Shown: positions 1 to 64,000, counted from the stretch's first letter. The stretch is 64,000 bases of DNA from Candidatus Oxydemutatoraceae bacterium (GCA_965220085.1 CBDCOZ010000003.1:896001-960000), one strand, 5' to 3'. Notes: a model not told the origin generated them from the sequence alone. A program made the numbers and translations.

Positions 1-425
1 GTAGGGCGCCAACCCGTCCATTCGCCGTTGCGCAGATGACGTTCTCCTTCGCCCGCGCGGCGCGCGATCATCATCATCAACGTCATCGCGATATCGGCGG
101 TGCAGTCGGTCAACACTTCGGGCGTATTCGTGACGACGAGCTCGGCCTTCTTAGCCGCGTCCAGATCGATGTGATTGAAGCCGACGCCGAAGTTGCCGAG
201 GAAGCGGCAACGCATGTTATCGATGCCGAGTGTTTCGGCATCTATCGGATCGGTCACAGTAGGGAGCACGCAATCCGCTTCCCGCAACGCGGCTTGCAAT
301 TCCTCCTTTGTCATAGGGCGGTCGGCCGTATTTAAAGACACATCGCCGCACATCTCCCGCAGTTCTTTTTCCACCGTCTCCGGCCACTTGCGCGTGACGA
401 TGATGCGTTGTTCGTTTTTGCTCAT
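1..425 (-). CDS. D-isomer-specific 2-hydroxyacid dehydrogenase (glyoxylate/hydroxypyruvate reductase, D-glycerate dehydrogenase), 5' part; runs off window
   Basis: Read manually (not in ORF track): ATG at 425, MSKNEQRIIVTRKWPETVEKEL...GNFGVGFNHIDLDAAKKAELVVTNTPEVLTDCTADIAM...ARRAGEGER; typical GhrB/GyaR-family N-terminal half. Confidence 0.88.
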   Translation of the reverse strand, partial: MSKNEQRIIVTRKWPETVEKELREMCGDVSLNTADRPMTKEELQAALREADCVLPTVTDPIDAETLGIDNMRCRFLGNFGVGFNHIDLDAAKKAELVVTNTPEVLTDCTADIAMTLMMMIARRAGEGERHLRNGEWTGWRP

Positions 426-447
426 AAGATATATCCCCGTTTTGATT

Positions 448-1335
448 TTATAGTTTTCCAAGCGCTTGCGCCATCGTTGAGCCGAGCTCCGATGGCGTCG
501 CGGCTATCGTCACACCGGCATCCTTGAGTATTTCCGCTTTCTCGGCGGCGCTTTCGCCTTTGCCGCTGACAATCGCTCCGGCGTGTCCCATACGGCGTCC
601 TTTGGGCGCCGTTAATCCGGCGATATAACTGACCACCGGTTTTTCCATATGTTGCTTTATGAACTCGGCCGCTTCGGCTTCTTGAGGGCCTCCGATCTCG
701 CCGATCATCATCACCGCTTTGGTTTCGGAATCGCCTTCAAATAACTCGAGTATATCGCGGTGGGAGCTGCCGTTAATCGGGTCTCCGCCGATGCCGACGC
801 TGGTTGTAATACCGATGCCGGCGTCTTTCATCTGCGATGCCGCTTCGTAGCCGAGTGTCCCCGATCGGGCGACTACCCCGACATCGCCGGGCATATAGAT
901 GTGCCCCGGCATAATCCCGAGCATCGCCTTGCCGGGGCTGATTGTGCCGGCGCAGTTCGGCCCGGTCAATACCATCTTATTCTCCCGCTTATAGCGCCGC
1001 ATAAAGCGTTTCACACGCATCATATCGAGCGCCGGAATGCCGTCGGTGATAGAAACACAATAAGAAATCCCGGCATCGGCGGCTTCCATAATGGAGTCGC
1101 CCGCGGCGGGCGGCGGGACGAAGACGATGCTCGCCTCCGCGCCGGTGCGCTCAATGGCTTCCTTGACGGTATTAAATACCGGCTTGCCAAGATGCGTCAT
1201 GCCGCCTTTGCCCGGCGTGACGCCGCCGACGATATTGGTGCCATACTCTATCATCTCTTGCGCATGGAAAGTGCCGATGCGTCCGGTGAACCCTTGGACG
1301 ATAACTTTGGTTTTTTCGTTTAATAAAATTGCCAT
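448..1335 (-). CDS. mtkB: Malate--CoA ligase (malate thiokinase) alpha subunit, SucD family
   Basis: SucD-fold motifs (GGVTPGKGG, GPNCAG, GEIGG, RMGHAGA with phospho-His); DMMRVKRFMRRY segment and neighbourhood with mcl/sga favour MtkB over SucD. Confidence 0.85.
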   Translation of the reverse strand: MAILLNEKTKVIVQGFTGRIGTFHAQEMIEYGTNIVGGVTPGKGGMTHLGKPVFNTVKEAIERTGAEASIVFVPPPAAGDSIMEAADAGISYCVSITDGIPALDMMRVKRFMRRYKRENKMVLTGPNCAGTISPGKAMLGIMPGHIYMPGDVGVVARSGTLGYEAASQMKDAGIGITTSVGIGGDPINGSSHRDILELFEGDSETKAVMMIGEIGGPQEAEAAEFIKQHMEKPVVSYIAGLTAPKGRRMGHAGAIVSGKGESAAEKAEILKDAGVTIAATPSELGSTMAQALGKL

Positions 1336-1362
1336 AATGTCTGCCTGTCTGCTTGCTTGGGT

Positions 1363-2529
1363 TTATTTCTGTGCTAAGGCGACCACCTGTTCGGCGGCCT
1401 CGCCGAGGGTGTTTGCCGAGACGATGGGCAGGTCGCTTTCTTCAAGCATCTTGCGGCCTTCTTCCACATTGGTGCCGGAGAGCCTGACGACCAGCGGCAC
1501 TTTCAAGTCCAGCGAGCGCACCGCTTTGATCACCCCTTCGGCAATCCAGTCGCAGCGGTTGATGCCCGCATAGATATTCACCAGCATCGCCTTCACGTTG
1601 CTGTCTTCCAGCACGAGCTCAAACGCTTTTGCCACCCTTTCGGGCGATGCGCCGCCGCCGATATCCAGGAAGTTAGCCGGATCGCCGCCGGCGTGTTTGA
1701 TCATGTCCATCGTCGCCATCGCCAGTCCGGCGCCGTTGATCATGCAACCGATATTTCCGTCCAAGCCGACATAACTCAGGTCGTGATCGGAGGCCCGTGT
1801 CTCGCGCGGGTCTTCTTGCGACTTGTCGCGCATTTCGGCGATGTTCGGATGCTTATACAATGCGTTGTCATCGACTTGAATTTTCCCGTCCAAAGCGATC
1901 AGCGCATCTTCTTGTTTGGTAATCACAAGCGGATTGATCTCAACCAGACTGGCGTCCGAGTCAATCAATACCCGATAGCAACCGATAAAGGCGCGCATCG
2001 CATCTTTGATCAGATGGTTTGGGATATTGAGCCGGAAGGCCAACTCGCGCGCCTGAAAATCTTGCAGTTCAACCGCCGGGTCAATCGGTATGCGGATGAC
2101 GGACTCGGGGCAGGTTGCCGCAACTTCTTCAATCGCCATGCCGCCCTCGGAAGATGCGACGACCGTGATCTGCTCGCTGGCCCGATCCAGCACCATCGCA
2201 AGATATATCTCGCGCCCGATGTCGGTGCCGGCCTCTACATATACTTTCTCAACGATCTTGCCTTGCGGGCCGGTTTGAACCGTGACCAGTCTGGTTCCGA
2301 TCAACTCATTGGTCGCTTTTGCGATTTCTTCTTCGTTGGCGCACACCTTGACCCCTCCGGCTTTGCCTCTCGCGCCGGAGTGTACCTGCGCTTTGACAAC
2401 GCAGGTCGGGGTGCCGATTTCGTTGTAATAACGAACCGCTTGGTCGGGGCTGTACGCGAGCTTGCCGGGGCTGATATTGATGCCGTAGTTGCTCAGTATC
2501 TCTTTGGCCTGATACTCATGAATATCCAT
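1363..2529 (-). CDS. mtkA: Malate--CoA ligase beta subunit, SucC family
   Basis: Start trimmed to MDIHEYQAK (ATG 2529, GGAG upstream); KAQVHSGARGKAGGV, NGAGLAMATMD, GINRCDWIAEG (MtkA-like rather than SucC GIVRCD). Confidence 0.85.
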   Translation of the reverse strand: MDIHEYQAKEILSNYGINISPGKLAYSPDQAVRYYNEIGTPTCVVKAQVHSGARGKAGGVKVCANEEEIAKATNELIGTRLVTVQTGPQGKIVEKVYVEAGTDIGREIYLAMVLDRASEQITVVASSEGGMAIEEVAATCPESVIRIPIDPAVELQDFQARELAFRLNIPNHLIKDAMRAFIGCYRVLIDSDASLVEINPLVITKQEDALIALDGKIQVDDNALYKHPNIAEMRDKSQEDPRETRASDHDLSYVGLDGNIGCMINGAGLAMATMDMIKHAGGDPANFLDIGGGASPERVAKAFELVLEDSNVKAMLVNIYAGINRCDWIAEGVIKAVRSLDLKVPLVVRLSGTNVEEGRKMLEESDLPIVSANTLGEAAEQVVALAQK

Positions 2530-2551
2530 CTGTCTCCCTCCGTAACAGTGT

Positions 2552-3502
2552 TCAGGACTTCTTGCGCGCGTCGATCGCCTCGGCGATACGGACGATGTTT
2601 TGTGCCATCCTGGCCGATGCGGCATCGATCATCTTGCCATCCAAAGACGCGGCGCCGCGATTTTCACGCGCCGCCTTATCCAACTCCGCAAGAATCCGCT
2701 TGGCTTTTGCGGTTTCCTCGGCTGGCGGCGAAAACACCTCGTTTGCGAGCGCAATCTGCGCCGGATGAATCGCCCATTTCCCCTCGATGCCGAGCGTGGC
2801 CGCGCGCTTCGCCGAAAGCGTATATCCTTCCGCGTCCCTGAAATCGCCGAACGGCCCGTCGATCGGGCGCAAACCATAGGCGCGACAGGCGACTGTCATG
2901 CGTGTGAGCGCCGCATGCCACTGGTCGCCCGGATAATCCGGGTTCAAGCCGCCGATGCCGGTGGTACGGGCGCGATTGCTCGCGGCATAATCGGCGACCC
3001 CGAAGTGCAACGCTTCAAGGCGCGACTTTGAACACATCGCGATCTGTTCCGCGTTGGCCATGCCCAGCGCGGTTTCGATCAGCGCTTCAAGCCCGATGCG
3101 GTGTTTGATCTTGCAGGACTCCTCGATTTGCGCGACCATCACTTCCACCGCATAGATATCGGCGGGGACGCCGACTTTCGGAATCAAAATGGTATTGAGG
3201 TGCCGCCCCGCTTGTTCGACGACATCCACGACATCGCGATACATATAGTGGGTATCCAAGCCGTTGATGCGCACCGAAACGGTCTTGCCGGCGCCTTTCC
3301 AATCAAGGCTGTTCAGCGCTTCGATGATGTTTTTACGCGCTTGCAGTTTGTTATCCGGCGCGACGGCATCTTCAAGGTCAAGGAAAACGTAATCGGCATC
3401 GCAAACGAGCGCTTTCTCGATCATACTCGGGCTGGAGCCGGGCACGGCCAACTCGCTGCGCTGAAGGCGATGGGTCGCCGGTTCAAATTGTGTGTAACTC
3501 AT
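2552..3502 (-). CDS. mcl: Malyl-CoA lyase (CitE/HpcH family)
   Basis: RSELAVPGS, FLDLEDAVAP, LHFGVADYAAS, DGPFGDF, GKWAIHP, GKMIDAAS motifs; adjacent to mtkAB. Confidence 0.85.
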   Translation of the reverse strand: MSYTQFEPATHRLQRSELAVPGSSPSMIEKALVCDADYVFLDLEDAVAPDNKLQARKNIIEALNSLDWKGAGKTVSVRINGLDTHYMYRDVVDVVEQAGRHLNTILIPKVGVPADIYAVEVMVAQIEESCKIKHRIGLEALIETALGMANAEQIAMCSKSRLEALHFGVADYAASNRARTTGIGGLNPDYPGDQWHAALTRMTVACRAYGLRPIDGPFGDFRDAEGYTLSAKRAATLGIEGKWAIHPAQIALANEVFSPPAEETAKAKRILAELDKAARENRGAASLDGKMIDAASARMAQNIVRIAEAIDARKKS

Positions 3503-3519
3503 GTTCTTATGCCTGCCTG

Positions 3520-4776
3520 TTAACGACGAACGATAGCCGACTTTTTGCCGCTTGCTTTTTTCTTTGCCGCTTTCGGTTTCTCGGTCGTCAGTTTGATTTT
3601 CAGCGGCGCCGCGGTTTGCCGGAAGTGCTCGGCTGCCGCCCCGACGCCTTTGCCCATGGCAATCGGCACACCCGCATCGCGCAAAGCCATCTCAGTACCC
3701 GCCAATGCGGCCAGAATAGATGTCTCGTTGTGGTCGCCCAAGTGTCCGATTCTAAAGGCTTTGCCCGCCAGTACGGACAGGCCCGCGCCCAAGGAGATAT
3801 TGTAGCGATGGTAAGCGATGTTGATGACATCGCGCGCATCGCACCCCTTGGGCACATAGATCGCGCTGACGGTATCCGAGCAGAACTTCGGCGCCGCCGC
3901 AACCAGCTTCAACTTCCACGCTTTGACCGCGCAACGAACGCCCTCGGCCAAGCGATGATGGCGTTTGAATATATTTGCCAGACCTTCCTCTTCCAGAATA
4001 ATTTCCAGCGATCGCTTGAGACCGTACAAAAGCGGTATTGAAGGAGTGTAAGGGAAGAAGCCGTCGGCGTTGGCATTGATGTGGTCTTGTATGTCAAGGA
4101 AGCAACGGGCGCATTTTGCTCGCTGGCGCGCCCGCAGAGCCTTGGCGCTAAAACCCAACAACGCCATGCCCGCCGGCAACATAAAGCCTTTTTGCGATCC
4201 GCTGACGACAACATCGACCTTCCACGCATCCATATTGAAATCAATGCTGGCGACAGAGCTGACCCCGTCAACATAAAGCATCGCCGGATGCTTCGCCTGA
4301 TCCATCGCTTTGCGCAAGCCGGCGATGTCGCTGGTTACGCCGGTCGCGGTTTCATTGTGGCATACCACAACCCCTTTGATTTCATGCTTTTTGTCCTCCG
4401 CAAGCCGTTTCTTAAACTGCGCGACCGGCGCGCCCTCGCCCCACGGCACATCGATCGTTTCGACTTCAAGCCCGATGCGTGTCGCCAAGTCCCACCACAA
4501 GTGGCTGAACTGACCAAAGCGCGAGGTCAGGATTTTGTCGCCGGGCGACAGCGTGTTGGCAAGCGCGACTTCCCACCCGGCGGTGCCGGTTGCCGGAAAG
4601 ATAAACGACCGACCGCTTTTGGTCTTGAAAACCTTGTTTAAATTTTTGAACAAAGGCTTGGTCAGTTTATGGAAGTCGGGACGACGATGGTCCTCTTGAG
4701 GCACATTCATCGCGTTTTGGATGCTTGCCGGGACATTCGTCGGTCCCGGCACGAAAAGAAAGTTACGTCCTGGCAT
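3520..4776 (-). CDS. sga: Serine--glyoxylate aminotransferase (class V PLP)
   Basis: MPGRNFLFVPGPTNVP, HNETATGV, VDGVSS, SGSQKGFMLPAG (PLP Lys), FRIGHLG; Lys-rich C-terminal tail. Confidence 0.88.
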   Translation of the reverse strand: MPGRNFLFVPGPTNVPASIQNAMNVPQEDHRRPDFHKLTKPLFKNLNKVFKTKSGRSFIFPATGTAGWEVALANTLSPGDKILTSRFGQFSHLWWDLATRIGLEVETIDVPWGEGAPVAQFKKRLAEDKKHEIKGVVVCHNETATGVTSDIAGLRKAMDQAKHPAMLYVDGVSSVASIDFNMDAWKVDVVVSGSQKGFMLPAGMALLGFSAKALRARQRAKCARCFLDIQDHINANADGFFPYTPSIPLLYGLKRSLEIILEEEGLANIFKRHHRLAEGVRCAVKAWKLKLVAAAPKFCSDTVSAIYVPKGCDARDVINIAYHRYNISLGAGLSVLAGKAFRIGHLGDHNETSILAALAGTEMALRDAGVPIAMGKGVGAAAEHFRQTAAPLKIKLTTEKPKAAKKKASGKKSAIVRR

Positions 4777-4948
4777 AGTCTTTACCCTTAATAAAATTGT
4801 TGATTGTTAAATACGTATTTTGTTCTTGCTATGAAGCGCAAATCGGGTCTGATTTGCAACAAGCGCCATATTATACCCGTTTGCTCCCGTTGCGCCAAAG
4901 TATGTGTTTTGGCGGCAACCGACCCGCAAAGGGAGCGTGTGGCGGGCG

Positions 4949-6223
4949 TTATCGCAACGGGCCTTCCAGGAAGAGGCGCAGCCGCAAGCGCAAGCTGCTG
5001 GGCACAACACGGGCGGCGGCGGAGCAGAGCATCTCGCTGACCGGCATCGCGTGGCTGTCCATGAAACTTACGCAGACCCTTATGTATTGTCCCACCTGTG
5101 CCCGGCCGGGGGTGAATATGGATACGTTGGTGGTGGCGGTGGCGCCGGGGATGGCGGAGTAGTCGCCGTCCTTTGGCGCGCCGGAAGCCGGGGCGGCGGC
5201 CTGTTGCCATTGCCACCTCAGGGTAGTTCGGTCTATGCCGTTGGGTTCGGTTATGCCTGCTGTGACGGTAGACAGCCGGGTTCCCTCGGCGTAGGTCGGG
5301 TTCTGGTCGGTGATGGCCGGGGCTATGGAGGGGCCGCCAGTGGCAGCGACTTGGGCCTCTGCTACCAGACGAATGTTGATAGCCGCCGCCTGGGCGCTGG
5401 TTTTGTTGTCGGTGCCATCGCTGCCATCGTCCACCACATGGAAGTTGAAAGAAGTATAAGTGTCGTCAGGGTCGTCAGGGTCGCTGGGATCCTGGCCCGG
5501 TACCGGGTAATAGGTCAGTTCACCAGCGGCCAGTTGGGCCACAGTTATTTCCATTGTGGGAGCATCGGCGGTAGTCAGGGGTGTGCCATCCAAGGCTATG
5601 GTGCCGCGGAATGGCACGGATTGCACGATGACAGCAGCCAGCATATCTCCATCGGCGGCATCGGTAAACGGAAAGTCGGTTGCCTTAAATATGTATGGAT
5701 TGGCGGCATTGGCGTTGACATTCACCGTGAGCGGATTTGTGAGCAAACTTACTGCCTCTGGCTTGTCATTGATGTTGGCCACAGCGGTGGCTATCTGCAG
5801 GCATCGCATCTCCGAGTTGGGGGTGGCGGCCATATCCATGAACGATGCGCAGACCTGCAGAAACTTGCCCACCTCATCATCGCCCGGAGTGAAAGCGGCA
5901 TTGGTCGCATCGGTGATGTCGGTGTAAGTACCGCCATTGGTGTCGGCCGCGCTCCACTGCCAACTGAAAGTGCCCAGGCCATCGGCATCGTCTATGGCGG
6001 TGTTCCCGCTGCCGCCGTTGGCGGTGATGACGGAGTCTTCAGTGGGAACGTTTATGCCGCTGGCGTAGGTAACCCCCGGCATGCCGGTGGCATTGCTCTG
6101 CGCTTGAGCCTGAGCGGATACGATGAAAAGCGCGAGCAACAAGAGCGACCGGAGGCCGCACCCGCTTAACTCAATGCGGAGGGGGGGGGGGGGGGGGGGG
6201 GGGGGGAACTTAGGCACGAACAT
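4949..6223 (-). CDS. Secreted Ig/cadherin-like repeat protein 1 with C-terminal LRLRLRLFLEGPLR tag
   Basis: ATG 6223, poly-Pro from a C26 tract, signal peptide ending AQAQAQ; repeats WQW...FTPG..VG.(F/Y).(Q/R)VC.SF.D and NPY.F...DFPF.D.DGD.L; ends LRLRLRLFLEGPLR. Confidence 0.8.
   Translation of the reverse strand: MFVPKFPPPPPPPPLRIELSGCGLRSLLLLALFIVSAQAQAQSNATGMPGVTYASGINVPTEDSVITANGGSGNTAIDDADGLGTFSWQWSAADTNGGTYTDITDATNAAFTPGDDEVGKFLQVCASFMDMAATPNSEMRCLQIATAVANINDKPEAVSLLTNPLTVNVNANAANPYIFKATDFPFTDAADGDMLAAVIVQSVPFRGTIALDGTPLTTADAPTMEITVAQLAAGELTYYPVPGQDPSDPDDPDDTYTSFNFHVVDDGSDGTDNKTSAQAAAINIRLVAEAQVAATGGPSIAPAITDQNPTYAEGTRLSTVTAGITEPNGIDRTTLRWQWQQAAAPASGAPKDGDYSAIPGATATTNVSIFTPGRAQVGQYIRVCVSFMDSHAMPVSEMLCSAAARVVPSSLRLRLRLFLEGPLR
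6181..6206 (-). repeat. Homopolymer G26 (C26 on coding strand) in the 5' coding region of tagged protein 1
   Basis: 26 consecutive G read directly; encodes F-P8-L in frame. Confidence 0.9.
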
Positions 6224-6269
6224 TATCAAATACTCTCATGAAGCGCATTATCAAGTGCGGGTTTTATGA

Positions 6270-7244
6270 TCACTTCTCGGCGGCGGGCATTGCCAGACAT
6301 TTGCGCACCGACTGTTCGACTTTCAAGGTGGGCTGCCAGCCGAGCATGCGTTGCGCTTTGCCGACATCGGGGATGCGCACCCGCACATCGTCGTCGTACG
6401 ATTTGGTCGTCGCAAATTGCAACGGCGGCGTGTTGTCGGGAAGCAGTTTGAGGTCTATGGCGGTCTCGTGAATCAGGTTTGCCAATTGTTTCATGCTGAT
6501 CGGTTGCGGGTTGCCGAGGTTAAATGTGCCGTTTTGCGCCGTTTCGGCAAACGAGTGTTGCGCGATTCCCCGCGCCACATCGCCGATCCATGTGAAGCAA
6601 CGAATTTGTTCGCCGTCTCCGATCAGCGGCAGCGTCGGCTGCTTGTCCGTGACGATGGCCTTGATGAAGTCGGCGAACACATGGCTGATGCCTTGCTCGT
6701 CTTCGCCTTTTTCATGCGGCGTGATGATATTGAACGGACGCCAGATGTAATATTTCATGTCGTATTGTTTGGCAAACGCGCGCGCCAAGCGTTCGCCGGT
6801 GAGTTTGCTCAAGCCGTATTCGGTCGCCGGAATTAACGACTCATCGGCATCTTCCTCCTTGCTGGGATGGGTTTGGCAACGCTCATAAACCATGGAAGAA
6901 CTGATATATGCGATGTGCCGGACTTGCTTGCGATGCATTGCCCACAGTATGTTTTGCATCAGGGTGATATCTTTGGCCAAGATGTCCGCCGGATATTTGT
7001 GGAACCCTCCGACGCCATAAATGAGCGCGGCGGCTTGCACTACGCCGTCGACATCACACATCAATTCGTCGCAAAACCCGGCGTCGGTCAAATCGCCGCA
7101 AATGAATTCGTAGTCGCGCGCGCGATCAATTTTTCCGTAGCGGGCAAAATTATCGACGCCCTTGATGTCGTGGCCTTGTTGTTGCAGCAACGGTATCACC
7201 CATTGCATCAGGGACCCTTCGCTGCCCGTAACCAGTAGCTTCAT
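6270..7244 (-). CDS. NAD-dependent nucleotide-sugar epimerase/dehydratase (extended SDR)
   Basis: VTGSEGSL Rossmann start, SSSMVY, YGLSK catalytic motif, RPFN, GDGEQIRCFTW. Confidence 0.88.
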   Translation of the reverse strand: MKLLVTGSEGSLMQWVIPLLQQQGHDIKGVDNFARYGKIDRARDYEFICGDLTDAGFCDELMCDVDGVVQAAALIYGVGGFHKYPADILAKDITLMQNILWAMHRKQVRHIAYISSSMVYERCQTHPSKEEDADESLIPATEYGLSKLTGERLARAFAKQYDMKYYIWRPFNIITPHEKGEDEQGISHVFADFIKAIVTDKQPTLPLIGDGEQIRCFTWIGDVARGIAQHSFAETAQNGTFNLGNPQPISMKQLANLIHETAIDLKLLPDNTPPLQFATTKSYDDDVRVRIPDVGKAQRMLGWQPTLKVEQSVRKCLAMPAAEK

Positions 7245-7280
7245 CGTTTTCCTCCGTGTTGTGAGAACATAGGCGCAAGC

Positions 7281-8075
7281 TCAGACCGTTGTCTCATAGC
7301 GGTCGTTGTCTTCCAGAATCGCCTTGAACAGTCGCGCATCAAGGCCCAGCCTTTCGCACAGCTTTGCCAGAGCGACGGTATCTTTGGGCAGGCAGGCGCC
7401 GCCGAATCCGCGCAGGTTCTCGTTGCAATCCAGATATTTGTCAAAGATGTGGTTGCGCCGCACCATCGCGTCTTTGATAACGGAGTAGTTGATATCAAGT
7501 TGCCGGCAGATCTCATAGAAATTATTGGCAAAGGTAATTAACATCGCGTTGTATGCATTGTTGAAGTATTTCGCCAGTTCCGCTTCGGTCGGGCTCATGC
7601 GGCAAAACGCATGCGGGAAATGTCCGTGCGATGCCTTGATCAATTCATAGTCTTCGTCGGAGTCGGTGCCGATGATGCAGAGGTCGTGATTGTCGGTGAA
7701 ATCGGCGATGGCGACGCGCTCGCGCAAGAACTCGGGCACATGGGCGATACGGGCTTGCGGGTATCGTTTTTGCAACTTGGCAACCGTGCCGGGTTCGATC
7801 GTAGACTTGATCACGATAACGCCCGGATAGTCGCGCTGGACCAAATCAGCGACAACGCTCTCGGTGATAGCGGTATCACAGGAGTTGTCGGCGGCGGGCG
7901 GAGTCGGCACGCATAAATATGCCAACTGTGTGTCCAGCACATCGTCTATCGTTGTGTCCAGCGCAATATCGTGCGCCTTGACGGTGTGCCCCAGCTTGCT
8001 CAGTCCGTGGCGCACTGCGCCGCCGACCACCCCGATGCCAATGATGCCGACCCGCATCGTTTGTTGTTGTTTCAT
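7281..8075 (-). CDS. UDP-glucose/GDP-mannose dehydrogenase family protein (short form, no C-terminal domain)
   Basis: GIGVVG, CVPTP, KSTIEPGT, PEFLRE, AELAKYFNN, GFGGACLPKD (catalytic Cys). Confidence 0.85.
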   Translation of the reverse strand: MKQQQTMRVGIIGIGVVGGAVRHGLSKLGHTVKAHDIALDTTIDDVLDTQLAYLCVPTPPAADNSCDTAITESVVADLVQRDYPGVIVIKSTIEPGTVAKLQKRYPQARIAHVPEFLRERVAIADFTDNHDLCIIGTDSDEDYELIKASHGHFPHAFCRMSPTEAELAKYFNNAYNAMLITFANNFYEICRQLDINYSVIKDAMVRRNHIFDKYLDCNENLRGFGGACLPKDTVALAKLCERLGLDARLFKAILEDNDRYETTV

Positions 8076-8200
8076 TGCCAATGCCTTTGGAGAATTAAGA
8101 TGTTCATGCGTAAGTATACCCTAGAATTCCCTAGGATTCGGATTCCAAGCAAAGAGCGACAGAACCCGGCAGCGGAAAGCGGAGCATTTTGAACGATGCT

Positions 8201-8719
8201 TTAGCGCGTATCGGCGGGGCAACCGCGGGCCAACTCAAGCAAGCCGACGATCGCTTGGTACTCGGCTTGGCTGCGCACCGCCTCTCTGTCGCCGCCGAAG
8301 CGAAACACCTCGGCAGCGACGGGCTTGCCGGCGATTGCCCACGCCAGCCAGACGGTGCCGACAGGCTTGTCGCTGCTGCCGCCGTCGGGGCCTGCGATAC
8401 CGCTGACAGCCACGCCGAGATCGGCGCCGGTTGCGGTCAGCACGCCTGTGACCATCTGTTTGACGACTGGCTCGCTGACAGCGCCGAACTCTTGCAAAGA
8501 GCGCTCGCTGACGCCCAGCAGTTCGTGTTTGATACGATTGGAGTATGAAATGACGCCGCCGACATACCACCGCGAGGAGCCGGCAACGCTGCTCAGCAAG
8601 CGTCCTATGCCGCCGCCGGTGCAAGATTCGGCGCTGGCAATACGCAACGATTTCCCTTCGGCCTCGTCGGCCAAAGAGCGAATAGCGGCTAATATCTCCG
8701 CAGTTTTCGGGTTCATCAT
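8201..8719 (-). CDS. pncC: Nicotinamide-nucleotide amidohydrolase (CinA C-terminal/PncC)
   Basis: AESCTGG, YSNRIK, GAVSE, SGIAGPDGG, KPVGTVW; start moved to ATG 8719 after GGGAGG. Confidence 0.88.
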   Translation of the reverse strand: MMNPKTAEILAAIRSLADEAEGKSLRIASAESCTGGGIGRLLSSVAGSSRWYVGGVISYSNRIKHELLGVSERSLQEFGAVSEPVVKQMVTGVLTATGADLGVAVSGIAGPDGGSSDKPVGTVWLAWAIAGKPVAAEVFRFGGDREAVRSQAEYQAIVGLLELARGCPADTR

Positions 8720-8822
8720 GTGCGCCTCCCTATGTGGCCTCCCGGTCATGATATTACGCCACACTTTGACCCCAAGGGCAAAGTGTTTATAATGTGCCCT
8801 CATTTTTGATGAGGGCTTCTAC

Positions 8823-9638
8823 ATGGTTGTAATACGACTAGCGTGCGGCGGTTCCCGTAAGCGTCCGTTCTATAACATCGTTGTCACCGACTCGCGGCGA
8901 CCGCGCGACAGCGGCTATCTTGAGCGCATCGGCTATTTTAATCCGCGCGCGACGGATGAGGAAACATATATTGAACTGAATCGCGAGAGGATGGATTACT
9001 GGGTCGGCCAAGGCGCCAAGATTTCCGATCGCGTCAGCACATTGAGCAAGCGAGCCGCCAAGCCGCGCGACGAACAAAAGCCGCAAAAGAGCGCGACAGT
9101 GCGCAAACCGAAACAAGCGACGCACGATGAAATAATCGATGTGGTCGCCAAGAAAGCGGTGGTGGCCGAGCAACAGAGCGCTGCCGCCGCAGACAAGTCC
9201 GCCGCGCCGAAGAACGTTGCCGGCGCAGACAAGCCCGCCGCGCCGAAGAGCGTTGCCGGCGAAGCCAAGCCCGCCGCGCCGAAGAGCGTTGCCGGCGAAG
9301 ACAAGCCCGCCGCGCCGAAGAGCGTTGCCGGCGAAGCCAAGCCCGCCGCGCCGAAGAGCGTTGCCGGCGAAGCCAAGCCCGCCGCGCCGAAGAGCGCTGC
9401 CGGCGCAGCCAAGCCCGCCGCACCGAAGAGCGTTGCCGGCGCAGACAAGCCCGCCGCGCCGAAGAGCGTTGCCGGCGAAGCCAAGCCCGCCGCGCCGAAG
9501 AGCGTTGCCGGCGAAGCCAAGCCCGCCGCGCCGAAGAGCGTTGCCGGCGCAGACAAGCCCGGCACAGCACAAGCCGATGATACGACCCCGGACAAGCAAG
9601 GCGCCGACGCTGCCGCCGCCGAGAAGTCAGACGCCTGA
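8823..9638 (+). CDS. rpsP: 30S ribosomal protein S16 with long repetitive C-terminal extension
   Basis: MVVIRLACGGSRKRPFYNIVVTDSRRPRD...ERIGYFNP...WVGQGAKISDRV; first gene of rpsP-rimM-trmD-rplS. Confidence 0.95.
   Translation: MVVIRLACGGSRKRPFYNIVVTDSRRPRDSGYLERIGYFNPRATDEETYIELNRERMDYWVGQGAKISDRVSTLSKRAAKPRDEQKPQKSATVRKPKQATHDEIIDVVAKKAVVAEQQSAAAADKSAAPKNVAGADKPAAPKSVAGEAKPAAPKSVAGEDKPAAPKSVAGEAKPAAPKSVAGEAKPAAPKSAAGAAKPAAPKSVAGADKPAAPKSVAGEAKPAAPKSVAGEAKPAAPKSVAGADKPGTAQADDTTPDKQGADAAAAEKSDA
9189..9560 (+). repeat. 36-bp coding tandem repeat, about 10 copies ((A/D)KPAAPKSVAG(E/A))
   Basis: GAC codon at 9192 recurs at 9228 and at 9552 (10 x 36 bp). Confidence 0.95.
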
Positions 9639-9678
9639 TCCTTCTCCCGCCTGTCGGTGTGCCGACAATTCCCGAACC

Positions 9679-10185
9679 ATGGATGATATCGTCATAGGGC
9701 GCATAGTCGGCGTATCCGGCTGTGGCGGGCATGTCAAAGTGATTTCCTTTACAGAGCCCAGAGATAATTTTTTGCAATTCAAGTCGTGGCTGGTCGGTCG
9801 CGAGGCCAAACCGTATGCGGTGCTCGATGTGAAGCGCAAAGGGCGCGGTATCGCCGCCCGCCTTGACGGGGTGAACGATCGCGACCGGGCCGCTGCCATG
9901 ATGGATTCCCAAATCGCGATTAAGCGGGAATGGTTGGGCGCGTTGCCGCGCGGCGAATACTATTGGTTTGAATTGACAGGCTTGCGGGTATTCAACCAAG
10001 ACGGCGCAGAGCTGGGGGCGATCACCAAGTTACTTGAGACCGGCGCGAACGATGTGTTGGTCGTCGAGGGACAAGGGCCGCGCTACCTGATTCCTTATGT
10101 TCGGGATACGGTGGTTACGGCGGTGGATTGCGAACGGCGGCGGATGCGTGTCAAGTGGAACCGCGAATGGCGCGATGCGGGTTGA
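9679..10185 (+). CDS. rimM: Ribosome maturation factor RimM
   Basis: MDDIVIGRIVG, EYYWFELTGL, ETGANDVLVV, LIPYV; operon position. Confidence 0.92.
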   Translation: MDDIVIGRIVGVSGCGGHVKVISFTEPRDNFLQFKSWLVGREAKPYAVLDVKRKGRGIAARLDGVNDRDRAAAMMDSQIAIKREWLGALPRGEYYWFELTGLRVFNQDGAELGAITKLLETGANDVLVVEGQGPRYLIPYVRDTVVTAVDCERRRMRVKWNREWRDAG

Positions 10186-10936
10186 TATTGTCAGTTTGTT
10201 TCCCGACATGATCGGCGCTTTGAGTCGGGGCGGAGTGGTCGGTCGCGCGCTTGAGCGCGGAGTCATACGCCTGAAGACATGGAACCCGCGCGACTATGCC
10301 AAAGGGACCTATGCCGCAACCGACGACCGCCCTTACGGAGGCGGGCCGGGCATGGTCATGATGGCGGAACCGACGGTCAAGGCCATTCGCGCCGCGCGCG
10401 CCGCCCGCGGCAATCGGCCTGCGGTTGTTTATATGACCCCGCAAGGAAAGCCGCTCACCCAAGCCACGGTCAATCGCTTGGCCGATTCGGGCGATTTGAT
10501 CATTCTTTGCGGGCGCTATGAAGGGATTGACGAGCGCATTGTGGAACTGGAGGTGGACGAGGAATGCTCGCTTGGCGACTACGTAATCAGCGGCGGCGAG
10601 TTGGCCGCCATGGTGCTGGCGGATGCAATTGCCAGACAATGTGGTACTGTAGTGGGAGACGCCGACTCGGTGCGGGAAGATTCGTTTATGACTGGACTTT
10701 TAGATTGGCCGCATTATACTCGTCCGCCCGAATACGAAGGTTTGTCGGTACCGCAAGCGTTGCGCAGCGGCGACCACGAGAAGATTAGACGCTGGCGGCT
10801 GGGGCAATCTTTGCTCAGAACGCGCAACAGGCGCCCCGATTTGTTTGAGAAGAGGCGGCTAAGCGAAGAAGAGCAAGCGTTGCTCGAGCGTTGCTTGCGG
10901 GAAACAAAGCATGACATGGAAAAAAAAGATGAGTAA
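10175..10936 (+). CDS. trmD: tRNA (guanine37-N1)-methyltransferase
   Basis: [52 protein letters not shown]. Confidence 0.96.
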
Positions 10937-11282
10937 CTTGATTTCACAACTTGAAGCACAAAGCATAAACAAAGATATTCCGCGGTTTGCCGCGGGCGAT
11001 ACCGTCGTTGTGGCGGTCAAGGTAAAGGAAGGCGGGCGCATAAGGTTGCAGACCTTTGAAGGGATCGTGATCGCGAAGCGCAACCGCGGATTGAATTCTT
11101 CTTTTACCGTCAGAAAAATATCTCACGGCGAAGGGGTCGAGCGGACATTTCAAACCCACAGCCCCCTGATCGACCGCATCGACGTGAAAAGACGCGGCAA
11201 GGTGCGGCGGGCAAAATTGTATTATTTGCGCCAGCGCAGCGGCCGCGGCGCGCGGGTAAAAGAAAAACTTGGCAACGAGTAA
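10929..11282 (+). CDS. rplS: 50S ribosomal protein L19
   Basis: [44 protein letters not shown]. Confidence 0.97.
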
Positions 11283-11308
11283 AAGAGCCGTCCGAATCAA
11301 TGCTCGGC

Positions 11309-11382
11309 GCGGGCGTCGTATAGTGGCATTACCCCGGCTTCCCAAGCCGGAGAGGAGGGTTCGATTCCCTTCGCCCGCTCCA
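11309..11382 (+). tRNA. tRNA-Gly(CCC)
   Basis: GCGGGCG acceptor pairs with CGCCCGC, anticodon arm CCGGC-TT-CCC-AA-GCCGG, GGTTCGATTCC T-arm, encoded CCA. Confidence 0.95.
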
Positions 11383-11396
11383 ATCCCGTCTCCCCG

Positions 11397-12416
11397 ATGA
11401 TGCCTGCCCGGCCAAAAGACACGTTGCAACGTCCGCTTCGGGACTTGCGGATATCGGTGACCGACCGTTGTAACTTCCGTTGCAATTATTGCATGCCCGC
11501 GGACATATTCAACAGCGACCACAAGTTTCTGCAACGCGCGGAATTGCTCGGCTTTGAAGAAATACTGCGCGTCATCTCTTTGCTGGCAAAACTCGGCGTA
11601 AAAAAAGTGCGTCTCACGGGCGGCGAACCTTTAATCCGTCAAAACATCGATGCGCTGATCAAAGAGATCAGCCGACTGGGCGCCATCGAAGATATCAGCA
11701 TGACGACCAACGCATCATTGCTCGATGCAAAGATGGCGCGGCGCTTAAAAGACGCCGGGCTGTCGCGGATTACCGTCAGTCTGGATGCGCTGGATAACGA
11801 TGTGTTCCAAGCGCTGAATGGCGTCGCCATCCCGGTGACCCAAGCGCTTGCCGGGATAGACAACGCGCTCGCCGCCGGCTTCTCGCCGCTCAAGGTCAAT
11901 GCGGTCGTGAAGAGAGGGAGCAACGACGGCGAGGTGATGCCTTTGGCGCGACACTTTCGCCATAGCGACTGCATTCTGCGCTTTATCGAATACATGGATG
12001 TCGGCGCGACTAACGAGTGGAGGTTGGACGAGGTCGTGCCCGGCGCGGAGCTGATTGAAATGATCGATGCGGAGTTCCCGCTTGAGCCGATCGAAGCGAA
12101 CTACCGGGGAGAAGTCGCCAAGCGCTGGCGTTATCGGGATGGCGGCGGCGAGATCGGCATCATCGCATCGGTTACGCAACCGTTCTGTCACGATTGCGCG
12201 CGACTCAGGATGTCGGCAAAAGGAGAGTTATACGCCTGCCTCTTTGCCGAAACAGGACACGACTTGCGGAGTCTGTTGCGCAGCGGCAAGAGCGATGACG
12301 AGATCGTCCGATGGCTGCAAGATGTGTGGCGCAAGCGCAACGACCGCTACTCCGAAGAGCGCACCCAACAAGCGCAGCGGTTGCGCAAGGTGGAAATGTC
12401 CTATATCGGCGGTTGA
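11397..12416 (+). CDS. moaA: GTP 3',8-cyclase (radical SAM)
   Basis: LRISVTDRCNFRCNYCMP (CxxxCxxC), FCHDCARLR...CLF, C-terminal MSYIGG. Confidence 0.96.
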   Translation: MMPARPKDTLQRPLRDLRISVTDRCNFRCNYCMPADIFNSDHKFLQRAELLGFEEILRVISLLAKLGVKKVRLTGGEPLIRQNIDALIKEISRLGAIEDISMTTNASLLDAKMARRLKDAGLSRITVSLDALDNDVFQALNGVAIPVTQALAGIDNALAAGFSPLKVNAVVKRGSNDGEVMPLARHFRHSDCILRFIEYMDVGATNEWRLDEVVPGAELIEMIDAEFPLEPIEANYRGEVAKRWRYRDGGGEIGIIASVTQPFCHDCARLRMSAKGELYACLFAETGHDLRSLLRSGKSDDEIVRWLQDVWRKRNDRYSEERTQQAQRLRKVEMSYIGG

Positions 12417-12655
12417 TCTTTTGCCCCTAAGGTATCCGGCGGCGCAGAAGGGCAGCGTTGCGGAGCGCACACAGGATGAGACGGGGCGCATCATGCCAAA
12501 CCAGAGCAATGCTTCTTGGGTATTCTTTATCAGGGTAACCCTTCCCGCTTTGCATGTGTTTTGGCATCATACGCATTTTTCATTTCCGCGCTGTCATATC
12601 CCCCACGCTGTGATTAGTCGCCGCGCCCGAAGGCAACCGCAAACAGGGAAAAATC

Positions 12656-12900
12656 ATGAAACGAAAAAAACCAAATGGAAGCGCTGATGCTCTTGCCAAT
12701 GCTTTTAGAGATGTAATTGAGGAAGCGACCGCCCCTTTGAAGGAAGGGCATGAGATTCTTTTGGAAGAAATTATCGGAGCCAAAGCGTCCATTGAGCCCA
12801 TTGAAAAAACATGAAAACGGAACGGCAAAACAACAGCGTCCAATTTCGTGAAATCAACAAAAGGTTGGGCAAGATTGAAAAGCGAGCAAGCAACTTATAA
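12656..12900 (+). pseudogene. Small AT-rich hypothetical gene split into two ORFs (12656-12814 and 12811-12900), possibly one frameshifted gene
   Basis: RBS-like AGGGAAAAATC before ATG 12656; MKRKKPNGSADALANAFRDVIEEA... stops just after an A6 run; the second frame continues MKTERQNN...RLGKIEKRASNL. Confidence 0.4.
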
Positions 12901-12926
12901 CCAACCCTCACGAGGAGCGCCGACTG

Positions 12927-13473
12927 GCGCGCGCTATCGCAACGGCCCTTCGAGGAAGAGACGCAAGCGCTCCGCCAAGTGGCAAGCGCCAATCGATAGT
13001 TTGCCGTCATAGCCGCGCTGTCACACCGCGCGGATTCAATGCAGTGCGCCGCGCCATATTGCTTTGCCGAGTCGGCAATGCAGGCAATCAAGTTGCGCGC
13101 GCTATCGCAACGGTCCTTCGAGGAAGAGACGCAAGCGCTCCGCCAAGTGGCAAGCGCCAATCGATAGTTTGCCGTCATAGCCGCGCTGTCACACCGCGCG
13201 GATTCAATGCAGTGCGCCGCGCCATATTGCTTTGCCGAGTCGGCAATGCGGGCAATCAAGTTGCGCGCGCTATCGCAACGGTCCTTCGAGGAAGAGACGC
13301 AAGCGCTCCGCCAAGTGGCAAGCGCCAATCGATAGTTTGCCGTCATAGCCGCGCTGTCACACCGCGCGGATTCAATGCAGTGCGCCGCGCCATATTGCTT
13401 TGCCGAGTCGGCAATGCAGGCAATCAAGCTGTACGCGCTATCGTAGCGGTCCTTCGAGGAAGAGACGCAAGCG
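12927..13473 (-). repeat. 168-bp tandem repeat (3 full copies plus the gene's own 3' end), each carrying the tag-coding 3' end ...ERLRLFLEGPLR*
   Basis: GCGCTATCG anchors at 12931, 13099, 13267 and 13435; each full unit holds a TTGCCGA-G-TCGGCAA inverted repeat. Confidence 0.93.
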
Positions 13474-15021
13474 CAAGCGCAGGCGCTCCACCAGGTTGAT
13501 GGTCATGGTGCACTCTTCGCTGTCTGCGCTGCCGGTGCCATCGATTACTCTGAAGGGGAAAGTGGCAAAGTTGGGGGTGACATCGTGGTTGCCCTCCGGG
13601 GGGTAATAGGTGAGCCGCGGTACTGAGCTCGTCGGGATTCTGGTGCCTCTGCTGATGGGCCTGGACCCGCCCTCAAGGTGCAAGGTGCCCTTGTCGGGGG
13701 CGGCTATGTTCAAGATGGCCAGTTTGTCGCCATCCTCGTCCATGAACGGGAAGTCGGAGACCTTGAAAAAGTATGGATTGGTCGCGGTTGCGGCGATGGA
13801 TACATTCACAGAGGCATCGGCGCAGGTAGGGGCGAAGTTGATATCGTTGACGCGGGTGGCGACGGAGCACAGCGGGCCCTCCACAGTCTCCGCCGTGGGG
13901 TGGCGGTCCCTGAAACTGGCGCAGACGCGGATGTACAGATTCACATGGGCTTGCCGGGGGGTGAATCTGTCCCCGCTCGCGCCGCTGATGGCGGCAAAGG
14001 GGTCATTGCCGGAGACGGATGACTGCCACTCCCACCTCAGGGTGTCGGCGTCTATGCCGTTGGGTTCGGTTATGCCTCTGGTGCTGGCGATCAGTTCGGT
14101 ATTCTGGTCGTAGGGAGTTCCGACGACGGAGTATGGCGTGGGGTTGCCGCTGGCGGCCACCTGGACGCTGCTGTCTGTTATGTTTATCGTCAGGGTGGCG
14201 GCATCGGCAGCTTCGTCGGCACGGCTGGAGCGCCCGCCATCATCCCGCACCCTGTATGTGAATGTGGCATAGCCTGCGCCGACGGTGGGGTTGGCATCCG
14301 GATAATATGCCAGAGAATCCACCTGGGTGATATTCAGAAAATTGTTGGCACGGACACATCTGGAGTTGGCAGTGCAATCAGTGCTGGGGGGCAAGCCATC
14401 CACCACCAATGTCAGAGTGCCGCGCGCGGGCGCCGACACTACGTAGATGCCATTGAGGGCATGGCCGTCCTCATCGGAAAAGGGGAAATCCGCTCGCGTG
14501 AACAGATAGGGGTCGGCGGAGCTGGCGATGTCCGGCACATTGACGTTGCTGTCGCCGCCGACGGGCCGGTCGATCACATTCACCACGGTGCCGATGCCCC
14601 GGCACCGGGTCTCGCTGTTGCCGGCGTCATCGTCAAAGGTGGCACAGACGCGGAGGAACTGGCCGACATGGACTTGCAGGGGTGTGAAGGTGGAAGCGGT
14701 GGCTCCGGCTATGGCGGAGTAGTCGCCGGCCGCCGGCGCGCCGGAGGCCGGGGCAACGGCCTGTTGCCAGGCCCAGGTGGGGGTGAATGTGGCGATGCCA
14801 TCGGGGTCGGTTATGCTGCCCTTAGTGGCGGTCAGCTGGCTGTCCTCATTGGGCCCTATACCGGGCCCTATCGCGGACTCCGACAGCATGGTCAGGTCGG
14901 TGCCGTCCGCCGCCGTCACCGCCGGCGCGCCGGTGGCGGGGCTGTTGGTCTGCGCCTGCAACTGACCGCATATGACAACAAGGGCGAGCAGGGCCAGCGG
15001 CAAGAGGCTAAGCCGCACCAT
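13438..15021 (-). CDS. Secreted Ig/cadherin-like repeat protein 2 with C-terminal LRLRLRLFLEGPLR tag (true start may be 15100, out of frame at a C tract)
   Basis: Signal peptide ...LLALVVICGQLQAQ; same two alternating repeat types as protein 1; ends LRLRLRLFLEGPLR. Confidence 0.8.
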   Translation of the reverse strand: MVRLSLLPLALLALVVICGQLQAQTNSPATGAPAVTAADGTDLTMLSESAIGPGIGPNEDSQLTATKGSITDPDGIATFTPTWAWQQAVAPASGAPAAGDYSAIAGATASTFTPLQVHVGQFLRVCATFDDDAGNSETRCRGIGTVVNVIDRPVGGDSNVNVPDIASSADPYLFTRADFPFSDEDGHALNGIYVVSAPARGTLTLVVDGLPPSTDCTANSRCVRANNFLNITQVDSLAYYPDANPTVGAGYATFTYRVRDDGGRSSRADEAADAATLTINITDSSVQVAASGNPTPYSVVGTPYDQNTELIASTRGITEPNGIDADTLRWEWQSSVSGNDPFAAISGASGDRFTPRQAHVNLYIRVCASFRDRHPTAETVEGPLCSVATRVNDINFAPTCADASVNVSIAATATNPYFFKVSDFPFMDEDGDKLAILNIAAPDKGTLHLEGGSRPISRGTRIPTSSVPRLTYYPPEGNHDVTPNFATFPFRVIDGTGSADSEECTMTINLVERLRLRLRLFLEGPLR

Positions 15022-15038
15022 CGGATGCTTCCCGCACA

Positions 15039-15063
15039 GGGGAGGGGGGGGGGGTAGGGGGGG
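15039..15063 (-). repeat. Interrupted G tract (G4-A-G11-TA-G7) between the strong RBS/ATG at 15100 and the body of tagged protein 2
   Basis: Read directly; AAAGGAG precedes ATG 15100. Confidence 0.85.
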
Positions 15064-15606
15064 TATTATAGACTTGTTTCTTCATAGTATTTCTCATCAT
15101 GGTATGTATCTCCTTTTCCGGTAAATGCAGTTGTGCAATGCGTACTACGCTATAAATAATCCACAAACAACTGAGTGTTGTTTGTGCTCCACAAACTGTT
15201 CATTGTTTCCCTCATTTAGCGTACTCTGCCACAAAATGCAGTCCTTTGCAAGCGTCGGTATCTCCTTCTGTCTAGCGAACGAATGCCGTACTATACCACA
15301 AAGTGCGAGTTATCCGCAATACCTTCAGGATTCTGTCTCACCCCTTGCACACCCTAGCATTTCCTTTCCCCGCTATGGCGGACGAACACTATTTATGCGG
15401 GGCATGGCGGTACGGCGGTATTGCTCGCCGCTCGCCCGAAAATGACGATGACACAGCGCTATTTCACAACGGCTCCCGTTGTCGCTCAAGCGGAATCCGC
15501 TATGTCCCGCCTTGAGATGTCCGGGTTTTGACATCAACCGCGCAGTTACTATAATGGCGCAATGAACAGAAAACGACATGACTGTTTCCAATCCTCACGG
15601 AGTGCG

Positions 15607-15651
15607 ATGCGCGCGCTTCGTTTGCAACTCTTTCTGCGACTGCCGCGCTGA
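15607..15651 (+). promoter_or_regulatory. Candidate leu attenuator leader peptide MRALRLQLFLRLPR
   Basis: GGAG just upstream of ATG 15607; 5 Leu in 14 codons; lies 100 nt upstream of leuA. Confidence 0.6.
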
Positions 15652-15705
15652 GCGGCGATTTTTGGCTGGCGAGCTTCGTACGCGTTCTTACATGCATTAC
15701 TTTAT

Positions 15706-15738
15706 AAGACCCTTGTTTTTTTAAGGTCTTCTTTTTTT
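15706..15738 (+). terminator. Intrinsic terminator/attenuator hairpin before leuA
   Basis: AAGACC(C)TT...AAGGTCTT stem followed by CTTTTTTT. Confidence 0.6.
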
Positions 15739-15751
15739 GGGGGTAAACAAA

Positions 15752-17296
15752 ATGGCAGCGGAAAAGAAATTGATTATATTTGATACGACATTGCGCGACG
15801 GCGAACAAAGTCCGGGCGCGTCAATGACCGAAGACGAAAAGGTGCGCATTGCAAAAGCGTTGGAAAAACTCGGCGCGGACGTGATAGAAGCCGGGTTTCC
15901 GGTCGCGAGTCCGGGGGATTTCAATGCGGTCGCGGCGGTCGCGGCGACCATCAACGACAGCATCGTATGCGGGCTTGCGCGCGCGCTGGACAAAGACATT
16001 GAGCAGGCCGCCGCCGCGCTGAAACCGGCGCGCGCCAAGCGCATTCACACTTTCATCGCAGCGTCTCCGATGCACATGGAGAAAAAGTTGCGGATGACGC
16101 CGCAACAGGTGCTTGAGCGGGCCGAAGCCGCGGTGCGCTTGGCGCGCAAGCACACCGACGATGTCGAGTTTTCGCCCGAAGACGCGGGGCGCTCCGAGGT
16201 CGATTTCCTGTGTCGTCTGATCGAGCGCGTCATCAAAGCCGGCGCGACGACGATCAACATCCCGGATACCGTGGGCTACAGCATGCCCGGTCAATTCGGC
16301 GAGTTAATCGCAACCCTGATCGCACAGGTGCCGAACTCCGACAAGGCCGTTTTCTCGGTGCACTGTCATAACGACTTGGGCCTTGCGGTGGCGAACTCTC
16401 TCAGCGCTGTCATGCGCGGCGCCGGACAGGTCGAGTGCACGATCAACGGCCTTGGCGAGCGCGCCGGCAATGCCGCGCTGGAGGAGATCGTCATGACGAT
16501 CAAAACACGGCCGGACATTTTTGACTGCGATGTCGCAATCGACACCACGCGGATTGTTCCGACCTCAAGGCTGGTATCGAGCATTACCGGATTTCCGGTG
16601 CAACCGAATAAGGCGATTGTCGGCGCCAACGCTTTTGCCCACGAGTCGGGCATACACCAGGACGGCGTGCTGAAGTTCCGGCAGACGTATGAGATCATGC
16701 GCGCCGAGGATGTCGGCTGGAAAGAGAACCGCATCGTGTTGGGCAAACATTCCGGACGCAATGCGTTTCAAGCGCGTCTGCGCGAACTCGGCGCGGAATT
16801 CAAGAGCGACGAGGAATTGGCGCGCGGGTTTGATGCGTTCAAGCGCCTTGCCGACAAGAAAGATGAAATCTACGACGAGGATTTGCAAGCCTTGGTGTCG
16901 GAGAGCGACAGTTTCAATCAGGACGAATTCTATCGCTTGTTGTCGCTGCATGTGGCGGCGGCAACCGATGCGACGCCCGATGCCGAGGTGTGTCTTGAAG
17001 TGGACGGCGCGCAAAAGACCGCGAATGCCAAAGGCGGCGGAGTGGTCGATGCCGCGTTCAAGGCGATCGAGACGGTCGTCGACAGCGGCGCCGAGTTGTT
17101 GCTCTATTCGGTGAACAACATCACTACCGGAACCGACTCGCAAGGCGAGGTGACGGTGCGCCTATCTCTAAACGGGCGCGTGGTAAACGGTCTGGGGGCG
17201 GACACCGATATTGTGATTGCCTCCAGCAAAGCCTATGTCAGCGCGTTGAACAAGTTGCATTGCAAAGCCGCCGTGGCGCAGCGCGAAGGGGTTTAG
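15752..17296 (+). CDS. leuA: 2-isopropylmalate synthase
   Basis: [43 protein letters not shown], regulatory C-terminal domain. Confidence 0.97.
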
Positions 17297-17299
17297 CGA

Positions 17300-18037
17300 A
17301 TGCCCGACGGATTGCACTCGATGGATAAAAAGAAACTCGCTTGTCTGGAAGGCATGGGGATAGATGTGTATGTGCCGCGCGGCGCGAAGGCGGAGGATGC
17401 GGCAGACGAATCCGCTGTGAGCGCGCGACAAGCCGCGGCGGATCCCGCCGCCGCGGATGCAGCATCGAATGCCAACAGTTGGAACCTGTTGCAACAGGAG
17501 GTGCGCTCCTGCGCCAAGTGCGCCGAACTCGCATCCGCGCGAACGCAAACGGTGTTCGGGGTCGGCGATGTCAACGCCGAGTGGATGCTGATCGGCGAAG
17601 CGCCCGGCATGGAAGAAGATCGCCGCGGCGAACCTTTTGTCGGGCGCGCGGGGAAATTGCTGGACAAGATGCTGCTTGCCATCGGGCTTGACCGCAGTAC
17701 CGTTTATATCGCCAACATACTCAAGTGCAGGCCGCCGGAGAACCGCAACCCGCGGCCGGAGGAAGCGGAGAATTGCAGCGGCTACCTGCGGCGGCAAATC
17801 GCATTGGTAAAGCCGAAGATCATTCTCGCGCTGGGAGGCGTCGCGGCCTCCGCGCTGTTGGATGCGCAGACACCGGTAGGGCGGTTGCGCGGGCAAGAGC
17901 ACCGCTTGCCGGGCGGCGATATTCCGCTGGTCGTTACCTATCATCCGGCATATTTGCTGCGCTCGCCGAATCAAAAACGCGCGGCATGGGATGATTTGCA
18001 GTTTGCGTGTCGCGTAGCCGGGAGGGAATTGCCGTGA
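17300..18037 (+). CDS. Uracil-DNA glycosylase family 4
   Basis: CAKCAEL Fe-S Cys, IGEAPG, PFVGRAGKLL, KCRPPENRNP, TYHPAYLLR. Confidence 0.93.
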   Translation: MPDGLHSMDKKKLACLEGMGIDVYVPRGAKAEDAADESAVSARQAAADPAAADAASNANSWNLLQQEVRSCAKCAELASARTQTVFGVGDVNAEWMLIGEAPGMEEDRRGEPFVGRAGKLLDKMLLAIGLDRSTVYIANILKCRPPENRNPRPEEAENCSGYLRRQIALVKPKIILALGGVAASALLDAQTPVGRLRGQEHRLPGGDIPLVVTYHPAYLLRSPNQKRAAWDDLQFACRVAGRELP

Positions 18038-18470
18038 GCGCGGTTTTGCAATCAGAGTTGTTGGAGTTCCGGCGCATGGGCATTGACGATACGGATGCGG
18101 TACGCCAAATTGCTGCCTATCATCCGGCATATTTGCTGCGCTCGCCGAATCAAAAACGCGCGGCATGGGATGATTTGCAGTTTGCGTGTCGCGTAGCCGG
18201 GAGGGAATTGCCGTGAGCGCGGTTTTGCAATCAGAGTTGTTGGAGTTCCGGCGCATGGGCATTGGCGATGCGGATGCGGTACGCCAAATTGCTGCCTATC
18301 ATCCGGCATATTTGCTGCGCTCGCCGAATCAAAAACGCGCGGCATGGGATGATTTGCAGTTTGCGTGTCGCGTAGCCGGGAGGGAATTGCCGTGAGCGCG
18401 GTTTTGCAATCAGAGTTGTTGGAGTTCCGGCGCATGGGCATTGGCGATGCGGATGCGGCGCACCAAATTG
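17937..18470 (+). repeat. 179-bp tandem triplication of the udg/rimI junction, creating two 60-aa chimeric ORFs (18034-18216, 18213-18395)
   Basis: CCTATCATCCGG at 17937, 18116 and 18295; copies differ by a few substitutions. Confidence 0.93.
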
Positions 18471-18856
18471 AGCTTCGGGCCTATGAGTTTCCCTGGAGCC
18501 GGACGGTGTTTCTGAATTGTCTGGAGGCCGACTACGACTGCTGGTTGTTGCGCAAGGCCGGCGAGATCATCGGTTATGGCATGATTGCGGTCGGAGCGGG
18601 CGAGTGTCACTTGCTCAATATCTGTATCGCATCCGAATATCAAAGCCAAGGACACGGTCGCGCGTTTTTGCGGTTTCTTTTCAACCGCGCGGCGCTCCTC
18701 GGCGCACATGTCATGTTTCTTGAAGTGCAGGCAAGCAACCCGCGCGCGTTGCGCTTGTACGAATCGGAAGGCTTCAAGCAAGCGGGGGTGCGCAAGGGGT
18801 ATTATCCCGCGCACAACGGTCGCGAAGACGCGATGGTTATGACCAAAACGGTTTGA
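18392..18856 (+). CDS. rimI: Ribosomal protein S18 alanine N-acetyltransferase
   Basis: GTG start overlapping upstream TGA; AYEFPWS, ECHLLNICI, QSQGHG, FLEVQASN, RKGYYP...REDA. Confidence 0.92.
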   Translation: MSAVLQSELLEFRRMGIGDADAAHQIELRAYEFPWSRTVFLNCLEADYDCWLLRKAGEIIGYGMIAVGAGECHLLNICIASEYQSQGHGRAFLRFLFNRAALLGAHVMFLEVQASNPRALRLYESEGFKQAGVRKGYYPAHNGREDAMVMTKTV

Positions 18857-18871
18857 TAGCGGCGCTTGGTC

Positions 18872-19651
18872 ATGGCGGTTCCCGCATCTTCGGACAAGTC
18901 ACACGGCACGGGCGAGGTCTGTCTGGTCGGCGCCGGCCCCGGCGACCCCGAGTTGTTGACGGTCAAAGCCGCGCGTCTCATCCGCCAAGCCGATGTGATC
19001 GTGTATGACCGTCTGGTCTCAAAGGAGATCATGGCTTTGTTCGGGGACGGCGCGGAGAAAATCTATGCGGGCAAGGAGCGCAGCCATCACGCGATGCGCC
19101 AGGAGGATATCAACACCCTGTTGGTAAACCTCGCGCGACAAGGGAAAAAGGCGGTGCGCCTGAAAGGCGGCGACCCGTTTGTGTTCGGTCGCGGCGGCGA
19201 AGAGATTGCGACCTTGATGCAAGAGCGGATTCGCTTTCAGGTCGTGCCCGGCATTACCGCCGCGCTCGGGTGCGCCGCCTATAGCGGCATCCCTCTGACC
19301 CATCGCGATTATTCCCAGGCCTGTTTGTTTGTTCCCGGCCACCTGCGGGATGATTCCGATGACCTTGACTGGGCTATGCTCGCGCGGGCGAATCAGACGC
19401 TGGTGTTTTATATGGGCCTGATTCGCTTGCGCCACATTTGCCGACAACTGATTGCGCACGGCATGTCCGAAACGATGCCGGCCGCGCTGGTGGCCCATGG
19501 AACATTGCCCGATCAGCGCGTTTTGAAAGGGCACGTATCCGACATCTATGCGCTGACCAAGGACAGCGATATTACCCCTCCGACACTATTGATTGTCGGA
19601 GAAGTGGTCAAACTGCGAGACAGTTTGCGGTGGTATCAGCCCGCCGGCTAA
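18872..19651 (+). CDS. cobA: Uroporphyrinogen-III C-methyltransferase
   Basis: VGAGPGDPELLT, RLKGGDPFVFGRGGEE, VPGITAA, GIPLTHRD. Confidence 0.93.
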   Translation: MAVPASSDKSHGTGEVCLVGAGPGDPELLTVKAARLIRQADVIVYDRLVSKEIMALFGDGAEKIYAGKERSHHAMRQEDINTLLVNLARQGKKAVRLKGGDPFVFGRGGEEIATLMQERIRFQVVPGITAALGCAAYSGIPLTHRDYSQACLFVPGHLRDDSDDLDWAMLARANQTLVFYMGLIRLRHICRQLIAHGMSETMPAALVAHGTLPDQRVLKGHVSDIYALTKDSDITPPTLLIVGEVVKLRDSLRWYQPAG

Positions 19652-19653
19652 AC

Positions 19654-19844
19654 GAATCATGCCGGAAACATTGCGGACTGCCGGCAACAGCGCGAGTTGT
19701 CATGGATGATGCCGGAAACATTCCGGCGGCAACAACACAAGTTGTCATGAGTGATGCCGGAGACATTGCGGGTTGCCGGCAGCAGCGCGAGTTGTCATGA
19801 ATGATGCCGGAGACATTGCGGCGGCATCAACACAAATTGTCATG
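19654..19844 (+). repeat. Short non-coding repeat family (alternating 50/45-bp units, core ATGCCGGA(A/G)ACATT...TTGTCATG), 4 units; further copies at about 22367-22465, 23191-23207 and 23518-23565
   Basis: ATGCCGG at 19659, 19709, 19754 and 19804. Confidence 0.85.
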
Positions 19845-19918
19845 GCATCCTGCGCCGAATTGAGCGTTGCGCAACATTGTGCTATGATGACCGCATTGAT
19901 TCGTTGGGAGTATTTGAT

Positions 19919-20581
19919 ATGACTGCTATGACTGCCATGACCGCGCCACAACGCCTGCTTCGCTGGCTTGTTGTCGCCTGCATTGTGGGTGCGCTGGCGC
20001 TGGCGTTGCCGGTAGTTTGGGATCTCATAGCGCCGGCCGGCGCCGCCACGCCGAGCGCACAGCAAGCCTCCGGAGCGGGCGCAACACAAGCGGGCGCACA
20101 GGCCGGCCTGAGCCTCTGGCAGGCGCTGTCCATAATGGGAGCCGGTTTTGCCTTGATTATGAGCGCCCTCGTGGGCACATGGATATGGCTAGATGCCAGA
20201 CTTGAACGCATGGAAGCCAGGTTTGACGACAGGTTCAAGGAAGCGGATGCCAAGGCGGATGCCAGATTTGAGCGCATGGAAGACAAGCTTGAACGCATGG
20301 AAGCCAAGTTTGACGACAGGTTCAAGGAAGTGGATGCCAGATTTGAACGCATGGAAGCCAAATTTGACGACAAGTTCAAGGAAGTGGATGCCAGGTTTGA
20401 ACGCATGGAAGCCAAATTTAACGACAGGTTCAAGGAAGTGGATGCCAGATTTGAGCGCATGGAAGCCAAGTTTGAGCGCATGGATGACAAGTTGAATGCC
20501 ATCATCATGCATCTGGCAGGTGTCAAGCGGGGCGGCGATACGCTGCGCCTTCAGGATCAACGCCCCGATGAAGCGTTGTAA
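19919..20581 (+). CDS. Membrane-anchored coiled-coil repeat protein, copy 1
   Basis: GGGAG RBS; two hydrophobic segments, then 18-aa repeats ARFERMEAKF(D/N)DRFKEVD. Confidence 0.75.
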   Translation: MTAMTAMTAPQRLLRWLVVACIVGALALALPVVWDLIAPAGAATPSAQQASGAGATQAGAQAGLSLWQALSIMGAGFALIMSALVGTWIWLDARLERMEARFDDRFKEADAKADARFERMEDKLERMEAKFDDRFKEVDARFERMEAKFDDKFKEVDARFERMEAKFNDRFKEVDARFERMEAKFERMDDKLNAIIMHLAGVKRGGDTLRLQDQRPDEAL

Positions 20582-20658
20582 TGAGACGAAAGGCGGAGTG
20601 GCCAAGACACTTGCAAACTGCTAGCCAATTTATACGGGCCGCCGCCAGAAGGGATGCC

Positions 20659-21342
20659 ATGAGCCGACAATTTTTAATATCTCTCCCCTATGCGCATTCA
20701 TTTTTGCGGCAGGTTTGCGCGGCGCTAATACTCGCTTGCGCCTTCGCCGCGGACAGCGCCCAAGCGCAGACCGAATGCCCCGAAGGGCAAACGCGCCTCA
20801 CGAAAGTAATTGGCGTTGGCGTTGCCGATGATACCGGTTGCGTTGCCGATGACGCGGCGGAGAATTCTGCGGGATGTGAGGGCAAGGGCGGGCCATATTC
20901 GCATAGCCGGTTTGATGACCGGTTTAACTTCGCTATCGGCGTCCGTCGTGGTAACGGTCGCTGCCGAGTTCTTTGTGAAGTTGGTGATGCAAGTTTTCCC
21001 GCCAAGATAGAGCAAGCGCTCGCCGACAACGGCTCCGAGTTCTGCGGCGCGTTTGATCGCTGCCTGCAAGAGCAAGGTATCCGCCACTGCCACACGTATC
21101 CGAAATGCCCGAAGATGAATGCGCTCAAGGAACGCTTTAACCGCGCGCTTCAGGAAGAATCTGCGGAGTTTGAAGAGGGCTTGTTGCGGACCGATATACG
21201 GGAATTCAATAATCGTCGGATAAAGTATCTGCTATGGTTTAATACCCAACGACCACACTATGGGCTGGAACTTCAAGCGTCTATGACGCCCACAATATTT
21301 GCTCAAGTTTCCAATATGTCATGGCATCCTGCGCCGAATTGA
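20659..21342 (+). pseudogene. Chimeric ORF: signal peptide of a secreted protein fused to a degenerate IS transposase C-terminus
   Basis: N-terminus ...ALILACAFAADSAQAQ; C-terminal part DNGSEF...HTYPKCPKMNALKERFNR...WFNTQRPH. Confidence 0.7.
20890..21300 (+). mobile_element. IS481/IS3-like (rve integrase core) transposase remnant
   Basis: DNGSEF, P..N...ERFNR, (Y/F)N..RPH motifs of DDE integrase cores; left boundary approximate; more decayed copies at about 23396-23500 and 26395-26465. Confidence 0.75.
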
Positions 21343-22129
21343 GCGTTGCGCAACATTGTGCTATGATGACCGCATTGATTCGTTGGGAGTATTTGATATG
21401 ACTGCTATGACTGCCATGACCGCGCCACAACACCTGCTTCGCTGGCTTGTTGTCGCCTGCATTGTGGGTGCGCTGGCGCTGGCGTTGCCGGTAGTTTGGG
21501 ATCTCATAGCGCCGGCCGGCGCCGCCACGCCGAGCGCACAGCAAGCCTCCGGAGCGGGCGCAACACAAGCGGCCGCACAGACCGGCCTGAGCCTCTGGCA
21601 GGCGCTGTCCATAATGGGAGCCGGTTTTGCCTTGATTATGAGCGCCCTCGTGGGCACATGGATATGGCTAGATGCCAGATTTGGACGCATGGAAGCCAGG
21701 TTTGACGACAGGTTCAAGGAAGCGGATGCCAAGGCGGATGCCAGATTTGAGCGCATGGAAGACAAGCTTGAACGCATGGAAGCCAAGTTTGACGACAGGT
21801 TCAAGGAAGTGGATGCCAGGTTTGAACGCATGGAAGCCAAATTTAACGACAGGTTCAAGGAAGTGGAAGCCAAGTTTGAGCGCATGGATGACAAGTTGAA
21901 TGCCATCATCATGCATCTGGCAGGTGTCAAGCAAGGTGGCGATACGCTGCGCCTTCAGGATCAACGCCCCGATGAAGCGTTGTAATGAGACGAAAGGCGG
22001 AGTGGCCAAGACACTTGCAAACTGCTAGCCAATTTATACGGGCCGCCGCCAGAAGGAATGCCATGAGCCGACAATTTTTAATACCCCTCCCCTATGCGCA
22101 TTCATTTTTGCGGCAGGTTTGCGCGGCGC
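21317..22129 (+). repeat. Direct duplication of about 19838-20725 (coiled-coil gene and start of the next gene)
   Basis: Near-identical from TGTCATGGCATCCTGCGCCGAATTG (offset 1479 at the left end); differs by a few SNPs and 75 nt of coiled-coil repeats. Confidence 0.93.
21398..21985 (+). CDS. Membrane-anchored coiled-coil repeat protein, copy 2 (25 aa shorter)
   Basis: Paralog of 19919-20581 with fewer repeats. Confidence 0.75.
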   Translation: MTAMTAMTAPQHLLRWLVVACIVGALALALPVVWDLIAPAGAATPSAQQASGAGATQAAAQTGLSLWQALSIMGAGFALIMSALVGTWIWLDARFGRMEARFDDRFKEADAKADARFERMEDKLERMEAKFDDRFKEVDARFERMEAKFNDRFKEVEAKFERMDDKLNAIIMHLAGVKQGGDTLRLQDQRPDEAL

Positions 22130-22135
22130 CAGAGC

Positions 22136-22364
22136 TCGCTTGCGCCACATTTGCCGACAACTGATTGCGCACGGCATGTCCGAAACAACGCCGGCCGCAT
22201 TGGTGGTCCGCGGAACATTGCCGGCTCAGCGCGTTTTGAAGGGGCAGGTATCCGACATCCATGCGTTGACCAAAGACAGCGGGATTACCCCTCCGACATT
22301 GCTGATTGTCGGAGAAGTGGTCGGACTGCGAGACAGTTTGCGGTGGTATCAGCCCGACGACTGA
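22136..22364 (+). pseudogene. Diverged duplicate of the cobA 3' end
   Basis: RLRHICRQLIAHGMSETTPAALVVRGTLP...LRDSLRWYQPDD matches 19423-19651 with scattered substitutions. Confidence 0.9.
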
Positions 22365-22558
22365 ACGAATCATGCCGGAAACATTGCGGACTGCCGGCAG
22401 CAGCGCGAGTTGTCATGAGCGATGCCGGAAACATTCCGGACTGCCGGCATCAGCGCGAGTTGCCGCCATAGCAACACATCGGCTCGGCATCATCCGCGCT
22501 TAAATCCAAGGGCAAGGGCCGTTGCGGGTTTCTAAGTTTTAGCTCAGCCCATCGTGTT

Positions 22559-23070
22559 TTAACGATAAATTTTTCCGCGATGACAGATGGCGCGAATGGT
22601 GACAATTTTATCTTCATGGTTAATGGCGCAAAGAATGCGGTAAGCGCTGACGCGCAAACGTCTCTGCCCATAAGACCGTATCTCAAAGGTTTGCCATAAG
22701 AAAGCGGAGCGCGCATCAGCCGCGTTTCAATAGCGCGTTTAATCAATTTTGCGGCGCTCCCGGGCAGGGCGGGCATGTCATCTGTGACAACTTTTTGCGC
22801 ATACTCAGCCTGATAAGCCGTCCGGCAGACAGGCAGGCGCGGGCTCTGCCGCCAAGCGTCCTTGTGCGCGATGCGCCGGCCCGTATCTTCGCTGATGCGG
22901 CGATTGCTGAGGTCGGACAGCAGGCGGTCTTCTTGCAGTTCCGGAGCTTCGCGAATGAGGCTTGCCGCCAGCGCAGAAACGGGCAACCGACGTCCCTCGG
23001 CAAGTTTCGCCAACTCGCTGCCGGTTTCGGCATCCAATGTGATCCGTATTTGTGAATTTGGATTTGACAT
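22559..23070 (-). pseudogene. Degenerate type II toxin-antitoxin module: RHH/CopG-like antitoxin read through into a frameshifted RelE/StbE-like toxin
   Basis: AAGGA RBS, MSNPNSQIRITLD...ALAASLIREA...AHKDAW; then IKRAIETRL...YGKPLRYGL, 1-nt shift near 22670, RRLRVSAYRI...IRAICHRGKIYR*. Confidence 0.75.
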
Positions 23071-23593
23071 GTTTTCCTTTTCGCTTGCTTTGCGGGCAAG
23101 TCCATCGCCTCTCATGCGACAAGGCAAATGCGCGGGCATCAAGCCTTGCGGGGCGCCGCAGGGAGAACCTCTCCGCCCCAAGCAAAACATGAATCATGCC
23201 AGAAACACGAACGGCAGGAAGCGGAGCCGGGCCTGCGTTTGCGCCTTTTCCTTGAAGCCCCCCGCAATCATGCGAGCGCCCTGCGACGGAGAAAGGGAGT
23301 ATTATGGGGCGCGCGCAAGGAAGGCAGTGGGTCTGGCTTCCCAGGTTTTGCCTTTTGGTCATTATGGGGCGCGCGCAAGGAAGGCAGGGATACGCATGAA
23401 TGCATTCAATGAACGCTTATCGCCTATTCGGGAAGGATTCGCGGAGTTTGAAGCGGGTTTGTTGATGACGACCTGCGGACATTTAATGGTTGTCTGGTAG
23501 ACTATGCCTGTTATGGCGAATCATACCGGAAACATTTCGGACTGTCGGCATCAGCACGAGCTGTTGCAATATCAACACAGGAGGATTAGATCT

Positions 23594-26323
23594 GTGAATA
23601 TTGTCAATCCCATCACTGAGTTTGCCGGGCGCGGTCTCTGGCTATTGGCATTGTCGGCTCTGCTGGCATCGCTCGCCCTGAGCGCTCCGGCTCAGGCCCA
23701 GAACCAGCCCGCCACCGGCATGCCCGGCATCCAATACGAAACGGGCATAACGCGCCCCACCGATGATTCCAGGATATTCGGCACCATGGGCACCATGGCC
23801 GATGAAGATGGCCTCACCATAAGCAACATAGACAGAGACATGACCTGGCGATGGAGCGTGGCCGACACGCACAACGGCACCTACACCGCCCATCCCAACA
23901 CCACCTCACCATTCCGGATGCGGCGCTTCATCCCCGCAGATGCCGATGTGGGCAAGTTTCTGCAGGTCTGCGCATCCTTCAGGGACGATGCCGGCAACAA
24001 CGAGGAGCTATGCAGGCGGATAAGCATGAGTGTGCTGGATGTGGACGACCCGGCCCAAGTGGGAGGGGCACATGAGGGCTTCATAGAAGTGTTTGTGACC
24101 GCGACTGCCGCCAAACCCTACGTCTTCAATGAGGACGATTTGGTATTCATTGATAACGACGGTGACACTGTGACAGGCTTCCGCATAATCACTCTTCCCA
24201 GCGCTGGCACCCTCAGGCTCAACGGTATGCCCACAGGGGGATCCTGTGAGGATCCATTTGTGGAAGTATCCAGGGCCAATATAGGCACCCTCACCTATTT
24301 TCCGGCGGCGGGTCAATCGCCAACCAAGAGCGGCTCATATGCCTTTTTCGCCGTTCAGGCGCTTAGCAGCGGGGCCGATTACAACGACCCTTGCATAATG
24401 CATAACCATACCCTGAATCAAATCTCGATAAGATTGGTTACAGACCCCGACTCCGCCACCGGCGAGCCCGCGGTCACATATGCAAGCGGCATAAATGCCC
24501 CCACTGAGGATAGCCCCATCACCGCCAATCAAGGCAGCATAATGGATACCAACAATGACCCGCCCACCGCTCTGGGCGACATCAGATGGCAATGGAGCCA
24601 GGCGGATGGGCGCGACGGCGCCTATGCCGACATAACCGGCGCAACCGATGCCGCATTCACCCCGGGCGATAATCAGGTCGGCAAGTTCCTGCGGGTCTGC
24701 GCATCGTTCACCGACGAAGACGACAACGACGAGGAGCGATGCCTGCGGATAGAGGATGCGGTTGTCAATATCAATGATGACCCCACCGGCGCCGTCAGCA
24801 TCGGCGGCATCGGCGGTAGCATTGTGAGCGAGCACGAGGAGCTCAGCGTAGCCGGCAACATTGACGATGCCGATGGCTTCGACCCAGCGAATGTAACGTA
24901 TCAATGGCAGCAGGTCGCCAGCCCCTCGACGCCCACCGCCGATGCGGCCTGGGCCGACATCGCGGGCGCCGAGTCACGGACATTCGCTTCGGACCACGCC
25001 CAGGTGGGGCATCATCTGCGCGCCTGTGTGCTGTACACCGACAATCAGGGCACCGCCGAACGGGTGTGCAGCGGGTCCATCGGGCCCATCGTCAATGCGA
25101 ACGATGCGCCGGTTGCCGCCGCCGCCACCGTGTCGGTGTCCGTCGCTGCCAGCGCCGAGGACCCCTATCGCTTCAGCGTCTCGGACTTTCGATTCGACGA
25201 TGAGGATGGGGACGCTCTTGAGAGCGTAACTTTTGTGTCCCTCCCCGCTGTCGGCGGCCTGCTGGTGGGCGAGAGCGCCGCCGACATCGGTCAGATGGTG
25301 AACCGGGCCGACATTCCCACCATCGGCTACTATCCGGCGGACAACCAGAGCCCCAACCCCAACTATGCCAGTTTCAGATTCAACGTGACCGACGATGGCG
25401 ACGGCCCCGGCGGCGACGACACCGATGCCGCCCGCACCAGTAACGCTGCCACCATCACCATCAGCCTGGTATCCGCCGAGCCGATGCCTGCCACCGGTAA
25501 TCCTGCCATAACCGGCGGCCCGGCGCGACAGGGCGCGGCGCTGAGCGCCGGGCTCGGCACAGTGAAAGATGTCAACGGCATAGACACCGACACCATAATG
25601 TGGCGGTGGCAGGCCGTCAGCCCCTCAACATCCACCGGCACCGAGGAATGGGACGACATACCGGGCGCGACCAATGACGCATTTACTCCGGGACAGGCCC
25701 AGGTGGGCATGCATCTGCGCGTCTGCATCAGATTCATGGACAACCACAGCGCCCCCGCCAACGAGGGCCCGCTGTGCTCCGCCGCCACTGACCCGGTTGT
25801 CAATGTCAACGATGCCCCGGTGGCGACGGATGACACATACACAGTCGATATAGCGCCGGGCACTCCGTTGCTCACAGACTTCCGGTTCATAATCCCCCCT
25901 CAGGCCTTTCGGGCTGCCTACGACGATGCGGACGGCGATCGGCTGGCATCGGTCACCATCACCAAACTGCCGCCCGGCGAGCACGGCGGCCTGCTCGAAG
26001 GGTCAGATCCCGCTGGCACCATGAATACTCAGATCTTAGCCGACTCCAACAACGCACCCATCCGCCCCGCTGTGTTTCGGGTATCTGAGGACGGCGAGCA
26101 GTTTGTGGATGATGACGGCAGACCCCGCTTTCTCCATTTCTCCGCCAGCCTGTTGTTCCTCTCCAGCGAAGCCGGGTTCGTCACCGATGAAACCACTTTC
26201 AAATTCACCCTCAGCGATGGCGCCCTGAGCAGCAACGAGGCCACCCTGACCATCAGACTGGTGACTCTCCAATCTGGTTTGCGCTTGCGGTTGCGCCTGT
26301 TCTTGGAAGGCCCGTTGCGATAA
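23594..26323 (+). CDS. Secreted Ig/cadherin-like repeat protein 3 with C-terminal LRLRLRLFLEGPLR tag
   Basis: GGAGG RBS, GTG 23594, signal peptide ...LALSAPAQAQ; about 7 repeat domains of the same two types; ends GLRLRLRLFLEGPLR. Confidence 0.85.
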   Translation: MNIVNPITEFAGRGLWLLALSALLASLALSAPAQAQNQPATGMPGIQYETGITRPTDDSRIFGTMGTMADEDGLTISNIDRDMTWRWSVADTHNGTYTAHPNTTSPFRMRRFIPADADVGKFLQVCASFRDDAGNNEELCRRISMSVLDVDDPAQVGGAHEGFIEVFVTATAAKPYVFNEDDLVFIDNDGDTVTGFRIITLPSAGTLRLNGMPTGGSCEDPFVEVSRANIGTLTYFPAAGQSPTKSGSYAFFAVQALSSGADYNDPCIMHNHTLNQISIRLVTDPDSATGEPAVTYASGINAPTEDSPITANQGSIMDTNNDPPTALGDIRWQWSQADGRDGAYADITGATDAAFTPGDNQVGKFLRVCASFTDEDDNDEERCLRIEDAVVNINDDPTGAVSIGGIGGSIVSEHEELSVAGNIDDADGFDPANVTYQWQQVASPSTPTADAAWADIAGAESRTFASDHAQVGHHLRACVLYTDNQGTAERVCSGSIGPIVNANDAPVAAAATVSVSVAASAEDPYRFSVSDFRFDDEDGDALESVTFVSLPAVGGLLVGESAADIGQMVNRADIPTIGYYPADNQSPNPNYASFRFNVTDDGDGPGGDDTDAARTSNAATITISLVSAEPMPATGNPAITGGPARQGAALSAGLGTVKDVNGIDTDTIMWRWQAVSPSTSTGTEEWDDIPGATNDAFTPGQAQVGMHLRVCIRFMDNHSAPANEGPLCSAATDPVVNVNDAPVATDDTYTVDIAPGTPLLTDFRFIIPPQAFRAAYDDADGDRLASVTITKLPPGEHGGLLEGSDPAGTMNTQILADSNNAPIRPAVFRVSEDGEQFVDDDGRPRFLHFSASLLFLSSEAGFVTDETTFKFTLSDGALSSNEATLTIRLVTLQSGLRLRLRLFLEGPLR

Positions 26324-26644
26324 CGCGAGTGACCGGCGGAGAAGGAGAATGTTATGAGGCGCGCAAGGGGAGCGAGACAGGATGCAAAGGCATGCATTTC
26401 GGGAGGGGTTTGCGGAGTTTGAAGCGGGTCTGTCGCGGACGGCATGCGGACTCAATGAGCGTCGGACAGACTGTCCGGCATGGTTCCGCGCCCTCGCGAA
26501 GGGATTATATCGGCGAAGTTTCAAGCGCCCGTGACACGGCGCGATGGTCGCCCCCGGTGTCCGATGTGTCATGACATCACGCGCTAAATTGCCGTATGCA
26601 GAAATATGCATATAATTGAGCCCTAACCAATCAGGTTTTGACAA

Positions 26645-27406
26645 ATGAACCCGAACAAAAAAACAATCTCCGTTTGTATCTTCTGTGTGTTGGTCGCATC
26701 GTCTCCGCTTCTCATCGGCTGTGCTGCGACGTGCGCCGACATGAGCTACGAAGATGCCGCCGATCCGTGGCAAGGCATGAACCGAAAGGTCTTTGCGTTT
26801 AACGAGACGCTTGACTCGGTGACACTCAAGCCGGTCGCGAAAGGCTATCGTGAGTTGCCGTCTTTTATCCGCCATCGGATTTCAAATTTCTTCGCTAATC
26901 TCGGCGACCTGCCGAATGCCGCAAATAACTTTCTGCAAGCCAAGTTCGGCGATGCGGCGAGCGATGTGATGCGGTTTGTCGTCAATACCACCTTCGGCGT
27001 TTTGGGCATGTTTGATGTGGCGTCCGATATGGGGCTTGAGAAGCGCGATGAGGATTTCGGCCAAACCCTTGCCTGGTGGGGAGTCGGTTCCGGGCCGTAC
27101 CTGGTGGCGCCGATTCTTGGGCCCAGCACGGTGCGCGACCTCCCGAGCGCCTTTGCGGACTACCTGATGTCTCCCCTGAGTTATGTCAGCAATGTGCCTG
27201 TTCGCAATGTTTTGCGAGCGACCAATGCGGTTGAAGTCCGCAGCGACTTCTTGGCCAAAGAAGATGTGGTGCGCGAGATATCGCCGGATTTTTATTCGGC
27301 GGTCAAGTCTTTCTATCTCGATCGGCGCAAGGCGCAGGTCAACGATGGCAAAGATACGGATGAACTCGAAGACCTCTATGACGGGGTCAGCGATTTGAGC
27401 CGCTGA
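26645..27406 (+). CDS. mlaA: VacJ/MlaA family lipoprotein
   Basis: LLIGC lipobox, DPWQGMNRKVFAFN, RFVVNTTFG, EDFGQTL, GPYLVAPILGPSTVRD. Confidence 0.93.
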   Translation: MNPNKKTISVCIFCVLVASSPLLIGCAATCADMSYEDAADPWQGMNRKVFAFNETLDSVTLKPVAKGYRELPSFIRHRISNFFANLGDLPNAANNFLQAKFGDAASDVMRFVVNTTFGVLGMFDVASDMGLEKRDEDFGQTLAWWGVGSGPYLVAPILGPSTVRDLPSAFADYLMSPLSYVSNVPVRNVLRATNAVEVRSDFLAKEDVVREISPDFYSAVKSFYLDRRKAQVNDGKDTDELEDLYDGVSDLSR

Positions 27407-27440
27407 ACAATATTTTTTCCTCACTTACTTCTGTTAAATT

Positions 27441-28010
27441 ATGAAAACTGACAACGACAAAGCGATACAAGAATTGGTTTCCAAACTGCTATGCGAACTC
27501 GGCGAAGACCCGGCGCGCGAGGGCTTGCTGGAGACCCCGCGCCGAGTGGCCAAGGCGCTGAAATTTTTAACCAGCGGCTACCGCATAGATATCAAGGACA
27601 TCCTGCGCAAAGCGATGTTTGATGTCCAGTGCGACGAGATGGTTATTGTCAAAGATATTGAGTTTTACTCTCTTTGCGAGCATCACATTTTGCCGATTAC
27701 CGGCAAGGCGCACATCGGTTATTTGCCCAATAAAAAGGTGGTCGGCCTGAGCAAGTTGGCGCGGGTTGTCGATGTCTATGCGCGGCGTCTGCAAGTGCAA
27801 GAGAGGATGACGAATCAGATTGCCAGCGACCTGATGAATATTCTCAATGCGCGCGGCGTCGGAGTGGTCGTTGAGGCGATACACTACTGCATGGTTATGC
27901 GCGGCGTGCAGAAGCAGAATAGCAAGACGGTGACCAGCGCGATGGTCGGTTCGTTCCGCGACGACCCGAGGACCCGCACCGAATTTATGGGGCTTATCAA
28001 GAGCGTCTGA
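27441..28010 (+). CDS. folE: GTP cyclohydrolase I
   Basis: [45 protein letters not shown]. Confidence 0.96.
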
Positions 28011-28088
28011 CTGTGATTGTCGGAGTGTTCTTTGCCGATACCCGCATAATGCGCAAAGCGGTCTATAATACATAACTCATCCCGGTAC

Positions 28089-28165
28089 GCGCCCGTAGCT
28101 CAGTTGGATAGAGTACCTGGCTACGAACCAGGCGGTCGGAGGTTCGAATCCTTCCGGGCGCGCCA
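28089..28165 (+). tRNA. tRNA-Arg(ACG)
   Basis: GCGCCCG acceptor, AGCTCAGTTGGATAGAG D-arm, CCTGG-CT-ACG-AA-CCAGG, GGTTCGAATCC, CCA end. Confidence 0.96.
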
Positions 28166-28202
28166 GCAGATTGGAAAGATCGGGAATGCCGCGGGTCGCA
28201 AT

Positions 28203-28961
28203 ATGAGCATGAAGTTTTTTTTCACTCTGATCATCGTATCGATCGCCGGCTTCGCTCTGGCCGGCGATGCCTTTGACGATGCGTCGCGCGTGACGCGCGA
28301 TAGCTTGCGCGAATCCGCGGACTCACAGCTTTATATCAATGATTTGGATGACGAGACCGGGCGTTTGCTGGCGGAGTATCAAACGTTGCGCAAACAAAAT
28401 GCGGCGCTCTCGACATATGTCGAGCGGATGCAAACTTTGGTCGTCGATCAGAGACGGTCGCTGGACGCCCTGCGACAATCCATTGCGCGCGCCGGCAATA
28501 TCCGGCGCAGCGTGTTGCCGCTCGCCCACGAGATGGCCGGGGCTTTGCGAGAATTTGTGGCCGGGGACATGCCGTTTCGGCGACAACAGAGGCTCGAGGC
28601 CATCGACGATCTGCGCGTGATGCTGGATGATGCGGGCATCTCCGCCGCGCTCAAGTTCCAGCGTGTGCTGGAGATGTATGAGATCGAGCATGGCTACGGG
28701 CGGACGGCGGGAGTCTGGCGCGCGGCGGCGCCCGGCGGCGGCGATCAATTGGTCGATTTCTTGCGCATCGGTCGCAGCGCGCTGATATATCGCTATCCGG
28801 ATAAGAACAAAGCGATGGTCTGGAACAAGTCAAAAGAAGCATGGCAGCCGCTCGCCGACGAGTATGACCGTTATGTCCGGCGCGCGATGAGAATCGCGCG
28901 CCGCAATGCGGCGCCCGACTTGCTTGTCTTGCCGATGTTGCCGCCGCAGGCGGTCGAATAA
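28203..28961 (+). CDS. DUF3450-type periplasmic protein of TonB2/3 systems (TtpB-like)
   Basis: Signal peptide, coiled coil, DMPF..RL, EIEHGYGR, VDFLRIGR; first gene of the ttpC-exbB-exbD-tonB-TPR cluster. Confidence 0.8.
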   Translation: MSMKFFFTLIIVSIAGFALAGDAFDDASRVTRDSLRESADSQLYINDLDDETGRLLAEYQTLRKQNAALSTYVERMQTLVVDQRRSLDALRQSIARAGNIRRSVLPLAHEMAGALREFVAGDMPFRRQQRLEAIDDLRVMLDDAGISAALKFQRVLEMYEIEHGYGRTAGVWRAAAPGGGDQLVDFLRIGRSALIYRYPDKNKAMVWNKSKEAWQPLADEYDRYVRRAMRIARRNAAPDLLVLPMLPPQAVE

Positions 28962-28963
28962 CG

Positions 28964-30313
28964 ATGATGTGCCGCGGCTTGTTTTTTGTTTTGTTCGCGC
29001 TGTGGTGCGCGGGCAGCGGCGCAGAAGATGCTTTGTCGGACCGGGCCGAGGCGGAAGCCGCCGCCAATGCGCGCATCGATGACGAACGAGAGCGCGAGTT
29101 TCTCCGACGCAAGGAGCGACAGGCCGAGACCTTGTCGCGCGAGCGGGAAACATTTGAGCGGCTGACCGCGCAGAGCGAAGAGTTGGAAGCGGAATTTGAA
29201 ACGAATCGCGCCAAATTAGCCGAGCTGGAGACCATTTACCGCCAGCGGGCCGGCGATTCCACCGAGGTCTTTGCGTTGGTCAGGCGCGGCGGCGCGGAAT
29301 TCAAAGCGAGTTTGGCCGAGTCGTTCATCGGCCTGTTGGCGGTCGATTGGCAACAGCGTATCGATGCGATCACCGACAAGGAGGAGGTGTTTGACGCGCA
29401 AAAGACGCGCGATTTCGGGCGGCTGATGCTTGAGGTGATGGCCTTGCAATCCGGCAGTTATCAAAAGCCGACGGACATCATACGCGCCGATGGGCGGGTG
29501 GAAACACGTCAGGCAGTGTTCGTGGGCGAGTTCAGCGCGATGGCCGACGGGCAATTCCTGAAGTATTTGCCGAATAACGGAATTCCGGCAATCGTGCCGC
29601 GTCAGCCGGCGGCGCGTTACCTCTCTGTCGCCGCCGAGCTCGCCGCGGGCACAGCGGTCGATGAGAACGGGTTTGTTGCCACGCCGATCGATGTGTCGCG
29701 CGGGACGATATTTTCTATTCTGGAGCAGTCGCCGAATATCATAGAGCGGGTCGGGCAGGGCGGTGTGATCGCGGCAGTGATTTTGATTCTGGGCGCGATT
29801 GGTTTTGCGCTGGTTATCGAGCGCTTGTTTGTGTTGGTACGCACCGAGAGGGCGGTGTCCGCGCAAAAGGATAATGCTGTCTGGTCGGATGACAATCCGC
29901 TCGGGCGGCTGATGAATGCCTGCAAAGGGACGGAGCTTGCCGACTGCGAGGAGATGGAGTTGCGTTTGCACGATGCGGTATTGCGAGAAACGCAGATGTT
30001 GGAGCGGGGGTTTGGCATCATCAAGGCGCTGGCTTCTATCGCTCCGCTGCTTGGCTTGCTCGGTACCGTGGTCGGAATGATAGAGACTTTTCAGGCGATC
30101 ACCCTGTTTGGCGCCGGTGACGCGCGGGTGATGGCCGGCGGCATCAGTCAGGCTCTGGTCACGACGATGCTGGGTCTGGGGGCGGCGATTCCGTTGCTGT
30201 TGCTCTATGTGATTGCGACCGGTCGCAGCCGCCGGATTCGTCAGATATTGGAACAGCAGAGCGCCGGCGTTCTGGTCGCGAGAATTTTGCCGAAAGCGGG
30301 GGACAAAGCGTGA
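28964..30313 (+). CDS. Large MotA/TolQ/ExbB family protein (TtpC-like)
   Basis: Long periplasmic N-terminus, APLLGLLGTVVGMIETF, GGISQALVTTMLGL. Confidence 0.88.
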   Translation: MMCRGLFFVLFALWCAGSGAEDALSDRAEAEAAANARIDDEREREFLRRKERQAETLSRERETFERLTAQSEELEAEFETNRAKLAELETIYRQRAGDSTEVFALVRRGGAEFKASLAESFIGLLAVDWQQRIDAITDKEEVFDAQKTRDFGRLMLEVMALQSGSYQKPTDIIRADGRVETRQAVFVGEFSAMADGQFLKYLPNNGIPAIVPRQPAARYLSVAAELAAGTAVDENGFVATPIDVSRGTIFSILEQSPNIIERVGQGGVIAAVILILGAIGFALVIERLFVLVRTERAVSAQKDNAVWSDDNPLGRLMNACKGTELADCEEMELRLHDAVLRETQMLERGFGIIKALASIAPLLGLLGTVVGMIETFQAITLFGAGDARVMAGGISQALVTTMLGLGAAIPLLLLYVIATGRSRRIRQILEQQSAGVLVARILPKAGDKA

Positions 30314-30894
30314 TGGCCGGCGATATATTTGCGCTATTGGTGTGGCCGATTGAAGAGTTGATCGACTTGGGCGGCGCGGTGTTGTTGCCGATCATGCTGG
30401 CGACCTTCGTCATGTGGGCGCTGATCAGCGAGCGTTATTGGTATCTCACTTCAACCTGTTGCCGGCTCTATGACGATTGCCTGAAAGCCGGCGAGCGGAT
30501 GAGGGCCGCTTGCTCTGAGCGGCCGATTGCCGCCCTGCGGATGCGGCGGATTTCCGAATTTCGCTTATCGGCGGCGCGCGGGCTTGAGATCATACAGAGT
30601 TTGGTACGGGCGAACATCCTGTTGGGTTTGTTTGGCACGGTGCTCGGCATGATAGAGGTGTTTGACGGTCTTGCCAGCAGCGGCGTAGGCGATGCGCGCG
30701 TTGTCACCGATGGCATCTTCAAAGCGATTATCCCGACGCTGGCGGGAATGGTCGCGTCTTTGTCGGGCTTTGTGTTTTCGATTGACTTGAAGCGTCGTTT
30801 TAGGGCGGTGACCGAACGGTTTGCGATGGATTTATACGGGCGAACGCATGTTGCGGGCGGCGGGAGCGCGGCGCCGACGGGGGCCGGGGCTTGA
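30310..30894 (+). CDS. exbB: ExbB proton channel
   Basis: LLGLFGTVLGMIEVF, GIFKAIIPTLAGM; GTGA overlap. Confidence 0.85.
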   Translation: MMAGDIFALLVWPIEELIDLGGAVLLPIMLATFVMWALISERYWYLTSTCCRLYDDCLKAGERMRAACSERPIAALRMRRISEFRLSAARGLEIIQSLVRANILLGLFGTVLGMIEVFDGLASSGVGDARVVTDGIFKAIIPTLAGMVASLSGFVFSIDLKRRFRAVTERFAMDLYGRTHVAGGGSAAPTGAGA

Positions 30895-30895
30895 T

Positions 30896-31306
30896 ATGAG
30901 AAAACGATACGGCCAAGACGAGCGCGACGACGATCTGGACATCAACATGACCCCGATGTTGGATGTGATATTTATCCTGCTTATATTTTTTGTCGTCAGC
31001 GCATCCTTTGTCAAAGAAGCCGGCATCGCGGTCGATCGCCCGCAGTCCGACACGGCGGTGCGGCAGGATCAGGTCTCCGTCGTTGTCGCCATCAGCAGCG
31101 ATGGCGAGGTGTGGGTCAATCAGCGTCGTATCGACGCGCGCGCGGTCGCCGCCAATGTGGAACGCTTGCATCTGGAAAATCCGCAACTCTCGGTATTGGT
31201 GATGGCCGATCGCGCATCACAAAACGGCGTTCTGGTGAAAGTGTTGGACGGCATTCGCAAAGCCGGCGTTGAGAAGATTGCAATCGTCGCGAACCATGAC
31301 AGTTAG
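30896..31306 (+). CDS. exbD: ExbD
   Basis: INMTPMLDVIFILLIFFVVSASF with conserved TM Asp. Confidence 0.92.
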   Translation: MRKRYGQDERDDDLDINMTPMLDVIFILLIFFVVSASFVKEAGIAVDRPQSDTAVRQDQVSVVVAISSDGEVWVNQRRIDARAVAANVERLHLENPQLSVLVMADRASQNGVLVKVLDGIRKAGVEKIAIVANHDS

Positions 31307-31910
31307 ACATGCGGCGGCCTATCCGCTGCTGTTAGCGGTCGCGCTGTTGATCACCTGGTCTTTGTTTTTTCTGGTGTACCGGCTGACGGTATTTGAGGGG
31401 GCGGCGGAAGTCGGGGAGCCCAAGGTGTTTCCGATAGATTTTGTGGAAGTCGCCCGCGAATTGCCGGAAGAGCCCGAGCCGTTGCCGGAAAAACCCAAAC
31501 CGCAGGCGGCGCGACCGCAGATTCCGTCTATACAAAAATTTTCGCCGCCGATTCAACCGGCCCATCTGAGCGCCGATGGCGCGCTATTGTCAAACTTGAC
31601 CGGCTTGTTGACCGGATTGCCGGAGCCGGGTATCGGCGGCGAAGCGACTCCTATAGTCCGTGTCAGCCCGATTTACCCGGTATCCGCGGCGAGCCGGGGG
31701 GTTGAGGGGCGGGTCAGAATAGTGTTTGCCATCAACGAAGAAGGTTGGGTAGAGTCGCCCGAGGTGATCGAGTCCGAGCCCAGCGCGATTTTTAACCGTT
31801 CCGCCTTGCGCGCCGTTTCAAAGTGGCGCTATCGTCCGCAGATCACAGACGGTCGGGCGCAACGCCGCGAGGGGGTTGAGGTGATCATTGAATTTCGTTT
31901 GGATCAATGA
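31296..31910 (+). CDS. tonB: TonB energy transducer
   Basis: N-terminal TM, Pro-rich linker, PIYPVSAASRGVEGRV...KWRYRP C-terminal domain. Confidence 0.9.
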   Translation: MTVRHAAAYPLLLAVALLITWSLFFLVYRLTVFEGAAEVGEPKVFPIDFVEVARELPEEPEPLPEKPKPQAARPQIPSIQKFSPPIQPAHLSADGALLSNLTGLLTGLPEPGIGGEATPIVRVSPIYPVSAASRGVEGRVRIVFAINEEGWVESPEVIESEPSAIFNRSALRAVSKWRYRPQITDGRAQRREGVEVIIEFRLDQ

Positions 31911-33130
31911 TGACTGCTAGATCGGCTTGTCGGTTTTGCCGCATTGCTTCCGCCTTGGCGTTGCTCGTGTGCTCGCCAACTGTATTCGCGGCGCCGACCT
32001 ATCTGATTTCCCAACAGGTTTATGACGCGATTGACAAAAGCGGCGCGCATATTGAAAAAGGCGAGTACGCCGAAGCCGAAAGGATATTGAACGGCGCGCA
32101 CAAGCGCAAAGGTCAGGAGTTGAATGCATACGAAAAGGCCGTTATCTCTCAGCAACTCGCGGCGATAGACTTTGAACGCGAGGACTATCAATCGGCGCGA
32201 CTGCGGTTTGAGAAGTTTTTGCGCGAGGACGGTTTGCCGCGGCCGTTTTTGTCGCAGTTGCGCTTCAATCTCGCTCAGACGTATATGTTGCTTGAGCGCG
32301 ATGCCGATGCGGTTGCATTGTTGCGCCCGCTGTTTGAGGGCGATGCGCCGCCGCCGGCCGCTTTTTTTCTGGCTGCTGTCGCGTTGCGCAATATCGGCGA
32401 TACCGAAGAGGCATTGCGGCGTGCCGAGCGCGGCTTGGCGTTGGTCGCCGTACCCGATGAAACGCACTATGCGACGGCGCTTTCGCTCTATCTCGCATTG
32501 GAGGATTATCGGAATGCCGGGCAAATATTGGAACAGCTCCTCAGGAGATATCCCGACAAGGCGATGTATTGGCGGCAAGCGGCACAGGTGGCGATCCGTT
32601 TGGATGATCGCGCGCGCGCGCTGACGCTCGGCGATATGGGCTATCACCGCGGGGCGTTGCGCGAGGAAGAAGATGTGCTGTATCTTGTCAAGTTATACCT
32701 TGACCAGGGGGTGCCGCATAGGGCGGCGCGCCTTTTGAGCAAAGCGCTCGCTGACGGGGTCGTCGCAGAAACGGGCGATAACTGGTATTTGCTTTCGCTG
32801 GCGTGGAGCGATGCGCGGGAATTTGATCGCGCGATTGAGCCGTTGCGCAAGGCCGCGGAATTGTCCGACCACGGCCGCTTTTATAGCCGCCTCGGCAGAC
32901 TCTATATGGAGCAACGGCGGTGGGATGATGCCAGACAGATGTTCGCCTACGCGCTCGACAAAGGCGCGCTCAAGCAGGCGCACAAAACGCGCCTGCTGAA
33001 AGGCATCGCGTTAGTCGAATTGGGACGCATCGAGGAAGCCGAGCAAGAATTCACATACTGTCTTTCGCACCCGGACACCTACGAAGAGGCGGCCGGTTGG
33101 CTGACCTTCCTCGGCGCCGCTTCGCGCTGA
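31907..33130 (+). CDS. TPR repeat protein of TonB2-type cluster (TtpD-like)
   Basis: Signal peptide, helical TPR-like repeats, GVPHRAARLL, C-terminal A.GWL.FL. Confidence 0.8.
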   Translation: MMTARSACRFCRIASALALLVCSPTVFAAPTYLISQQVYDAIDKSGAHIEKGEYAEAERILNGAHKRKGQELNAYEKAVISQQLAAIDFEREDYQSARLRFEKFLREDGLPRPFLSQLRFNLAQTYMLLERDADAVALLRPLFEGDAPPPAAFFLAAVALRNIGDTEEALRRAERGLALVAVPDETHYATALSLYLALEDYRNAGQILEQLLRRYPDKAMYWRQAAQVAIRLDDRARALTLGDMGYHRGALREEEDVLYLVKLYLDQGVPHRAARLLSKALADGVVAETGDNWYLLSLAWSDAREFDRAIEPLRKAAELSDHGRFYSRLGRLYMEQRRWDDARQMFAYALDKGALKQAHKTRLLKGIALVELGRIEEAEQEFTYCLSHPDTYEEAAGWLTFLGAASR

Positions 33131-33136
33131 CACCGG

Positions 33137-34720
33137 TCATAGGTCAAAGACGACGCGGAATCCGATCTGCGGCGAGCGCAATGACAAGGGTATGCGGTTC
33201 TCAAAATCAATCCGCGCCGCGTCTTTTCCGGGCAAGGCATAGTTTCCTCCTTTGACCAGCGCCACATAGTGATCGTCCGCCGCGATGATGCTGCGCGTCC
33301 ATTCGGACACATTGCCGCCCATGTCATAGATGCCGCTTTCGGTCTTGTCCTTTCTGTCGGGGTTTTGTTGCTGTGGCGCCGTGCGCTTGCTCTCGGCCGC
33401 GATGGCGTATCGTCGGCGCGGCTGATTGCCCCACGGGTAGACGCTTCTTGCGCTGTTGGAGCCGGCGATCATCCATTCCTCCGCCGAAGGCAGCCGCCCG
33501 CCGGCCCAATTTGCAAACGCCCACGCCGACCACCAACTGATGCCCGTAATCGGCAAGACATCGTTGGCATCGGGTGTGTCGCTCCAGTCGTCGGGCGCAT
33601 AGCGGTGGCTCTTCGGCTCTTTCTCGTTCGCATACAGACCGATTCGCACAAGCGGGTCGGCGAGAAAGTTTCTATACTGCGCGCGCGTGACCTCGTGGCG
33701 CAAGATGCGAAAGTCCGTTTTTTGTCGGGTTTGATTGAAGAGCGATTCGATCACCGCGACCTTTTGCCCGGAGAGGTTGGCCAGCAGCGCGGGTATGCGC
33801 GCGCCTTCGCGCAGCCCGATGCGGATCGTGTCGGTCGCAATCCGGCGGGTTTGCGGGGGCTTGTCCCCCCAGGGCAAGCGGTCGGGTCTGCGGTCGTAAA
33901 CACAGCGAAAACCGACATACGGGGAGCGGTATTTGCGCGGGGCGTAACGGTAGAAAGCGGCCAGACTGTATATCGCAAACGGGCGGTTATATGCGTTGCC
34001 CCCGTGCAGGCTGGGCCGGCTGTCATCGTTGTCGCCGTCGGCCCACTCGGAAACCGCATCGCCCATGTTATGGATTCCGCTCGGGGTATCGGCGGCGGCA
34101 TGCAGTCCGCATTTTTGCGCGGCGTTCAAACGGCTGTCGAGGTACGGCCAGGCATCGGATACGAATGTGTCTCCCCACGGGTAGAGTCGCTGTTGCTTGC
34201 CGGCGGCGATGGCTATCCATTCCGATTGCCGCGGCAGGCGCCCGCCGCTCGCTTTGCAATATGCGTAGGCGTCGTAGTAACTCACGCCGTTGGCCGGCGC
34301 TTGCAAGCGCCCGCTGACCTTGTGCTCGGCGCTGCTACTCCTGTATTTCCAGTCCGCCGGTTGTCCCGGCGCGGCGATGTCCGCTTGGGGATGGCGTTGT
34401 TGCCATTTGACAAATTTGTAGAAATCGCTTTGTCGCACTTCGCAGCGATCGACCCATGCGGTATTGAGGCGGTAATCAAACGGCGGTTTGTCGAGCAGGT
34501 GGTCAAAAGAGCGTATGTGCTTGAAGTGTCGGATGTTTTCCAGAAGAATCTCGTCAAGGGCGTTGCTCGCGTCGGCGATGTCTTCGGTGTCTGTGCGGAT
34601 CGTGACGGTGTCAAAATCATGCAACGCGGCGGACAGTTTGTAGATGCCAAGAGCGGTGCCGGTGACAACGATAACGACGAGGAAGGAGTTGACGAACTTT
34701 GTAAGGAAACGAAACCGCAT
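33137..34720 (-). CDS. Membrane-anchored protein with two FGE-sulfatase (SUMF1/EgtB/PvdO-like) domains
   Basis: Twice: EV...Y..F, (G/S)(V/I)S..(D/S)A.A(Y/F), GGRLP...EW, YPWG, (N/D)MG..VSEW, GFR.V; N-terminal TM. Confidence 0.85.
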   Translation of the reverse strand: MRFRFLTKFVNSFLVVIVVTGTALGIYKLSAALHDFDTVTIRTDTEDIADASNALDEILLENIRHFKHIRSFDHLLDKPPFDYRLNTAWVDRCEVRQSDFYKFVKWQQRHPQADIAAPGQPADWKYRSSSAEHKVSGRLQAPANGVSYYDAYAYCKASGGRLPRQSEWIAIAAGKQQRLYPWGDTFVSDAWPYLDSRLNAAQKCGLHAAADTPSGIHNMGDAVSEWADGDNDDSRPSLHGGNAYNRPFAIYSLAAFYRYAPRKYRSPYVGFRCVYDRRPDRLPWGDKPPQTRRIATDTIRIGLREGARIPALLANLSGQKVAVIESLFNQTRQKTDFRILRHEVTRAQYRNFLADPLVRIGLYANEKEPKSHRYAPDDWSDTPDANDVLPITGISWWSAWAFANWAGGRLPSAEEWMIAGSNSARSVYPWGNQPRRRYAIAAESKRTAPQQQNPDRKDKTESGIYDMGGNVSEWTRSIIAADDHYVALVKGGNYALPGKDAARIDFENRIPLSLRSPQIGFRVVFDL

Positions 34721-34724
34721 CGCG

Positions 34725-36464
34725 TTACGCTACGCGCCGGAAACGGCGCAGTATTCCGAATAACAGGATCAGCGCGACCGCTCCGAATACAAAAAACGAT
34801 TCCTTTTCTTTGCGGAACGGAATCGGCGGATGAAATGTGTATGTGTGGAGTTGGTTTATTTGCACGCCATTTTCATCGCTGGCGATGACAAACTCGCCGT
34901 CGTCGGCAAAATGCCCGTAGACAAACGACAGCACGTAATCGCCGCGTTTCGGGCTGCTCAAACTGGCCGCGCGCCAACGGTCTTCGGCGGGGGCGATGGT
35001 ATCCGGCGGAATCATCAATATGTGCGATTGGTTGATCGGCGCGGACAACCCTTTGTATATCGCCGGAAAGAGACCGAACCGCATCTGCGCATGCGCTTCT
35101 GCGGGCAGAAAATCCAGCCTGACTTGATCCGGTGTGCCGAGAAAAGAAGCCGTTTTCAGCGGCTTGTTCGCCGCCACCTTCAAGGCGTTGTTGGCGAAGT
35201 CGGGCGATATGTTTTGGTCGACTTCCAAAGCCTTGGGCTCGCCGGGCATCGCCAGCAGACCTTTGACCAGATCGGCAAAGAAAGTCAGCGCAACCGGGTC
35301 GGTCGGCGGCGGGGTGGTCAATGCCGGCACGACGATGTCACGCTGAAAGTGGAAGCGTTCCAAGACAGAATAGTCGCCCGCTTGCGCCGCTAAGTCCGCT
35401 CGCTCCATGAAATTGTACAGAGCGAACATCAAACTCAGATAGCTCACTTCGGGTTGGCGACCGGGGCGCCCTTGCATCTCCAGTATTTGTTGCAACTTTT
35501 CTTGCAACGACTTTTGCGCAGACGGCGTGGCGGCGCGAAATTGCACGATACTGGGCAAGCCGCCGCGCGCGGGTTCTCTTGCGAGGTCGCCGGACATCAT
35601 TTGAGCAAGCGTTTCAAACATCCGATCGCTGAGTCTTGATTCTTGGCTCTCGCTGTCCGTCCGCCGTTCGCTTTGCGCGCCCGGGCCGAAGGCTTCTTGA
35701 TCCTGCGATTGCGACAGTTCGGTATCGTAGGCGAGATCGTCAAAAGGATATTGTTCGTTGGCATCGGACACATCTAGTTCGACCTCGCCGGGGAAGGACT
35801 CCCACATGCGCTCGGCGCTCTCGTTGCCGCCGTCGCGATCGCTCTGACTTTCTCCCGGCAGGCGGGTCTCGTCTTCTTCTTCGGGTTTCTCCTTGTTTTC
35901 CGCGCCTTGGGCGAGTTGTTCGGGGCTGTCGTCGTCGCCGCCTTTCCGCTCGTCCAGAAAATGCCAGTGCGAGGGCAGTCGCCCGTACTTGCGGATGATC
36001 GACATCGTGACATAGAACAACTGTATGTCATAGACATCTATGCGTATGCGGCGATGCTGTTGCGGCGACAAGGTTCGCAGGAAGCGGTCAAAGGCATTTT
36101 CTTGAAGCAACAGCGTGTCGCGCCCAAAGCGTTTGCCGGTGTGGTAATCGCGTATAAACCCTTTGTGCAACTCAATGATGGGCATGATATCCGGGCGCGG
36201 GTTGCGGTCGAGCGGGGAGTTTTCATAGTCGTGCAGACGCGCCAGAGCCGACGTCGGCAGGCTGTTCATAACGACCGAGGTCGCTATGTCACGGCTCAAT
36301 AAAACCGAGACCTCTTCGTATTCGGTCAGTTGTTCCTGTTCCTTCTGGTGCTTGATAGAGATGGTGATGACGATCAGGATGATGATCATCGCCACGCTGT
36401 TGGCAAGGATGTCCGCCAGCCCTATGCCGGCGAATTCGGGCAAAAAAGACGGTTTCTTTTTCAT
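34725..36464 (-). CDS. Hypothetical membrane protein, N-terminal TM with Asp (MotB/ExbD-like) and C-terminal TM
   Basis: GIGLADILANSVAMIIILIVITISI; acidic low-complexity linker; FFVFGAVALILLFGILRRFRR; ATGA overlap. Confidence 0.75.
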   Translation of the reverse strand: MKKKPSFLPEFAGIGLADILANSVAMIIILIVITISIKHQKEQEQLTEYEEVSVLLSRDIATSVVMNSLPTSALARLHDYENSPLDRNPRPDIMPIIELHKGFIRDYHTGKRFGRDTLLLQENAFDRFLRTLSPQQHRRIRIDVYDIQLFYVTMSIIRKYGRLPSHWHFLDERKGGDDDSPEQLAQGAENKEKPEEEDETRLPGESQSDRDGGNESAERMWESFPGEVELDVSDANEQYPFDDLAYDTELSQSQDQEAFGPGAQSERRTDSESQESRLSDRMFETLAQMMSGDLAREPARGGLPSIVQFRAATPSAQKSLQEKLQQILEMQGRPGRQPEVSYLSLMFALYNFMERADLAAQAGDYSVLERFHFQRDIVVPALTTPPPTDPVALTFFADLVKGLLAMPGEPKALEVDQNISPDFANNALKVAANKPLKTASFLGTPDQVRLDFLPAEAHAQMRFGLFPAIYKGLSAPINQSHILMIPPDTIAPAEDRWRAASLSSPKRGDYVLSFVYGHFADDGEFVIASDENGVQINQLHTYTFHPPIPFRKEKESFFVFGAVALILLFGILRRFRRVA

Positions 36465-36985
36465 CGCCCCCCGGCGCGATCTTTAATCACATCGCTGATG
36501 TACGGCGGTATGTCGTTGAGGCTTACCGATTTCAACAACTCGCGTTCGGCGATGATCCAGCCGATCGCTATCCGTCGGTTCGGCAGCGCACGTCGGATGC
36601 AGTTGCGCGCTTTTGCCATGACCGGAACGCTTTCTTCGGTGATGGTGAAGATCATCTGTTGCTTGGGTTGGCTGTAAATCTTTTTTGCATAAGCGACAAA
36701 GGGATCGTTGGGTTTGCAGATATCGTCATATTTGACTGTCTCGTTCGTTTCAACGATACGCAGTTCGGACGGAAACGTGATGATCGCATAGCCGCTGCCG
36801 CGCGCGCCCCAGCTGACTTTGTAATCGCCGCCGTCGTTGATTTCTTCAAGCCGCTCCCGGATGGACGCTTGTGAGAAGAGGTTGATTAATAAGAATAGCA
36901 CAAGCAAGAGGGCGAATACGCCGCCGAAGATCTCAATCATCGGCGCGTTGTTGCGTTCGCTATCGCGCAGACTATCGTGACGCAT
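36461..36985 (-). CDS. Hypothetical single-pass membrane protein, ExbD/MotB-like TM with Glu
   Basis: NNAPMIEIFGGVFALLLVLFLLINLF; overlaps neighbours on both sides. Confidence 0.72.
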   Translation of the reverse strand: MRHDSLRDSERNNAPMIEIFGGVFALLLVLFLLINLFSQASIRERLEEINDGGDYKVSWGARGSGYAIITFPSELRIVETNETVKYDDICKPNDPFVAYAKKIYSQPKQQMIFTITEESVPVMAKARNCIRRALPNRRIAIGWIIAERELLKSVSLNDIPPYISDVIKDRAGGR

Positions 36986-38021
36986 TAAAGTTCGGTTTGT
37001 TCGGATGGAGAATGTGATTTTCGCAGGCAGTCAGAATATCATTCTCCCATCTTTGTAATATCGTTTGTATCAGGGTGAGGATGATGCTGAGCGACAATGC
37101 GATCAGCGTCGTATCAAACGCGATGCCAAGCGGCGATATGGCGCCGCTCAGTTCGTCCGATAACTGCGTCAGTCCGTGCTGGCTGCCGATAATCTTTTGA
37201 ATCCCGTCGGCGGCGAGCGATATCCCGTACACGGTGCCGATAAAACCGAGAATCGGTATCGCCCAGTTGAGGTAGCGCGGCAGGATGTAGAAATCGGCCG
37301 ATTTTTTCCATATCAAATCTATGTAAATATCCGGCGTCCCGGCGCGTTCCTCCACGATGGCTTCGTGGTATGCCCGCAGCAGCAAGGAGCGCTTTTCTTG
37401 TGCCAGCGACATCTTTTCGCGCAACAGGATATAGCTCTTGCTGGCCAGAATCACCAGCCCCCAGCAGAATAGCGCCACCGTCAGCGGCGGTATGATGCCG
37501 CGCTCAAGAAACTTTTCGGTGAAGAAGGCCCAATCCGGATAGCGCGCGTCGAGGTTGTGTATTGCGATCATGATATAGGTCGCAACAATGACCGCGACCG
37601 CCAGTGTCAATAGCAACGGCGGTCCAAAGAGCACTGATTCGACCCGATGCATGAGACTTTGACCGCTGTTGTTTGATGCGATGCGATTGAGCAGAATGTA
37701 GAACATATACAATGCGACCGTTGTGACCAGCAACGGCAACAGGCTCTCGACAGAAAACGATTTTCCGTCTAACAGCGGCGCCGAGATTTGATAGGCGACG
37801 ATAAAACTGATGACGATGATCACTATCAGGATGGTCGCTTCAAACAAGCGGGGCGTGAATAACTGTTTGTTCAATGCGCTTGCCAACATCGGCAATGCGG
37901 CAACCGCGGCGCCGAATAGCAGGCCGGATAGGATGCTGTGGTCAATCGCGTGGAAGAGGCTGGCAAATAGGGTCGGCAATAGCGCCGCCCACAGAGTAAG
38001 TATAATCATTTTGTGCAACAT
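36972..38021 (-). CDS. MotA/TolQ/ExbB proton-channel family protein with extra N-terminal TM helices
   Basis: AIPILGFIGTVYGISLA and LGIAFDTTLIALSLSIIL match the two conserved channel helices. Confidence 0.8.
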   Translation of the reverse strand: MLHKMIILTLWAALLPTLFASLFHAIDHSILSGLLFGAAVAALPMLASALNKQLFTPRLFEATILIVIIVISFIVAYQISAPLLDGKSFSVESLLPLLVTTVALYMFYILLNRIASNNSGQSLMHRVESVLFGPPLLLTLAVAVIVATYIMIAIHNLDARYPDWAFFTEKFLERGIIPPLTVALFCWGLVILASKSYILLREKMSLAQEKRSLLLRAYHEAIVEERAGTPDIYIDLIWKKSADFYILPRYLNWAIPILGFIGTVYGISLAADGIQKIIGSQHGLTQLSDELSGAISPLGIAFDTTLIALSLSIILTLIQTILQRWENDILTACENHILHPNKPNFNASR

Positions 38022-38177
38022 AGTTCGGTTATTTGTATTTTGCGTATGAAGGATTCTTATTATACTTCACAATGTTGCGGCGCAGCGCGGCGGCTATTGT
38101 GAATGGCCTTCGTCCGAGTGTTGCCGGAGTTTGTGGGAAACCTAATCGGAGGTTGCGGCGTCTTGAGGCGATCGGTT

Positions 38178-38738
38178 ATGAGTGAAAATTCCGTTCATTT
38201 TGTCAATGGCGAATCCCTGTATCCGCCGTTCCCGCAGGATACCGAACAGGCGGTATTCGGTCTCGGTTGCTTCTGGGGCGCCGAACGCTGTTTTTGGACT
38301 TTGCCGGATGTGCATGTGACCGCCGTCGGTTATGCCGGCGGTCAGGCAGCGAACCCTTCTTATCATCTGGTTTGCGGCGGTACGACCGGGCATGTCGAAG
38401 CAGTCCTGGTTATCTACCGCGGCGGCGATGATGCCTATCGCCGATTGCTCTCTCATTTTTGGCAGGCGCATGACCCGACACAAGGCATGCGCTCGGGCAA
38501 TGATATCGGCGAGCAGTACCGCTCGGTCATTTTTTGTGCGAATCGCGCGCAATATCGGCTCGCTGTCGGCTCGCGCGACGGATACCAGAAGCGGCTGGAT
38601 GCGAGCGGCTACGCAAAGATTACCACCGAGGTTGCGATGCTGCCGGAATTTTATTACGCCGAAGACTATCACCAGCAATATCTGGCAAAAAATCCGCGCG
38701 GGTATTGCGGAATCAAGGGCTTGGGTGTTCCCGCATAG
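38178..38738 (+). CDS. msrA: Peptide methionine sulfoxide reductase A
   Basis: GCFWGAE, TGHVEAV, HDPTQGMR, AEDYHQQYL, GYCG. Confidence 0.96.
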   Translation: MSENSVHFVNGESLYPPFPQDTEQAVFGLGCFWGAERCFWTLPDVHVTAVGYAGGQAANPSYHLVCGGTTGHVEAVLVIYRGGDDAYRRLLSHFWQAHDPTQGMRSGNDIGEQYRSVIFCANRAQYRLAVGSRDGYQKRLDASGYAKITTEVAMLPEFYYAEDYHQQYLAKNPRGYCGIKGLGVPA

Positions 38739-38755
38739 CGGCGGGGCGCGAAGAT

Positions 38756-39742
38756 TCAGAGCCCGGCACGGAGCAGATCGTGCATATTGAGCGCGCCGAC
38801 GAGCGCGCCTTGATCATCGAGCACAGGCATGGAGTTAATTGCGTTAACCCGCATCATTTCAAGCGCGTCATAGGCCAGCACATCGCGCTTTGTCGAACGG
38901 AACTCGCGTGTCATCAATCCGTCGATCGTTGTCGTTTTGAGGTCTTTGACCGCCGCAAAAGAACGGCGCAAATCGCCGTCGGTGAAGATGCCGACCAGGG
39001 CGCCGCGTTGATCCGCAACCAATGTCATGCCGAGCCCTTTGCGCGACATTTCATACAAGGCATCGGATAACGCGGCGCCCGCCGCGACTTTTGGCATGGC
39101 ATCGCCGGTTCTCATCAAATCGGCGACCGTCACGGTCAAGCGTCTGCCGAGGCGGCCGCCGGGGTGCGCTTTGGCAAAGTCCTTTGACGTGAATCCTTTC
39201 TCGCTTTGCAACACGACCGCGAGCGCATCGCCCATGGCGAGGGCCGCGGTGGTGCTGGCCGTCGGCGCGAGCCCGAGCGGGCAGGCTTCTTTTTTGACGC
39301 TCGTATTGATCACCGCATCGGCACTTTTGCCGAGTGTCGAATCCGGCGTTCCGGTCAGCGCGATGAGCGGGATGCTCAGCCGCTTGAGTGCGGGCAACAG
39401 GGCGTTGATCTCATCGGTCTCGCCGGAATACGACACGATGATCGCGACATCGTCGCCTCCGATCATACCGAGGTCGCCGTGACCGGCTTCGGCGGGGTGG
39501 ATGTAGAATGCCGCATTGCCGGTGCTTGCCAATGTCGAACTGATCTTCTTTGCAATATGTCCGGATTTGCCCATGCCGATCAACACGATGCGCCCGCGGC
39601 ATCCCTCCAGCAACTCGCAGGCATGCAGAAAGTTCTCGTCTATCTGCTCGCATAAGCCGCTCACCGCGGTCGCTTCGGCAGCGATGACTGTCAGCGCAAT
39701 GTCTTTAATCTGTTCGGGTTTTAATCGCATCTTGCTTGTCAT
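38756..39742 (-). CDS. kdsD: Arabinose-5-phosphate isomerase (KpsF/GutQ)
   Basis: GMGKSGHIA, HPAEAGHGDLG, EACPLGLAPTAST, HPGGRLG, CBS pair. Confidence 0.94.
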   Translation of the reverse strand: MTSKMRLKPEQIKDIALTVIAAEATAVSGLCEQIDENFLHACELLEGCRGRIVLIGMGKSGHIAKKISSTLASTGNAAFYIHPAEAGHGDLGMIGGDDVAIIVSYSGETDEINALLPALKRLSIPLIALTGTPDSTLGKSADAVINTSVKKEACPLGLAPTASTTAALAMGDALAVVLQSEKGFTSKDFAKAHPGGRLGRRLTVTVADLMRTGDAMPKVAAGAALSDALYEMSRKGLGMTLVADQRGALVGIFTDGDLRRSFAAVKDLKTTTIDGLMTREFRSTKRDVLAYDALEMMRVNAINSMPVLDDQGALVGALNMHDLLRAGL

Positions 39743-39757
39743 GCGCGGGTACGGTTT

Positions 39758-40900
39758 CTATGCCAGGACGAGTTCGCTATAGTACAACCAGTATATGTAA
39801 CCGGCAAAGCACGCGAGCAATATGCCGCCGTTTTTGGCGGACAACCGCCCGCTCGGTTTCATCAATATCATCAATAACAATAAAAGGGTCAGCCCGGCTC
39901 CCATGGCAAAGTCGCGCGTCATGATGTCGGAATCGATCGCCAGCGGATGTGCCAGCGCGGCCGCGCCGATGACGCCGAGCGCGTTAAAGATATTGGAACT
40001 CAGTATATTGCCGACCGCGATATCGTGGCGCTTCTTCCATAAGCTGGCGATCACGGTGGCAAGCTCCGGCAGGCTGGTGCCGAGGGCGATCACCGACAAG
40101 CCGATAATAATTTCGTCGATACCCAAGGCGCGGGAAATGGAGACCGCCGATGTGACGACCATATTGGATGCGATTATCAGAAGCGCCAGCCCCGAGAGCA
40201 TGACAAGCCAAAGCAGCGCATGACTTTGCTTGGGCGTTGCCGCAGCCGCAGGGTACGCGGGCGGTCGGAGTTCAAAATAGAGCAACGCGCCGACACATGG
40301 CAAAAAGATGATAGCGCGGGTCATTTCGGTCAGCGGGAAGAGATAGGCGTGCGCTCCTGCGACTAATGCCAGCACAAAGGCGATGCCGATAGTCCGCCAA
40401 ATCTCCCGACCGGTCATCGGACTCGCGGACTCCTCCGGTATCTCTTGCGGCGCGCTGCGCGCCATCTGCCACAGAATCGGAATCAGGCAGGCGATGAGAA
40501 TCATGCCGTCGACTCGGTCCAGTCGCGAGCCCAGCGCCATCAGCGTACCGAGCAGCACGGTGGCGATACCGAGCAGCGAGAAATTGATGGCGATGGTTTT
40601 TTTGGCCAGCGCAATGGTTGTCATGATCGCCCCGATTCCCAATACGAGCCCGATATTCGCGATGTTTGATCCGAGCGCGTTGCCGATGCCGAGTCGCGGG
40701 TTGCCCGCTATCGCCGCGATGACAGACACGACAAATTCCGGCGCCGATGTCGCAAACCCCATGATCACCCCGACGGTAAAAGCGGGAATCCGCAATTTGT
40801 TGGCGAGCGTCACCATGTTCCGCACCATGATGTCGGCGGATAACCAGAGCAATGCTATGCCGCCGATCAAGACCGGATAATTAAGCATGTGACCGAGCAT
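39758..40900 (-). CDS. Calcium/sodium antiporter (YrbG family)
   Basis: Alpha repeats ATSAPE/GNALGSNIAN and GTSLPE/GNILSSNIFN; upstream of kdsD as in yrbG-kdsD. Confidence 0.88.
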   Translation of the reverse strand: MLGHMLNYPVLIGGIALLWLSADIMVRNMVTLANKLRIPAFTVGVIMGFATSAPEFVVSVIAAIAGNPRLGIGNALGSNIANIGLVLGIGAIMTTIALAKKTIAINFSLLGIATVLLGTLMALGSRLDRVDGMILIACLIPILWQMARSAPQEIPEESASPMTGREIWRTIGIAFVLALVAGAHAYLFPLTEMTRAIIFLPCVGALLYFELRPPAYPAAAATPKQSHALLWLVMLSGLALLIIASNMVVTSAVSISRALGIDEIIIGLSVIALGTSLPELATVIASLWKKRHDIAVGNILSSNIFNALGVIGAAALAHPLAIDSDIMTRDFAMGAGLTLLLLLMILMKPSGRLSAKNGGILLACFAGYIYWLYYSELVLA

Positions 40901-41025
40901 CTGTTGCGGTTGCGCGCGACATTTGTCGCAAGTATTTTTGTAACGGGGTTTCCAAATCAACAATCGATTGTAATTCTGATATGATAATTGTATCTTAGGA
41001 TGGTTGATAAGCCGCAAATAGATTC

Positions 41026-42303
41026 ATGCTTGATCCCAAATATATTCGCGCCGACGCGACCGAGGTTTTTGCGCAGCTCGCGCGGCGCGGAGCGGAGTTC
41101 TCCTTGGCGGACTATCGGCAACTGGAAAATCAGCGCAAGGTTTTGCAGACAGAGGCCGAGGATTTGCGCGCACAGAGCAAGGCGCGCTCGCAAGAGATAG
41201 GCCGGCTCAAAGCGGCAGGCAAAGACGCCAAGGCGCCGCTGGCCGAAGTCGAGCGGATCAAGCGGCGGTTGCGCGACAAAGAGGAGCGGTTTGCGGCGGT
41301 CAAAGCGCGGCTGGACGAATTCCTGTTGACGCTGCCGAACATGCCGGATGTGTCGGCGCCCGACGGCAAAGATGAGAACGACAATCGCGAAGTCGGCAGG
41401 CACGGCGCGCCGCCGCAGTTTGATTTTGAACCGCAAGACCATATCGCGCTCGGTGAGAAGTTAGGTCTGTTTGATATGCCGGCGGCCGGCAAGGTCGCCG
41501 GTTCGCGTTTTGCGGTGGCCTACGACGGCTTCGCCCGTCTGCACCGCGCGCTGGGGCAGTTTATGCTCGATGTGCACACGTCGCGCCACGGTTACAGAGA
41601 AGCGTATCTCCCTTATATCGTCAATGCCGGCGCTTTGCTCGGCAGCGGCCAACTGCCGAAGTTTGAGGAGGACTTGTTTCGTCTGGCCGACACCCAATTC
41701 TATTTGATTCCGACCGCCGAAGTGCCGCTTGTGAATCTGTATCGCGATGCGATCATCGATGCCGCTTCCCTGCCTGTCAAATTGGCGGCGCATACGCCCT
41801 GTTTCCGTTCCGAAGCCGGCGCCTACGGCAAGGACACGCACGGTTTGATTCGCCAGCATCAGTTTGACAAAGTGGAGTTGGTGCAGCTGACAGCCGCCGA
41901 TGACTCTTGCCGCGCGCTGGAGGAAATCACATCTCACGCGCAAGTTATTTTGCAAGAGCTCAATCTGGCATATCGCACGGTGGAACTGTGTGCGGGCGAT
42001 CTGGGTTTTGCGGCGGCCAAAACGTATGACCTTGAGGTGTGGCTGCCGGGTCAGGGATGCTATCGCGAAATTTCTTCATGCAGCAATACGCTGGACTTTC
42101 AGGCGCGGCGCTTGCAGATCAGAACGCGGGCGAAGGCGGGAGAAAAACCGCGGCTGGTACATACTCTGAACGGTTCGGGGCTTGCGGTCGGGCGCGCGCT
42201 TATTGCGGTGCTGGAGAATTATCAGACTGCGAGCGGGGCGATCACGGTGCCCGAGGTGTTGCGGCCGTATATGAACGGTTGCGACGTGATCGGCGAAGCC
42301 TAA
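41026..42303 (+). CDS. serS: Serine--tRNA ligase
   Basis: LIPTAEVP, FRSEAG, RQHQFDKVE, REISSCSN, HTLNGSGLAVGR. Confidence 0.97.
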   Translation: MLDPKYIRADATEVFAQLARRGAEFSLADYRQLENQRKVLQTEAEDLRAQSKARSQEIGRLKAAGKDAKAPLAEVERIKRRLRDKEERFAAVKARLDEFLLTLPNMPDVSAPDGKDENDNREVGRHGAPPQFDFEPQDHIALGEKLGLFDMPAAGKVAGSRFAVAYDGFARLHRALGQFMLDVHTSRHGYREAYLPYIVNAGALLGSGQLPKFEEDLFRLADTQFYLIPTAEVPLVNLYRDAIIDAASLPVKLAAHTPCFRSEAGAYGKDTHGLIRQHQFDKVELVQLTAADDSCRALEEITSHAQVILQELNLAYRTVELCAGDLGFAAAKTYDLEVWLPGQGCYREISSCSNTLDFQARRLQIRTRAKAGEKPRLVHTLNGSGLAVGRALIAVLENYQTASGAITVPEVLRPYMNGCDVIGEA

Positions 42304-43121
42304 GAGGCGCGTGTTGTCGCGGCGTTATGCGCGCAATCAAATGTCGCAAATAATTGCGAGCGCTCTTGCGAGTCGTCCAGGATCATCCGTTGCGGCGCCA
42401 GATGCAGGCGCCGCAGATCGCGCGCTCCGGGCGCCATCGTGAGGTATTCGCTGTGTCCCAATAGTTGCGCGGATATGGTCAGATACAGGCGTTGCAGGCA
42501 GGCGTCGGCGGCAAATGACTCAAACAACTCGGGGCCGGCACACAGATAAATCCGCTTAAAACCGAGCGTATCCAGTTGCGCTAACAACGCTCTGCCGGTT
42601 ACCCGTTGCCGCCCGGCTTCAATGACGCGGTATCCGCGTTTTTCATAATCTGCGCGCCGCCGCGTGTCGCCGTCGGCGCTGCTTGCGATGATGGTATTTT
42701 GCGGGTTGAGTTCCGCGGGCAGGGGAAACTCCAATGTGTTGCTGCAGATGACGGCCGCGGGTTGGGGGGGCATCGCGTGATCGCGTCGCCATTGCGTCAA
42801 ATCGCCATGCGGCGAATCATCGCCGACGGCGAGAATATCGCCGAGTCGTCCTTGCGCGCGCGCGCGCATATAGCCGCCGTGGGTGATGATGCAATCCGCT
42901 TGCGCCCTGAGTTCGAGAAAAAGCCGCAAGTCGTTGTCGCTTGTCAGCGCGGCGGGCAGCGTCAGGGCGCCGTTTTGCCGTACCGCTATGCGCCCGTCCA
43001 GGCTGGTTAAAAAGTTTGCGTAGACAAACGGTGTCTTTCCGCGCAAGGGAATTTCGTCCAGATAGATGCCGCGGATAGAGCGGTATGTCTTGGCTTCGGG
43101 GAATACTTGTATAATTGGCAT
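42300..43121 (-). CDS. RibD C-terminal/dihydrofolate-reductase-like protein
   Basis: PFVYANFLTSLDGRIA, DLRLFLELRAQAD, IYLCAGP, LYLTI. Confidence 0.75.
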   Translation of the reverse strand: MPIIQVFPEAKTYRSIRGIYLDEIPLRGKTPFVYANFLTSLDGRIAVRQNGALTLPAALTSDNDLRLFLELRAQADCIITHGGYMRARAQGRLGDILAVGDDSPHGDLTQWRRDHAMPPQPAAVICSNTLEFPLPAELNPQNTIIASSADGDTRRRADYEKRGYRVIEAGRQRVTGRALLAQLDTLGFKRIYLCAGPELFESFAADACLQRLYLTISAQLLGHSEYLTMAPGARDLRRLHLAPQRMILDDSQERSQLFATFDCAHNAATTRAS

Positions 43122-43202
43122 CTCGCTATTTGCTTGTGTATAAAACTTTCATTATCGGCTAATCTCCGATGAGCACAGCCTAATGTAGCAGGAATAGAGA
43201 CC

Positions 43203-45008
43203 TTGAACAACATTCGTATTCTGCCTTCGCATCTGATCAACCAAATTGCCGCCGGCGAAGTGATCGAGCGGCCGGCGGCGGTCATTAAGGAATTGGTTGA
43301 AAATAGTCTGGATGCCGGCGCCCATCGCATCACAGCGAAGATCGAGCGCGGCGGCATCAAAAAAATTATTGTCACCGATGATGGCAGAGGCATCGCAAAG
43401 GACGATTTGACACTCGCATTGTCGCGTCACGCGACGAGCAAAATCAGCGAATTTGAGGATCTGGATAAAGTGCTTTCGTTTGGTTTCCGCGGCGAAGCGC
43501 TGCCCAGCATCGCCTCGGTTTCTTATTTGACGATCAAATCCTGCGCGGACGGAGGCAGCGGCTGGGGTTTGACCGCATCGCACGACGAGGAGCGGGAAGA
43601 AATAATTCCCTGCGCGCATCCCCGCGGCACGACGATCGAAGTGGCCGATCTGTTTTCTAATGTGCCGGCGCGCCGCAAGTTCCTCAAGAGCGAGCGTACC
43701 GAATTCATGCACATAAGAAGTTTTTTATACCGTTGCGCGCTCATGCGTTTTGATGTCGAACTGACATTTGAACACAACGGCAAAAATATTTTTCATTTTC
43801 CAAAAGCCGAAGACGAAGCCGCGCGTTTGAAGCGCATAGAAGCGATTATCGGCAGAGATTTTGCCGAGCAGTGCGTATGGTTTTCCAAGCAGGGCGACGG
43901 CATGCGGCTGTCGGGCTGGGTCGGTTTGCCGATTATTTCGCGCAGCCAGCCGGATATGCAATTCAGTTATGTGAACAGCCGAGTCGTGCGCAATAAGACG
44001 ATTAACCATGCGGTCAAGCAGGCGTATCAGGATGTGCTCTACCATGACCGCTTCCCGTATTGGCTGATTTATTTTGATATTGATCCGGCGCAGGTGGATG
44101 TCAATGTGCACCCGGCCAAACACGAGATACGGTTTAGAAACCAGCAACAAGCGCACGGCTTTATTGCCACGGCGATCAAGAGCGTACTTGCCGATATCAC
44201 CCCCGGCGATGCGCCCAACCTTGCCGAGCATCAGCGCGCATTGGCGGATGACAGCGCGCAAAAACAGCCGCCGCAACCCCCGCTCGGCGCATCGTTGCGC
44301 GGTGATTTGCGCCGCCGCGGCGCGGGTGATTTCATCCGCGCCGCCGCCGCGGACGCCAGTCGCGGCTACGGCGCGCAACCCGCGCATAGCGGCTCATCGG
44401 CGCGGGCGGCGATGGATGAGATGCCGCCGCTCGGCTTTGCGCTGTGCCAGATACACAATATTTACATCATTGCGCAGAACGAAGAGGGCATGGTGCTCGT
44501 CGATATGCACGCGGCGCACGAGCGGTGCACATACGAAAGGCTGAAGGATGCGTACAAAGGGGATGGCATTCGCACCCAACTGTTATTGGTGCCGCTATCC
44601 GTTGATGTGACCGAGAGCGAGGCGGATTTGTGCGAGCGCCACCATGACGTATTGCAACGCTTCGGGCTGGGGATAAGCCGCGGCTCGCCGCGCGCATTGA
44701 TTATTCGCAGTGTGCCGGGCTTGCTCGCCGATTCGTGCGATGCCGAAAAATTGCTGCGCGATGTGCTGTCCGACTTGTCCGAACACGGAGATGCGACCCG
44801 TGTCGAGCGCGAACTTGACGGCGTGTTGTCTGCGATGGCATGCCACGCTTCGGTGCGCGCCAATCACAAATTGACAGCGGACGATATGAATGCGTTGTTG
44901 CGCAGCATGGAAGCGAGCGAGAAGAGCGGACAGTGCAACCACGGCCGCCCGACTTGGGTGCAACTGAGCATCGGTCAGTTGGACAAATTGTTCAAGCGCG
45001 GCCAATAG
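43203..45008 (+). CDS. mutL: DNA mismatch repair protein MutL
   Basis: NQIAAGEVIERP, GFRGEAL, DVNVHPAK, DMHAAHER, ACH, CNHGRP endonuclease motifs. Confidence 0.97.
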   Translation: MNNIRILPSHLINQIAAGEVIERPAAVIKELVENSLDAGAHRITAKIERGGIKKIIVTDDGRGIAKDDLTLALSRHATSKISEFEDLDKVLSFGFRGEALPSIASVSYLTIKSCADGGSGWGLTASHDEEREEIIPCAHPRGTTIEVADLFSNVPARRKFLKSERTEFMHIRSFLYRCALMRFDVELTFEHNGKNIFHFPKAEDEAARLKRIEAIIGRDFAEQCVWFSKQGDGMRLSGWVGLPIISRSQPDMQFSYVNSRVVRNKTINHAVKQAYQDVLYHDRFPYWLIYFDIDPAQVDVNVHPAKHEIRFRNQQQAHGFIATAIKSVLADITPGDAPNLAEHQRALADDSAQKQPPQPPLGASLRGDLRRRGAGDFIRAAAADASRGYGAQPAHSGSSARAAMDEMPPLGFALCQIHNIYIIAQNEEGMVLVDMHAAHERCTYERLKDAYKGDGIRTQLLLVPLSVDVTESEADLCERHHDVLQRFGLGISRGSPRALIIRSVPGLLADSCDAEKLLRDVLSDLSEHGDATRVERELDGVLSAMACHASVRANHKLTADDMNALLRSMEASEKSGQCNHGRPTWVQLSIGQLDKLFKRGQ

Positions 45009-45012
45009 CAAT

Positions 45013-45954
45013 TTGACGCCCGCCGCCCGCCGCAAAATTATCTGTTTTATGGGACCGACGGCATGCGGCAAGAGCCGCTTGGCGATGGCCCTTGCCGAAC
45101 ATCTGCCGTGCGAGATTGTCAGCGTTGACTCCATGGCGATATACCGCGGCATGGACATCGGCGCCGCCAAGCCGAGCGTTGATGAGCGACGCAGAGTATG
45201 CCATCACCTGATCGATATCTGCGAACCGTCGCATAATTACTCGGTCGCGGAGTTTTGCGCCGCCGCACAGCGGGCGGTGCGGGCGATATTTGACCGCGGC
45301 AAAACCCCGCTTCTGGTCGGCGGCACGATGTTTTACTTCCATGCTTTGCAACACGGTTTGTCGCCTATGCCCCCGGCGGATGCGGAACTCCGCGACACGA
45401 TCAGGCGCCGGTTTGAGGCGGGCGGCGCAGCCGCATTGCGCGAGTGGTTGCGGCGGCTTGACGCCGATAGCGCCGCGCGCATCCATCCGAACGATGCGCA
45501 ACGGCTGCAACGGGCGATTGAGATATGCATCTTGAGCGGACGGACGATAGGCGATCTGCCGTCGCGACAAGCGCCGTCGTTCGACGCGGCACAGATCCGC
45601 CGCTTTGCCATCGATTTTGAAAACAGATCTTTGTTGCATCGGCGCATCGAGCGCCGCTTTGACAAAATGTTACGACAAGGTTTGGCCGACGAATTGGCCG
45701 GGTTGTTGGCGCAAGGGCGGGTCGGCCCGCGCTGTAATGCGCTGCGCGGAGTCGGTTATCGCCAGATGTGGGAATACCTGAGCGGCAAGGTCGATTATGA
45801 AACGATGCGCCGCCAAGCCATCGCCGCCGGACGCCAATTGGCCAAGCGGCAATTGACCTGGATGCGGCGGATGGATACGCCGCTTTTCCATGCGGATCGT
45901 TTGTCTGACAGGGAAATTATCGCAAAGATTGAGAAAATCGCGGCAAAGGGGTAG
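45013..45954 (+). CDS. miaA: tRNA dimethylallyltransferase
   Basis: GPTACGKS, SVDSMAIYRGMDIG, VGGTMFY, AKRQLTW. Confidence 0.96.
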   Translation: MTPAARRKIICFMGPTACGKSRLAMALAEHLPCEIVSVDSMAIYRGMDIGAAKPSVDERRRVCHHLIDICEPSHNYSVAEFCAAAQRAVRAIFDRGKTPLLVGGTMFYFHALQHGLSPMPPADAELRDTIRRRFEAGGAAALREWLRRLDADSAARIHPNDAQRLQRAIEICILSGRTIGDLPSRQAPSFDAAQIRRFAIDFENRSLLHRRIERRFDKMLRQGLADELAGLLAQGRVGPRCNALRGVGYRQMWEYLSGKVDYETMRRQAIAAGRQLAKRQLTWMRRMDTPLFHADRLSDREIIAKIEKIAAKG

Positions 45955-45995
45955 ACTAGGGCTTGTGTAGCATAACGAAATAACGGGGGTCTACA

Positions 45996-46265
45996 ATGAT
46001 ACAACAGCAACCTCTACAAGACGCGTTTCTTAACAATATTCGCAAGAACTCCACGCTTGTGTCCATTTACCTTGTCAGCGGAATCAAACTGCAAGGTCAT
46101 GTCGATTCGTTCGATCAGTTTACAGTGTTTTTAAGAAACAATGTTGTCCAGATGGTATACAAGCATGCGATTGCGACCATCATCCCGATGCAAGGGGATG
46201 GGAATTCGCCGATACCCGGCAAAGTATCGTCTCGCATGTCTGCTGACGCGCCGAGCAAGTTTTGA
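45996..46265 (+). CDS. hfq: RNA chaperone Hfq
   Basis: [31 protein letters not shown]. Confidence 0.96.
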
Positions 46266-47050
46266 TGTGGCGTGTCGAACCGATCCCGGCATTCGCGGAT
46301 AATTATCTGTGGTTGCTGGTCGGCGATACCAAGGATGCGGCAATCGTTGATCCGGGGGATGCCGCCCCGGTGTTGCGGGCGTTAGATGCCCGGCGATTGT
46401 CGCTTTCCGCTATCCTGATTACCCACCATCACGCCGACCATATCGGCGGGGCGGCGGAACTGTTGTCCCGCTTCCCGAATGCCGCGGCATATGGCCCTGC
46501 GGATAAGCGAATCGGCGGTATCACGCGTCGGGTCGCGGAGGGGGATGCCGTCGGTTTGGATTTTTTGCCGGCGCGGTTTCGCGTCGTCGAAGTGCCGGGG
46601 CATACGGCTACGCATATCGCTTACCACACATCCGACGGAGGGCATAGGCTGTTCTGCGGCGACACGCTGTTTGCCTGCGGTTGCGGACGGGTATTTGAAG
46701 GCAGCCACGAACAGATGCGCGACTCTTTGCTCAAGTTGCGGGGCTTGCCGCCGCAGACCGAAATTTATTGCGCGCACGAATATACGCTTGGCAATATCGC
46801 GTTTGCAAAATGTGTCGAACCCGATAACGCGGCGTTGCTTGCGCGCGAACACGACGCGAAGGCGCTGCGCCGCGCCAATCGGCCGACCGTTCCGTCGACC
46901 TTGGCGCTTGAGCGCGAGACCAATCCCTTTCTGCGCTTTGATTGCCCGACCGTGGCGGATATGGCTTCAAGGCATGCGGGGCAGCCGCTGGATTCCGGCG
47001 CGCGGGTGTTTTCCCACATCCGCTCGTGGAAAGATACGTGGTCGGGATAA
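46265..47050 (+). CDS. gloB: Hydroxyacylglutathione hydrolase (glyoxalase II)
   Basis: THHHADHIGG, PGHT, FCGDTLF..GCGR, CAHEYT, ETNPFLR. Confidence 0.94.
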   Translation: MWRVEPIPAFADNYLWLLVGDTKDAAIVDPGDAAPVLRALDARRLSLSAILITHHHADHIGGAAELLSRFPNAAAYGPADKRIGGITRRVAEGDAVGLDFLPARFRVVEVPGHTATHIAYHTSDGGHRLFCGDTLFACGCGRVFEGSHEQMRDSLLKLRGLPPQTEIYCAHEYTLGNIAFAKCVEPDNAALLAREHDAKALRRANRPTVPSTLALERETNPFLRFDCPTVADMASRHAGQPLDSGARVFSHIRSWKDTWSG

Positions 47051-47059
47051 AGTTATGCG

Positions 47060-48745
47060 TCAACCGGCGTTCGCCGGCGGTTTCCGTTTGATTTTCTCCC
47101 AACTGTCGCAGAGCGTCATGATGCGGTTTATCACAAGCGAGCGGTCGCTGCGGCTGTCGGCGACGAAGTAACCGAGCCTTTCAAACTGGTAGGGTTGCCC
47201 CGCTTGCATAGCGCCAAGACCGGGTTCCAGCATCGCGTTTTCCGCCGCGACCTTTGAGCGCGGGTTGAGAGCGGCGTTCAAATCCTCGCTCGCCGCCGGG
47301 TTGTGTTCGGCAAACAAGCGGTCGTACAGATATACTTTTGCTTTGACCGCATGCGCCGCGCTGACCCAGTGAATCGTGCCTTTGACTTTGCGCCCGTCGG
47401 GGCTGCCGCCGCCGCGAGTCTGCGGGTCATAACGACAGCGCAGTTCCGTAATCTCGCCGTTGGAATCTTTGATGACCTCCTCGCAAGTGATGTAATAGGC
47501 GTATTTCAGCCGCACTTCGCGTTGCGGCGCCAAGCGGAAAAACTTTGCCGGCGGGTTTTCCATAAAGTCGTCTCTTTCAATATATATCTCGCGCGAAAAA
47601 GGCACTTGGCGACTGTCGGAGGGCTGCTTGGGGTTGTTCGCCGCGGCGACCGTCTCGGTTTTGTCCTCGGGATAGTTTGTAATCACCGCTTTAAGAGGAT
47701 TCAAAACCGCCATGGCCCTCGGCGTTGTGAGGTTTAACTCATCGCGGATACACGTTTCCAAAAACTCTATTTCTATCAGGCTGTTCTTTTTTGTCACCCC
47801 GATGCATTCGCAGAATGTGCGGATAGCGGCGGCGGGAATTCCGCGCCGCCGCATGCCGGCGATGGTCAACAGGCGGGGATCGTCCCACCCGTCCGCTGCG
47901 CCGCTATCGATCAATGATTTCAGTTTTCTCTTGCTTGTGATCGTATGGCTCAACTCCAGCCGCGCGAACTCAATCTGTCGCGGATGATGCATCTCCAGCG
48001 TCTCCAGAAACCAGTCGTATAGCGGGCGGTGGTCTTCAAACTCCAGCGTGCACAGAGAGTGCGTGATTCCCTCGATTGAATCGGAAATACAGTGGGCGAA
48101 ATCGTAAGACGGATATATGCGCCATTGCTTTTCGGTGCGGTCATGTCGGCTGTGGCGGATGCGGTATATCACCGGGTCGCGCATATTGATATTCGGCGAG
48201 TCCATCGCGATCTTGGCCCGCAGTACGCGCGCTCCGTCCGCGTACTCCCCGGCGCGCATCTTGTTGAAAAGGTCGATATTTTCTTCGATGCTGCGCGCAC
48301 GGTAGGGGCTGTCGCTGCCGGCTTGGGTCAGGCTGCCGCGGCGTTCGCGAATCTGCTCGTTATTTAGGTCGCACACATACGCTTTGCCTTTTTTGATCAG
48401 CGCGACAGCGCAGTCAAACAGCTTCTCAAAATAATCGGAAGCATGGAGGATATTCTTCTCGCGGTAACCGAGCCAATGCATGTCTTCAATAATGGCGCGT
48501 CTGAATTCGGCCTCTTCCTTTTCCGGATTGGTGTCATCAAAGCGCAGGTTGCAATGGCCGCCGCCGAATTCTTTTGCTATGCCGAAATTAAGCCAAATAG
48601 ACTTTGCGTGTCCGATGTGCAGATAGCCGTTCGGTTCCGGCGGGAAGCGCGTGATCACTTTGCCGTCGTATCTGTTGTTGGCGATATCTTCCCGCACGAG
48701 GGCGCGGATAAAGTTTGCCGGGGTGTCATATTCCGTTTTTTTCAT
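47060..48745 (-). CDS. glnS: Glutamine--tRNA ligase
   Basis: TRFPPEPNGYLHIGHAK, SLCTLEFEDHRPLY, TSKRKL, FERLGYF; start trimmed to ATG 48745. Confidence 0.97.
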   Translation of the reverse strand: MKKTEYDTPANFIRALVREDIANNRYDGKVITRFPPEPNGYLHIGHAKSIWLNFGIAKEFGGGHCNLRFDDTNPEKEEAEFRRAIIEDMHWLGYREKNILHASDYFEKLFDCAVALIKKGKAYVCDLNNEQIRERRGSLTQAGSDSPYRARSIEENIDLFNKMRAGEYADGARVLRAKIAMDSPNINMRDPVIYRIRHSRHDRTEKQWRIYPSYDFAHCISDSIEGITHSLCTLEFEDHRPLYDWFLETLEMHHPRQIEFARLELSHTITSKRKLKSLIDSGAADGWDDPRLLTIAGMRRRGIPAAAIRTFCECIGVTKKNSLIEIEFLETCIRDELNLTTPRAMAVLNPLKAVITNYPEDKTETVAAANNPKQPSDSRQVPFSREIYIERDDFMENPPAKFFRLAPQREVRLKYAYYITCEEVIKDSNGEITELRCRYDPQTRGGGSPDGRKVKGTIHWVSAAHAVKAKVYLYDRLFAEHNPAASEDLNAALNPRSKVAAENAMLEPGLGAMQAGQPYQFERLGYFVADSRSDRSLVINRIMTLCDSWEKIKRKPPANAG

Positions 48746-48799
48746 TGTGGTATAAAATAATCTCTTCGGCAAAGAATTATAACCGTAGTACTCTTCATT

Positions 48800-49615
48800 A
48801 TGCAGAACAGTTATCCCGCGCGCGCATCCGCCAAAGAGCCTTGGCGGCATTTTGATGCTGCGGCGCTCGTCGCATCGTTGCCGCCGCAGCCCGGAAAGAA
48901 GATTACCGCCTTGGCATTGTTTGACGCGCTCGATTCTACCAATGACTATCTGCTCTCCAAGGGCGCGCCTTGCAAAGGTTTCGCTCTGTGTATGGCCAAA
49001 TCTCAGAGCAAAGGCCGCGGGCGTCGGGGGCGCGCGTGGGCATCGCCTGCGGGCGGCAATATCTATTTGTCGCTTGCTTGGCATAAGCACAAGGGCTATC
49101 GGTGCGACGGTTGGCTGGGTCTGATGATCGCGTTGGAATTGGCGCGTTGCCTGTCGGAGTTCTCTCCGTCTTTTGTCGGTGTGAAATGGCCCAATGATAT
49201 CTGCTGCGAAGGGCGCAAACTCGGCGGTATCTTGGCCGAAAAGGCCGGTTCTTTGTATGTTGTCGGCCTCGGCTTAAATGTGATGACAAACGAGATGCGG
49301 TTGTGCGATATCGGCGGCAACCGGACGAGTTTGCAAGATGTCGGCGTGAGTCTGCATCGCTACCCGCAGATCGTCGCGGCGATCATTGCCAAGATGATCG
49401 ATGCCATTGAGTTTGTCGCCCGCGGCGATATTGCGCGGATGCAGAGTTTGTACCGTCCTTTTGATCTGATCTACGGTCGCAACGTCAGGGTGCGGAGCGC
49501 GGACGGGGATTTCGTCGGCACCGCCGACGGGGTTGACGATCGCGGGCTGTTGCGGGTGACTACGTCCGCCAGCGTCAAACTCTGTTGTTCGAATGAGACC
49601 AGCGTCCGCCTATGA
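48800..49615 (+). CDS. birA: Biotin--protein ligase (no N-terminal HTH)
   Basis: DSTND, QSKGRGRRGRAW, KWPND, KLGGIL. Confidence 0.92.
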   Translation: MQNSYPARASAKEPWRHFDAAALVASLPPQPGKKITALALFDALDSTNDYLLSKGAPCKGFALCMAKSQSKGRGRRGRAWASPAGGNIYLSLAWHKHKGYRCDGWLGLMIALELARCLSEFSPSFVGVKWPNDICCEGRKLGGILAEKAGSLYVVGLGLNVMTNEMRLCDIGGNRTSLQDVGVSLHRYPQIVAAIIAKMIDAIEFVARGDIARMQSLYRPFDLIYGRNVRVRSADGDFVGTADGVDDRGLLRVTTSASVKLCCSNETSVRL

Positions 49616-50358
49616 AGTGGCTGTTTGATATCGGCAACAGCCGTTGCAAATTCGCTCTTTGCCGCGACGGCAGGATGACCGCGCGCAAGGATACCGCGCG
49701 CGACCTCTCGGGCCTGCGCCCGTGGTTAGCCGCTCACGCGGACGGCGCGGAGTCGGTCTGGGTTGCCAGCGTTGCCGGCGCCAAGACCGACAAGAAACTT
49801 GCGGATATGGTCGCAAGCTTTGGCCTGCGGGCATACTTTATCGGCGCAGCGGATGCGGACTGCGGGATGAAAACAGCGTATCGGAGCGAGCAACTGGGCA
49901 TCGACCGCTTGGTATGTTTGATCGCGGCATGGCAGCGCGTGAAACGTTCGTGCATTGTTGCGGACTGCGGCACCGCCACGACAGTCGATTATCTCGATCA
50001 TCGCGGCGAGCACCGCGGCGGCGTTATTTTTTCCGGTCTTGCGACCGCATATGCGGGGTTGCGCCGGGGCACCGCTGCTCTGCCGCGCGGCGGCTTCGGC
50101 AATGCGCTTACCGTGTTTGCAACCTCTACCGAAAGCGCGATTGAAAGCGGTTGCCGCTACGCCCTGATCGCGGGCGTTAAAGAAGCCGTGCAAAGGATGC
50201 GCGCCGCCGCCGACACCGACGCCCCCGCGCTTCTGACCGGCGGTTGCGGCGAGATGGTGTGCGCCGAACTTGGCGAGCGCGCCGAATATATCCGCGACTT
50301 GTCGCTTGAAGGAATCGCTATGTTGTCCGAGCAGAGGGAGAGCCGGTGCCGGCATTGA
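49612..50358 (+). CDS. coaX: Type III pantothenate kinase
   Basis: DIGNSRCK, LGIDR, DCGTATTVD; birA-coaX synteny. Confidence 0.92.
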   Translation: MKWLFDIGNSRCKFALCRDGRMTARKDTARDLSGLRPWLAAHADGAESVWVASVAGAKTDKKLADMVASFGLRAYFIGAADADCGMKTAYRSEQLGIDRLVCLIAAWQRVKRSCIVADCGTATTVDYLDHRGEHRGGVIFSGLATAYAGLRRGTAALPRGGFGNALTVFATSTESAIESGCRYALIAGVKEAVQRMRAAADTDAPALLTGGCGEMVCAELGERAEYIRDLSLEGIAMLSEQRESRCRH

Positions 50359-51365
50359 TGATCGGCGTCGAAGGGGAGCGACTGGGCGCGCACGACAGAC
50401 GTCGCCTGGCGCATCCTCTGGTCGGCGGAGCAATCATCATGGCGCGCAACTACTCCGACCGCTCCCAGTTGCGGGACTTGACCGCGGAGATGCGCGCAAT
50501 CGACCCCGAATTAATCATAGCCGTCGATCAGGAAGGCGGGCGGGTGCAGCGGTTGCAAGAGGGCTTTACGCGTTTGCCGGCGATGCGAACGATCGGGGAC
50601 ATATATGTTCAAGATCCTCAGGTCGCGCGACAGCTTGCGCACGACTGCGGCGTTGTCATGGCGACCGAGTTGCGGGCTGTCGGCATCGATATCAGTTTCG
50701 CGCCGGCGCTGGATTTGGACCGAGGCAGCGGTGTCATCGGCGATCGCGCGTTTTCATCCGCGCCGGCAACGGTAACCGAGTTGGGCGGGCGCTTGATTGC
50801 CGGCCTGCGCCGTTGCGGCAGTATCGCGGTGGGAAAACATTTCCCGGGGCACGGTTCGGTCGCGCCGGATACGCACGATGAAGTGGTCTGCGACGAACGC
50901 AAGCCGGAAGACATCATGAACAGCGATGCGCGACCGTTTGCCGATTTGATGGCAGCGGGGCGGTTGGATGCGATAATGCTTTCCCACATTATCTATGCGG
51001 CGGTCGATGCGCGACCGGCCGCTTTGTCGGCGGTATGGTTGCGCGATATATTACGGCGGCGCATGGGTTTTCAAGGCTTTGTATTCGGCGATGATCTGGG
51101 CATGGCGGGCAGCGCAAACCCCGGCCTGCGTCAAATCGGCGACGCGATGGAGAGCGGGTGCGATATGATACTTGCGACGAATGATCACGCTATGGCAGAC
51201 CGTATAATGGGCAGTTTTGACGAGGCGCAAGCGACGGCATACCGTGCCGAGGCGAGGCGCCGCTGGCGGGCGATTTGCGATAAGGTGTCGCGACAGTCCG
51301 TCGGCGAAAGCGATTATGAGGCGGCGGTCGCCCGATTGCGCGCGCTGCATAATGACACACCGTGA
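50346..51365 (+). CDS. nagZ: Beta-N-acetylhexosaminidase (GH3)
   Basis: DQEGGRVQR, KHFPGHG..DTH, DDLGM. Confidence 0.93.
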   Translation: MPALMIGVEGERLGAHDRRRLAHPLVGGAIIMARNYSDRSQLRDLTAEMRAIDPELIIAVDQEGGRVQRLQEGFTRLPAMRTIGDIYVQDPQVARQLAHDCGVVMATELRAVGIDISFAPALDLDRGSGVIGDRAFSSAPATVTELGGRLIAGLRRCGSIAVGKHFPGHGSVAPDTHDEVVCDERKPEDIMNSDARPFADLMAAGRLDAIMLSHIIYAAVDARPAALSAVWLRDILRRRMGFQGFVFGDDLGMAGSANPGLRQIGDAMESGCDMILATNDHAMADRIMGSFDEAQATAYRAEARRRWRAICDKVSRQSVGESDYEAAVARLRALHNDTP

Positions 51366-51374
51366 GGAGGACAG

Positions 51375-52487
51375 TTGAAAGAACAAGTATTTGAATGGAT
51401 GTCCCTTTTGGGACTGGAACCGCAGTCCGGCATTGCCGTTGCGGCAGCGGTCTTTGTGATAGTGACCGTTATTTTATCGGTCGGGATGCTGCTCAATTTC
51501 GGCATCAAGAGATTGCTTCTGGCATCACAAAAGACAGCGACCGTATGGGATGATGCCTTGCTTGAGAGTTTCAAGGGCCCGGTCACCCTGCTGGTTTGGT
51601 CCGTCGGTCTGACGTATGCGGCCGAGTTGGCATGGCGGGATGTGGATGAAGGCCTGAACCGCATCATCGCCAATCTGCGCAACCTGGCTGTTATCGTATC
51701 GCTCGCGTGGCTGGTCGTTCGCTTTCTGAACAACATAGAAAAGAGCATCCTTGCGCAAAGGTATCAAAAGATAAAACTGGATGCGGTCGGCTTGCGCGCG
51801 CTGAACAAGGCGCTCAAAGCGGCGACCGTGATCACCGCCGCGTTGATGGCGCTGAGCACGATGGGTTACAGCATCTCCGGAGTGCTCGCTTTTGGCGGCA
51901 TAGGGGGCATTGCCATCGGTTTTGCCGCCCGCGATTTGTTGGCAAACTTCTTTGGCGGTCTGATGATTTACCTCGACCGACCGTTCTCGGAAGGCGAGCG
52001 CATCTCCTCGCCCGACGGCGCGATCAGGGGGACGGTCGAAGATATCGGTTGGCGCCTGACCAAGATACGCACCTTTGAAATGCGCGCGCTGTATGTTCCC
52101 AATTCCACTTTCGCCAACATCGCCATAGAAAACATAAGCCGCATGACCCACCGCCGTATCCGAGAAATGATAGGGGTGCGCTATGACGATGTCGCCAAGG
52201 TGCCCGAGATCGCCAAGCAGATTGAAGAGATGTTCGTTGCGAGCGGCAACATCGATACCAACCAATCGATAGTCGTTCGGCTTGCTAACTTCGGCGCTTC
52301 ATCGGTAGATATTTTTGTCAATGTCTATACGAAAACGGTCGACTGGAGCGAATTTCACGAGGTCAAGCAACAATTGATGATGCAAATTCACCGGATTGTC
52401 GAGGACAACCGCGCCGAGATCGCTTTCCCGACGACGACGGTACATGTCGCCGAACTGCCGTCGGCGAAACCGCCGCCATCATCTTGA
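51375..52487 (+). CDS. Small-conductance mechanosensitive channel (MscS family)
   Basis: LAFGGIGGIAIGFAARDLLANFFGG, GTVEDIGWRLT, VPNS, IAFPT. Confidence 0.92.
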   Translation: MKEQVFEWMSLLGLEPQSGIAVAAAVFVIVTVILSVGMLLNFGIKRLLLASQKTATVWDDALLESFKGPVTLLVWSVGLTYAAELAWRDVDEGLNRIIANLRNLAVIVSLAWLVVRFLNNIEKSILAQRYQKIKLDAVGLRALNKALKAATVITAALMALSTMGYSISGVLAFGGIGGIAIGFAARDLLANFFGGLMIYLDRPFSEGERISSPDGAIRGTVEDIGWRLTKIRTFEMRALYVPNSTFANIAIENISRMTHRRIREMIGVRYDDVAKVPEIAKQIEEMFVASGNIDTNQSIVVRLANFGASSVDIFVNVYTKTVDWSEFHEVKQQLMMQIHRIVEDNRAEIAFPTTTVHVAELPSAKPPPSS

Positions 52488-53645
52488 GCCGGTATCCCGC
52501 GTCATCTCTTTGATTATCCCGACGACATTTTCCGACGCGACCTTGCTGCCCTTGTTGCCCTTGCTATCCAGGCGATTGCGTGTTGCGGCTAATTCCTCGA
52601 CCATGTTTTGATAGCAGGTCGGATCGTTGAGCAGTTTCATGGTCTCGGCGCATATCTTCTCGGGTGTCGCATCGTTTTGTATGAGCTCCGGCACGATGGC
52701 GCGACCGGCGATAATATTCGGCAAACAGAAAAGCGAGATGCCGACCAGCTGTTTGGCAATCAGATAATTCATCCGCGATATCTTGTAGACTACGACGGTC
52801 GGCGTTTGGCACAGCGCGAGTTGCATGACAGCGGTGCCGCAGGCGGCGATGGCGATGTCCGCCGCTTGCATGTGCGCATAGGGATCCCCGGCAACAATGT
52901 CGCAATCAAAGCCGGTGTTTTGCAACCGCGCTTGCAACTGCGCTTCTTTGATAGTGCGCGCTTTGAGCAGGCGAAAGGCGATGCGCTTTTGTGATTGCCG
53001 GCGAATCTGTTTGGCGGCGCGGCAGATGACTGGCAGCAGGCAGTCTATTTCGCTTTTGCGACTGCCGGGGAGCAGCAGAATGGTCGCGCTATCCCTTTGC
53101 GCCGCGGGAGTTTTTGCCGCAGCGGGGGGCTCGGTCAGGTCTTCCGGCAACGGGTGACCGACGAAGGTCGCCGCTATGCCGCGCTCGGCGTATAACGCTT
53201 CTTCAAAAGGCAGGATGACCGCAATGCGATCCGCCAAGCGCGCGATCTTTTTGATGCGCCGCGGTCGCCACGCCCATATTTGCGGCGCGATGTAAATGAG
53301 CACTTTGATGCCGAGCGATTGCGCGACAGCCGCCAGCCGCAAATTAAACTCGGGGTAGTCCACGATGACGAGCAAATCCGGCCGTTGTTCCAGCAACGCC
53401 GCTTTCATGATGTTCATCGCGCGTTTGATCTTCGGGTAGTGATACAGGATATTGACTATCCCCATGACCGCAATGTCGGAGGAGTCAGCCAGCAAGCGCA
53501 TGCCGGCTTGTCGCATTTGGCCGCCGCCCATCCCAAAGCATTCAAAACTTTCATCGCGCCGCAGTCGCGCTATCACTTTGGCGGCGTGTTGATCGCCCGA
53601 TGCTTCGCCGACAGAGAACATAATTTTCAAAGGCTTGCGATTCAT
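52479..53645 (-). CDS. lpxB: Lipid-A-disaccharide synthase
   Basis: GEASGD, DYPEFN, PQIWAWR, ILPFE, FVGHP, LLPGSR, VPELIQ. Confidence 0.94.
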   Translation of the reverse strand: MNRKPLKIMFSVGEASGDQHAAKVIARLRRDESFECFGMGGGQMRQAGMRLLADSSDIAVMGIVNILYHYPKIKRAMNIMKAALLEQRPDLLVIVDYPEFNLRLAAVAQSLGIKVLIYIAPQIWAWRPRRIKKIARLADRIAVILPFEEALYAERGIAATFVGHPLPEDLTEPPAAAKTPAAQRDSATILLLPGSRKSEIDCLLPVICRAAKQIRRQSQKRIAFRLLKARTIKEAQLQARLQNTGFDCDIVAGDPYAHMQAADIAIAACGTAVMQLALCQTPTVVVYKISRMNYLIAKQLVGISLFCLPNIIAGRAIVPELIQNDATPEKICAETMKLLNDPTCYQNMVEELAATRNRLDSKGNKGSKVASENVVGIIKEMTRDTGSR

Positions 53646-53716
53646 TATGGTGTAAAATTCGTTATTGGATATCCGCACAAGTGATTAAAACAGAGACAGC
53701 ATATTATCAGGCCGTC

Positions 53717-54367
53717 ATGGCAATTCCTCAAATAATCCGCCGATCGGCCCCGTTGCCGGACTGCGGCGATGCCATCGTTGCCGGCGCAGATGAAGCCGGG
53801 CGCGGCGCGCTGGCGGGGCCGGTGGTGGCGGCGGCGGTCGTGTTTGACAAACGGCGGGAGATACAGGGATGCGCCGATTCCAAAACGCTGACCGCCGCGC
53901 GGCGGGCGGCTTTGTCGCAAACGATAAAAGACAAGGCGTTGGCGTGGGCGGTTGCGCGCGCCGATGTCGATGAAATCGAAGCGCACAATGTTCTTCATGC
54001 GACGATGCGGGCTATGGCGCGGGCGGTTGCGTCCCTTGCCGTCAAGCCGGATATCGCGTTGATCGACGGCAACCGCGCGCCGGATATGAAGACGCGATCT
54101 TGCGCGATTATCTCCGGCGATGCGCGAGTGGCCGTGATTTCCGCAGCCTCTATTCTGGCCAAGGTCGCGCGCGACGAAGAGATGATCTCGCTGCACGCGC
54201 TCTACCCGCATTATCATTTCGATGCGCACAAAGGCTACGGAACCCGCCGCCATTTGCAAGCGCTGCGGCGTCACGGCCGATGCCCGATACACAGAAAGGG
54301 ATGGAAGAGTGTGCGGCGTTGCGCGGAGCAATCCGGTTTGGAATTTGTCGGCAGACCCGGCGCATAG
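53717..54367 (+). CDS. rnhB: Ribonuclease HII
   Basis: GADEAGRGALAGPVVAAAV, DSK, IDGN, SAASILAKVARD, HKGYGT. Confidence 0.95.
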   Translation: MAIPQIIRRSAPLPDCGDAIVAGADEAGRGALAGPVVAAAVVFDKRREIQGCADSKTLTAARRAALSQTIKDKALAWAVARADVDEIEAHNVLHATMRAMARAVASLAVKPDIALIDGNRAPDMKTRSCAIISGDARVAVISAASILAKVARDEEMISLHALYPHYHFDAHKGYGTRRHLQALRRHGRCPIHRKGWKSVRRCAEQSGLEFVGRPGA

Positions 54368-54373
54368 CGGAAG

Positions 54374-57300
54374 ATGCCGATGAGCGAGTTCGTACATACC
54401 CATGTTCATACCGAGTACTCGATCAGCGACGGGCTGATCAGGATACCCGAGTTGATGCGATCGTTGGCCGCCAAGGGAATGTCGGCGGTTGCGGTCACCG
54501 AACGCAACAATCTGTTTTCCGCGATCAAGTTCCACACCGCCGCGATTGAGCATGGCATCAAGCCGATTGTAGGCTGCGAATTGTCGGTAAAACCCGATGT
54601 CGCCGCCCGCCTTGTCAGCGACATCGTGCTGCTCTGTGCCGACGAGCAAGGCTATCGCAACCTGACGCGGCTGGTCACAAAAGCGTATACCCAAGGGCAA
54701 ACAAACAATCAGTTATTCGTAACATACGACTGGGTTGCCGAGCACAGCGAAGGTCTTCTCGCATTATCGGGCGGTCTGCGCGGCGATGTCGGACGGGCGC
54801 TGTTAGAAGGCGATACCGCCGGTCTCGAGCGGGCGGTGTCTTTTTGGCAAGAGACTTTTCCGCGGCGCTATTATCTGGAGCTCTGGCACACCCAGCGAAA
54901 AAACGAAAAAACATATCTCGTCAAAGCGCTTGAGCTCGCTCGCAAAACAGGTCTGCCGGTCGTCGCGACCAACGATGTGGTGTTTCCGGAGAAAGAAGAT
55001 TTTGAGGCGCACGAAGTGAAGGTCAGCATCCATAAGCGACAGATGTTTGACGACCGGCTGCGCAAAGGGCTGTATAGCCGCGAGCAATACCTCAAGAGCG
55101 CCGATGAGATGGCGGCCTTGTTTAAGCGGGTGCCGAGCGCGCTGGAGAACAGCGTTGAGATTGCCAAGCGTTGCAATGTGCGCTTCGCGCTTCACGAGTT
55201 GCGTCTGCCGGTATTTCCGTTGCCGCAGGGCGGCGATGTGCAAACGCAGATTCAAAACAGCACGGAGCAACAACTGCAAAGTCTGCTGCTGAAAAACCCG
55301 CGGTTAAACGAGGAGGAATATCGCCGGCGTCTTGCTTACGAACTGAAGACTATCCGGCAGATGAGTTACGAAGGCTATTTTCTGATAGTCGCGGACTTTA
55401 TCGCCTGGGCGCGCGCGCATAATATCCCGGTCGGCCCCGGACGCGGTTCCGGCGCCGGTTCTCTGGTCGCATACCTTTTGGGCATCACCGAAATTGATCC
55501 GATTCATTATCAACTGCTCTTTGAACGCTTCTTAAACCCCGAACGAATTTCCATGCCGGACTTTGACATAGATTTCTGCATCGACGGCAGGGACGATGTC
55601 ATCCGCTATGTGATGGAACGCTACGGGCATGACAAGGTGAGCCAGATAAATACCTTCGGCAGTTTTGGCGCCAAAGTGTCGGTGCGCGATGTGGGCCGGG
55701 TGTTTAAGCATCCCTACGGTTTTGTCGACAAGATCGCGCAGATGGTTTCCGACCGGCTCAATATCACGTTGGACGAAGCGCTGAAATCGGATGAACTCAA
55801 AAATGCTTATCAATCCGATGAGAAAATCAAGCAGATTATCAATATGGCGCGCAAAATTGAGGGCTTGGTGCGCAACCCGGGGCGTCACGCGGGCGGTATC
55901 GTCATCTCGCCGGAGCCGCTGGTCGATTACGCCGCTTTGTACTGTGAGCCGAATGAAAAGAACCTCGTTTCGCAGTTGGATATGAAAGACATCGAGAAAA
56001 TCGGATTGGTCAAATTTGATTTTCTCGGCCTCAAGACGCTGACTATCATCAACAAGACCGTTTTGTCCCTGCAAGAGAACGGCGTTGATATCAACATCAG
56101 CGATATCAGTTTGGATGACAAGAAGACCTACGAGTTGTTGCAGGAAGCGCGCACGATCGCTGTGTTCCAACTGGAATCCGAAGGGATTCGCGAACTGATG
56201 AAAGAACTCAAGCCGGACAGCTTTAAGGATATTGTGGCATTGGTCGCATTGTATCGTCCCGGTCCTCTGCAATCCGGCATGAGCAGGGATTACGTAGCGC
56301 GCAAGCACGGCGCCGCCGTACGCTATGAGCACCCGTCGCTTGAGCCGATATTGAAAAACACTTACGGCATCATTCTGTATCAGGAGCAGGTGATGGAAAT
56401 TGCCCGCACTTTGGCCGGTTATACGCTCGGTGCGGCGGACATATTGCGCCGCGCGATGGGCAAGAAAGACCCCGAGGTGATGCGGCAGCAACGGGAAATA
56501 TTTATCAGCGGGGCTGTCAAAAACAACATCAACAAAGGGGTGGCAACCGCCATTTTTGATCTGATGGAATATTTTGCCGGCTACGGTTTTAATAAGTCGC
56601 ATTCGGTCGCCTATGCGCTGATCGCGTATCGCACCGCCTGGCTGAAAGCCAATCACCCGGGCGCTTTTATGGCGGCGGTGCTGTCTGCGGATGCGGACAA
56701 CACCGACAAGATTGTGTCGCTGCTCGAGGAATGCCGCATGATGAATCTCAAAATCATGCCGCCCGATATCAACCGCTCAAAGGCGCGCTTTGTCGCTACG
56801 GCGGATGGCATCCTCTACGGCATGGGAGCGATTCGCAATCTCAGCAAATATGTGGTGGAGGGTCTCACCGCAGAGAGAGAACAAAACGGCGATTTCGTAT
56901 CGCTGTCAAATTTTTGTTCGCGCATGGTCGCGACGGTCAAGCGGGCGTCGATAGAGAATATGATTCGCGCCGGCGTCTTTGACTCGGTGGAGACCGATCG
57001 CGGCGCTATGCTCAATGAGTTGCCGCGCATATTGGCTATGGCCGAGCGCGAGAAAAAAGAAGCCGACATGGGGCAGTCGGCCTTGTTTGATGACGGCTTG
57101 AAAGGCAAAGCGCGCACGAGCTCTTTGCCCAAATTAGCCGCCGAGGAAGCGCTTGGCAGAGAGCAGATACTGAAGATGGAGCGCGACAGTCTGGGCTTGT
57201 ATCTGACCGACCATCCGGTGGCTTTTTATCAGGCGGAAGTCGATAGCATGACCTTTTGTGATCTGGGGAGACTGAAACAGACGAACGACCGCCGCATAGC

Positions 57301-57844
57301 GAAGATGGTAGGCCGCGATTCGTCCCTGTGGGTCGCCGGCGTCATTATGGATATTCGGAGAAAATATATCCGCAACAGCAAGGCTTCGTTTTTCTCTTTG
57401 GATGACGGCAAAGGGCGCATCGATCTGGCGCTCTTTGACAAGGACTATCACAACTGCGAAGACATGCTCGCATACGACAATGTGGTAGTCGTTGAGGTTT
57501 ATCGCCTCAGTGTCAGCGCATCATGGCAGAATTCGCGCTGGCGCGCCTGCGCGATATTGACACTTGACCAAGCGCGCAGAAAGTTTGCCAACGGGGTGTT
57601 GTTCAAACTGGACATGCGGCGGGGAGGGAAGCAGTTGATCGCCAGGGTGAAGGACTGCTTGCTGCCGTTTCGCGAGGCGGGCGGGTGTCCGGTGATGATC
57701 TCGGTTTTGACCGGAGAGGCCGAGGCGCGGATGAGCTTCGGCGACGAATGGACGGTACAGCCGTGCGAATCATTGCTACAGAACTTGGGCCATATCGCCG
57801 GTGTGGAAAATGTGCGGGTCAGTTATTCCGGCAAGGCCGGGTGA
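54374..57844 (+). CDS. dnaE: DNA polymerase III alpha subunit
   Basis: PHP domain HTEYSISDG, GPGRGSGAGS, MPDFDIDF, KFDFLGL, YGFNKSHS; no intein seen. Confidence 0.97.
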   Translation: MPMSEFVHTHVHTEYSISDGLIRIPELMRSLAAKGMSAVAVTERNNLFSAIKFHTAAIEHGIKPIVGCELSVKPDVAARLVSDIVLLCADEQGYRNLTRLVTKAYTQGQTNNQLFVTYDWVAEHSEGLLALSGGLRGDVGRALLEGDTAGLERAVSFWQETFPRRYYLELWHTQRKNEKTYLVKALELARKTGLPVVATNDVVFPEKEDFEAHEVKVSIHKRQMFDDRLRKGLYSREQYLKSADEMAALFKRVPSALENSVEIAKRCNVRFALHELRLPVFPLPQGGDVQTQIQNSTEQQLQSLLLKNPRLNEEEYRRRLAYELKTIRQMSYEGYFLIVADFIAWARAHNIPVGPGRGSGAGSLVAYLLGITEIDPIHYQLLFERFLNPERISMPDFDIDFCIDGRDDVIRYVMERYGHDKVSQINTFGSFGAKVSVRDVGRVFKHPYGFVDKIAQMVSDRLNITLDEALKSDELKNAYQSDEKIKQIINMARKIEGLVRNPGRHAGGIVISPEPLVDYAALYCEPNEKNLVSQLDMKDIEKIGLVKFDFLGLKTLTIINKTVLSLQENGVDINISDISLDDKKTYELLQEARTIAVFQLESEGIRELMKELKPDSFKDIVALVALYRPGPLQSGMSRDYVARKHGAAVRYEHPSLEPILKNTYGIILYQEQVMEIARTLAGYTLGAADILRRAMGKKDPEVMRQQREIFISGAVKNNINKGVATAIFDLMEYFAGYGFNKSHSVAYALIAYRTAWLKANHPGAFMAAVLSADADNTDKIVSLLEECRMMNLKIMPPDINRSKARFVATADGILYGMGAIRNLSKYVVEGLTAEREQNGDFVSLSNFCSRMVATVKRASIENMIRAGVFDSVETDRGAMLNELPRILAMAEREKKEADMGQSALFDDGLKGKARTSSLPKLAAEEALGREQILKMERDSLGLYLTDHPVAFYQAEVDSMTFCDLGRLKQTNDRRIAKMVGRDSSLWVAGVIMDIRRKYIRNSKASFFSLDDGKGRIDLALFDKDYHNCEDMLAYDNVVVVEVYRLSVSASWQNSRWRACAILTLDQARRKFANGVLFKLDMRRGGKQLIARVKDCLLPFREAGGCPVMISVLTGEAEARMSFGDEWTVQPCESLLQNLGHIAGVENVRVSYSGKAG

Positions 57845-58021
57845 CGGATAACCCTGCCCGCCCTGCTTGCGGGGGAGTCGCACAAGCCGAATCGCAGGCG
57901 CCGGGCGAGGCGCTCGCAGTGACACCGGCGCGCGCACCGGATGGGCGCGTGTCATATTCGTGTTATATTGAGTTGTCATCATAGCGAATCCTTTTCGGAG
58001 ATTTTTATCGGGACAAATGAT

Positions 58022-58723
58022 ATGAGTAACCAAGCAATAACCGAATCACCGCACTTATCAACGCAGTTTGAGAAAGAAAAAGAGCAGATCAAAGACGATC
58101 TCGTGCGGATGGGCGGGGTCGTTGAGGAATGCATATCCGCGATCGTGCGCGCGCTGTGCGAGGGCAACAATCGGTTGCTTCCCGATGTGACCCAAACAGA
58201 GCAAGACATCAATTCCTATGAGATGAAGGTAGACGAAGGCTGTGTTGAGGTGTTGGCGCGGCGCAACCCGGTGGCGTGTGATTTGCGCCTAATCGTCTCT
58301 ACGATGCGGATCTCTTCCAACCTCGAGCGCATGGGGGATGAAGCAGAGAAAGTGGTCAACTTGCTGAGGGAGTCCAGTCTGGATTTGATTCCCGGCAACA
58401 TGGCGGGAACGGTGAAGCATTTGGCGCGGCAGGTGCTGTCAATGATGTCCGATTCAATGGACAGTTTTGTCCGCCTTGATTCGTCGGCCGCTCAGGCTGC
58501 GGTCCTGAAAGACCGAGAGATCGACGAGGAATATACCGCGATATTGCGGCAACTCATCACGTATATCATGCAAGAGCCGAAGTATATTTCTCATGTCCTC
58601 AACATCATCTGGTGTGTGCGCTCCCTGGAGCGCATCGGCGATCACGCAAAAAACATCGCCGAGCAGGTTGTCTTTGTCGACCGAGCCGAAGACATACGTC
58701 ACGCCGGCGGCACGGGCGACTAG
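58022..58723 (+). CDS. phoU: Phosphate signalling protein PhoU
   Basis: PVACDLR, LERMGDEA, SLERIGDHAKNIAE. Confidence 0.92.
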   Translation: MSNQAITESPHLSTQFEKEKEQIKDDLVRMGGVVEECISAIVRALCEGNNRLLPDVTQTEQDINSYEMKVDEGCVEVLARRNPVACDLRLIVSTMRISSNLERMGDEAEKVVNLLRESSLDLIPGNMAGTVKHLARQVLSMMSDSMDSFVRLDSSAAQAAVLKDREIDEEYTAILRQLITYIMQEPKYISHVLNIIWCVRSLERIGDHAKNIAEQVVFVDRAEDIRHAGGTGD

Positions 58724-58747
58724 GGCGGGTTCGGGGGCGGGCGCGAC

Positions 58748-59644
58748 TCAGCCGAGCAGGTCTTCAAGCAACGCCTTCTGTGCGTGGAGTCTGTTAGCCG
58801 CTTCGTCCCAGACAACGCTTTGCTCGCCGTCTATCACTTCGGCGCTGACTTCTTCGCCGCGGTGCGCGGGCAAGCAGTGCATAAACAAAGCGTCTTTTGC
58901 GGCGCAGGCCATGACCTTGCTGTTGACCTGATAATCGGCAAAGCGCCGGCGCCGGATTTGATTTTCGTCTTCGTTGCCCATGCTGGCCCAAACATCGGTG
59001 ACGACCAAGTGCGCGTTTTCCGCCATCGCCGACGCATCGTTTTCCACCCGCACCCGGTCGCCCGCTTGTGCGACAAGCGCGGCGTCGGGTTCGTACCCCG
59101 GCGGACACGCGATATGCAACTCAAAATCAAATTGCCGCGCGGCATTGATATACGAATGGCACATATTATTGCCGTCGCCAATCCACGCCACCCGCTTGCC
59201 GGTGATATCGCCGCGGTGTTCATGGAAGGTCAGCATATCCGCCAACAACTGACACGGGTGAAAGCGGTCGGTCAACCCGTTGATAACCGGCACCGACGAA
59301 TGCCGGGAAAGTTGCTCGGCGCGTTCGTGTTCAAACGTTCTGATCATGATGCCATCGACCATGCCGGACAAAACCCGGGCGCTGTCTTCTATCGTTTCGC
59401 CGCGTCCCAGTTGCGTATCTTGCTTGCTCAAAAAAATTGCGTTGCCGCCTAACCCTGTCATCGCCGCGTCAAACGCCACGCGCGTGCGGGTGGATGACTT
59501 CTCAAAGATCATGGCCAGGATCTTATTTTTGAGCGCGGTATTGTCGCTCTCGGATTTCATTTCAACCGCTCTGATGATCAGCCGCTTGAGTTGTTGCGGG
59601 GCGAAGTCCGTCAGGGTTAAAAAGTGGCGTGTCGTTTTCATCAT
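58748..59644 (-). CDS. argF: Ornithine carbamoyltransferase
   Basis: SSTRTR, HPCQ, DVWASMG, HCLP. Confidence 0.96.
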
Positions 59645-60820
59645 TTAGCTGCCGATAATTCCGGCCAATGCTTCAATGATAATATCCGCTTGTTTTTGCG
59701 CAAGTATCAGCGGCGGGAGCAAGCGTATGGTCGTCGGGTTTGGCATATTGATCAGGAGTTTTCTCTCAAGGGCGGCCGCTGCCAAATCGGGCCGGCTATC
59801 GCGCAACTCAATGCCGATAATCAGACCTTGCCCGCGTATTTCCTTTATGGAATCTTGCGGCAACGCTTGGCGCAAGTTTTCCATCAGGTAGCCGCCGACG
59901 GCGCTCGCGTGTTCCGCCAGTTTGTATTTTTCAATAGTCTGAATCACCGCCAGCCCCGCGGCGCAAGCGAGCGGATTGCCGCCGAATGTGGAACCGTGCG
60001 TTCCCGCTGCCAAGTGTTTGGCCGCCTCGCTCTTTGCGATGCAAGCGCCGATCGGCACGCCGTTGCCGAGCGCTTTTGCAACGGCGACGATATCGGGCGT
60101 GATGCCCTCGTGCTGATAGCAAAACCACTTGCCGGTGCGCGCGATGCCGGTTTGCACCTCATCGACGATCATCAGCAATTTGTTCGCGTCACAAAATTCG
60201 CGCACTTGCGCCGGATACCCCGGCGCCGGCGCTATGACCCCGGCTTCTCCCTGTATCGGCTCCAGCAACACTGCGCACAGTTCGGGGTGTTGTGACGGCA
60301 ACGCCCGCAGTTGTTCCATATCGCCAAACTCAACATGCGCAAAACCCGGCAGCAGGGGGCCGAATGCGGCGCTCTCAAGCGGGCGGGCGGCGCTCGCCGT
60401 AGCGATCGTCCTGCCGTGAAATGCGTTTTTCATGACGGCGATCGTCGGCGTTTTGAAGCCGCGCTGCGCATGCGCGCAGAGGCGGGCAAGTTTGATTGCC
60501 GCCTCGTTCGCTTCCGCTCCGGAGTTGCAGAAAAAGACCGCGTCCAACCCGCTGATCTCCGCCAACTTGGCCGCGAGCAGGCGCTGGTTGCGGATTTGAT
60601 ATAGGTTGGAAGTGTGCAGCAACTTCTGCGCTTGCTCTCGTATCGCGGCGGTCACTTGGGGATGGGCATGGCCGAGCGAACAGACTGCGATACCGGATAC
60701 CGCATCCAGATATTGTGCGCCGTCGGTATCATACAACCATACGCCGTCGCCGCGCTCAAATGTAACCGGCAGGCGCTTGTAGTTCGGCATCAGATGGCTG
60801 TCTTGCATGCTCGCGCTCAC
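59645..60820 (-). CDS. argD: Acetylornithine aminotransferase
   Basis: NSGAEANE, FHGRT, EPIQGEAG, DEVQTG, AKALGNG, HGSTFGGNP; upstream of argF. Confidence 0.93.
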   Translation of the reverse strand: MSASMQDSHLMPNYKRLPVTFERGDGVWLYDTDGAQYLDAVSGIAVCSLGHAHPQVTAAIREQAQKLLHTSNLYQIRNQRLLAAKLAEISGLDAVFFCNSGAEANEAAIKLARLCAHAQRGFKTPTIAVMKNAFHGRTIATASAARPLESAAFGPLLPGFAHVEFGDMEQLRALPSQHPELCAVLLEPIQGEAGVIAPAPGYPAQVREFCDANKLLMIVDEVQTGIARTGKWFCYQHEGITPDIVAVAKALGNGVPIGACIAKSEAAKHLAAGTHGSTFGGNPLACAAGLAVIQTIEKYKLAEHASAVGGYLMENLRQALPQDSIKEIRGQGLIIGIELRDSRPDLAAAALERKLLINMPNPTTIRLLPPLILAQKQADIIIEALAGIIGS

Positions 60821-62481
60821 AGATAGCCCGCCTGTTCGATGCGGCGGTAGATATAGTTGACCGTTTCCTCGGGCGGCGCAGCGCTGGTATCCACCGTGAT
60901 ATCCGGCGCTGTCGGCGCTTCATACGGGTCATCGATGCCGGTAAAGGATTTGGTCAGCCCTTCGCGCGCCCTCAGATAGAGCCCTTTGATGTCGCGCTGT
61001 TCGCACACATCGAGCGGGGTGCTGACATAGACCTCAATGAAGGTGCCGACTTGCGCTATCAGTTCGCGGTTGGCGCGCCGGTCCGCCGCATACGGAGCAA
61101 TCGGCGCGCAGATGGCCACCCCGCCGTTTTTGGTAATCTCACTGGCCACGAAACCGATGCGCCGCACATTGACGGAACGGTGCTCTTTGGAAAAGCCCAG
61201 TTCGCTGGAAAGGTGGGTGCGCACGATATCTCCGTCCAGCAACGTCACCCTGCGTTTGCTGTTTTCAAGCATCTTGTTCATCAACAACTTGGCCAGCGTG
61301 GACTTGCCCGAACCCGACAAACCGGTGAAGAAAATCGTCACCCCTCTTTCTCTCAGCGGCGGGTACATAGCCTTTAATTCCTGCGCCACTTCCGGCGGCG
61401 TAAACCACTGCGGCAACTGTTCGCCTCGCAACAGCATCTCGCGCATCTTGGTCCCCGAGACAGACAATATGTCATTTTTATTTGTCACGTCGCCGACGGA
61501 CACATAGCGCTTTTTGTTCTTGTCATAAACCAACTCATGAAACATAACCGGTTCAATGCCTGCCTCGTCTTTGTGCTTTTCCAACAACTCCTGCGCGGCA
61601 TACGGCTCATAGAACGGTTTGCCGTTTCCATCCTTGCCGGGCCCCGCGTGGTCGCGTCCGATAATGAAGTGCGTGCAACCGTAATTCTTGCGAATCAGCG
61701 CGTGCCACAAGGCTTCGCGCGGCCCCGCCATCCGCATCGCAAGCGGCAGCAGAGACAACACGCTGCGCTTCGCATCGTAATATTTCATGATGGACACATA
61801 GCAATGCATCCTCGTATGGTAATCGACATCCCCGGCTTGCGTGATACCGGCAATCGGGTGGATGAGCAAGCCGCCGTCAATCGCCTCCATCGCTCTTTTG
61901 GTCATCTCAATATGGGCATAATGCATGGGATTGCGGGTCTGGAACGCAACGGCACATTGCCATCCGCGCTCTTTGATGAACTGTTTGAGTTGTGCCGGCG
62001 AATAGCGGTAGCCGGCATAGTCCGTATGTTGCGGCGGCGAGAGGCACTCTATCGCGCCGCCCAGACATACCGGATGTTCCTCATGCAGGAGGCGGAAGAC
62101 ACCGGAGTGTGTTTCATCCTGCGTGCCGAACACCGCCGCAGCTTCCTCCGCAAGATCGGGCGTCCAGACTTCATCGACGGTCAGTATGGCGATAGGCAAT
62201 CCTTCCGCGTTGCGCAACGTAATGCGCCGCCCGGGTTGCGCCACCGCGGAGAACTTATCGCTGACATTGAGGGTGATCGGCATCGGCCACAGGCTGCCGT
62301 CGCGCAAACGCATATCCGACAGCGCCGAGCGGTAATCGCGCTGTGACATAAACCGGTCGAGCGGCGCGAATGCGCCGTTGAGTATCAACTCAATATCGCA
62401 TAATTGGCGTTTGCTCAGCAACCAAAAGGGCAAACTCGCCGCTTCGCGCATCAATTGTTGTCGTGCCGGATCGTTTCCCAT
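60817..62481 (-). CDS. Bifunctional sulfate adenylyltransferase / adenylylsulfate kinase (Sat-CysC fusion)
   Basis: FQTRNPMHYAH, MRMAGPREA, GRDHAG; kinase GLSGSGKST, LDGD.VR, FTGIDDPYEAP. Confidence 0.94.
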   Translation of the reverse strand: MGNDPARQQLMREAASLPFWLLSKRQLCDIELILNGAFAPLDRFMSQRDYRSALSDMRLRDGSLWPMPITLNVSDKFSAVAQPGRRITLRNAEGLPIAILTVDEVWTPDLAEEAAAVFGTQDETHSGVFRLLHEEHPVCLGGAIECLSPPQHTDYAGYRYSPAQLKQFIKERGWQCAVAFQTRNPMHYAHIEMTKRAMEAIDGGLLIHPIAGITQAGDVDYHTRMHCYVSIMKYYDAKRSVLSLLPLAMRMAGPREALWHALIRKNYGCTHFIIGRDHAGPGKDGNGKPFYEPYAAQELLEKHKDEAGIEPVMFHELVYDKNKKRYVSVGDVTNKNDILSVSGTKMREMLLRGEQLPQWFTPPEVAQELKAMYPPLRERGVTIFFTGLSGSGKSTLAKLLMNKMLENSKRRVTLLDGDIVRTHLSSELGFSKEHRSVNVRRIGFVASEITKNGGVAICAPIAPYAADRRANRELIAQVGTFIEVYVSTPLDVCEQRDIKGLYLRAREGLTKSFTGIDDPYEAPTAPDITVDTSAAPPEETVNYIYRRIEQAGYL

Positions 62482-63248
62482 CAGTTCCCGTCCTTCATTT
62501 TTTGCCGCAAATCTTCAAGGCAGTTTTTTGCGCCTTCTCCGATGAACAGCGTGTCGGTTGCGACCGCTATCAGCGAAAAGCCGTCGCGGATGTAAGGGAC
62601 AACCGCATCCGGCGTGACGCCAAAAAAGCCCAGTGCGATGCCCTTGCGCTGCGCCGCTTCGGTCGTTGTCGCTATGGCTTGCAGCACCTCCGGCGCGTCG
62701 ACCAGACCGGGCTTGCCATAACTGGCGGACAAGTCATAGGGGCCGATCAGAATCGCATCGATGCCATCCACCGCAACGATGTTCTCGATCTCAGCGACCG
62801 CGTCTTTGTGCTCGACCTGCGCGACAACGCAGGTATCGGCGTTCGCATGTTCCAGGTATTCCGCGAAAGTCTGACCATAGCCGTGCGCTCTGGCCAAGCC
62901 GATACCGCGCCTTCCTTGCGGCGGATAACGGCAACTCAAAACCGCCTCTTGCGCCTGCTGCGCGCTGTTGACTTGCGGCACGATGACGCCGGTCGCGCCG
63001 ATGTCCAACGCTTTCTGTATCATAGACGGATCAGCCTTCGGCACCCTGATGAGGGCCGGAACTTTTGATGCTTGCAACAAAGGCAGCGCTTGCTCGGGCG
63101 AGAAAGGGCCGTGCTCGGCATCGATGAACAGCCAATCAAAACCGACGCTTGACAGCAGTTCGGTTATGGCGGGCGAAGGCAGGCAGACAATGGTGCCGAC
63201 AAGTAATTCGCGGTTCCGCAAACGGGCGGAGAATTTTTCATTTTTCAT
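62481..63248 (-). CDS. HpcH/HpaI class II aldolase family protein
   Basis: GFDWLFIDAEHG, ALDIGATGVIVP, YPPQGRRG, IGPYDLSAS. Confidence 0.9.
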   Translation of the reverse strand: MKNEKFSARLRNRELLVGTIVCLPSPAITELLSSVGFDWLFIDAEHGPFSPEQALPLLQASKVPALIRVPKADPSMIQKALDIGATGVIVPQVNSAQQAQEAVLSCRYPPQGRRGIGLARAHGYGQTFAEYLEHANADTCVVAQVEHKDAVAEIENIVAVDGIDAILIGPYDLSASYGKPGLVDAPEVLQAIATTTEAAQRKGIALGFFGVTPDAVVPYIRDGFSLIAVATDTLFIGEGAKNCLEDLRQKMKDGN

Positions 63249-63351
63249 ATCGCAAAGCCAAAAGAAACTATAGAATAGCGCATAGCGCGGCAAAACAGCG
63301 CGCTATTTTAACAAGTATCGGTTGCGGTTGCACGACAAAAGCGGAGGAAAT

Positions 63352-64000
63352 ATGCGGGGACAAAAAGTTTGCGTACTGGGAGCGGGGATAGTCGGCGTAA
63401 CCGCCGCCTGGATGCTGAGCCGCAAAGGGTGCGAGGTGACGGTCATTGAGCGCGAGGCGGAAGCGGCGCGGGGGACTTCGTTTGCCAACGGCGCGCAAAT
63501 ATCGGTCGCCAACGCGATGCCGTGGTCCAACCCGGACATGCCGAGGCATTTGATGGCCGCTTTGATAAGACGCGACCGGGGGGTGTTCGTCAAACCGCGA
63601 TGGTCGCGGCGGCAGTGGCAGTGGGGCATCGCGTTTCTGCGCAACTGCCGCTTGCGGCAAACCCGACACAATCTGGAAAAGGCGGTTGCGATTTGCGCGC
63701 GCTCGCGACAGCTATACCGGGAACTGATTGCGCGGGAGCCGCTCGAGTTTGATTGCGCGAACAGCGGGACGCTGTCCTTTTGCTCCGACCGCAAAGAGCA
63801 CAACCGGAGCCGGAATAACCAATTGAGTTGGGCGCGCTGCCTCGGCGAATATCGCCGCGAAGTCAGCCCGGCGCAGATACTGTCGATTGAGCCGGCATTG
63901 GAGCCTGTCAAAGATACCCTCGTCGGCGGTTTCTATGCGCGCGAAGATATGACCGGCGATGCGCGCCGATTTAGTGTCGCCCTGGCACAGCGCTGTGTCG
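63352..64000 (+). CDS. D-amino-acid dehydrogenase-like FAD oxidoreductase, 5' part; runs off window
   Basis: Read manually: MRGQKVCVLGAGIVGVTAAW...VTVIERE...TSFANGAQIS, DadA-family N-terminus. Confidence 0.85.
   Translation, partial: MRGQKVCVLGAGIVGVTAAWMLSRKGCEVTVIEREAEAARGTSFANGAQISVANAMPWSNPDMPRHLMAALIRRDRGVFVKPRWSRRQWQWGIAFLRNCRLRQTRHNLEKAVAICARSRQLYRELIAREPLEFDCANSGTLSFCSDRKEHNRSRNNQLSWARCLGEYRREVSPAQILSIEPALEPVKDTLVGGFYAREDMTGDARRFSVALAQRCV

Follow-up and report, generated by a model that had tools for sequence, protein, structure and literature searches.

A conserved 14-residue tail of secreted proteins in a Candidatus Oxydemutatoraceae genome as the probable detached first strand of an XDoc-like domain

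The window, the whole stretch of 64,000 nucleotides that was analysed (CBDCOZ010000003.1:896001-960000), carries three genes for secreted proteins, here termed cargo genes, together with further copies of their common 3' end (Table 1). Translation of the open reading frames bore out the initial annotation, which had described three proteins with a Sec-type leader and an identical 14-residue end, the tag, directly before the stop. All three leaders end AQAQ/QLQAQ. Cargo gene 1 matched no Pfam family and no NCBIfam sorting-signal model, and the Pfam matches of cargo gene 2 were weak (Big_9, Cadherin_5). The frame of cargo gene 3 is open from ATG 23504 (939 aa), with the GTG at 23594, preceded by GGAGGA, as the most likely start. 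The run of 26 C in cargo gene 1 is likely a slippage-prone on/off tract of the cargo family, in many members of which an upstream ATG is out of frame. The three tags annotated before were all exact; as a count for the window, three was too low, with three truncated copies and one relic found besides.

Table 1. Cargo genes, tag copies and associated features of the window, and the acceptor gene located elsewhere in the same genome (G000).
Feature	Position	Strand	Description
Cargo gene 1	4949..6229	-	426 aa; Sec leader after poly-Pro stretch, adhesin-like body, C-terminal tag
Tag copy 1, LRLRLRLFLEGPLR	4952..4993	-	Stop at 4949-4951
Run of 26 C, read as poly-Pro	6181..6206	-	Leader of cargo gene 1
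168-bp tandem array (3.3 copies)	12927..13474	.	Duplicates 3' end of cargo gene 2
Truncated tag copies ..AERLRLFLEGPLR-stop	13270-13308, 13102-13140, 12934-12972	-	Inside the 168-bp array
Cargo gene 2	13438..15021	-	527 aa; Sec leader, Ig/cadherin-like domains, C-terminal tag
Tag copy 2, LRLRLRLFLEGPLR	13441..13482	-	Directly before stop
Decayed tag relic LRLRLFLEAPRN	23233..23268	+	No stop after; upstream of cargo gene 3
Cargo gene 3	23594..26323	+	909 aa from GTG 23594; Sec leader, Ig/cadherin-like domains, C-terminal tag
Tag copy 3, LRLRLRLFLEGPLR	26279..26320	+	Stop at 26321-26323
Acceptor gene	G000 C3:469169-470137		322-residue secreted protein, own signal peptide; sole homolog of the cis domain in G000

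The invariant tail was confirmed as real in the window's own genome (G000, 2.49 Mb; G001 and the other numbers denote family relatives), where it extends far beyond three proteins. In six frames FLEG[PA] occurred 219 times, 214 of these exactly 7 residues before a stop (TAG 135, TAA 51, TGA 28). Independently of this motif, all stop-terminated 12-mers of G000 with up to 4 mismatches to LRLR[LIV]FLEGPLR were counted, yielding 201 exact copies and 15, 5, 2 and 2 copies with one, two, three and four mismatches, respectively. Chance was excluded, because the reversed-pattern control gave 0 matches. The tail is carried by about 200 Sec-exported adhesin-like proteins, with cargo sizes reaching ~15,000 residues.

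Over the last 7 codons of the 214 copies, 503 synonymous departures from the majority codon were found versus 1 non-synonymous one. For the five residues by which the set was defined the count is circular, but for L13, R14 and R6 it is not. Almost no variation occurs at F8, L9, E10, G11, P12, L13 and R14 (~10 deviating copies among 225), and strict L/R alternation spans seven residues of the tag. Synonymous variation was seen at every tag codon; in the DNA alignment of genes 1 and 2, 7 of the 14 codons differ (codons 1, 4, 5, 6, 9, 11 and 13), all synonymously, exactly as annotated before. Together with the 201 exact copies and the use of three stop codons, this supports the earlier claim that the peptide and not the DNA is conserved. 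The FLEG[PA] core is retained across four genera or more, where synonymous change is greater still. The end of the tag varies by genus, with Arg, Gln, Glu, Asn or Pro as last residue or 3 to 14 extra residues.

These observations bear on two alternatives. The tail might be a functionless stump of a deleted anchoring domain or barrel, spread and kept uniform by gene conversion, as tandem duplications and recombined family members abound in G000, and one short tag remnant is directly followed by a barrel relic (C3:1518535-1518790). However, gene conversion would homogenise the DNA, whereas two tag copies drawn at random differ, on average, by 3.75 synonymous codons within codons 6-14, and the core is conserved over genera with unrelated cargo bodies and with the same cut point everywhere; we consider a stump very improbable. 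The invariant 9 to 12 residues before the stop, Arg-rich and with Gly-Pro, can also be likened to SecM and TnaC, in which case the tail would arrest the nascent chain or slow termination from within the ribosome, coupling the end of translation to export. In genus g2, however, the stop is found 3 to 14 residues beyond the tag core, and in the cis domains described below the homologous strand serves as a normal structural element, which leaves this explanation hardly any credit.

In the AlphaFold monomer of the gene 2 protein (mean pLDDT 87.8) the last Ig strand comprises residues 504-511, followed by the tag (514-527) as coil with a pLDDT of 61 falling to 49. This low-confidence free tail ruled out the tag as last strand of the terminal Ig domain. 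Nor is the tag bound to a single paralog family: it follows at least 8 unrelated upstream contexts, among them Ig ends (..TMTINLVEH), Cys-rich ends and acidic linkers, and is modular given these contexts and the free tail in the monomer model. Three proteins hold it just after the signal peptide, followed by GGS linkers, which fits a portable strand and not a C-terminal processing site.

The third objection foreseen in the initial annotation, identity with an already described sorting signal, found no support in Pfam or NCBIfam; the NCBIfam sorting-domain models matched neither the three window proteins nor the 44-residue tail at E up to 1. Tripartite signals (LPXTG, PEP-CTERM, GlyGly-CTERM) were rejected for a 14-residue tail that has Arg in alternate positions, lacks a hydrophobic run and ends at the stop. 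A T9SS C-terminal domain, a beta-sandwich of ~80-100 residues (PF18962), was dismissed on length and on the lack of such a Pfam match on the window proteins, and a BAM beta-signal on the non-aromatic end ..GPLR and the missing barrel domain before the tail. Type Va autotransporters end in a 12-stranded PF03797 barrel, which is absent from all three window proteins; in G000 no PF03797 match exceeded the cut-off, and the one sub-threshold match was a 449-residue outer-membrane-barrel-like protein ending ..ALTWGF, putatively FadL-like.

A different origin of the tag became visible in the relatives. G001 has no tag and encodes 27 giant proteins with a C-terminal cis domain of ~260 residues, which opens with ..ARV[FYV]LQGA[YL], its strand 1 (example ..ARVFLQGAY..M.T..LP..QPY..). 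Metagenome proteins with the same domain in cis open with ..KVFLQGPY.. or ..SVFLEGPLQSGR.. and also carry the T9SS tail PF18962. The likeness to the xKVFLEG(P/A)Y strand of a domain in Bacteroidota surface proteins, put forward earlier, was thereby recovered. By positional homology, the tag corresponds to strand 1 of this ~260-residue C-terminal domain, of which G000 has no cis copy.

The cis domain of G001 was modelled by AlphaFold with a pLDDT of 86.8 and a pTM of 0.88 (residues 1-20, including strand 1, 84-94). VIA-align placed it with 3kcp_A (Z 9.2, 151 residues, 3.7 A) and 5g5d_B (Z 8.6; next best 4.1), and Foldseek with 4fl4_L and 2b59_B at E ~1.5e-3 (2b59_B 1.7e-3) and probability 1.0. 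The modelled domain thus resembles the X-module/type II dockerin pair (XDoc) of CipA in its fold. Its C-terminal third also matches dockerins by sequence (profile A5 versus PDB dockerins, E 1e-6 to 1e-3), with PF00404 matching 2 of 5 G001 domains tested, one above the cut-off; the X-like part matched no Pfam or NCBIfam model. In the scaffoldin CipA of Clostridium thermocellum, XDoc ties the cellulosome to cell-surface cohesins (PDB 2b59, 3kcp, 4fl4, 5g5d; PMC5141474). Common to both are the two-part fold and the location at the very C-terminal end of huge extracellular proteins. In contrast to CipA, the family investigated here is Gram-negative, its X-like part has no Pfam or NCBIfam counterpart, and G000 has no cohesin above the cut-off (PF00963, 14.4 and 11.6 bits versus 24.1), although a divergent one may exist. 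Above all, the domain appears split here, strand 1 belonging to the cargo and the remainder to a separately encoded protein, whose dockerin loops are degenerate in G000.

Such a separately encoded acceptor without strand 1, as anticipated in the initial annotation, is represented by exactly one gene in G000 (Table 1) and by 16 further stand-alone genes in relatives. The mature end of the G000 acceptor, RSMNTGLSDFIPADDPY.., aligns with the residues directly after strand 1. Among 20 homologous ORFs read, the strand-1 motif was absent from 18/18 stand-alone acceptors and present in 2/2 ORFs of G001. The G000 acceptor has no PF00404 match and a degenerate dockerin half and loops; its C-terminal half keeps the conserved ..N-L-G-x-x-S-x-V-P tail. 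By rough count, the net charge of its X-like part is about -25 versus -3 to -8 in eight cis copies, and the trans tags are richer in Arg than the cis strand 1 (xRxRxR versus ..A-R-V..). These arginines, and the perfect L/R alternation over seven residues, would also suit a self-sufficient amphipathic strand with Leu and Arg faces, which sticks to lipopolysaccharide or an anionic surface or zips cargo together, receptor-free. The extra Arg, however, can also be read as steering toward an acidic acceptor, and FLEGPLR is near-invariant although an exchange of Leu for Ile, Val or Met takes one base, which speaks for a specific fit. A receptor-free strand is therefore quite unlikely in our view.

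Profiling 19 genomes of the family, at least one stand-alone acceptor was found in 12/12 tag holders, and tags were absent from all three genomes without one (G001, G008, G014); these counts overstate the co-occurrence, the genomes being related and non-independent. In four genomes with stand-alone acceptors (three of genus g5, one of g6) the patterns used found no tag, so that acceptors may also have a tag-independent role. G000 combines the split strand-1 tag, in 201 exact and 15 near-exact copies, with one acceptor. In genus g3, 5/5 genes ending ..FLEGPFR-stop are followed within less than 100 nt by an acceptor gene of the same orientation, the footprint of a fission.

In G000 the acceptor gene sits between the type II secretion (gsp) operon and the gene for a rhombosortase (TIGR03902, 96 bits; cut-off 84). 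The gene next to it encodes a 1369-residue protein with a GlyGly-CTERM-like tail (end GGGGGGGGAIALNEVIGLLALLGLVAYGIRRQRRYE) and is followed by the rhombosortase gene; this neighbour, and not the tag, is the expected substrate of the rhombosortase. GlyGly-CTERM/rhombosortase, LPXTG/sortase and PEP-CTERM/exosortase are described as many-to-one C-terminal sorting systems (PMC3237569, PMC6219818). The arrangement found here shares with them a short tag on many unrelated secreted proteins and one partner gene, and with GlyGly-CTERM/rhombosortase also the link to type II secretion and surface retention. It differs from them in a tag without transmembrane helix, basic tail or sign of cleavage or transpeptidation, and in a partner which, according to the models, is a binding domain and not an enzyme.

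A further alternative is a linear export or sorting signal, read by a conserved envelope machine such as the GspC PDZ domain, the secretin, BamA or a periplasmic chaperone; the strand-1 likeness would then reflect ancestry only, and the acceptor-like proteins would do something else. The gsp operon of G000 is complete, GspL is present in 18/18 family relatives, and the four acceptor-bearing genomes without detectable tags would fit. Close cargo homologs in ENA assemblies (P0027, P0032, P0039) bear a PF03797 barrel at the place of the tag, as type Va autotransporters do; unlike these, the window proteins have none, and G000 retains two barrel relics. The cargo family thus descends from autotransporters whose barrel was lost and needs another outer-membrane route. 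However, the tag is tracked by no component of such a machine, and type II secretion also occurs in tag-free genomes. The genus-dependent end residue or extension is hard to reconcile with a reader of free C-termini, and in three proteins the tag also serves from an N-terminal position. The exact cut point is explained by the acceptor and not by a linear signal, which we hold to be unlikely, if deserving some weight.

For the complex of acceptor residues 32-322 with residues 396-527 of the gene 2 protein, scores of 0.81, 0.81 and 0.80 were obtained, the best of three controls reaching 0.00. The mark for this score was reached by 116/157 solved complexes versus 2/215 mismatched pairs; the score is the model's own confidence, and with our own alignments the calibration holds only roughly. 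The runs share at least 75% of contacts, with a partner pLDDT of 80-81 and an acceptor pLDDT of only 61. The partner residues in the interface are 511-524, that is the tag, which is predicted to be buried among acceptor strands. The model may simply recognise the cis domain. Unstructured in the monomer and buried in the predicted complex, the tail fits the amphipathic strand donated to a partner that the initial annotation had proposed.

In chaperone-usher and type V pili, an Ig-like fold short of one strand is completed by a strand of another polypeptide; there it is the C-terminal strand that is lacking, and polymerisation of like subunits is aided by a chaperone and an usher. As there, a donated strand with alternating hydrophobic residues would complete an Ig-like fold; in contrast, the first strand is missing here and many unrelated cargos share one acceptor. 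Usher PF00577 had 0 matches in G000. SpyTag/SpyCatcher, an engineered, covalent split (isopeptide bond) of the CnaB2 Ig-like domain, likewise rebuilds such a fold from a short strand-forming peptide and a separately made catcher, whereas the pair proposed here would occur naturally and, judging by sequence, bind non-covalently.

Natural strand-complementation docking of the tail into one shared acceptor is the best, and probably the correct, reading of this wholly computational analysis. Support was computed from positional homology, from the lack of strand 1 in stand-alone acceptors, from co-occurrence and adjacency of the genes, and from a complex model whose controls were clean; beyond these, we infer binding in vivo, its compartment, the binding target of the acceptor and export by the type II system. 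Against docking, it leaves the passage of cargo of up to ~15,000 residues through the outer membrane without an explanation. The 14-residue tail would be the detached first beta strand of an XDoc-like C-terminal anchoring domain, which some relatives keep whole, in cis, on giant adhesins and which appears split in G000: strand 1 (x-R-x-R-[LIV]-F-L-E-G-P-L-R) on ~200 cargo proteins and the remainder made once, as the 322-residue acceptor that begins exactly at the would-be end of strand 1. With one acceptor gene for more than 200 cargo genes, the acceptor would need to be made in very large amounts or to act transiently. The tail of the cargo would enter the incomplete Ig-like sandwich of the acceptor outside the cytoplasm and complete its fold, as in the donor-strand complementation of pili. 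The 1369-residue neighbour is a candidate anchor because of its place next to the acceptor gene, its GlyGly-CTERM-like tail and the rhombosortase gene that follows. The degenerate dockerin half of the acceptor would then keep the cargo on the cell surface or pass it to the type II secretion system.

For each of the three tagged proteins of the window, adhesin-like secreted proteins termed cargo here, reading of the translations bore out the Sec-type leader assigned in the initial annotation. They share a 14-residue C-terminal tail, referred to as the tag, that closes with x-R-x-R-[LIV]-F-L-E-G-P-L-R, stop. Conservation of the peptide and not of the DNA, claimed at the same time, was seen in the DNA alignment, where the tag codons of genes 1 and 2 differ at 7 of 14 positions, every change being synonymous. 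Pfam matches on the three proteins were restricted to weak bacterial Ig and cadherin-like domains, and none of the NCBIfam sorting-signal models matched the three proteins or the 44-residue tail. A tandem array was found in which the 3' end of gene 2 is duplicated together with tag and stop; it contains three truncated tag copies, and one decayed tag relic is located upstream of gene 3. Two C tracts were noticed as well, that of gene 1 between start and signal peptide, and that of gene 2 with an upstream ATG (15083-15085) shifted by one base relative to the frame of the signal peptide. In many cargo family members elsewhere, the leader is frame-shifted (IDKFLILPPPP..), a hallmark of on/off slippage tracts. 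All coordinates, including those of further features of the window, are summarized in the table.

Coordinates of tagged genes, secretion-related genes and additional features (window, positions in the 64,000-nt stretch; C1 and C3, contigs of the same genome, G000; G001, its closest relative)
Feature	Location	Strand	Description
Gene 1	window 4949-6229	-	426 aa, ends in the 14-residue tag right at the stop
Gene 2	window 13438-15021	-	527 aa, ends in the 14-residue tag right at the stop
Gene 3	window 23504-26323	+	939 aa, or 909 aa from GTG 23594 behind GGAGGA; ends in the tag
C tract, gene 1	window 6181-6206	-	26-C run
C tract, gene 2	window 15040-15085	-	interrupted
Tandem array	window 12927-13474		168 bp, 3.3 copies, 97% matches
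Ribosomal protein S16	window 8823-9638		~190-residue C-terminal extension, mostly AAPKSVAGEAKP-type repeats
Duplication	window 17168-18441		~180 bases duplicated around uracil-DNA-glycosylase-like and rimI-like genes; frame MPMRRNSNNSDCKTALTAIPSRL.. twice
Paralogous membrane proteins	window 19877-20581, 21299-21985; C3:476689, C3:525978		FERMEAKFDDRFKEVDAR coiled-coil repeats; no G001 match
Composite frame	window 20581-21342		N-terminus of a Sec-leader/Cys-rich family plus integrase-core-like (rve-like, by eye) transposase fragment; probably a recombination relic
gsp operon, complete	C3:452100-466032		gene names by eye, secretin by PF00263
Acceptor	C3:469169-470137	+	322 residues, own signal peptide
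1369-residue protein, GlyGly-CTERM-like	C3:470148-474257		tail of eight Gly, hydrophobic stretch, RRQRRYE; weak choice-of-anchor U match
Rhombosortase	C3:474930-475607		TIGR03902, 96 bits (cut-off 84)
N-terminal-tag paralogs	C1:23868-25292; C1:36358-38001; C3, frame with tag at 1171566		signal peptide, NPMTVPQDVLT[IV]AQA.., tag, GGS

Searching the six frames of the G000 assembly (2.49 Mb, three contigs) for FLEG[PA] yielded 219 matches, 214 of them exactly seven residues ahead of a stop. Because selection of this set relied on part of the motif itself, all stop-terminated 12-mers near LRLR[LIV]FLEGPLR were recounted, resulting in 201 exact copies and 15, 5, 2 and 2 copies with one, two, three and four mismatches, respectively; the single mismatch fell into the first two positions in 10 of 15 cases. 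All three stop codons are in use, synonymous variants occur at every tag codon, and random pairs of tags differ synonymously at a mean of 3.75 codons within codons 6-14. Hence, the peptide, not the DNA, is held constant in the G000 copies. Frames of at least 100 residues are closed by the tag in 188 of the 214 cases, the other 26 being short remnants. Tag carriers reach lengths of up to ~15,000 residues, all have a Sec-type leader, and the sequences ahead of the tag belong to many unrelated classes. Altogether, more than 200 tagged adhesin genes account for ~9% of the genes of this 2.5-Mb symbiont genome. Translation arrest and LPS binding by the strand were considered as functions, both at low odds. 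That the tag simply completes the terminal Ig domain as its last strand was ruled out by the varied upstream contexts and by AlphaFold modelling of gene 2 with 35 aligned relatives (mean pLDDT 87.8), in which the last strand lies at residues 504-511 and residues 514-527 are coil with a pLDDT of ~61 dropping to below 50. Five tag copies in G000 are not terminal. In three of these, signal peptide, 20 residues, tag and GGS linker are followed by a protease-like domain or PPC repeats; the domain resembles trypsin-like serine proteases by eye and belongs to no Pfam family. This arrangement suggests that the strand may work from either end. No secretion island was found around the N-terminal-tag genes (C1:15-45 kb).

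A strict pattern requiring CGN as last Arg codon matched none of 40 relatives and nothing in public genome contigs and metagenome contigs, and a word-indexed protein search with the tail profile found the tag in none of 53 proteins from outside G000. With a free last codon, tags appeared in two relatives, while public genome contigs remained at 0 matches; the single match in metagenome contigs (L168), a frame of 14 codons running antisense to another gene, was judged a chance match. A scan of 1.84 billion protein representatives with a profile built from 26 tails yielded 63 proteins at E <=0.001. Its 25 new identifiers comprised 21 from G000, one case of repeat junk and three foreign proteins ending in ..RLR[LV]FLEGPLQ. 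A restriction of the tag to G000 was refuted, as looser patterns detected tags in other genera. Using the core F-L-[EQ]-G-[AP]-x-x-stop for a census of 19 family genomes (0-1 matches in the reversed control), we counted 216 matches in G000, 36 in G007, 26 in G016, 17 each in G011 and G015, 16 in G018, 15 in G002, 13 in G017, 7 in G003 and 6 in G012. The ending of the tag is lineage-specific: ..GPLR in G000 and G011, ..GPLQ in most of genus g3, ..GALE in G016 and G018, ..GALQ or ..GALN in G003, ..GPLQ or ..GPLP in G012, and longer ends such as ..RVFLEGAVIP-stop in the g2 genomes G006 and G010. Genomes of genera g5 and g6 contained no tags by the pattern R-x-x-L-[EQ]-G-[AP]-x-x-stop, with weak profile matches only. 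A literature search, within the searchable library, for the motif strings of the tag and of the related strand described below returned only an unrelated duck proteomics paper (LFLEGP). No RNA data set was among the sequencing runs listed.

The whole genome of G001 (loci L029-L147) is without tag, and its giant proteins end in a ~260-residue domain, called the cis domain, whose strand 1 resembles the tag (..ARV[FYV]LQGA[YL]..). Next come M.T..LP..QPY, VDWVLVELR, LL.DG and HHRNHL, and two loops resembling those of a dockerin form the end of the domain. A profile search detected 27 cis copies in frames of 687-17,496 residues; G001 is the all-cis counterpart of the all-split G000. The G+C content is 63.6% in G001 versus ~58% in G000. 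No Pfam or NCBIfam model covers the X-like part of the domain, and its last third matches dockerins in sequence. The AlphaFold model (pLDDT 86.8, pTM 0.88; 84-94 for residues 1-20, strand 1 included) was compared with solved structures. Foldseek gave as best match the X-module plus type II dockerin (XDoc) of the cellulosome scaffoldin CipA (4fl4_L and 2b59_B, E ~1.5e-3, probability 1.0), and VIA-align gave 3kcp_A (Z 9.2, 151 residues, 3.7 A) and 5g5d_B (Z 8.6), the next match being at 4.1. Metagenome proteins, some of them with the T9SS tail PF18962, likewise carry this domain in cis, with strand 1 reading ..KVFLQGPY.., ..EIFLEGAY.. or even ..SVFLEGPLQSGR.., which confirmed the likeness to the opening strand of a Bacteroidota surface-protein domain that the initial annotation had pointed out. 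As a lead only, clusters of similar-looking hypothetical proteins are found in a protein atlas, most often from Bacteroidota and Ignavibacteriota.

G000 holds exactly one homolog of the cis domain and no cis copy. This homolog, the acceptor, is the separately encoded domain minus its first strand that had been postulated together with a donated strand; its mature end RSMNTGLSDFIPADDPY.. aligns right after strand 1. Genes of this stand-alone, strand-less kind are frequent in the family; their products have 261-353 residues and a signal peptide of their own. Among 20 homologous frames read, the strand-1 motif was absent from all 18 stand-alone homologs and present in both G001 frames. By profile search, stand-alone copies exist in 16 of 19 family genomes, the exceptions being G001, G008 and G014. 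At least one acceptor was found in 12 of 12 tag-holding family genomes, tags are absent from all three genomes without a stand-alone acceptor, and four genomes (three g5, one g6) have acceptors and no tag detected with the patterns used; as the genomes are kin, these counts are no more than descriptive. Each of the five ..FLEGPFR-stop genes of genus g3 has an acceptor gene less than 100 nt downstream of its end on the same strand, and in G002 such a frame overlaps the acceptor frame. This gene arrangement is reminiscent of a cis gene that was broken into two. A ..N-L-G-x-x-S-x-V-P tail is conserved in stand-alone acceptors and in many cis domains elsewhere (loci L176-L204, proteins P0181-P0184) and might be a second docking element. 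A search for the receptor among genes missing from G001 yielded 183 candidates; the 21 scanned with Pfam, among them CopB, a sulfatase, TraT-like lipoproteins and an RND pump pair, included none that was convincing. The acceptor is not in this set because it has a weak G001 match. Besides the coiled-coil membrane proteins listed in the table, a second family absent from G001 (MKKPKNLK.., weak CCDC90-like) adjoins many tag-gene clusters by eye.

A single complex prediction combined acceptor residues 32-322 (24-row alignment) with gene 2 residues 396-527, i.e., the last Ig domain and the tail (35-row alignment). In line with the proposed pairing of tag and acceptor, scores of 0.81, 0.81 and 0.80 were obtained, the best of three controls reaching 0.00. 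Among 157 solved complexes, 116 attained this score mark, as did 2 among 215 mismatched pairs; these counts hold only roughly here because our own alignments were used. At least 75% of the contacts agreed between runs, with a pLDDT of 80-81 for the partner and 61 for the acceptor. The partner interface consists of gene 2 residues 511-524, which are the tag, plus four residues of the Ig domain; the acceptor residues facing it (106-113, 133-141, 172-178, 192-199, 210-221 and 236-245) are conserved strands. The model thus supports, rather than demonstrates, binding of the tag to the acceptor, and the existence of a cis form may have contributed to its confidence. By rough count, the net charge of the X-like part is about -25 in the G000 acceptor versus -3 to -8 in eight cis copies, and the trans tags have gained alternating Arg.

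In G000 the gsp operon is followed by two rhodanese-like genes, the acceptor, the 1369-residue protein and the rhombosortase gene. GspL was found in each of 18 family relatives; G006 and G010 carry three acceptor genes ~5 kb behind it, and in G003 an acceptor lies behind a gene with a similar hydrophobic-plus-Arg tail. According to two reports, GlyGly-CTERM proteins are processed by rhombosortase in Vibrio and represent surface-retained type II substrates (PMC6219818, PMC13393428). By this precedent the 1369-residue neighbour is a candidate anchor. Cohesin and dockerin Pfam models gave no match above cut-offs in G000. One Omp85 (BamA), one TolC and no usher were found there, and an HlyD-like gene (C3:368223) was ruled out as type I secretion system since it is paired with an RND pump.

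Regarding the ancestry of the cargo, gene 2 had no homologs at E <=1e-5 in 18 genomes of the same family and 57 matches in a large protein collection, 29 of them from outside G000. None of these 29 carries the tag, and three end in the autotransporter barrel PF03797. G000 retains two barrel relics and no PF03797 match above cut-off. Therefore, part of the cargo repertoire once carried its own barrels.

Taken together, we consider it probable, and best supported among the explanations, that the tail is strand 1 of a split XDoc-like anchoring domain and that, by completing the fold of one adaptor common to all cargo, it serves to dock the cargo there. More tentatively, and at somewhat less than even chances, a natural 'tag and catcher' display at proteome scale may be envisaged, in which the 14-residue strand of more than 200 phase-variable adhesins completes the fold of a single secreted, strand-less XDoc-like adaptor encoded within the type II secretion and rhombosortase locus. 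This display would have originated by fission of a cis anchoring domain and would have replaced the autotransporter barrel across the whole gene family in the G000 lineage. Such a display would be the Gram-negative counterpart, for adhesins, of the cellulosome.

Should this be true, the system would represent the first many-to-one protein tag in nature to act by completing the fold of another protein and not by enzymatic processing. The genus dialects (..GPLR, ..GPLQ, ..GALE, ..GAVIP) would offer ready-made, possibly orthogonal peptide-adaptor pairs for protein engineering. For the unannotated domain (..VFL[QE]G[AP]Y..LP..QPY..VDWVLVELR..HHRNH..) found C-terminally on giant proteins of the family and also present in metagenome proteins with T9SS tail, a first functional handle would be gained. 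It would also become understandable how a symbiont with a small genome maintains switchable surface proteins in the hundreds and yet does not furnish every one with an anchor or barrel domain, saving by our own estimate ~160 kb (214 domains of ~250 residues).

Follow-up and report, generated by a model that had tools for sequence, protein, structure and literature searches.

The four genes termed A to D are found at positions 33137-38021 of a 64,000-nucleotide stretch of DNA, called the window here, from a Candidatus Oxydemutatoraceae bacterium (GCA_965220085.1 CBDCOZ010000003.1:896001-960000). All are open reading frames on the minus strand: A (349 aa, 36972-38021), B (174 aa, 36461-36985), C (579 aa, 34725-36464) and D (527 aa, 33137-34720). 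Reading of the window confirms the tight coupling noted in an initial annotation, in which A and B overlap by 14 nucleotides, B and C overlap by 4 nucleotides, and a gap of 4 nucleotides separates C from D. Kyte-Doolittle hydropathy reveals eight hydrophobic segments in A, one in B (residues 19-37), two in C (19-37 and 557-575) and one in D (9-27). Pfam detects no OmpA, TonB or TolA domain in any of the four proteins, as had been remarked. A TATAAT hexamer (38059-38064, minus strand), read directly from the sequence, is a candidate -10 element located 37 nucleotides upstream of the A start codon, within the 81-nucleotide gap to the divergent msrA gene; the promoter scan did not report this hexamer. 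A canonical Ton cluster adjoins the cassette, and the proposal that A-B-C-D is a unit separate from this cluster holds, in that the four genes are self-contained. The window also encodes ATP-sulfurylase/APS kinase for sulfate activation (60820-62481).

An A profile retrieved 80 loci, and in 53 of them the cassette is present in the same order and on the same strand, a positive outcome of the gene-neighborhood check suggested in the initial annotation. Because the same four genes recur in this way, their arrangement is not due to chance. The other 27 loci comprise three that are cut by contig ends (L022, L037 and L038), three in which tblastn finds A without B, C or D nearby (L017, L021 and L059), and 21 distant A-like loci with partners other than B, C and D. 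No neighbor beyond A to D is conserved, the best other neighboring family being present in 8 of the 53 loci. The msrA gene flanks the cassette in L001-L005, L007-L009 and L012, a TPR gene flanks it in eight of these nine loci (not L004), and as many as nine loci have the cassette between msrA and TPR-TonB genes. Housekeeping genes surround the locus, whose synteny extends across a symbiont family, and neither A nor C has a match in plasmid or phage collections; it is a stable, chromosomally inherited locus. The hosts are Gammaproteobacteria, mostly sponge symbionts, and this distribution suggests envelope or surface remodeling that is useful to sponge-associated bacteria.

Protein A is predicted to be an eight-helix inner-membrane protein, with five extra membrane helices N-terminal to a three-helix core. 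The core (residues 165-336; 37014-37529, minus strand) is the region that aligns with the A-like protein of locus L065 (BLASTP E 8e-21, 30% identity), and comprises a membrane helix, a short cytoplasmic segment and then two membrane helices. These last two helices bear the motifs LGFIGTVxG (including Thr263) and AFDTT (Asp303, Thr304 and Thr305). The match of A itself to the Pfam MotA_ExbB model (PF01618; E 0.005, 17 bits) is under the gathering cut-off of 22.9. Eleven of 18 A homologues match this model at E<=0.01 (best E 2.7e-5), and the A-like proteins of L065 and L067 score 44 and 44.6 bits, respectively. Only P0099 among the 120 A homologues listed has a precomputed PF01618 match, and P0118-P0120 are named by NCBI as MotA/TolQ/ExbB family proteins. 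Alignment A5, which combines the A family, PVC relatives and the two canonical ExbB-like proteins of the window, has L-G-x-x-G-T-V-x-G and A-x-x-x-T as invariant motifs, and Asp303 is specific to the A family and the PVC relatives. Invariant residues of A also were read from alignment A1. The AF2 model of A (pLDDT 82) has 11 helices, and the C terminus (residue 349) lies approximately 27 residues past the last helix, consistent with the earlier observation that no ZorA-type tail is present. Foldseek searches with the A monomer return nothing at E<=0.001, with ZorA (8vvn_D, probability 0.93, TMt 0.37) and TolQ being matched at no better than E ~0.5. A search of the PDB with the A profile found no chain. 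Because homologues match PF01618, the L065 protein provides a transitive link, and the motifs align, A is, by these comparisons, a divergent member of the MotA/ExbB/TolQ superfamily. The initial description of A as MotA/ExbB-like with additional N-terminal helices is thereby borne out, and A is presumed to be the ion-conducting ring subunit.

Protein B consists of one membrane helix (residues 19-37) followed by a periplasmic domain of approximately 130 aa. The motifs that had been quoted for B, C and the ExbD of the window all occur in the translated reading frames, with B containing NNAPMIEIFGGVFALLL and the canonical ExbD containing TPMLDVIFILL. B has no Pfam, NCBIfam, PADLOC or PDB match, an Atlas search returned only "hypothetical" clusters, and its orthologues in V. 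thalassae, Thioalkalivibrio sp. HK1 and Ca. Spongiihabitans are likewise annotated as hypothetical proteins. In ExbD, TolR and MotB, an ion-binding Asp is located at the cytoplasmic end of the N-terminal membrane helix. Glu18 of B (codon 36932-36934, minus strand) occupies the position where ExbD has Asp. However, the site is not conserved in an alignment of B homologues (A2): of 56 residues, 32 are Glu, 22 Ala and two Ser, and none is Asp. The tree of A implies at least two independent changes at this site, and no position in A or C covaries with the loss of Glu. Because Glu18 is replaced by Ala or Ser, with at least two independent changes, B cannot be an obligatory ion carrier. None of 24 B proteins has an ExbD Pfam match, even at E<=10, and hhalign of B with the ExbD of the window gives a probability of 8.8%. 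The best reading of B is a degenerate second B-type subunit or an accessory protein, the label "B subunit" coming from architecture only.

Protein C has a membrane helix at each end, with approximately 510 periplasmic residues between them. Its reading frame includes GIGLADILANSV as well as the C-terminal hydrophobic helix. Asp18, at the cytoplasmic end of the first membrane helix (codon 36411-36413, minus strand), is Asp in all 54 homologues, within the motif L-x-D-I-L-A-N, and L16, D18, L20, A21 and N22 are invariant in alignments A3 and A4. The Asp is retained even in distant homologues (P0250, P0253, P0256 and P0234), with E values as weak as 8e-5. Thus, of the acidic membrane residues highlighted in the initial annotation, whose non-conservation was to count against it, that of C is conserved and that of B is not. 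The first helix is followed by a small, conserved alpha/beta domain (residues 90-170; 35955-36197, minus strand; AF2 pLDDT ~87-92), predicted to consist of three strands, short helices at 115-118, 124-131 and 134-138, then a strand, a helix and a strand. It carries the conserved block PIIELH...R.R.DVY...HWHF (A3). Foldseek finds nothing for this domain at E<=0.001, and no ExbD or TolR is among the matches listed. Next is an acidic linker (residues 175-300; 35565-35942, minus strand) that is predicted to be disordered (pLDDT <50 over 175-272 and 289-299) and is poorly conserved, gappy and variable in A3. A second alpha+beta periplasmic domain (residues 300-552; 34809-35567, minus strand; pLDDT mostly 83-95) has no Foldseek PDB match at E<=0.001 and no Atlas match. 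The C-terminal membrane helix (residues 557-575 by hydropathy, 553-578 in the AF2 model; 34740-34796, minus strand) is followed by the basic residues RRFRRVA, and homologues retain this hydrophobic segment. The AF2 model of the whole of C has a pLDDT of 71.

Of 1.84 billion representatives, a profile of the N-terminal 180 residues of C retrieves only 138, almost all of them 500-640 aa in length, and this search provides no link outside the small family of C itself, ExbD included. All eight named C homologues are hypothetical proteins, and no Pfam domain is found among the 120 C homologues listed. None of 26 C N-termini matches the ExbD Pfam model even at E<=10, and hhalign of C with the ExbD of the window gives a probability of 0.4%. 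When C and B are aligned by hhalign, D18 falls on E18, but with a probability of 7.5%. Profile searches of the PDB with B and C are empty. Neither B nor C can be placed in a named family, and homology to ExbD, TolR or MotB is not detectable in either. C nevertheless has the architecture of a B subunit, with a single N-terminal helix (19-37) and, close to the cytoplasmic end of that helix, a conserved acidic residue, whereas B lacks a conserved residue of this kind. C is presumed to be the ion-carrying axle and force transmitter. One natural fusion of C and D (P0162) is topologically compatible; it is a single member on a single contig, and a search for longer forms found none.

Protein D has an N-terminal membrane anchor (residues 9-27) followed by two domains of the FGE-sulfatase fold (PF03781, E 2.2e-48 over two stretches). 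The second domain (residues 329-524; 33149-33736, minus strand) is the best Pfam stretch and contains no cysteine. The only four cysteines of D (93, 155, 204 and 273) are all in the first domain, and neither domain has a Cys between its GG and GFR motifs. The catalytic Cys pair of FGE lies near the C-terminal end of the domain. D therefore lacks this pair, as had been suspected, and appears to be a non-enzymatic FGE-like protein. Its best PDB relative is SUMF2 (1y4j, E 1.1e-12), which matches both domains, and SUMF1 and bacterial FGEs are among the others. D carries no lipoprotein signal, having an anchor helix and a first Cys at residue 93. It is presumed to be a ligand-binding output module. 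No paper that links FGE-like proteins with ExbB/MotA-type genes was found in the literature.

Distant relatives in PVC bacteria, Planctomycetes and Parabeggiatoa have an A-like gene followed by two genes for single-pass proteins. The first of these proteins is present in 18 of 21 distant loci, and the residue at the critical site is Ser in 15, Asp in two and Ala in one. The second is identifiable in 16 loci, and has Asp in all 16, in a D-x-L-x-N context that it shares with C. Alignment of this second protein with the C N terminus by hhalign gives a probability of 41% (E 2.8e-4). In the Akkermansiaceae relatives, the downstream partners are beta-propellers. The idea of two different B subunits, as originally put forward, finds no backing in ExbD or TolR homology of B or C. 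It gains support from the distant relatives, because in these, too, the site varies in one partner whereas the other always has Asp. However, the data do not demand an axle of two B subunits, because the acidic residue of B is not conserved.

On balance, it is probable that A-B-C-D constitutes a self-contained, ion-driven envelope motor, in which C is the ion-carrying axle, B is a degenerate B-type subunit and D is a ligand-binding output. The motor interpretation of the initial annotation is supported in part: the nature of A and D, the integrity of the unit and the Asp of C agree with it, whereas the variable Glu of B and the lack of ExbD/TolR homology do not. A would oligomerize into a ring, assumed to be a pentamer by analogy. 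Ions might flow at the A/C interface by way of Asp18 of C and Thr263, Asp303 and Thr305 of A, and this flow would drive movement of C relative to A. B and C might together form an asymmetric axle (5:1:1) in which one residue alone carries ions, or B might dock as an accessory. C could relay its movement to D through its small domain, the acidic linker of approximately 125 aa and the C-terminal domain of approximately 250 aa, and the FGE/lectin-like domains of D could bind a ligand in the envelope or outside the cell. Given an anchor at each end of C, free rotation would be less likely than a limited stroke or a cycle of tension.

A bolder reading, which we offer tentatively and consider doubtful in its entirety, is that the cassette represents an unrecognized branch of 5:2-type motors with an intrinsically asymmetric axle and serves as a host-association factor of sponge symbionts. 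The ring protein, with its own invariant membrane Asp, would enclose two unlike single-pass subunits, and the ion-binding Asp would be on C only (the second protein in PVC relatives). If so, the motor would run on a single carrier residue. The gammaproteobacterial form would put under tension both a periplasmic protein anchored at its two ends and a lectin-like module of two FGE domains and, in its host-association role, might have been shared between sponge symbionts that are unrelated to one another.

An alternative that we judge unlikely, but that deserves consideration, is a layout like those of Tol and Ton. B would be a dimeric ExbD/TolR-type axle within the A ring, C would be a transducer of the TolA/TonB type, docked at the edge of the ring and spanning the periplasm as far as D, and D would take the place of TolB. 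The gene orders tolQ-tolR-tolA-tolB and exbB-exbD-tonB are indeed mirrored by A, a small single-pass protein, a long protein with a disordered linker and a C-terminal domain, and a periplasmic protein. Also, TolB, like the downstream partners in Akkermansiaceae, is a beta-propeller, and the P-M-x-E-I-F motif of B resembles P-M-L-D-V-I in the ExbD of the window. However, the acidic residue of the axle is essential in the Ton, Tol and Mot motors, whereas Ala or Ser takes its place in 24 of the 56 homologues of B. Moreover, the helices of TolA and TonB have a His/Ser motif rather than the Asp that is invariant in C, no TonB_C or TolA domain is found in C by Pfam, and neither TolA nor TonB has the second membrane anchor of C.

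The cassette might instead be a Zorya-like anti-phage defense in which the motor senses envelope perturbation and D detects the invader, although this seems very improbable. A matches ZorA profiles weakly (NCBIfam E 0.017, PADLOC E 0.0024-0.008), and ZorA 8vvn_D has the highest Foldseek probability for A (0.93), at E 0.5. FGE-like proteins also occur in conflict contexts, with T6SS immunity proteins and TagR as examples (PMC13713981). The match of A to ZorA (NF033915) reaches 14 bits where the cut-off is 100, PADLOC finds nothing for B, C or D, and the approximately 27 residues after the last helix of A leave no long ZorA-type tail. Pfam detects no nuclease or other effector in the cassette. 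The synteny of the locus amid housekeeping genes, and the lack of plasmid and phage matches to A and C, also argue against defense.

It is scarcely likely, too, that the cassette is not a motor, with D an enzyme of the FGE/EgtB/SenA kind whose substrate is periplasmic, served by A, B and C as a membrane scaffold or transporter. SenA (E 2.8e-17) and EgtB (E 4.8e-17) are the best NCBIfam matches of D, and sulfate activation is encoded in the window, but the SenA and EgtB scores of 62-63 bits cover only the shared FGE-fold part and compare with cut-offs of 360-420. D has neither the FGE Cys pair nor, according to Pfam, a DinB-type iron-binding domain, and its closest solved relative, SUMF2, is non-catalytic.

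Least credible, and extremely unlikely, is a T9SS/gliding-like apparatus with A, C and D as analogues of GldL/PorL, GldM/PorM and GldK/PorK: C is long, periplasmic and anchored by an N-terminal helix, but GldL has two helices whereas A has eight and an ExbB-type GTV motif, the weak matches of D to GldK (TIGR03525, E 2.2e-5, 24 bits against a cut-off of 350) and GldJ (TIGR03524, E 0.006, 15 bits against 458) are surpassed by EgtB, SenA and SUMF2, D is membrane-anchored and not a lipoprotein, PorN, Sov and other T9SS genes are not conserved nearby, and the hosts are Gammaproteobacteria. In favor of this reading, PorK/GldK have a repurposed FGE fold and work with the PorLM motor (PMC12421860, PMC12365241). 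The analogy drawn in the initial annotation is at most a functional one.

The preferred reading, a self-contained envelope motor, places the cassette beside several known systems. No characterized system matches it, in agreement with the initial annotation, the ZorA, GldK and GldJ scores being far under NCBIfam or PADLOC cut-offs, and it appears to be an undescribed relative of the ExbB/TolQ/MotA ion-driven motors. As in ExbB-ExbD(-TonB) and TolQ-TolR(-TolA), A has the PF01618 core with the LG..GTV.G and A...T motifs, single-pass partners have an acidic residue at the cytoplasmic helix end, and tightly coupled genes run from ring gene to small partner to long partner. Unlike in these 5:2 motors, A is extended by five N-terminal helices, its cytoplasmic segment is shorter and the ring bears an invariant Asp303, and neither B nor C is recognizable as an ExbD or TolR. 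Also, the invariant Asp is on the long protein (C) rather than the short one (B), C is anchored at both ends, and the cassette lacks TonB_C, TolA, TolB and Pal.

The Myxococcus AglR-AglQ-AglS gliding motor has a TolQ-like ring protein and two different TolR-like single-pass partners. Compared by description only, it resembles the cassette in combining one TolQ-like ring protein with two unlike single-pass partners. It differs in that one partner here (B) is without the acidic residue in approximately 43% of homologues, the other (C) is a two-anchor protein of 579 aa, and there are no Glt-type partners.

Zorya ZorAB resembles A in having a non-flagellar ring of the MotA/ExbB family, with weak ZorA profile and fold matches. 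In contrast to Zorya, the cassette has no long ZorA tail, peptidoglycan-binding ZorB or ZorC/D/E effectors, and its locus is stable, chromosomal and outside a defense island. In the T9SS, as described in two papers, the inner-membrane ion-driven motor GldLM/PorLM is accompanied by the catalytically dead FGE-fold protein GldK/PorK (PMC12421860, PMC12365241), and the cassette similarly would combine an ion-driven motor with a dead FGE-fold periplasmic partner. D differs from GldK/PorK in its inner-membrane anchor, its pair of FGE domains and its scores, which are far under those required by the GldK and GldJ models; A is of the ExbB type and not the GldL type, other T9SS genes are absent, and the hosts are Gammaproteobacteria. 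D also resembles SUMF2/pFGE, its best solved relative, and TagR, which is described as a periplasmic signaling protein of the FGE superfamily (PMC13713981), in having an FGE fold without catalytic cysteines. What sets D apart from these proteins is that it combines a membrane anchor with domains in tandem, and that its gene invariably accompanies a cassette of the MotA/ExbB type.

The cassette comprises four coupled genes on the minus strand, and the open reading frames and motifs quoted in the initial annotation are present in the window sequence: A (36972-38021, 349 amino acids), B (36461-36985, 174 amino acids), C (34725-36464, 579 amino acids) and D (33137-34720, 527 amino acids). A and B overlap by 14 nucleotides, B and C overlap by 4, and a gap of 4 nucleotides separates C from D. 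By hydropathy, A has eight membrane segments and C has two (residues 19-37 and 557-575), and a single one is present in B (19-37) and in D (9-27). A scan for promoters and terminators found sites no more numerous than in shuffled sequences. Directly downstream, in convergent orientation, is a canonical Ton-type cluster (28104-33127, plus strand), with 6 nucleotides between the stop codons of the two units. This cluster encodes DUF3450, two MotA_ExbB proteins (449 and 194 amino acids), ExbD, TonB_C and a TPR protein, an arrangement that resembles Vibrio TonB2/Ttp. Because a canonical Ton-type cluster adjoins the cassette, A-B-C-D is an additional system and not the Ton motor of the cell, in agreement with the initial annotation, which proposed a separate envelope motor.

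The remainder of the 64 kb is ordinary chromosome, including rimM, trmD, moaA, leuA, mutL, miaA, glnS, dnaE, lpxB and others. Within 19654-22461, a stretch of about 1.4-1.5 kb is duplicated in tandem, so that a gene for a membrane protein is present twice (19877-20578 and 21299-21982). Identity between the copies is 85%, and they have different numbers of internal 54-nucleotide (18-amino-acid) repeats; an rve_3 integrase-like open reading frame (20581-21339) lies between them, and 95-nucleotide repeats flank the region. Proteins of 527 and 939 amino acids with weak matches to Ig-like domains (Big_9, SCAB-Ig) are encoded at 13441-15021 (minus strand) and 23504-26320 (plus strand), and may be surface or adhesin-like proteins.

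The four genes are linked well beyond this genome. A profile built from A homologues retrieved 581 relatives from species-representative genomes, and all open reading frames in the best 80 of these 581 loci were compared with the four window proteins by using BLASTP. A-B-C-D recurs with order and strand kept in 53 of the 80, so the proposed unit is conserved as a gene neighborhood. Contig ends interrupt the cassette in three other loci (L022, L037, L038). In three more (L017, L021, L059) the A gene is solitary: at least 8 kb of sequence lies downstream, and tblastn over those 8 kb detected none of the other three genes; these may be remnants or split systems. The last 21 (L060-L080) contain distant A-like genes with other partners. 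Outside A-B-C-D, gene families adjacent to the cassette are not conserved: the most frequent is present in 8 of the 53 loci. In nine loci of Oxydemutatoraceae-type relatives (L001-L005, L007-L009, L012), msrA flanks the cassette as it does in the window, and all of these except L004 have a TPR gene on the other flank; the window-like placement between msrA and TPR-TonB genes is found in up to nine close relatives.

Complete cassettes are found in genomes labelled as Ca. Oxydemutator, Oxydemutatoraceae, Porisulfidus, Spongiihabitans, Poriferihabitaceae, Azotimanducaceae, Methylococcales symbionts of the sponges Hymedesmia and Iophon, and Thioalkalivibrio sp. HK1. Oxydemutator and Spongiihabitans are described as dominant among the symbionts of a Stylissa sponge (PMC11685487). 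Because carriers belong to sponge-symbiont lineages, the cassette may be a marker of an envelope function that bears on symbiosis. One carrier, Vibrio thalassae CECT8203, is cultured, so the cassette is open to experiment. In a quick tree of A (54 rows), which has long branches and uncertain labels for metagenome-assembled genomes (MAGs), rows labelled Azotimanducaceae split over two clades, and a MAG labelled Myxococcota (L023) is nested within a gammaproteobacterial clade; these placements hint that the cassette has been exchanged horizontally among sponge-associated bacteria. A plasmid or phage origin was rejected because neither A nor C matched any entry in plasmid and phage collections.

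Protein A scores 17 bits against the Pfam MotA_ExbB model (E 0.005; cut-off 22.9) and falls far under the cut-offs of the ZorA models (E 0.002-0.017). At the level of sequence, its homology to the MotA/ExbB/TolQ superfamily is secure for three reasons. PF01618 is matched by 11 of 18 members of the A family, with a best E of 2.7e-5. Residues 165-336 align (E 8e-21) with the A-like protein that Parabeggiatoa encodes at L065; this protein scores 44 bits on PF01618. Finally, LG..GTV.G and A...T are invariant in the last two helices in an alignment that includes the two canonical ExbB-like proteins of the window. Asp303, within AFDTT, is invariant in the A family and in its PVC relatives, and the canonical ExbB-like proteins of the window have V or P at this site. 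In the motif alignment, Asp303 and the two Thr residues that follow it (303-305; window 37107-37115, minus strand) fall in the last membrane helix, and Asp303 may be part of the ion path. In two of the loci with a solitary A gene (L017 and L021), the match starts at A residue 82.

The AF2 model of A is all-helical, with 11 helices and a pLDDT of 82. When compared with the PDB by using Foldseek, this model had no match at E<=0.001; ZorA 8vvn_D (probability 0.93, TMt 0.37) and chains of TolQ appeared only at E ~0.5. Searches of PDB sequences with the A profile gave no meaningful match, and the A-like protein of L065 matched no PDB chain. An hhalign comparison of the A profile with the single ExbB sequence of the window was uninformative (probability 4%).

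Proteins B and C match no family in Pfam, NCBIfam or PADLOC, their profiles match no PDB sequence, and all their named homologues are annotated as "hypothetical protein". The ExbD model matched none of 24 B and 26 C N-termini even at E<=10. Among 1.84 billion representatives, a profile of the C N-terminus found 138 proteins, nearly all of C type and 500-640 amino acids in length, with no bridge to ExbD or TolR. Comparisons with the single ExbD sequence of the window by using hhalign were uninformative for B (9%) and C (0.4%), alignment of C with B places Asp18 over Glu18 with a probability of 7.5%, and the ESM Atlas returned only unnamed clusters for B. In view of the ExbD, PDB and large profile searches, the term "B subunit" is for both proteins an analogy of architecture and not a statement of family membership.

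The initial annotation made its reading depend on conservation of the acidic membrane residues, which holds for C but not for B. Asp18 of C is present in 54 of 54 homologues within the invariant L-x-D-I-L-A-N, and is retained even in the homologues that are most distant. The corresponding site of B is Glu in 32, Ala in 22 and Ser in 2 of 56 homologues, with at least two changes on the A tree (one clade of 20 rows with Ala and another of 3 rows with Ser or Ala), and an acid there is thus dispensable. The protein P0172 was excluded as an apparent frameshifted read-through of B and C. Loss of the B Glu is accompanied by change at no site in A or C; site 313 of D does vary with it, probably for phylogenetic reasons.

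A related cassette, which also appears to be uncharacterized, is found in the 21 distant loci, whose hosts are Akkermansiaceae, other Verrucomicrobiota, Planctomycetes, Kiritimatiellae, Lentisphaeria and Ca. Parabeggiatoa. Its A-like MotA_ExbB protein often has an N-terminal zinc ribbon. In 18 of the 21, the A-like gene is followed by one for an unnamed single-pass protein with SLFPF[ML]xI[LI], in which x is Ser in 15, Asp in 2 and Ala in 1. A second single-pass protein, also unnamed and identifiable in 16 of the 21, carries LDSLMDxxTN with Asp in every case, and shares D-x-L-x-N with C. When compared by using hhalign, the C N-terminus and this second protein gave a probability of 41% (E 2.8e-4), and the other pairings were below 10%. 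The downstream partners are beta-propellers (Ldl_recept_b, PQQ_2) or Sel1 proteins in place of the FGE-like D; examples are at 7818-13699 of L067 and 7848-13502 of L065. Across phyla, then, the ring gene precedes first a partner whose site is degenerate and next one whose Asp is invariant. This recurrence is the best support for two unlike B-type subunits, as proposed in the initial annotation, and also suggests that only one of the two single-pass partners carries the ion.

The AF2 model of C (pLDDT 71) has a long N-terminal helix, a confident small alpha/beta domain (residues 90-170), an acidic disordered stretch (175-300) and a confident alpha+beta domain (300-552). A C-terminal membrane helix (557-575 by hydropathy) comes next, followed by basic residues. 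C is thus held in the inner membrane at its two ends and forms a large periplasmic loop. Foldseek found no PDB match to the model at E<=0.001, an ESM Atlas search with the C-terminal domain was empty, and neither resource gave a relative of either folded domain.

Protein D has two FGE-sulfatase domains (E 2.2e-48), and its nearest solved relative is SUMF2 (E 1.1e-12, both domains), a non-catalytic paralogue of FGE. Its four Cys residues (93, 155, 204 and 273) are all in domain 1, and 155 and 273 are kept in 54 of 54 homologues. The segment from the GG motif to the GFR motif, which in FGE contains the catalytic Cys pair, has none of them. D was correctly described as a double FGE-sulfatase protein that lacks the catalytic motif. 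A public protein of 1118 amino acids (P0162) is a natural C-D fusion in which the C-terminal helix of C continues directly into the anchor helix of D. It is a singleton, with a single member from a single contig of 266,804 bp, and may represent either a true fusion or the loss of a stop codon. No longer fused form of C turned up in a dedicated search, although this is weak evidence.

Perhaps A-B-C-D is a motor in which A assembles into a ring, C carries the ion and D binds a ligand, a reading that we consider slightly better than an even bet. Ions would pass via Asp18 of C and Thr263, Asp303 and Thr305 of A, causing C to shift relative to A. B might pair with C in a complex of five A, one B and one C, or serve as an accessory. 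C would then relay movement via its periplasmic domains to D. The main rival is a Tol-like layout with B as the axle and C as a TolA-like transducer. We regard this layout as improbable, because the acid is kept by C (54 of 54) and not by B. The tested features stand against the remaining readings: a defense island is rejected by the ZorA scores and the ordinary chromosomal surroundings, T9SS membership by negligible scores of D against the GldK and GldJ models, and an enzymatic role as a catalytic FGE by the lack of Cys between GG and GFR.

In the openly searchable literature, no cassette was found that joins FGE-sulfatase or formylglycine to MotA, ExbB, TolQ or ExbD. One paper mentions both "FGE-sulfatase" and "MotA", the latter through the author name Motaung. 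The words "sulfatase" and "FGE" are absent from a 2025 mBio survey of MotAB relatives (PMC12505986). With this outcome, and with the ZorA, GldK and GldJ models under their cut-offs, the cassette maps to no characterized system, in agreement with the initial annotation.

The A family extends over Gammaproteobacteria, PVC bacteria, Planctomycetes and Parabeggiatoa. To our knowledge, the axle of every 5:2 motor described so far (Mot, Exb, Tol, GldLM and Zor) is a homodimer whose two ion-binding residues are identical, and the mechanism of 5:2 motors is usually framed around such an axle. With two unlike partners and an invariant Asp in only one of them, the family offers a natural test of whether a single carrier residue suffices. 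A-B-C-D would also add a fourth kind of motor output, a non-catalytic FGE-fold protein, beyond Bacteroidota.
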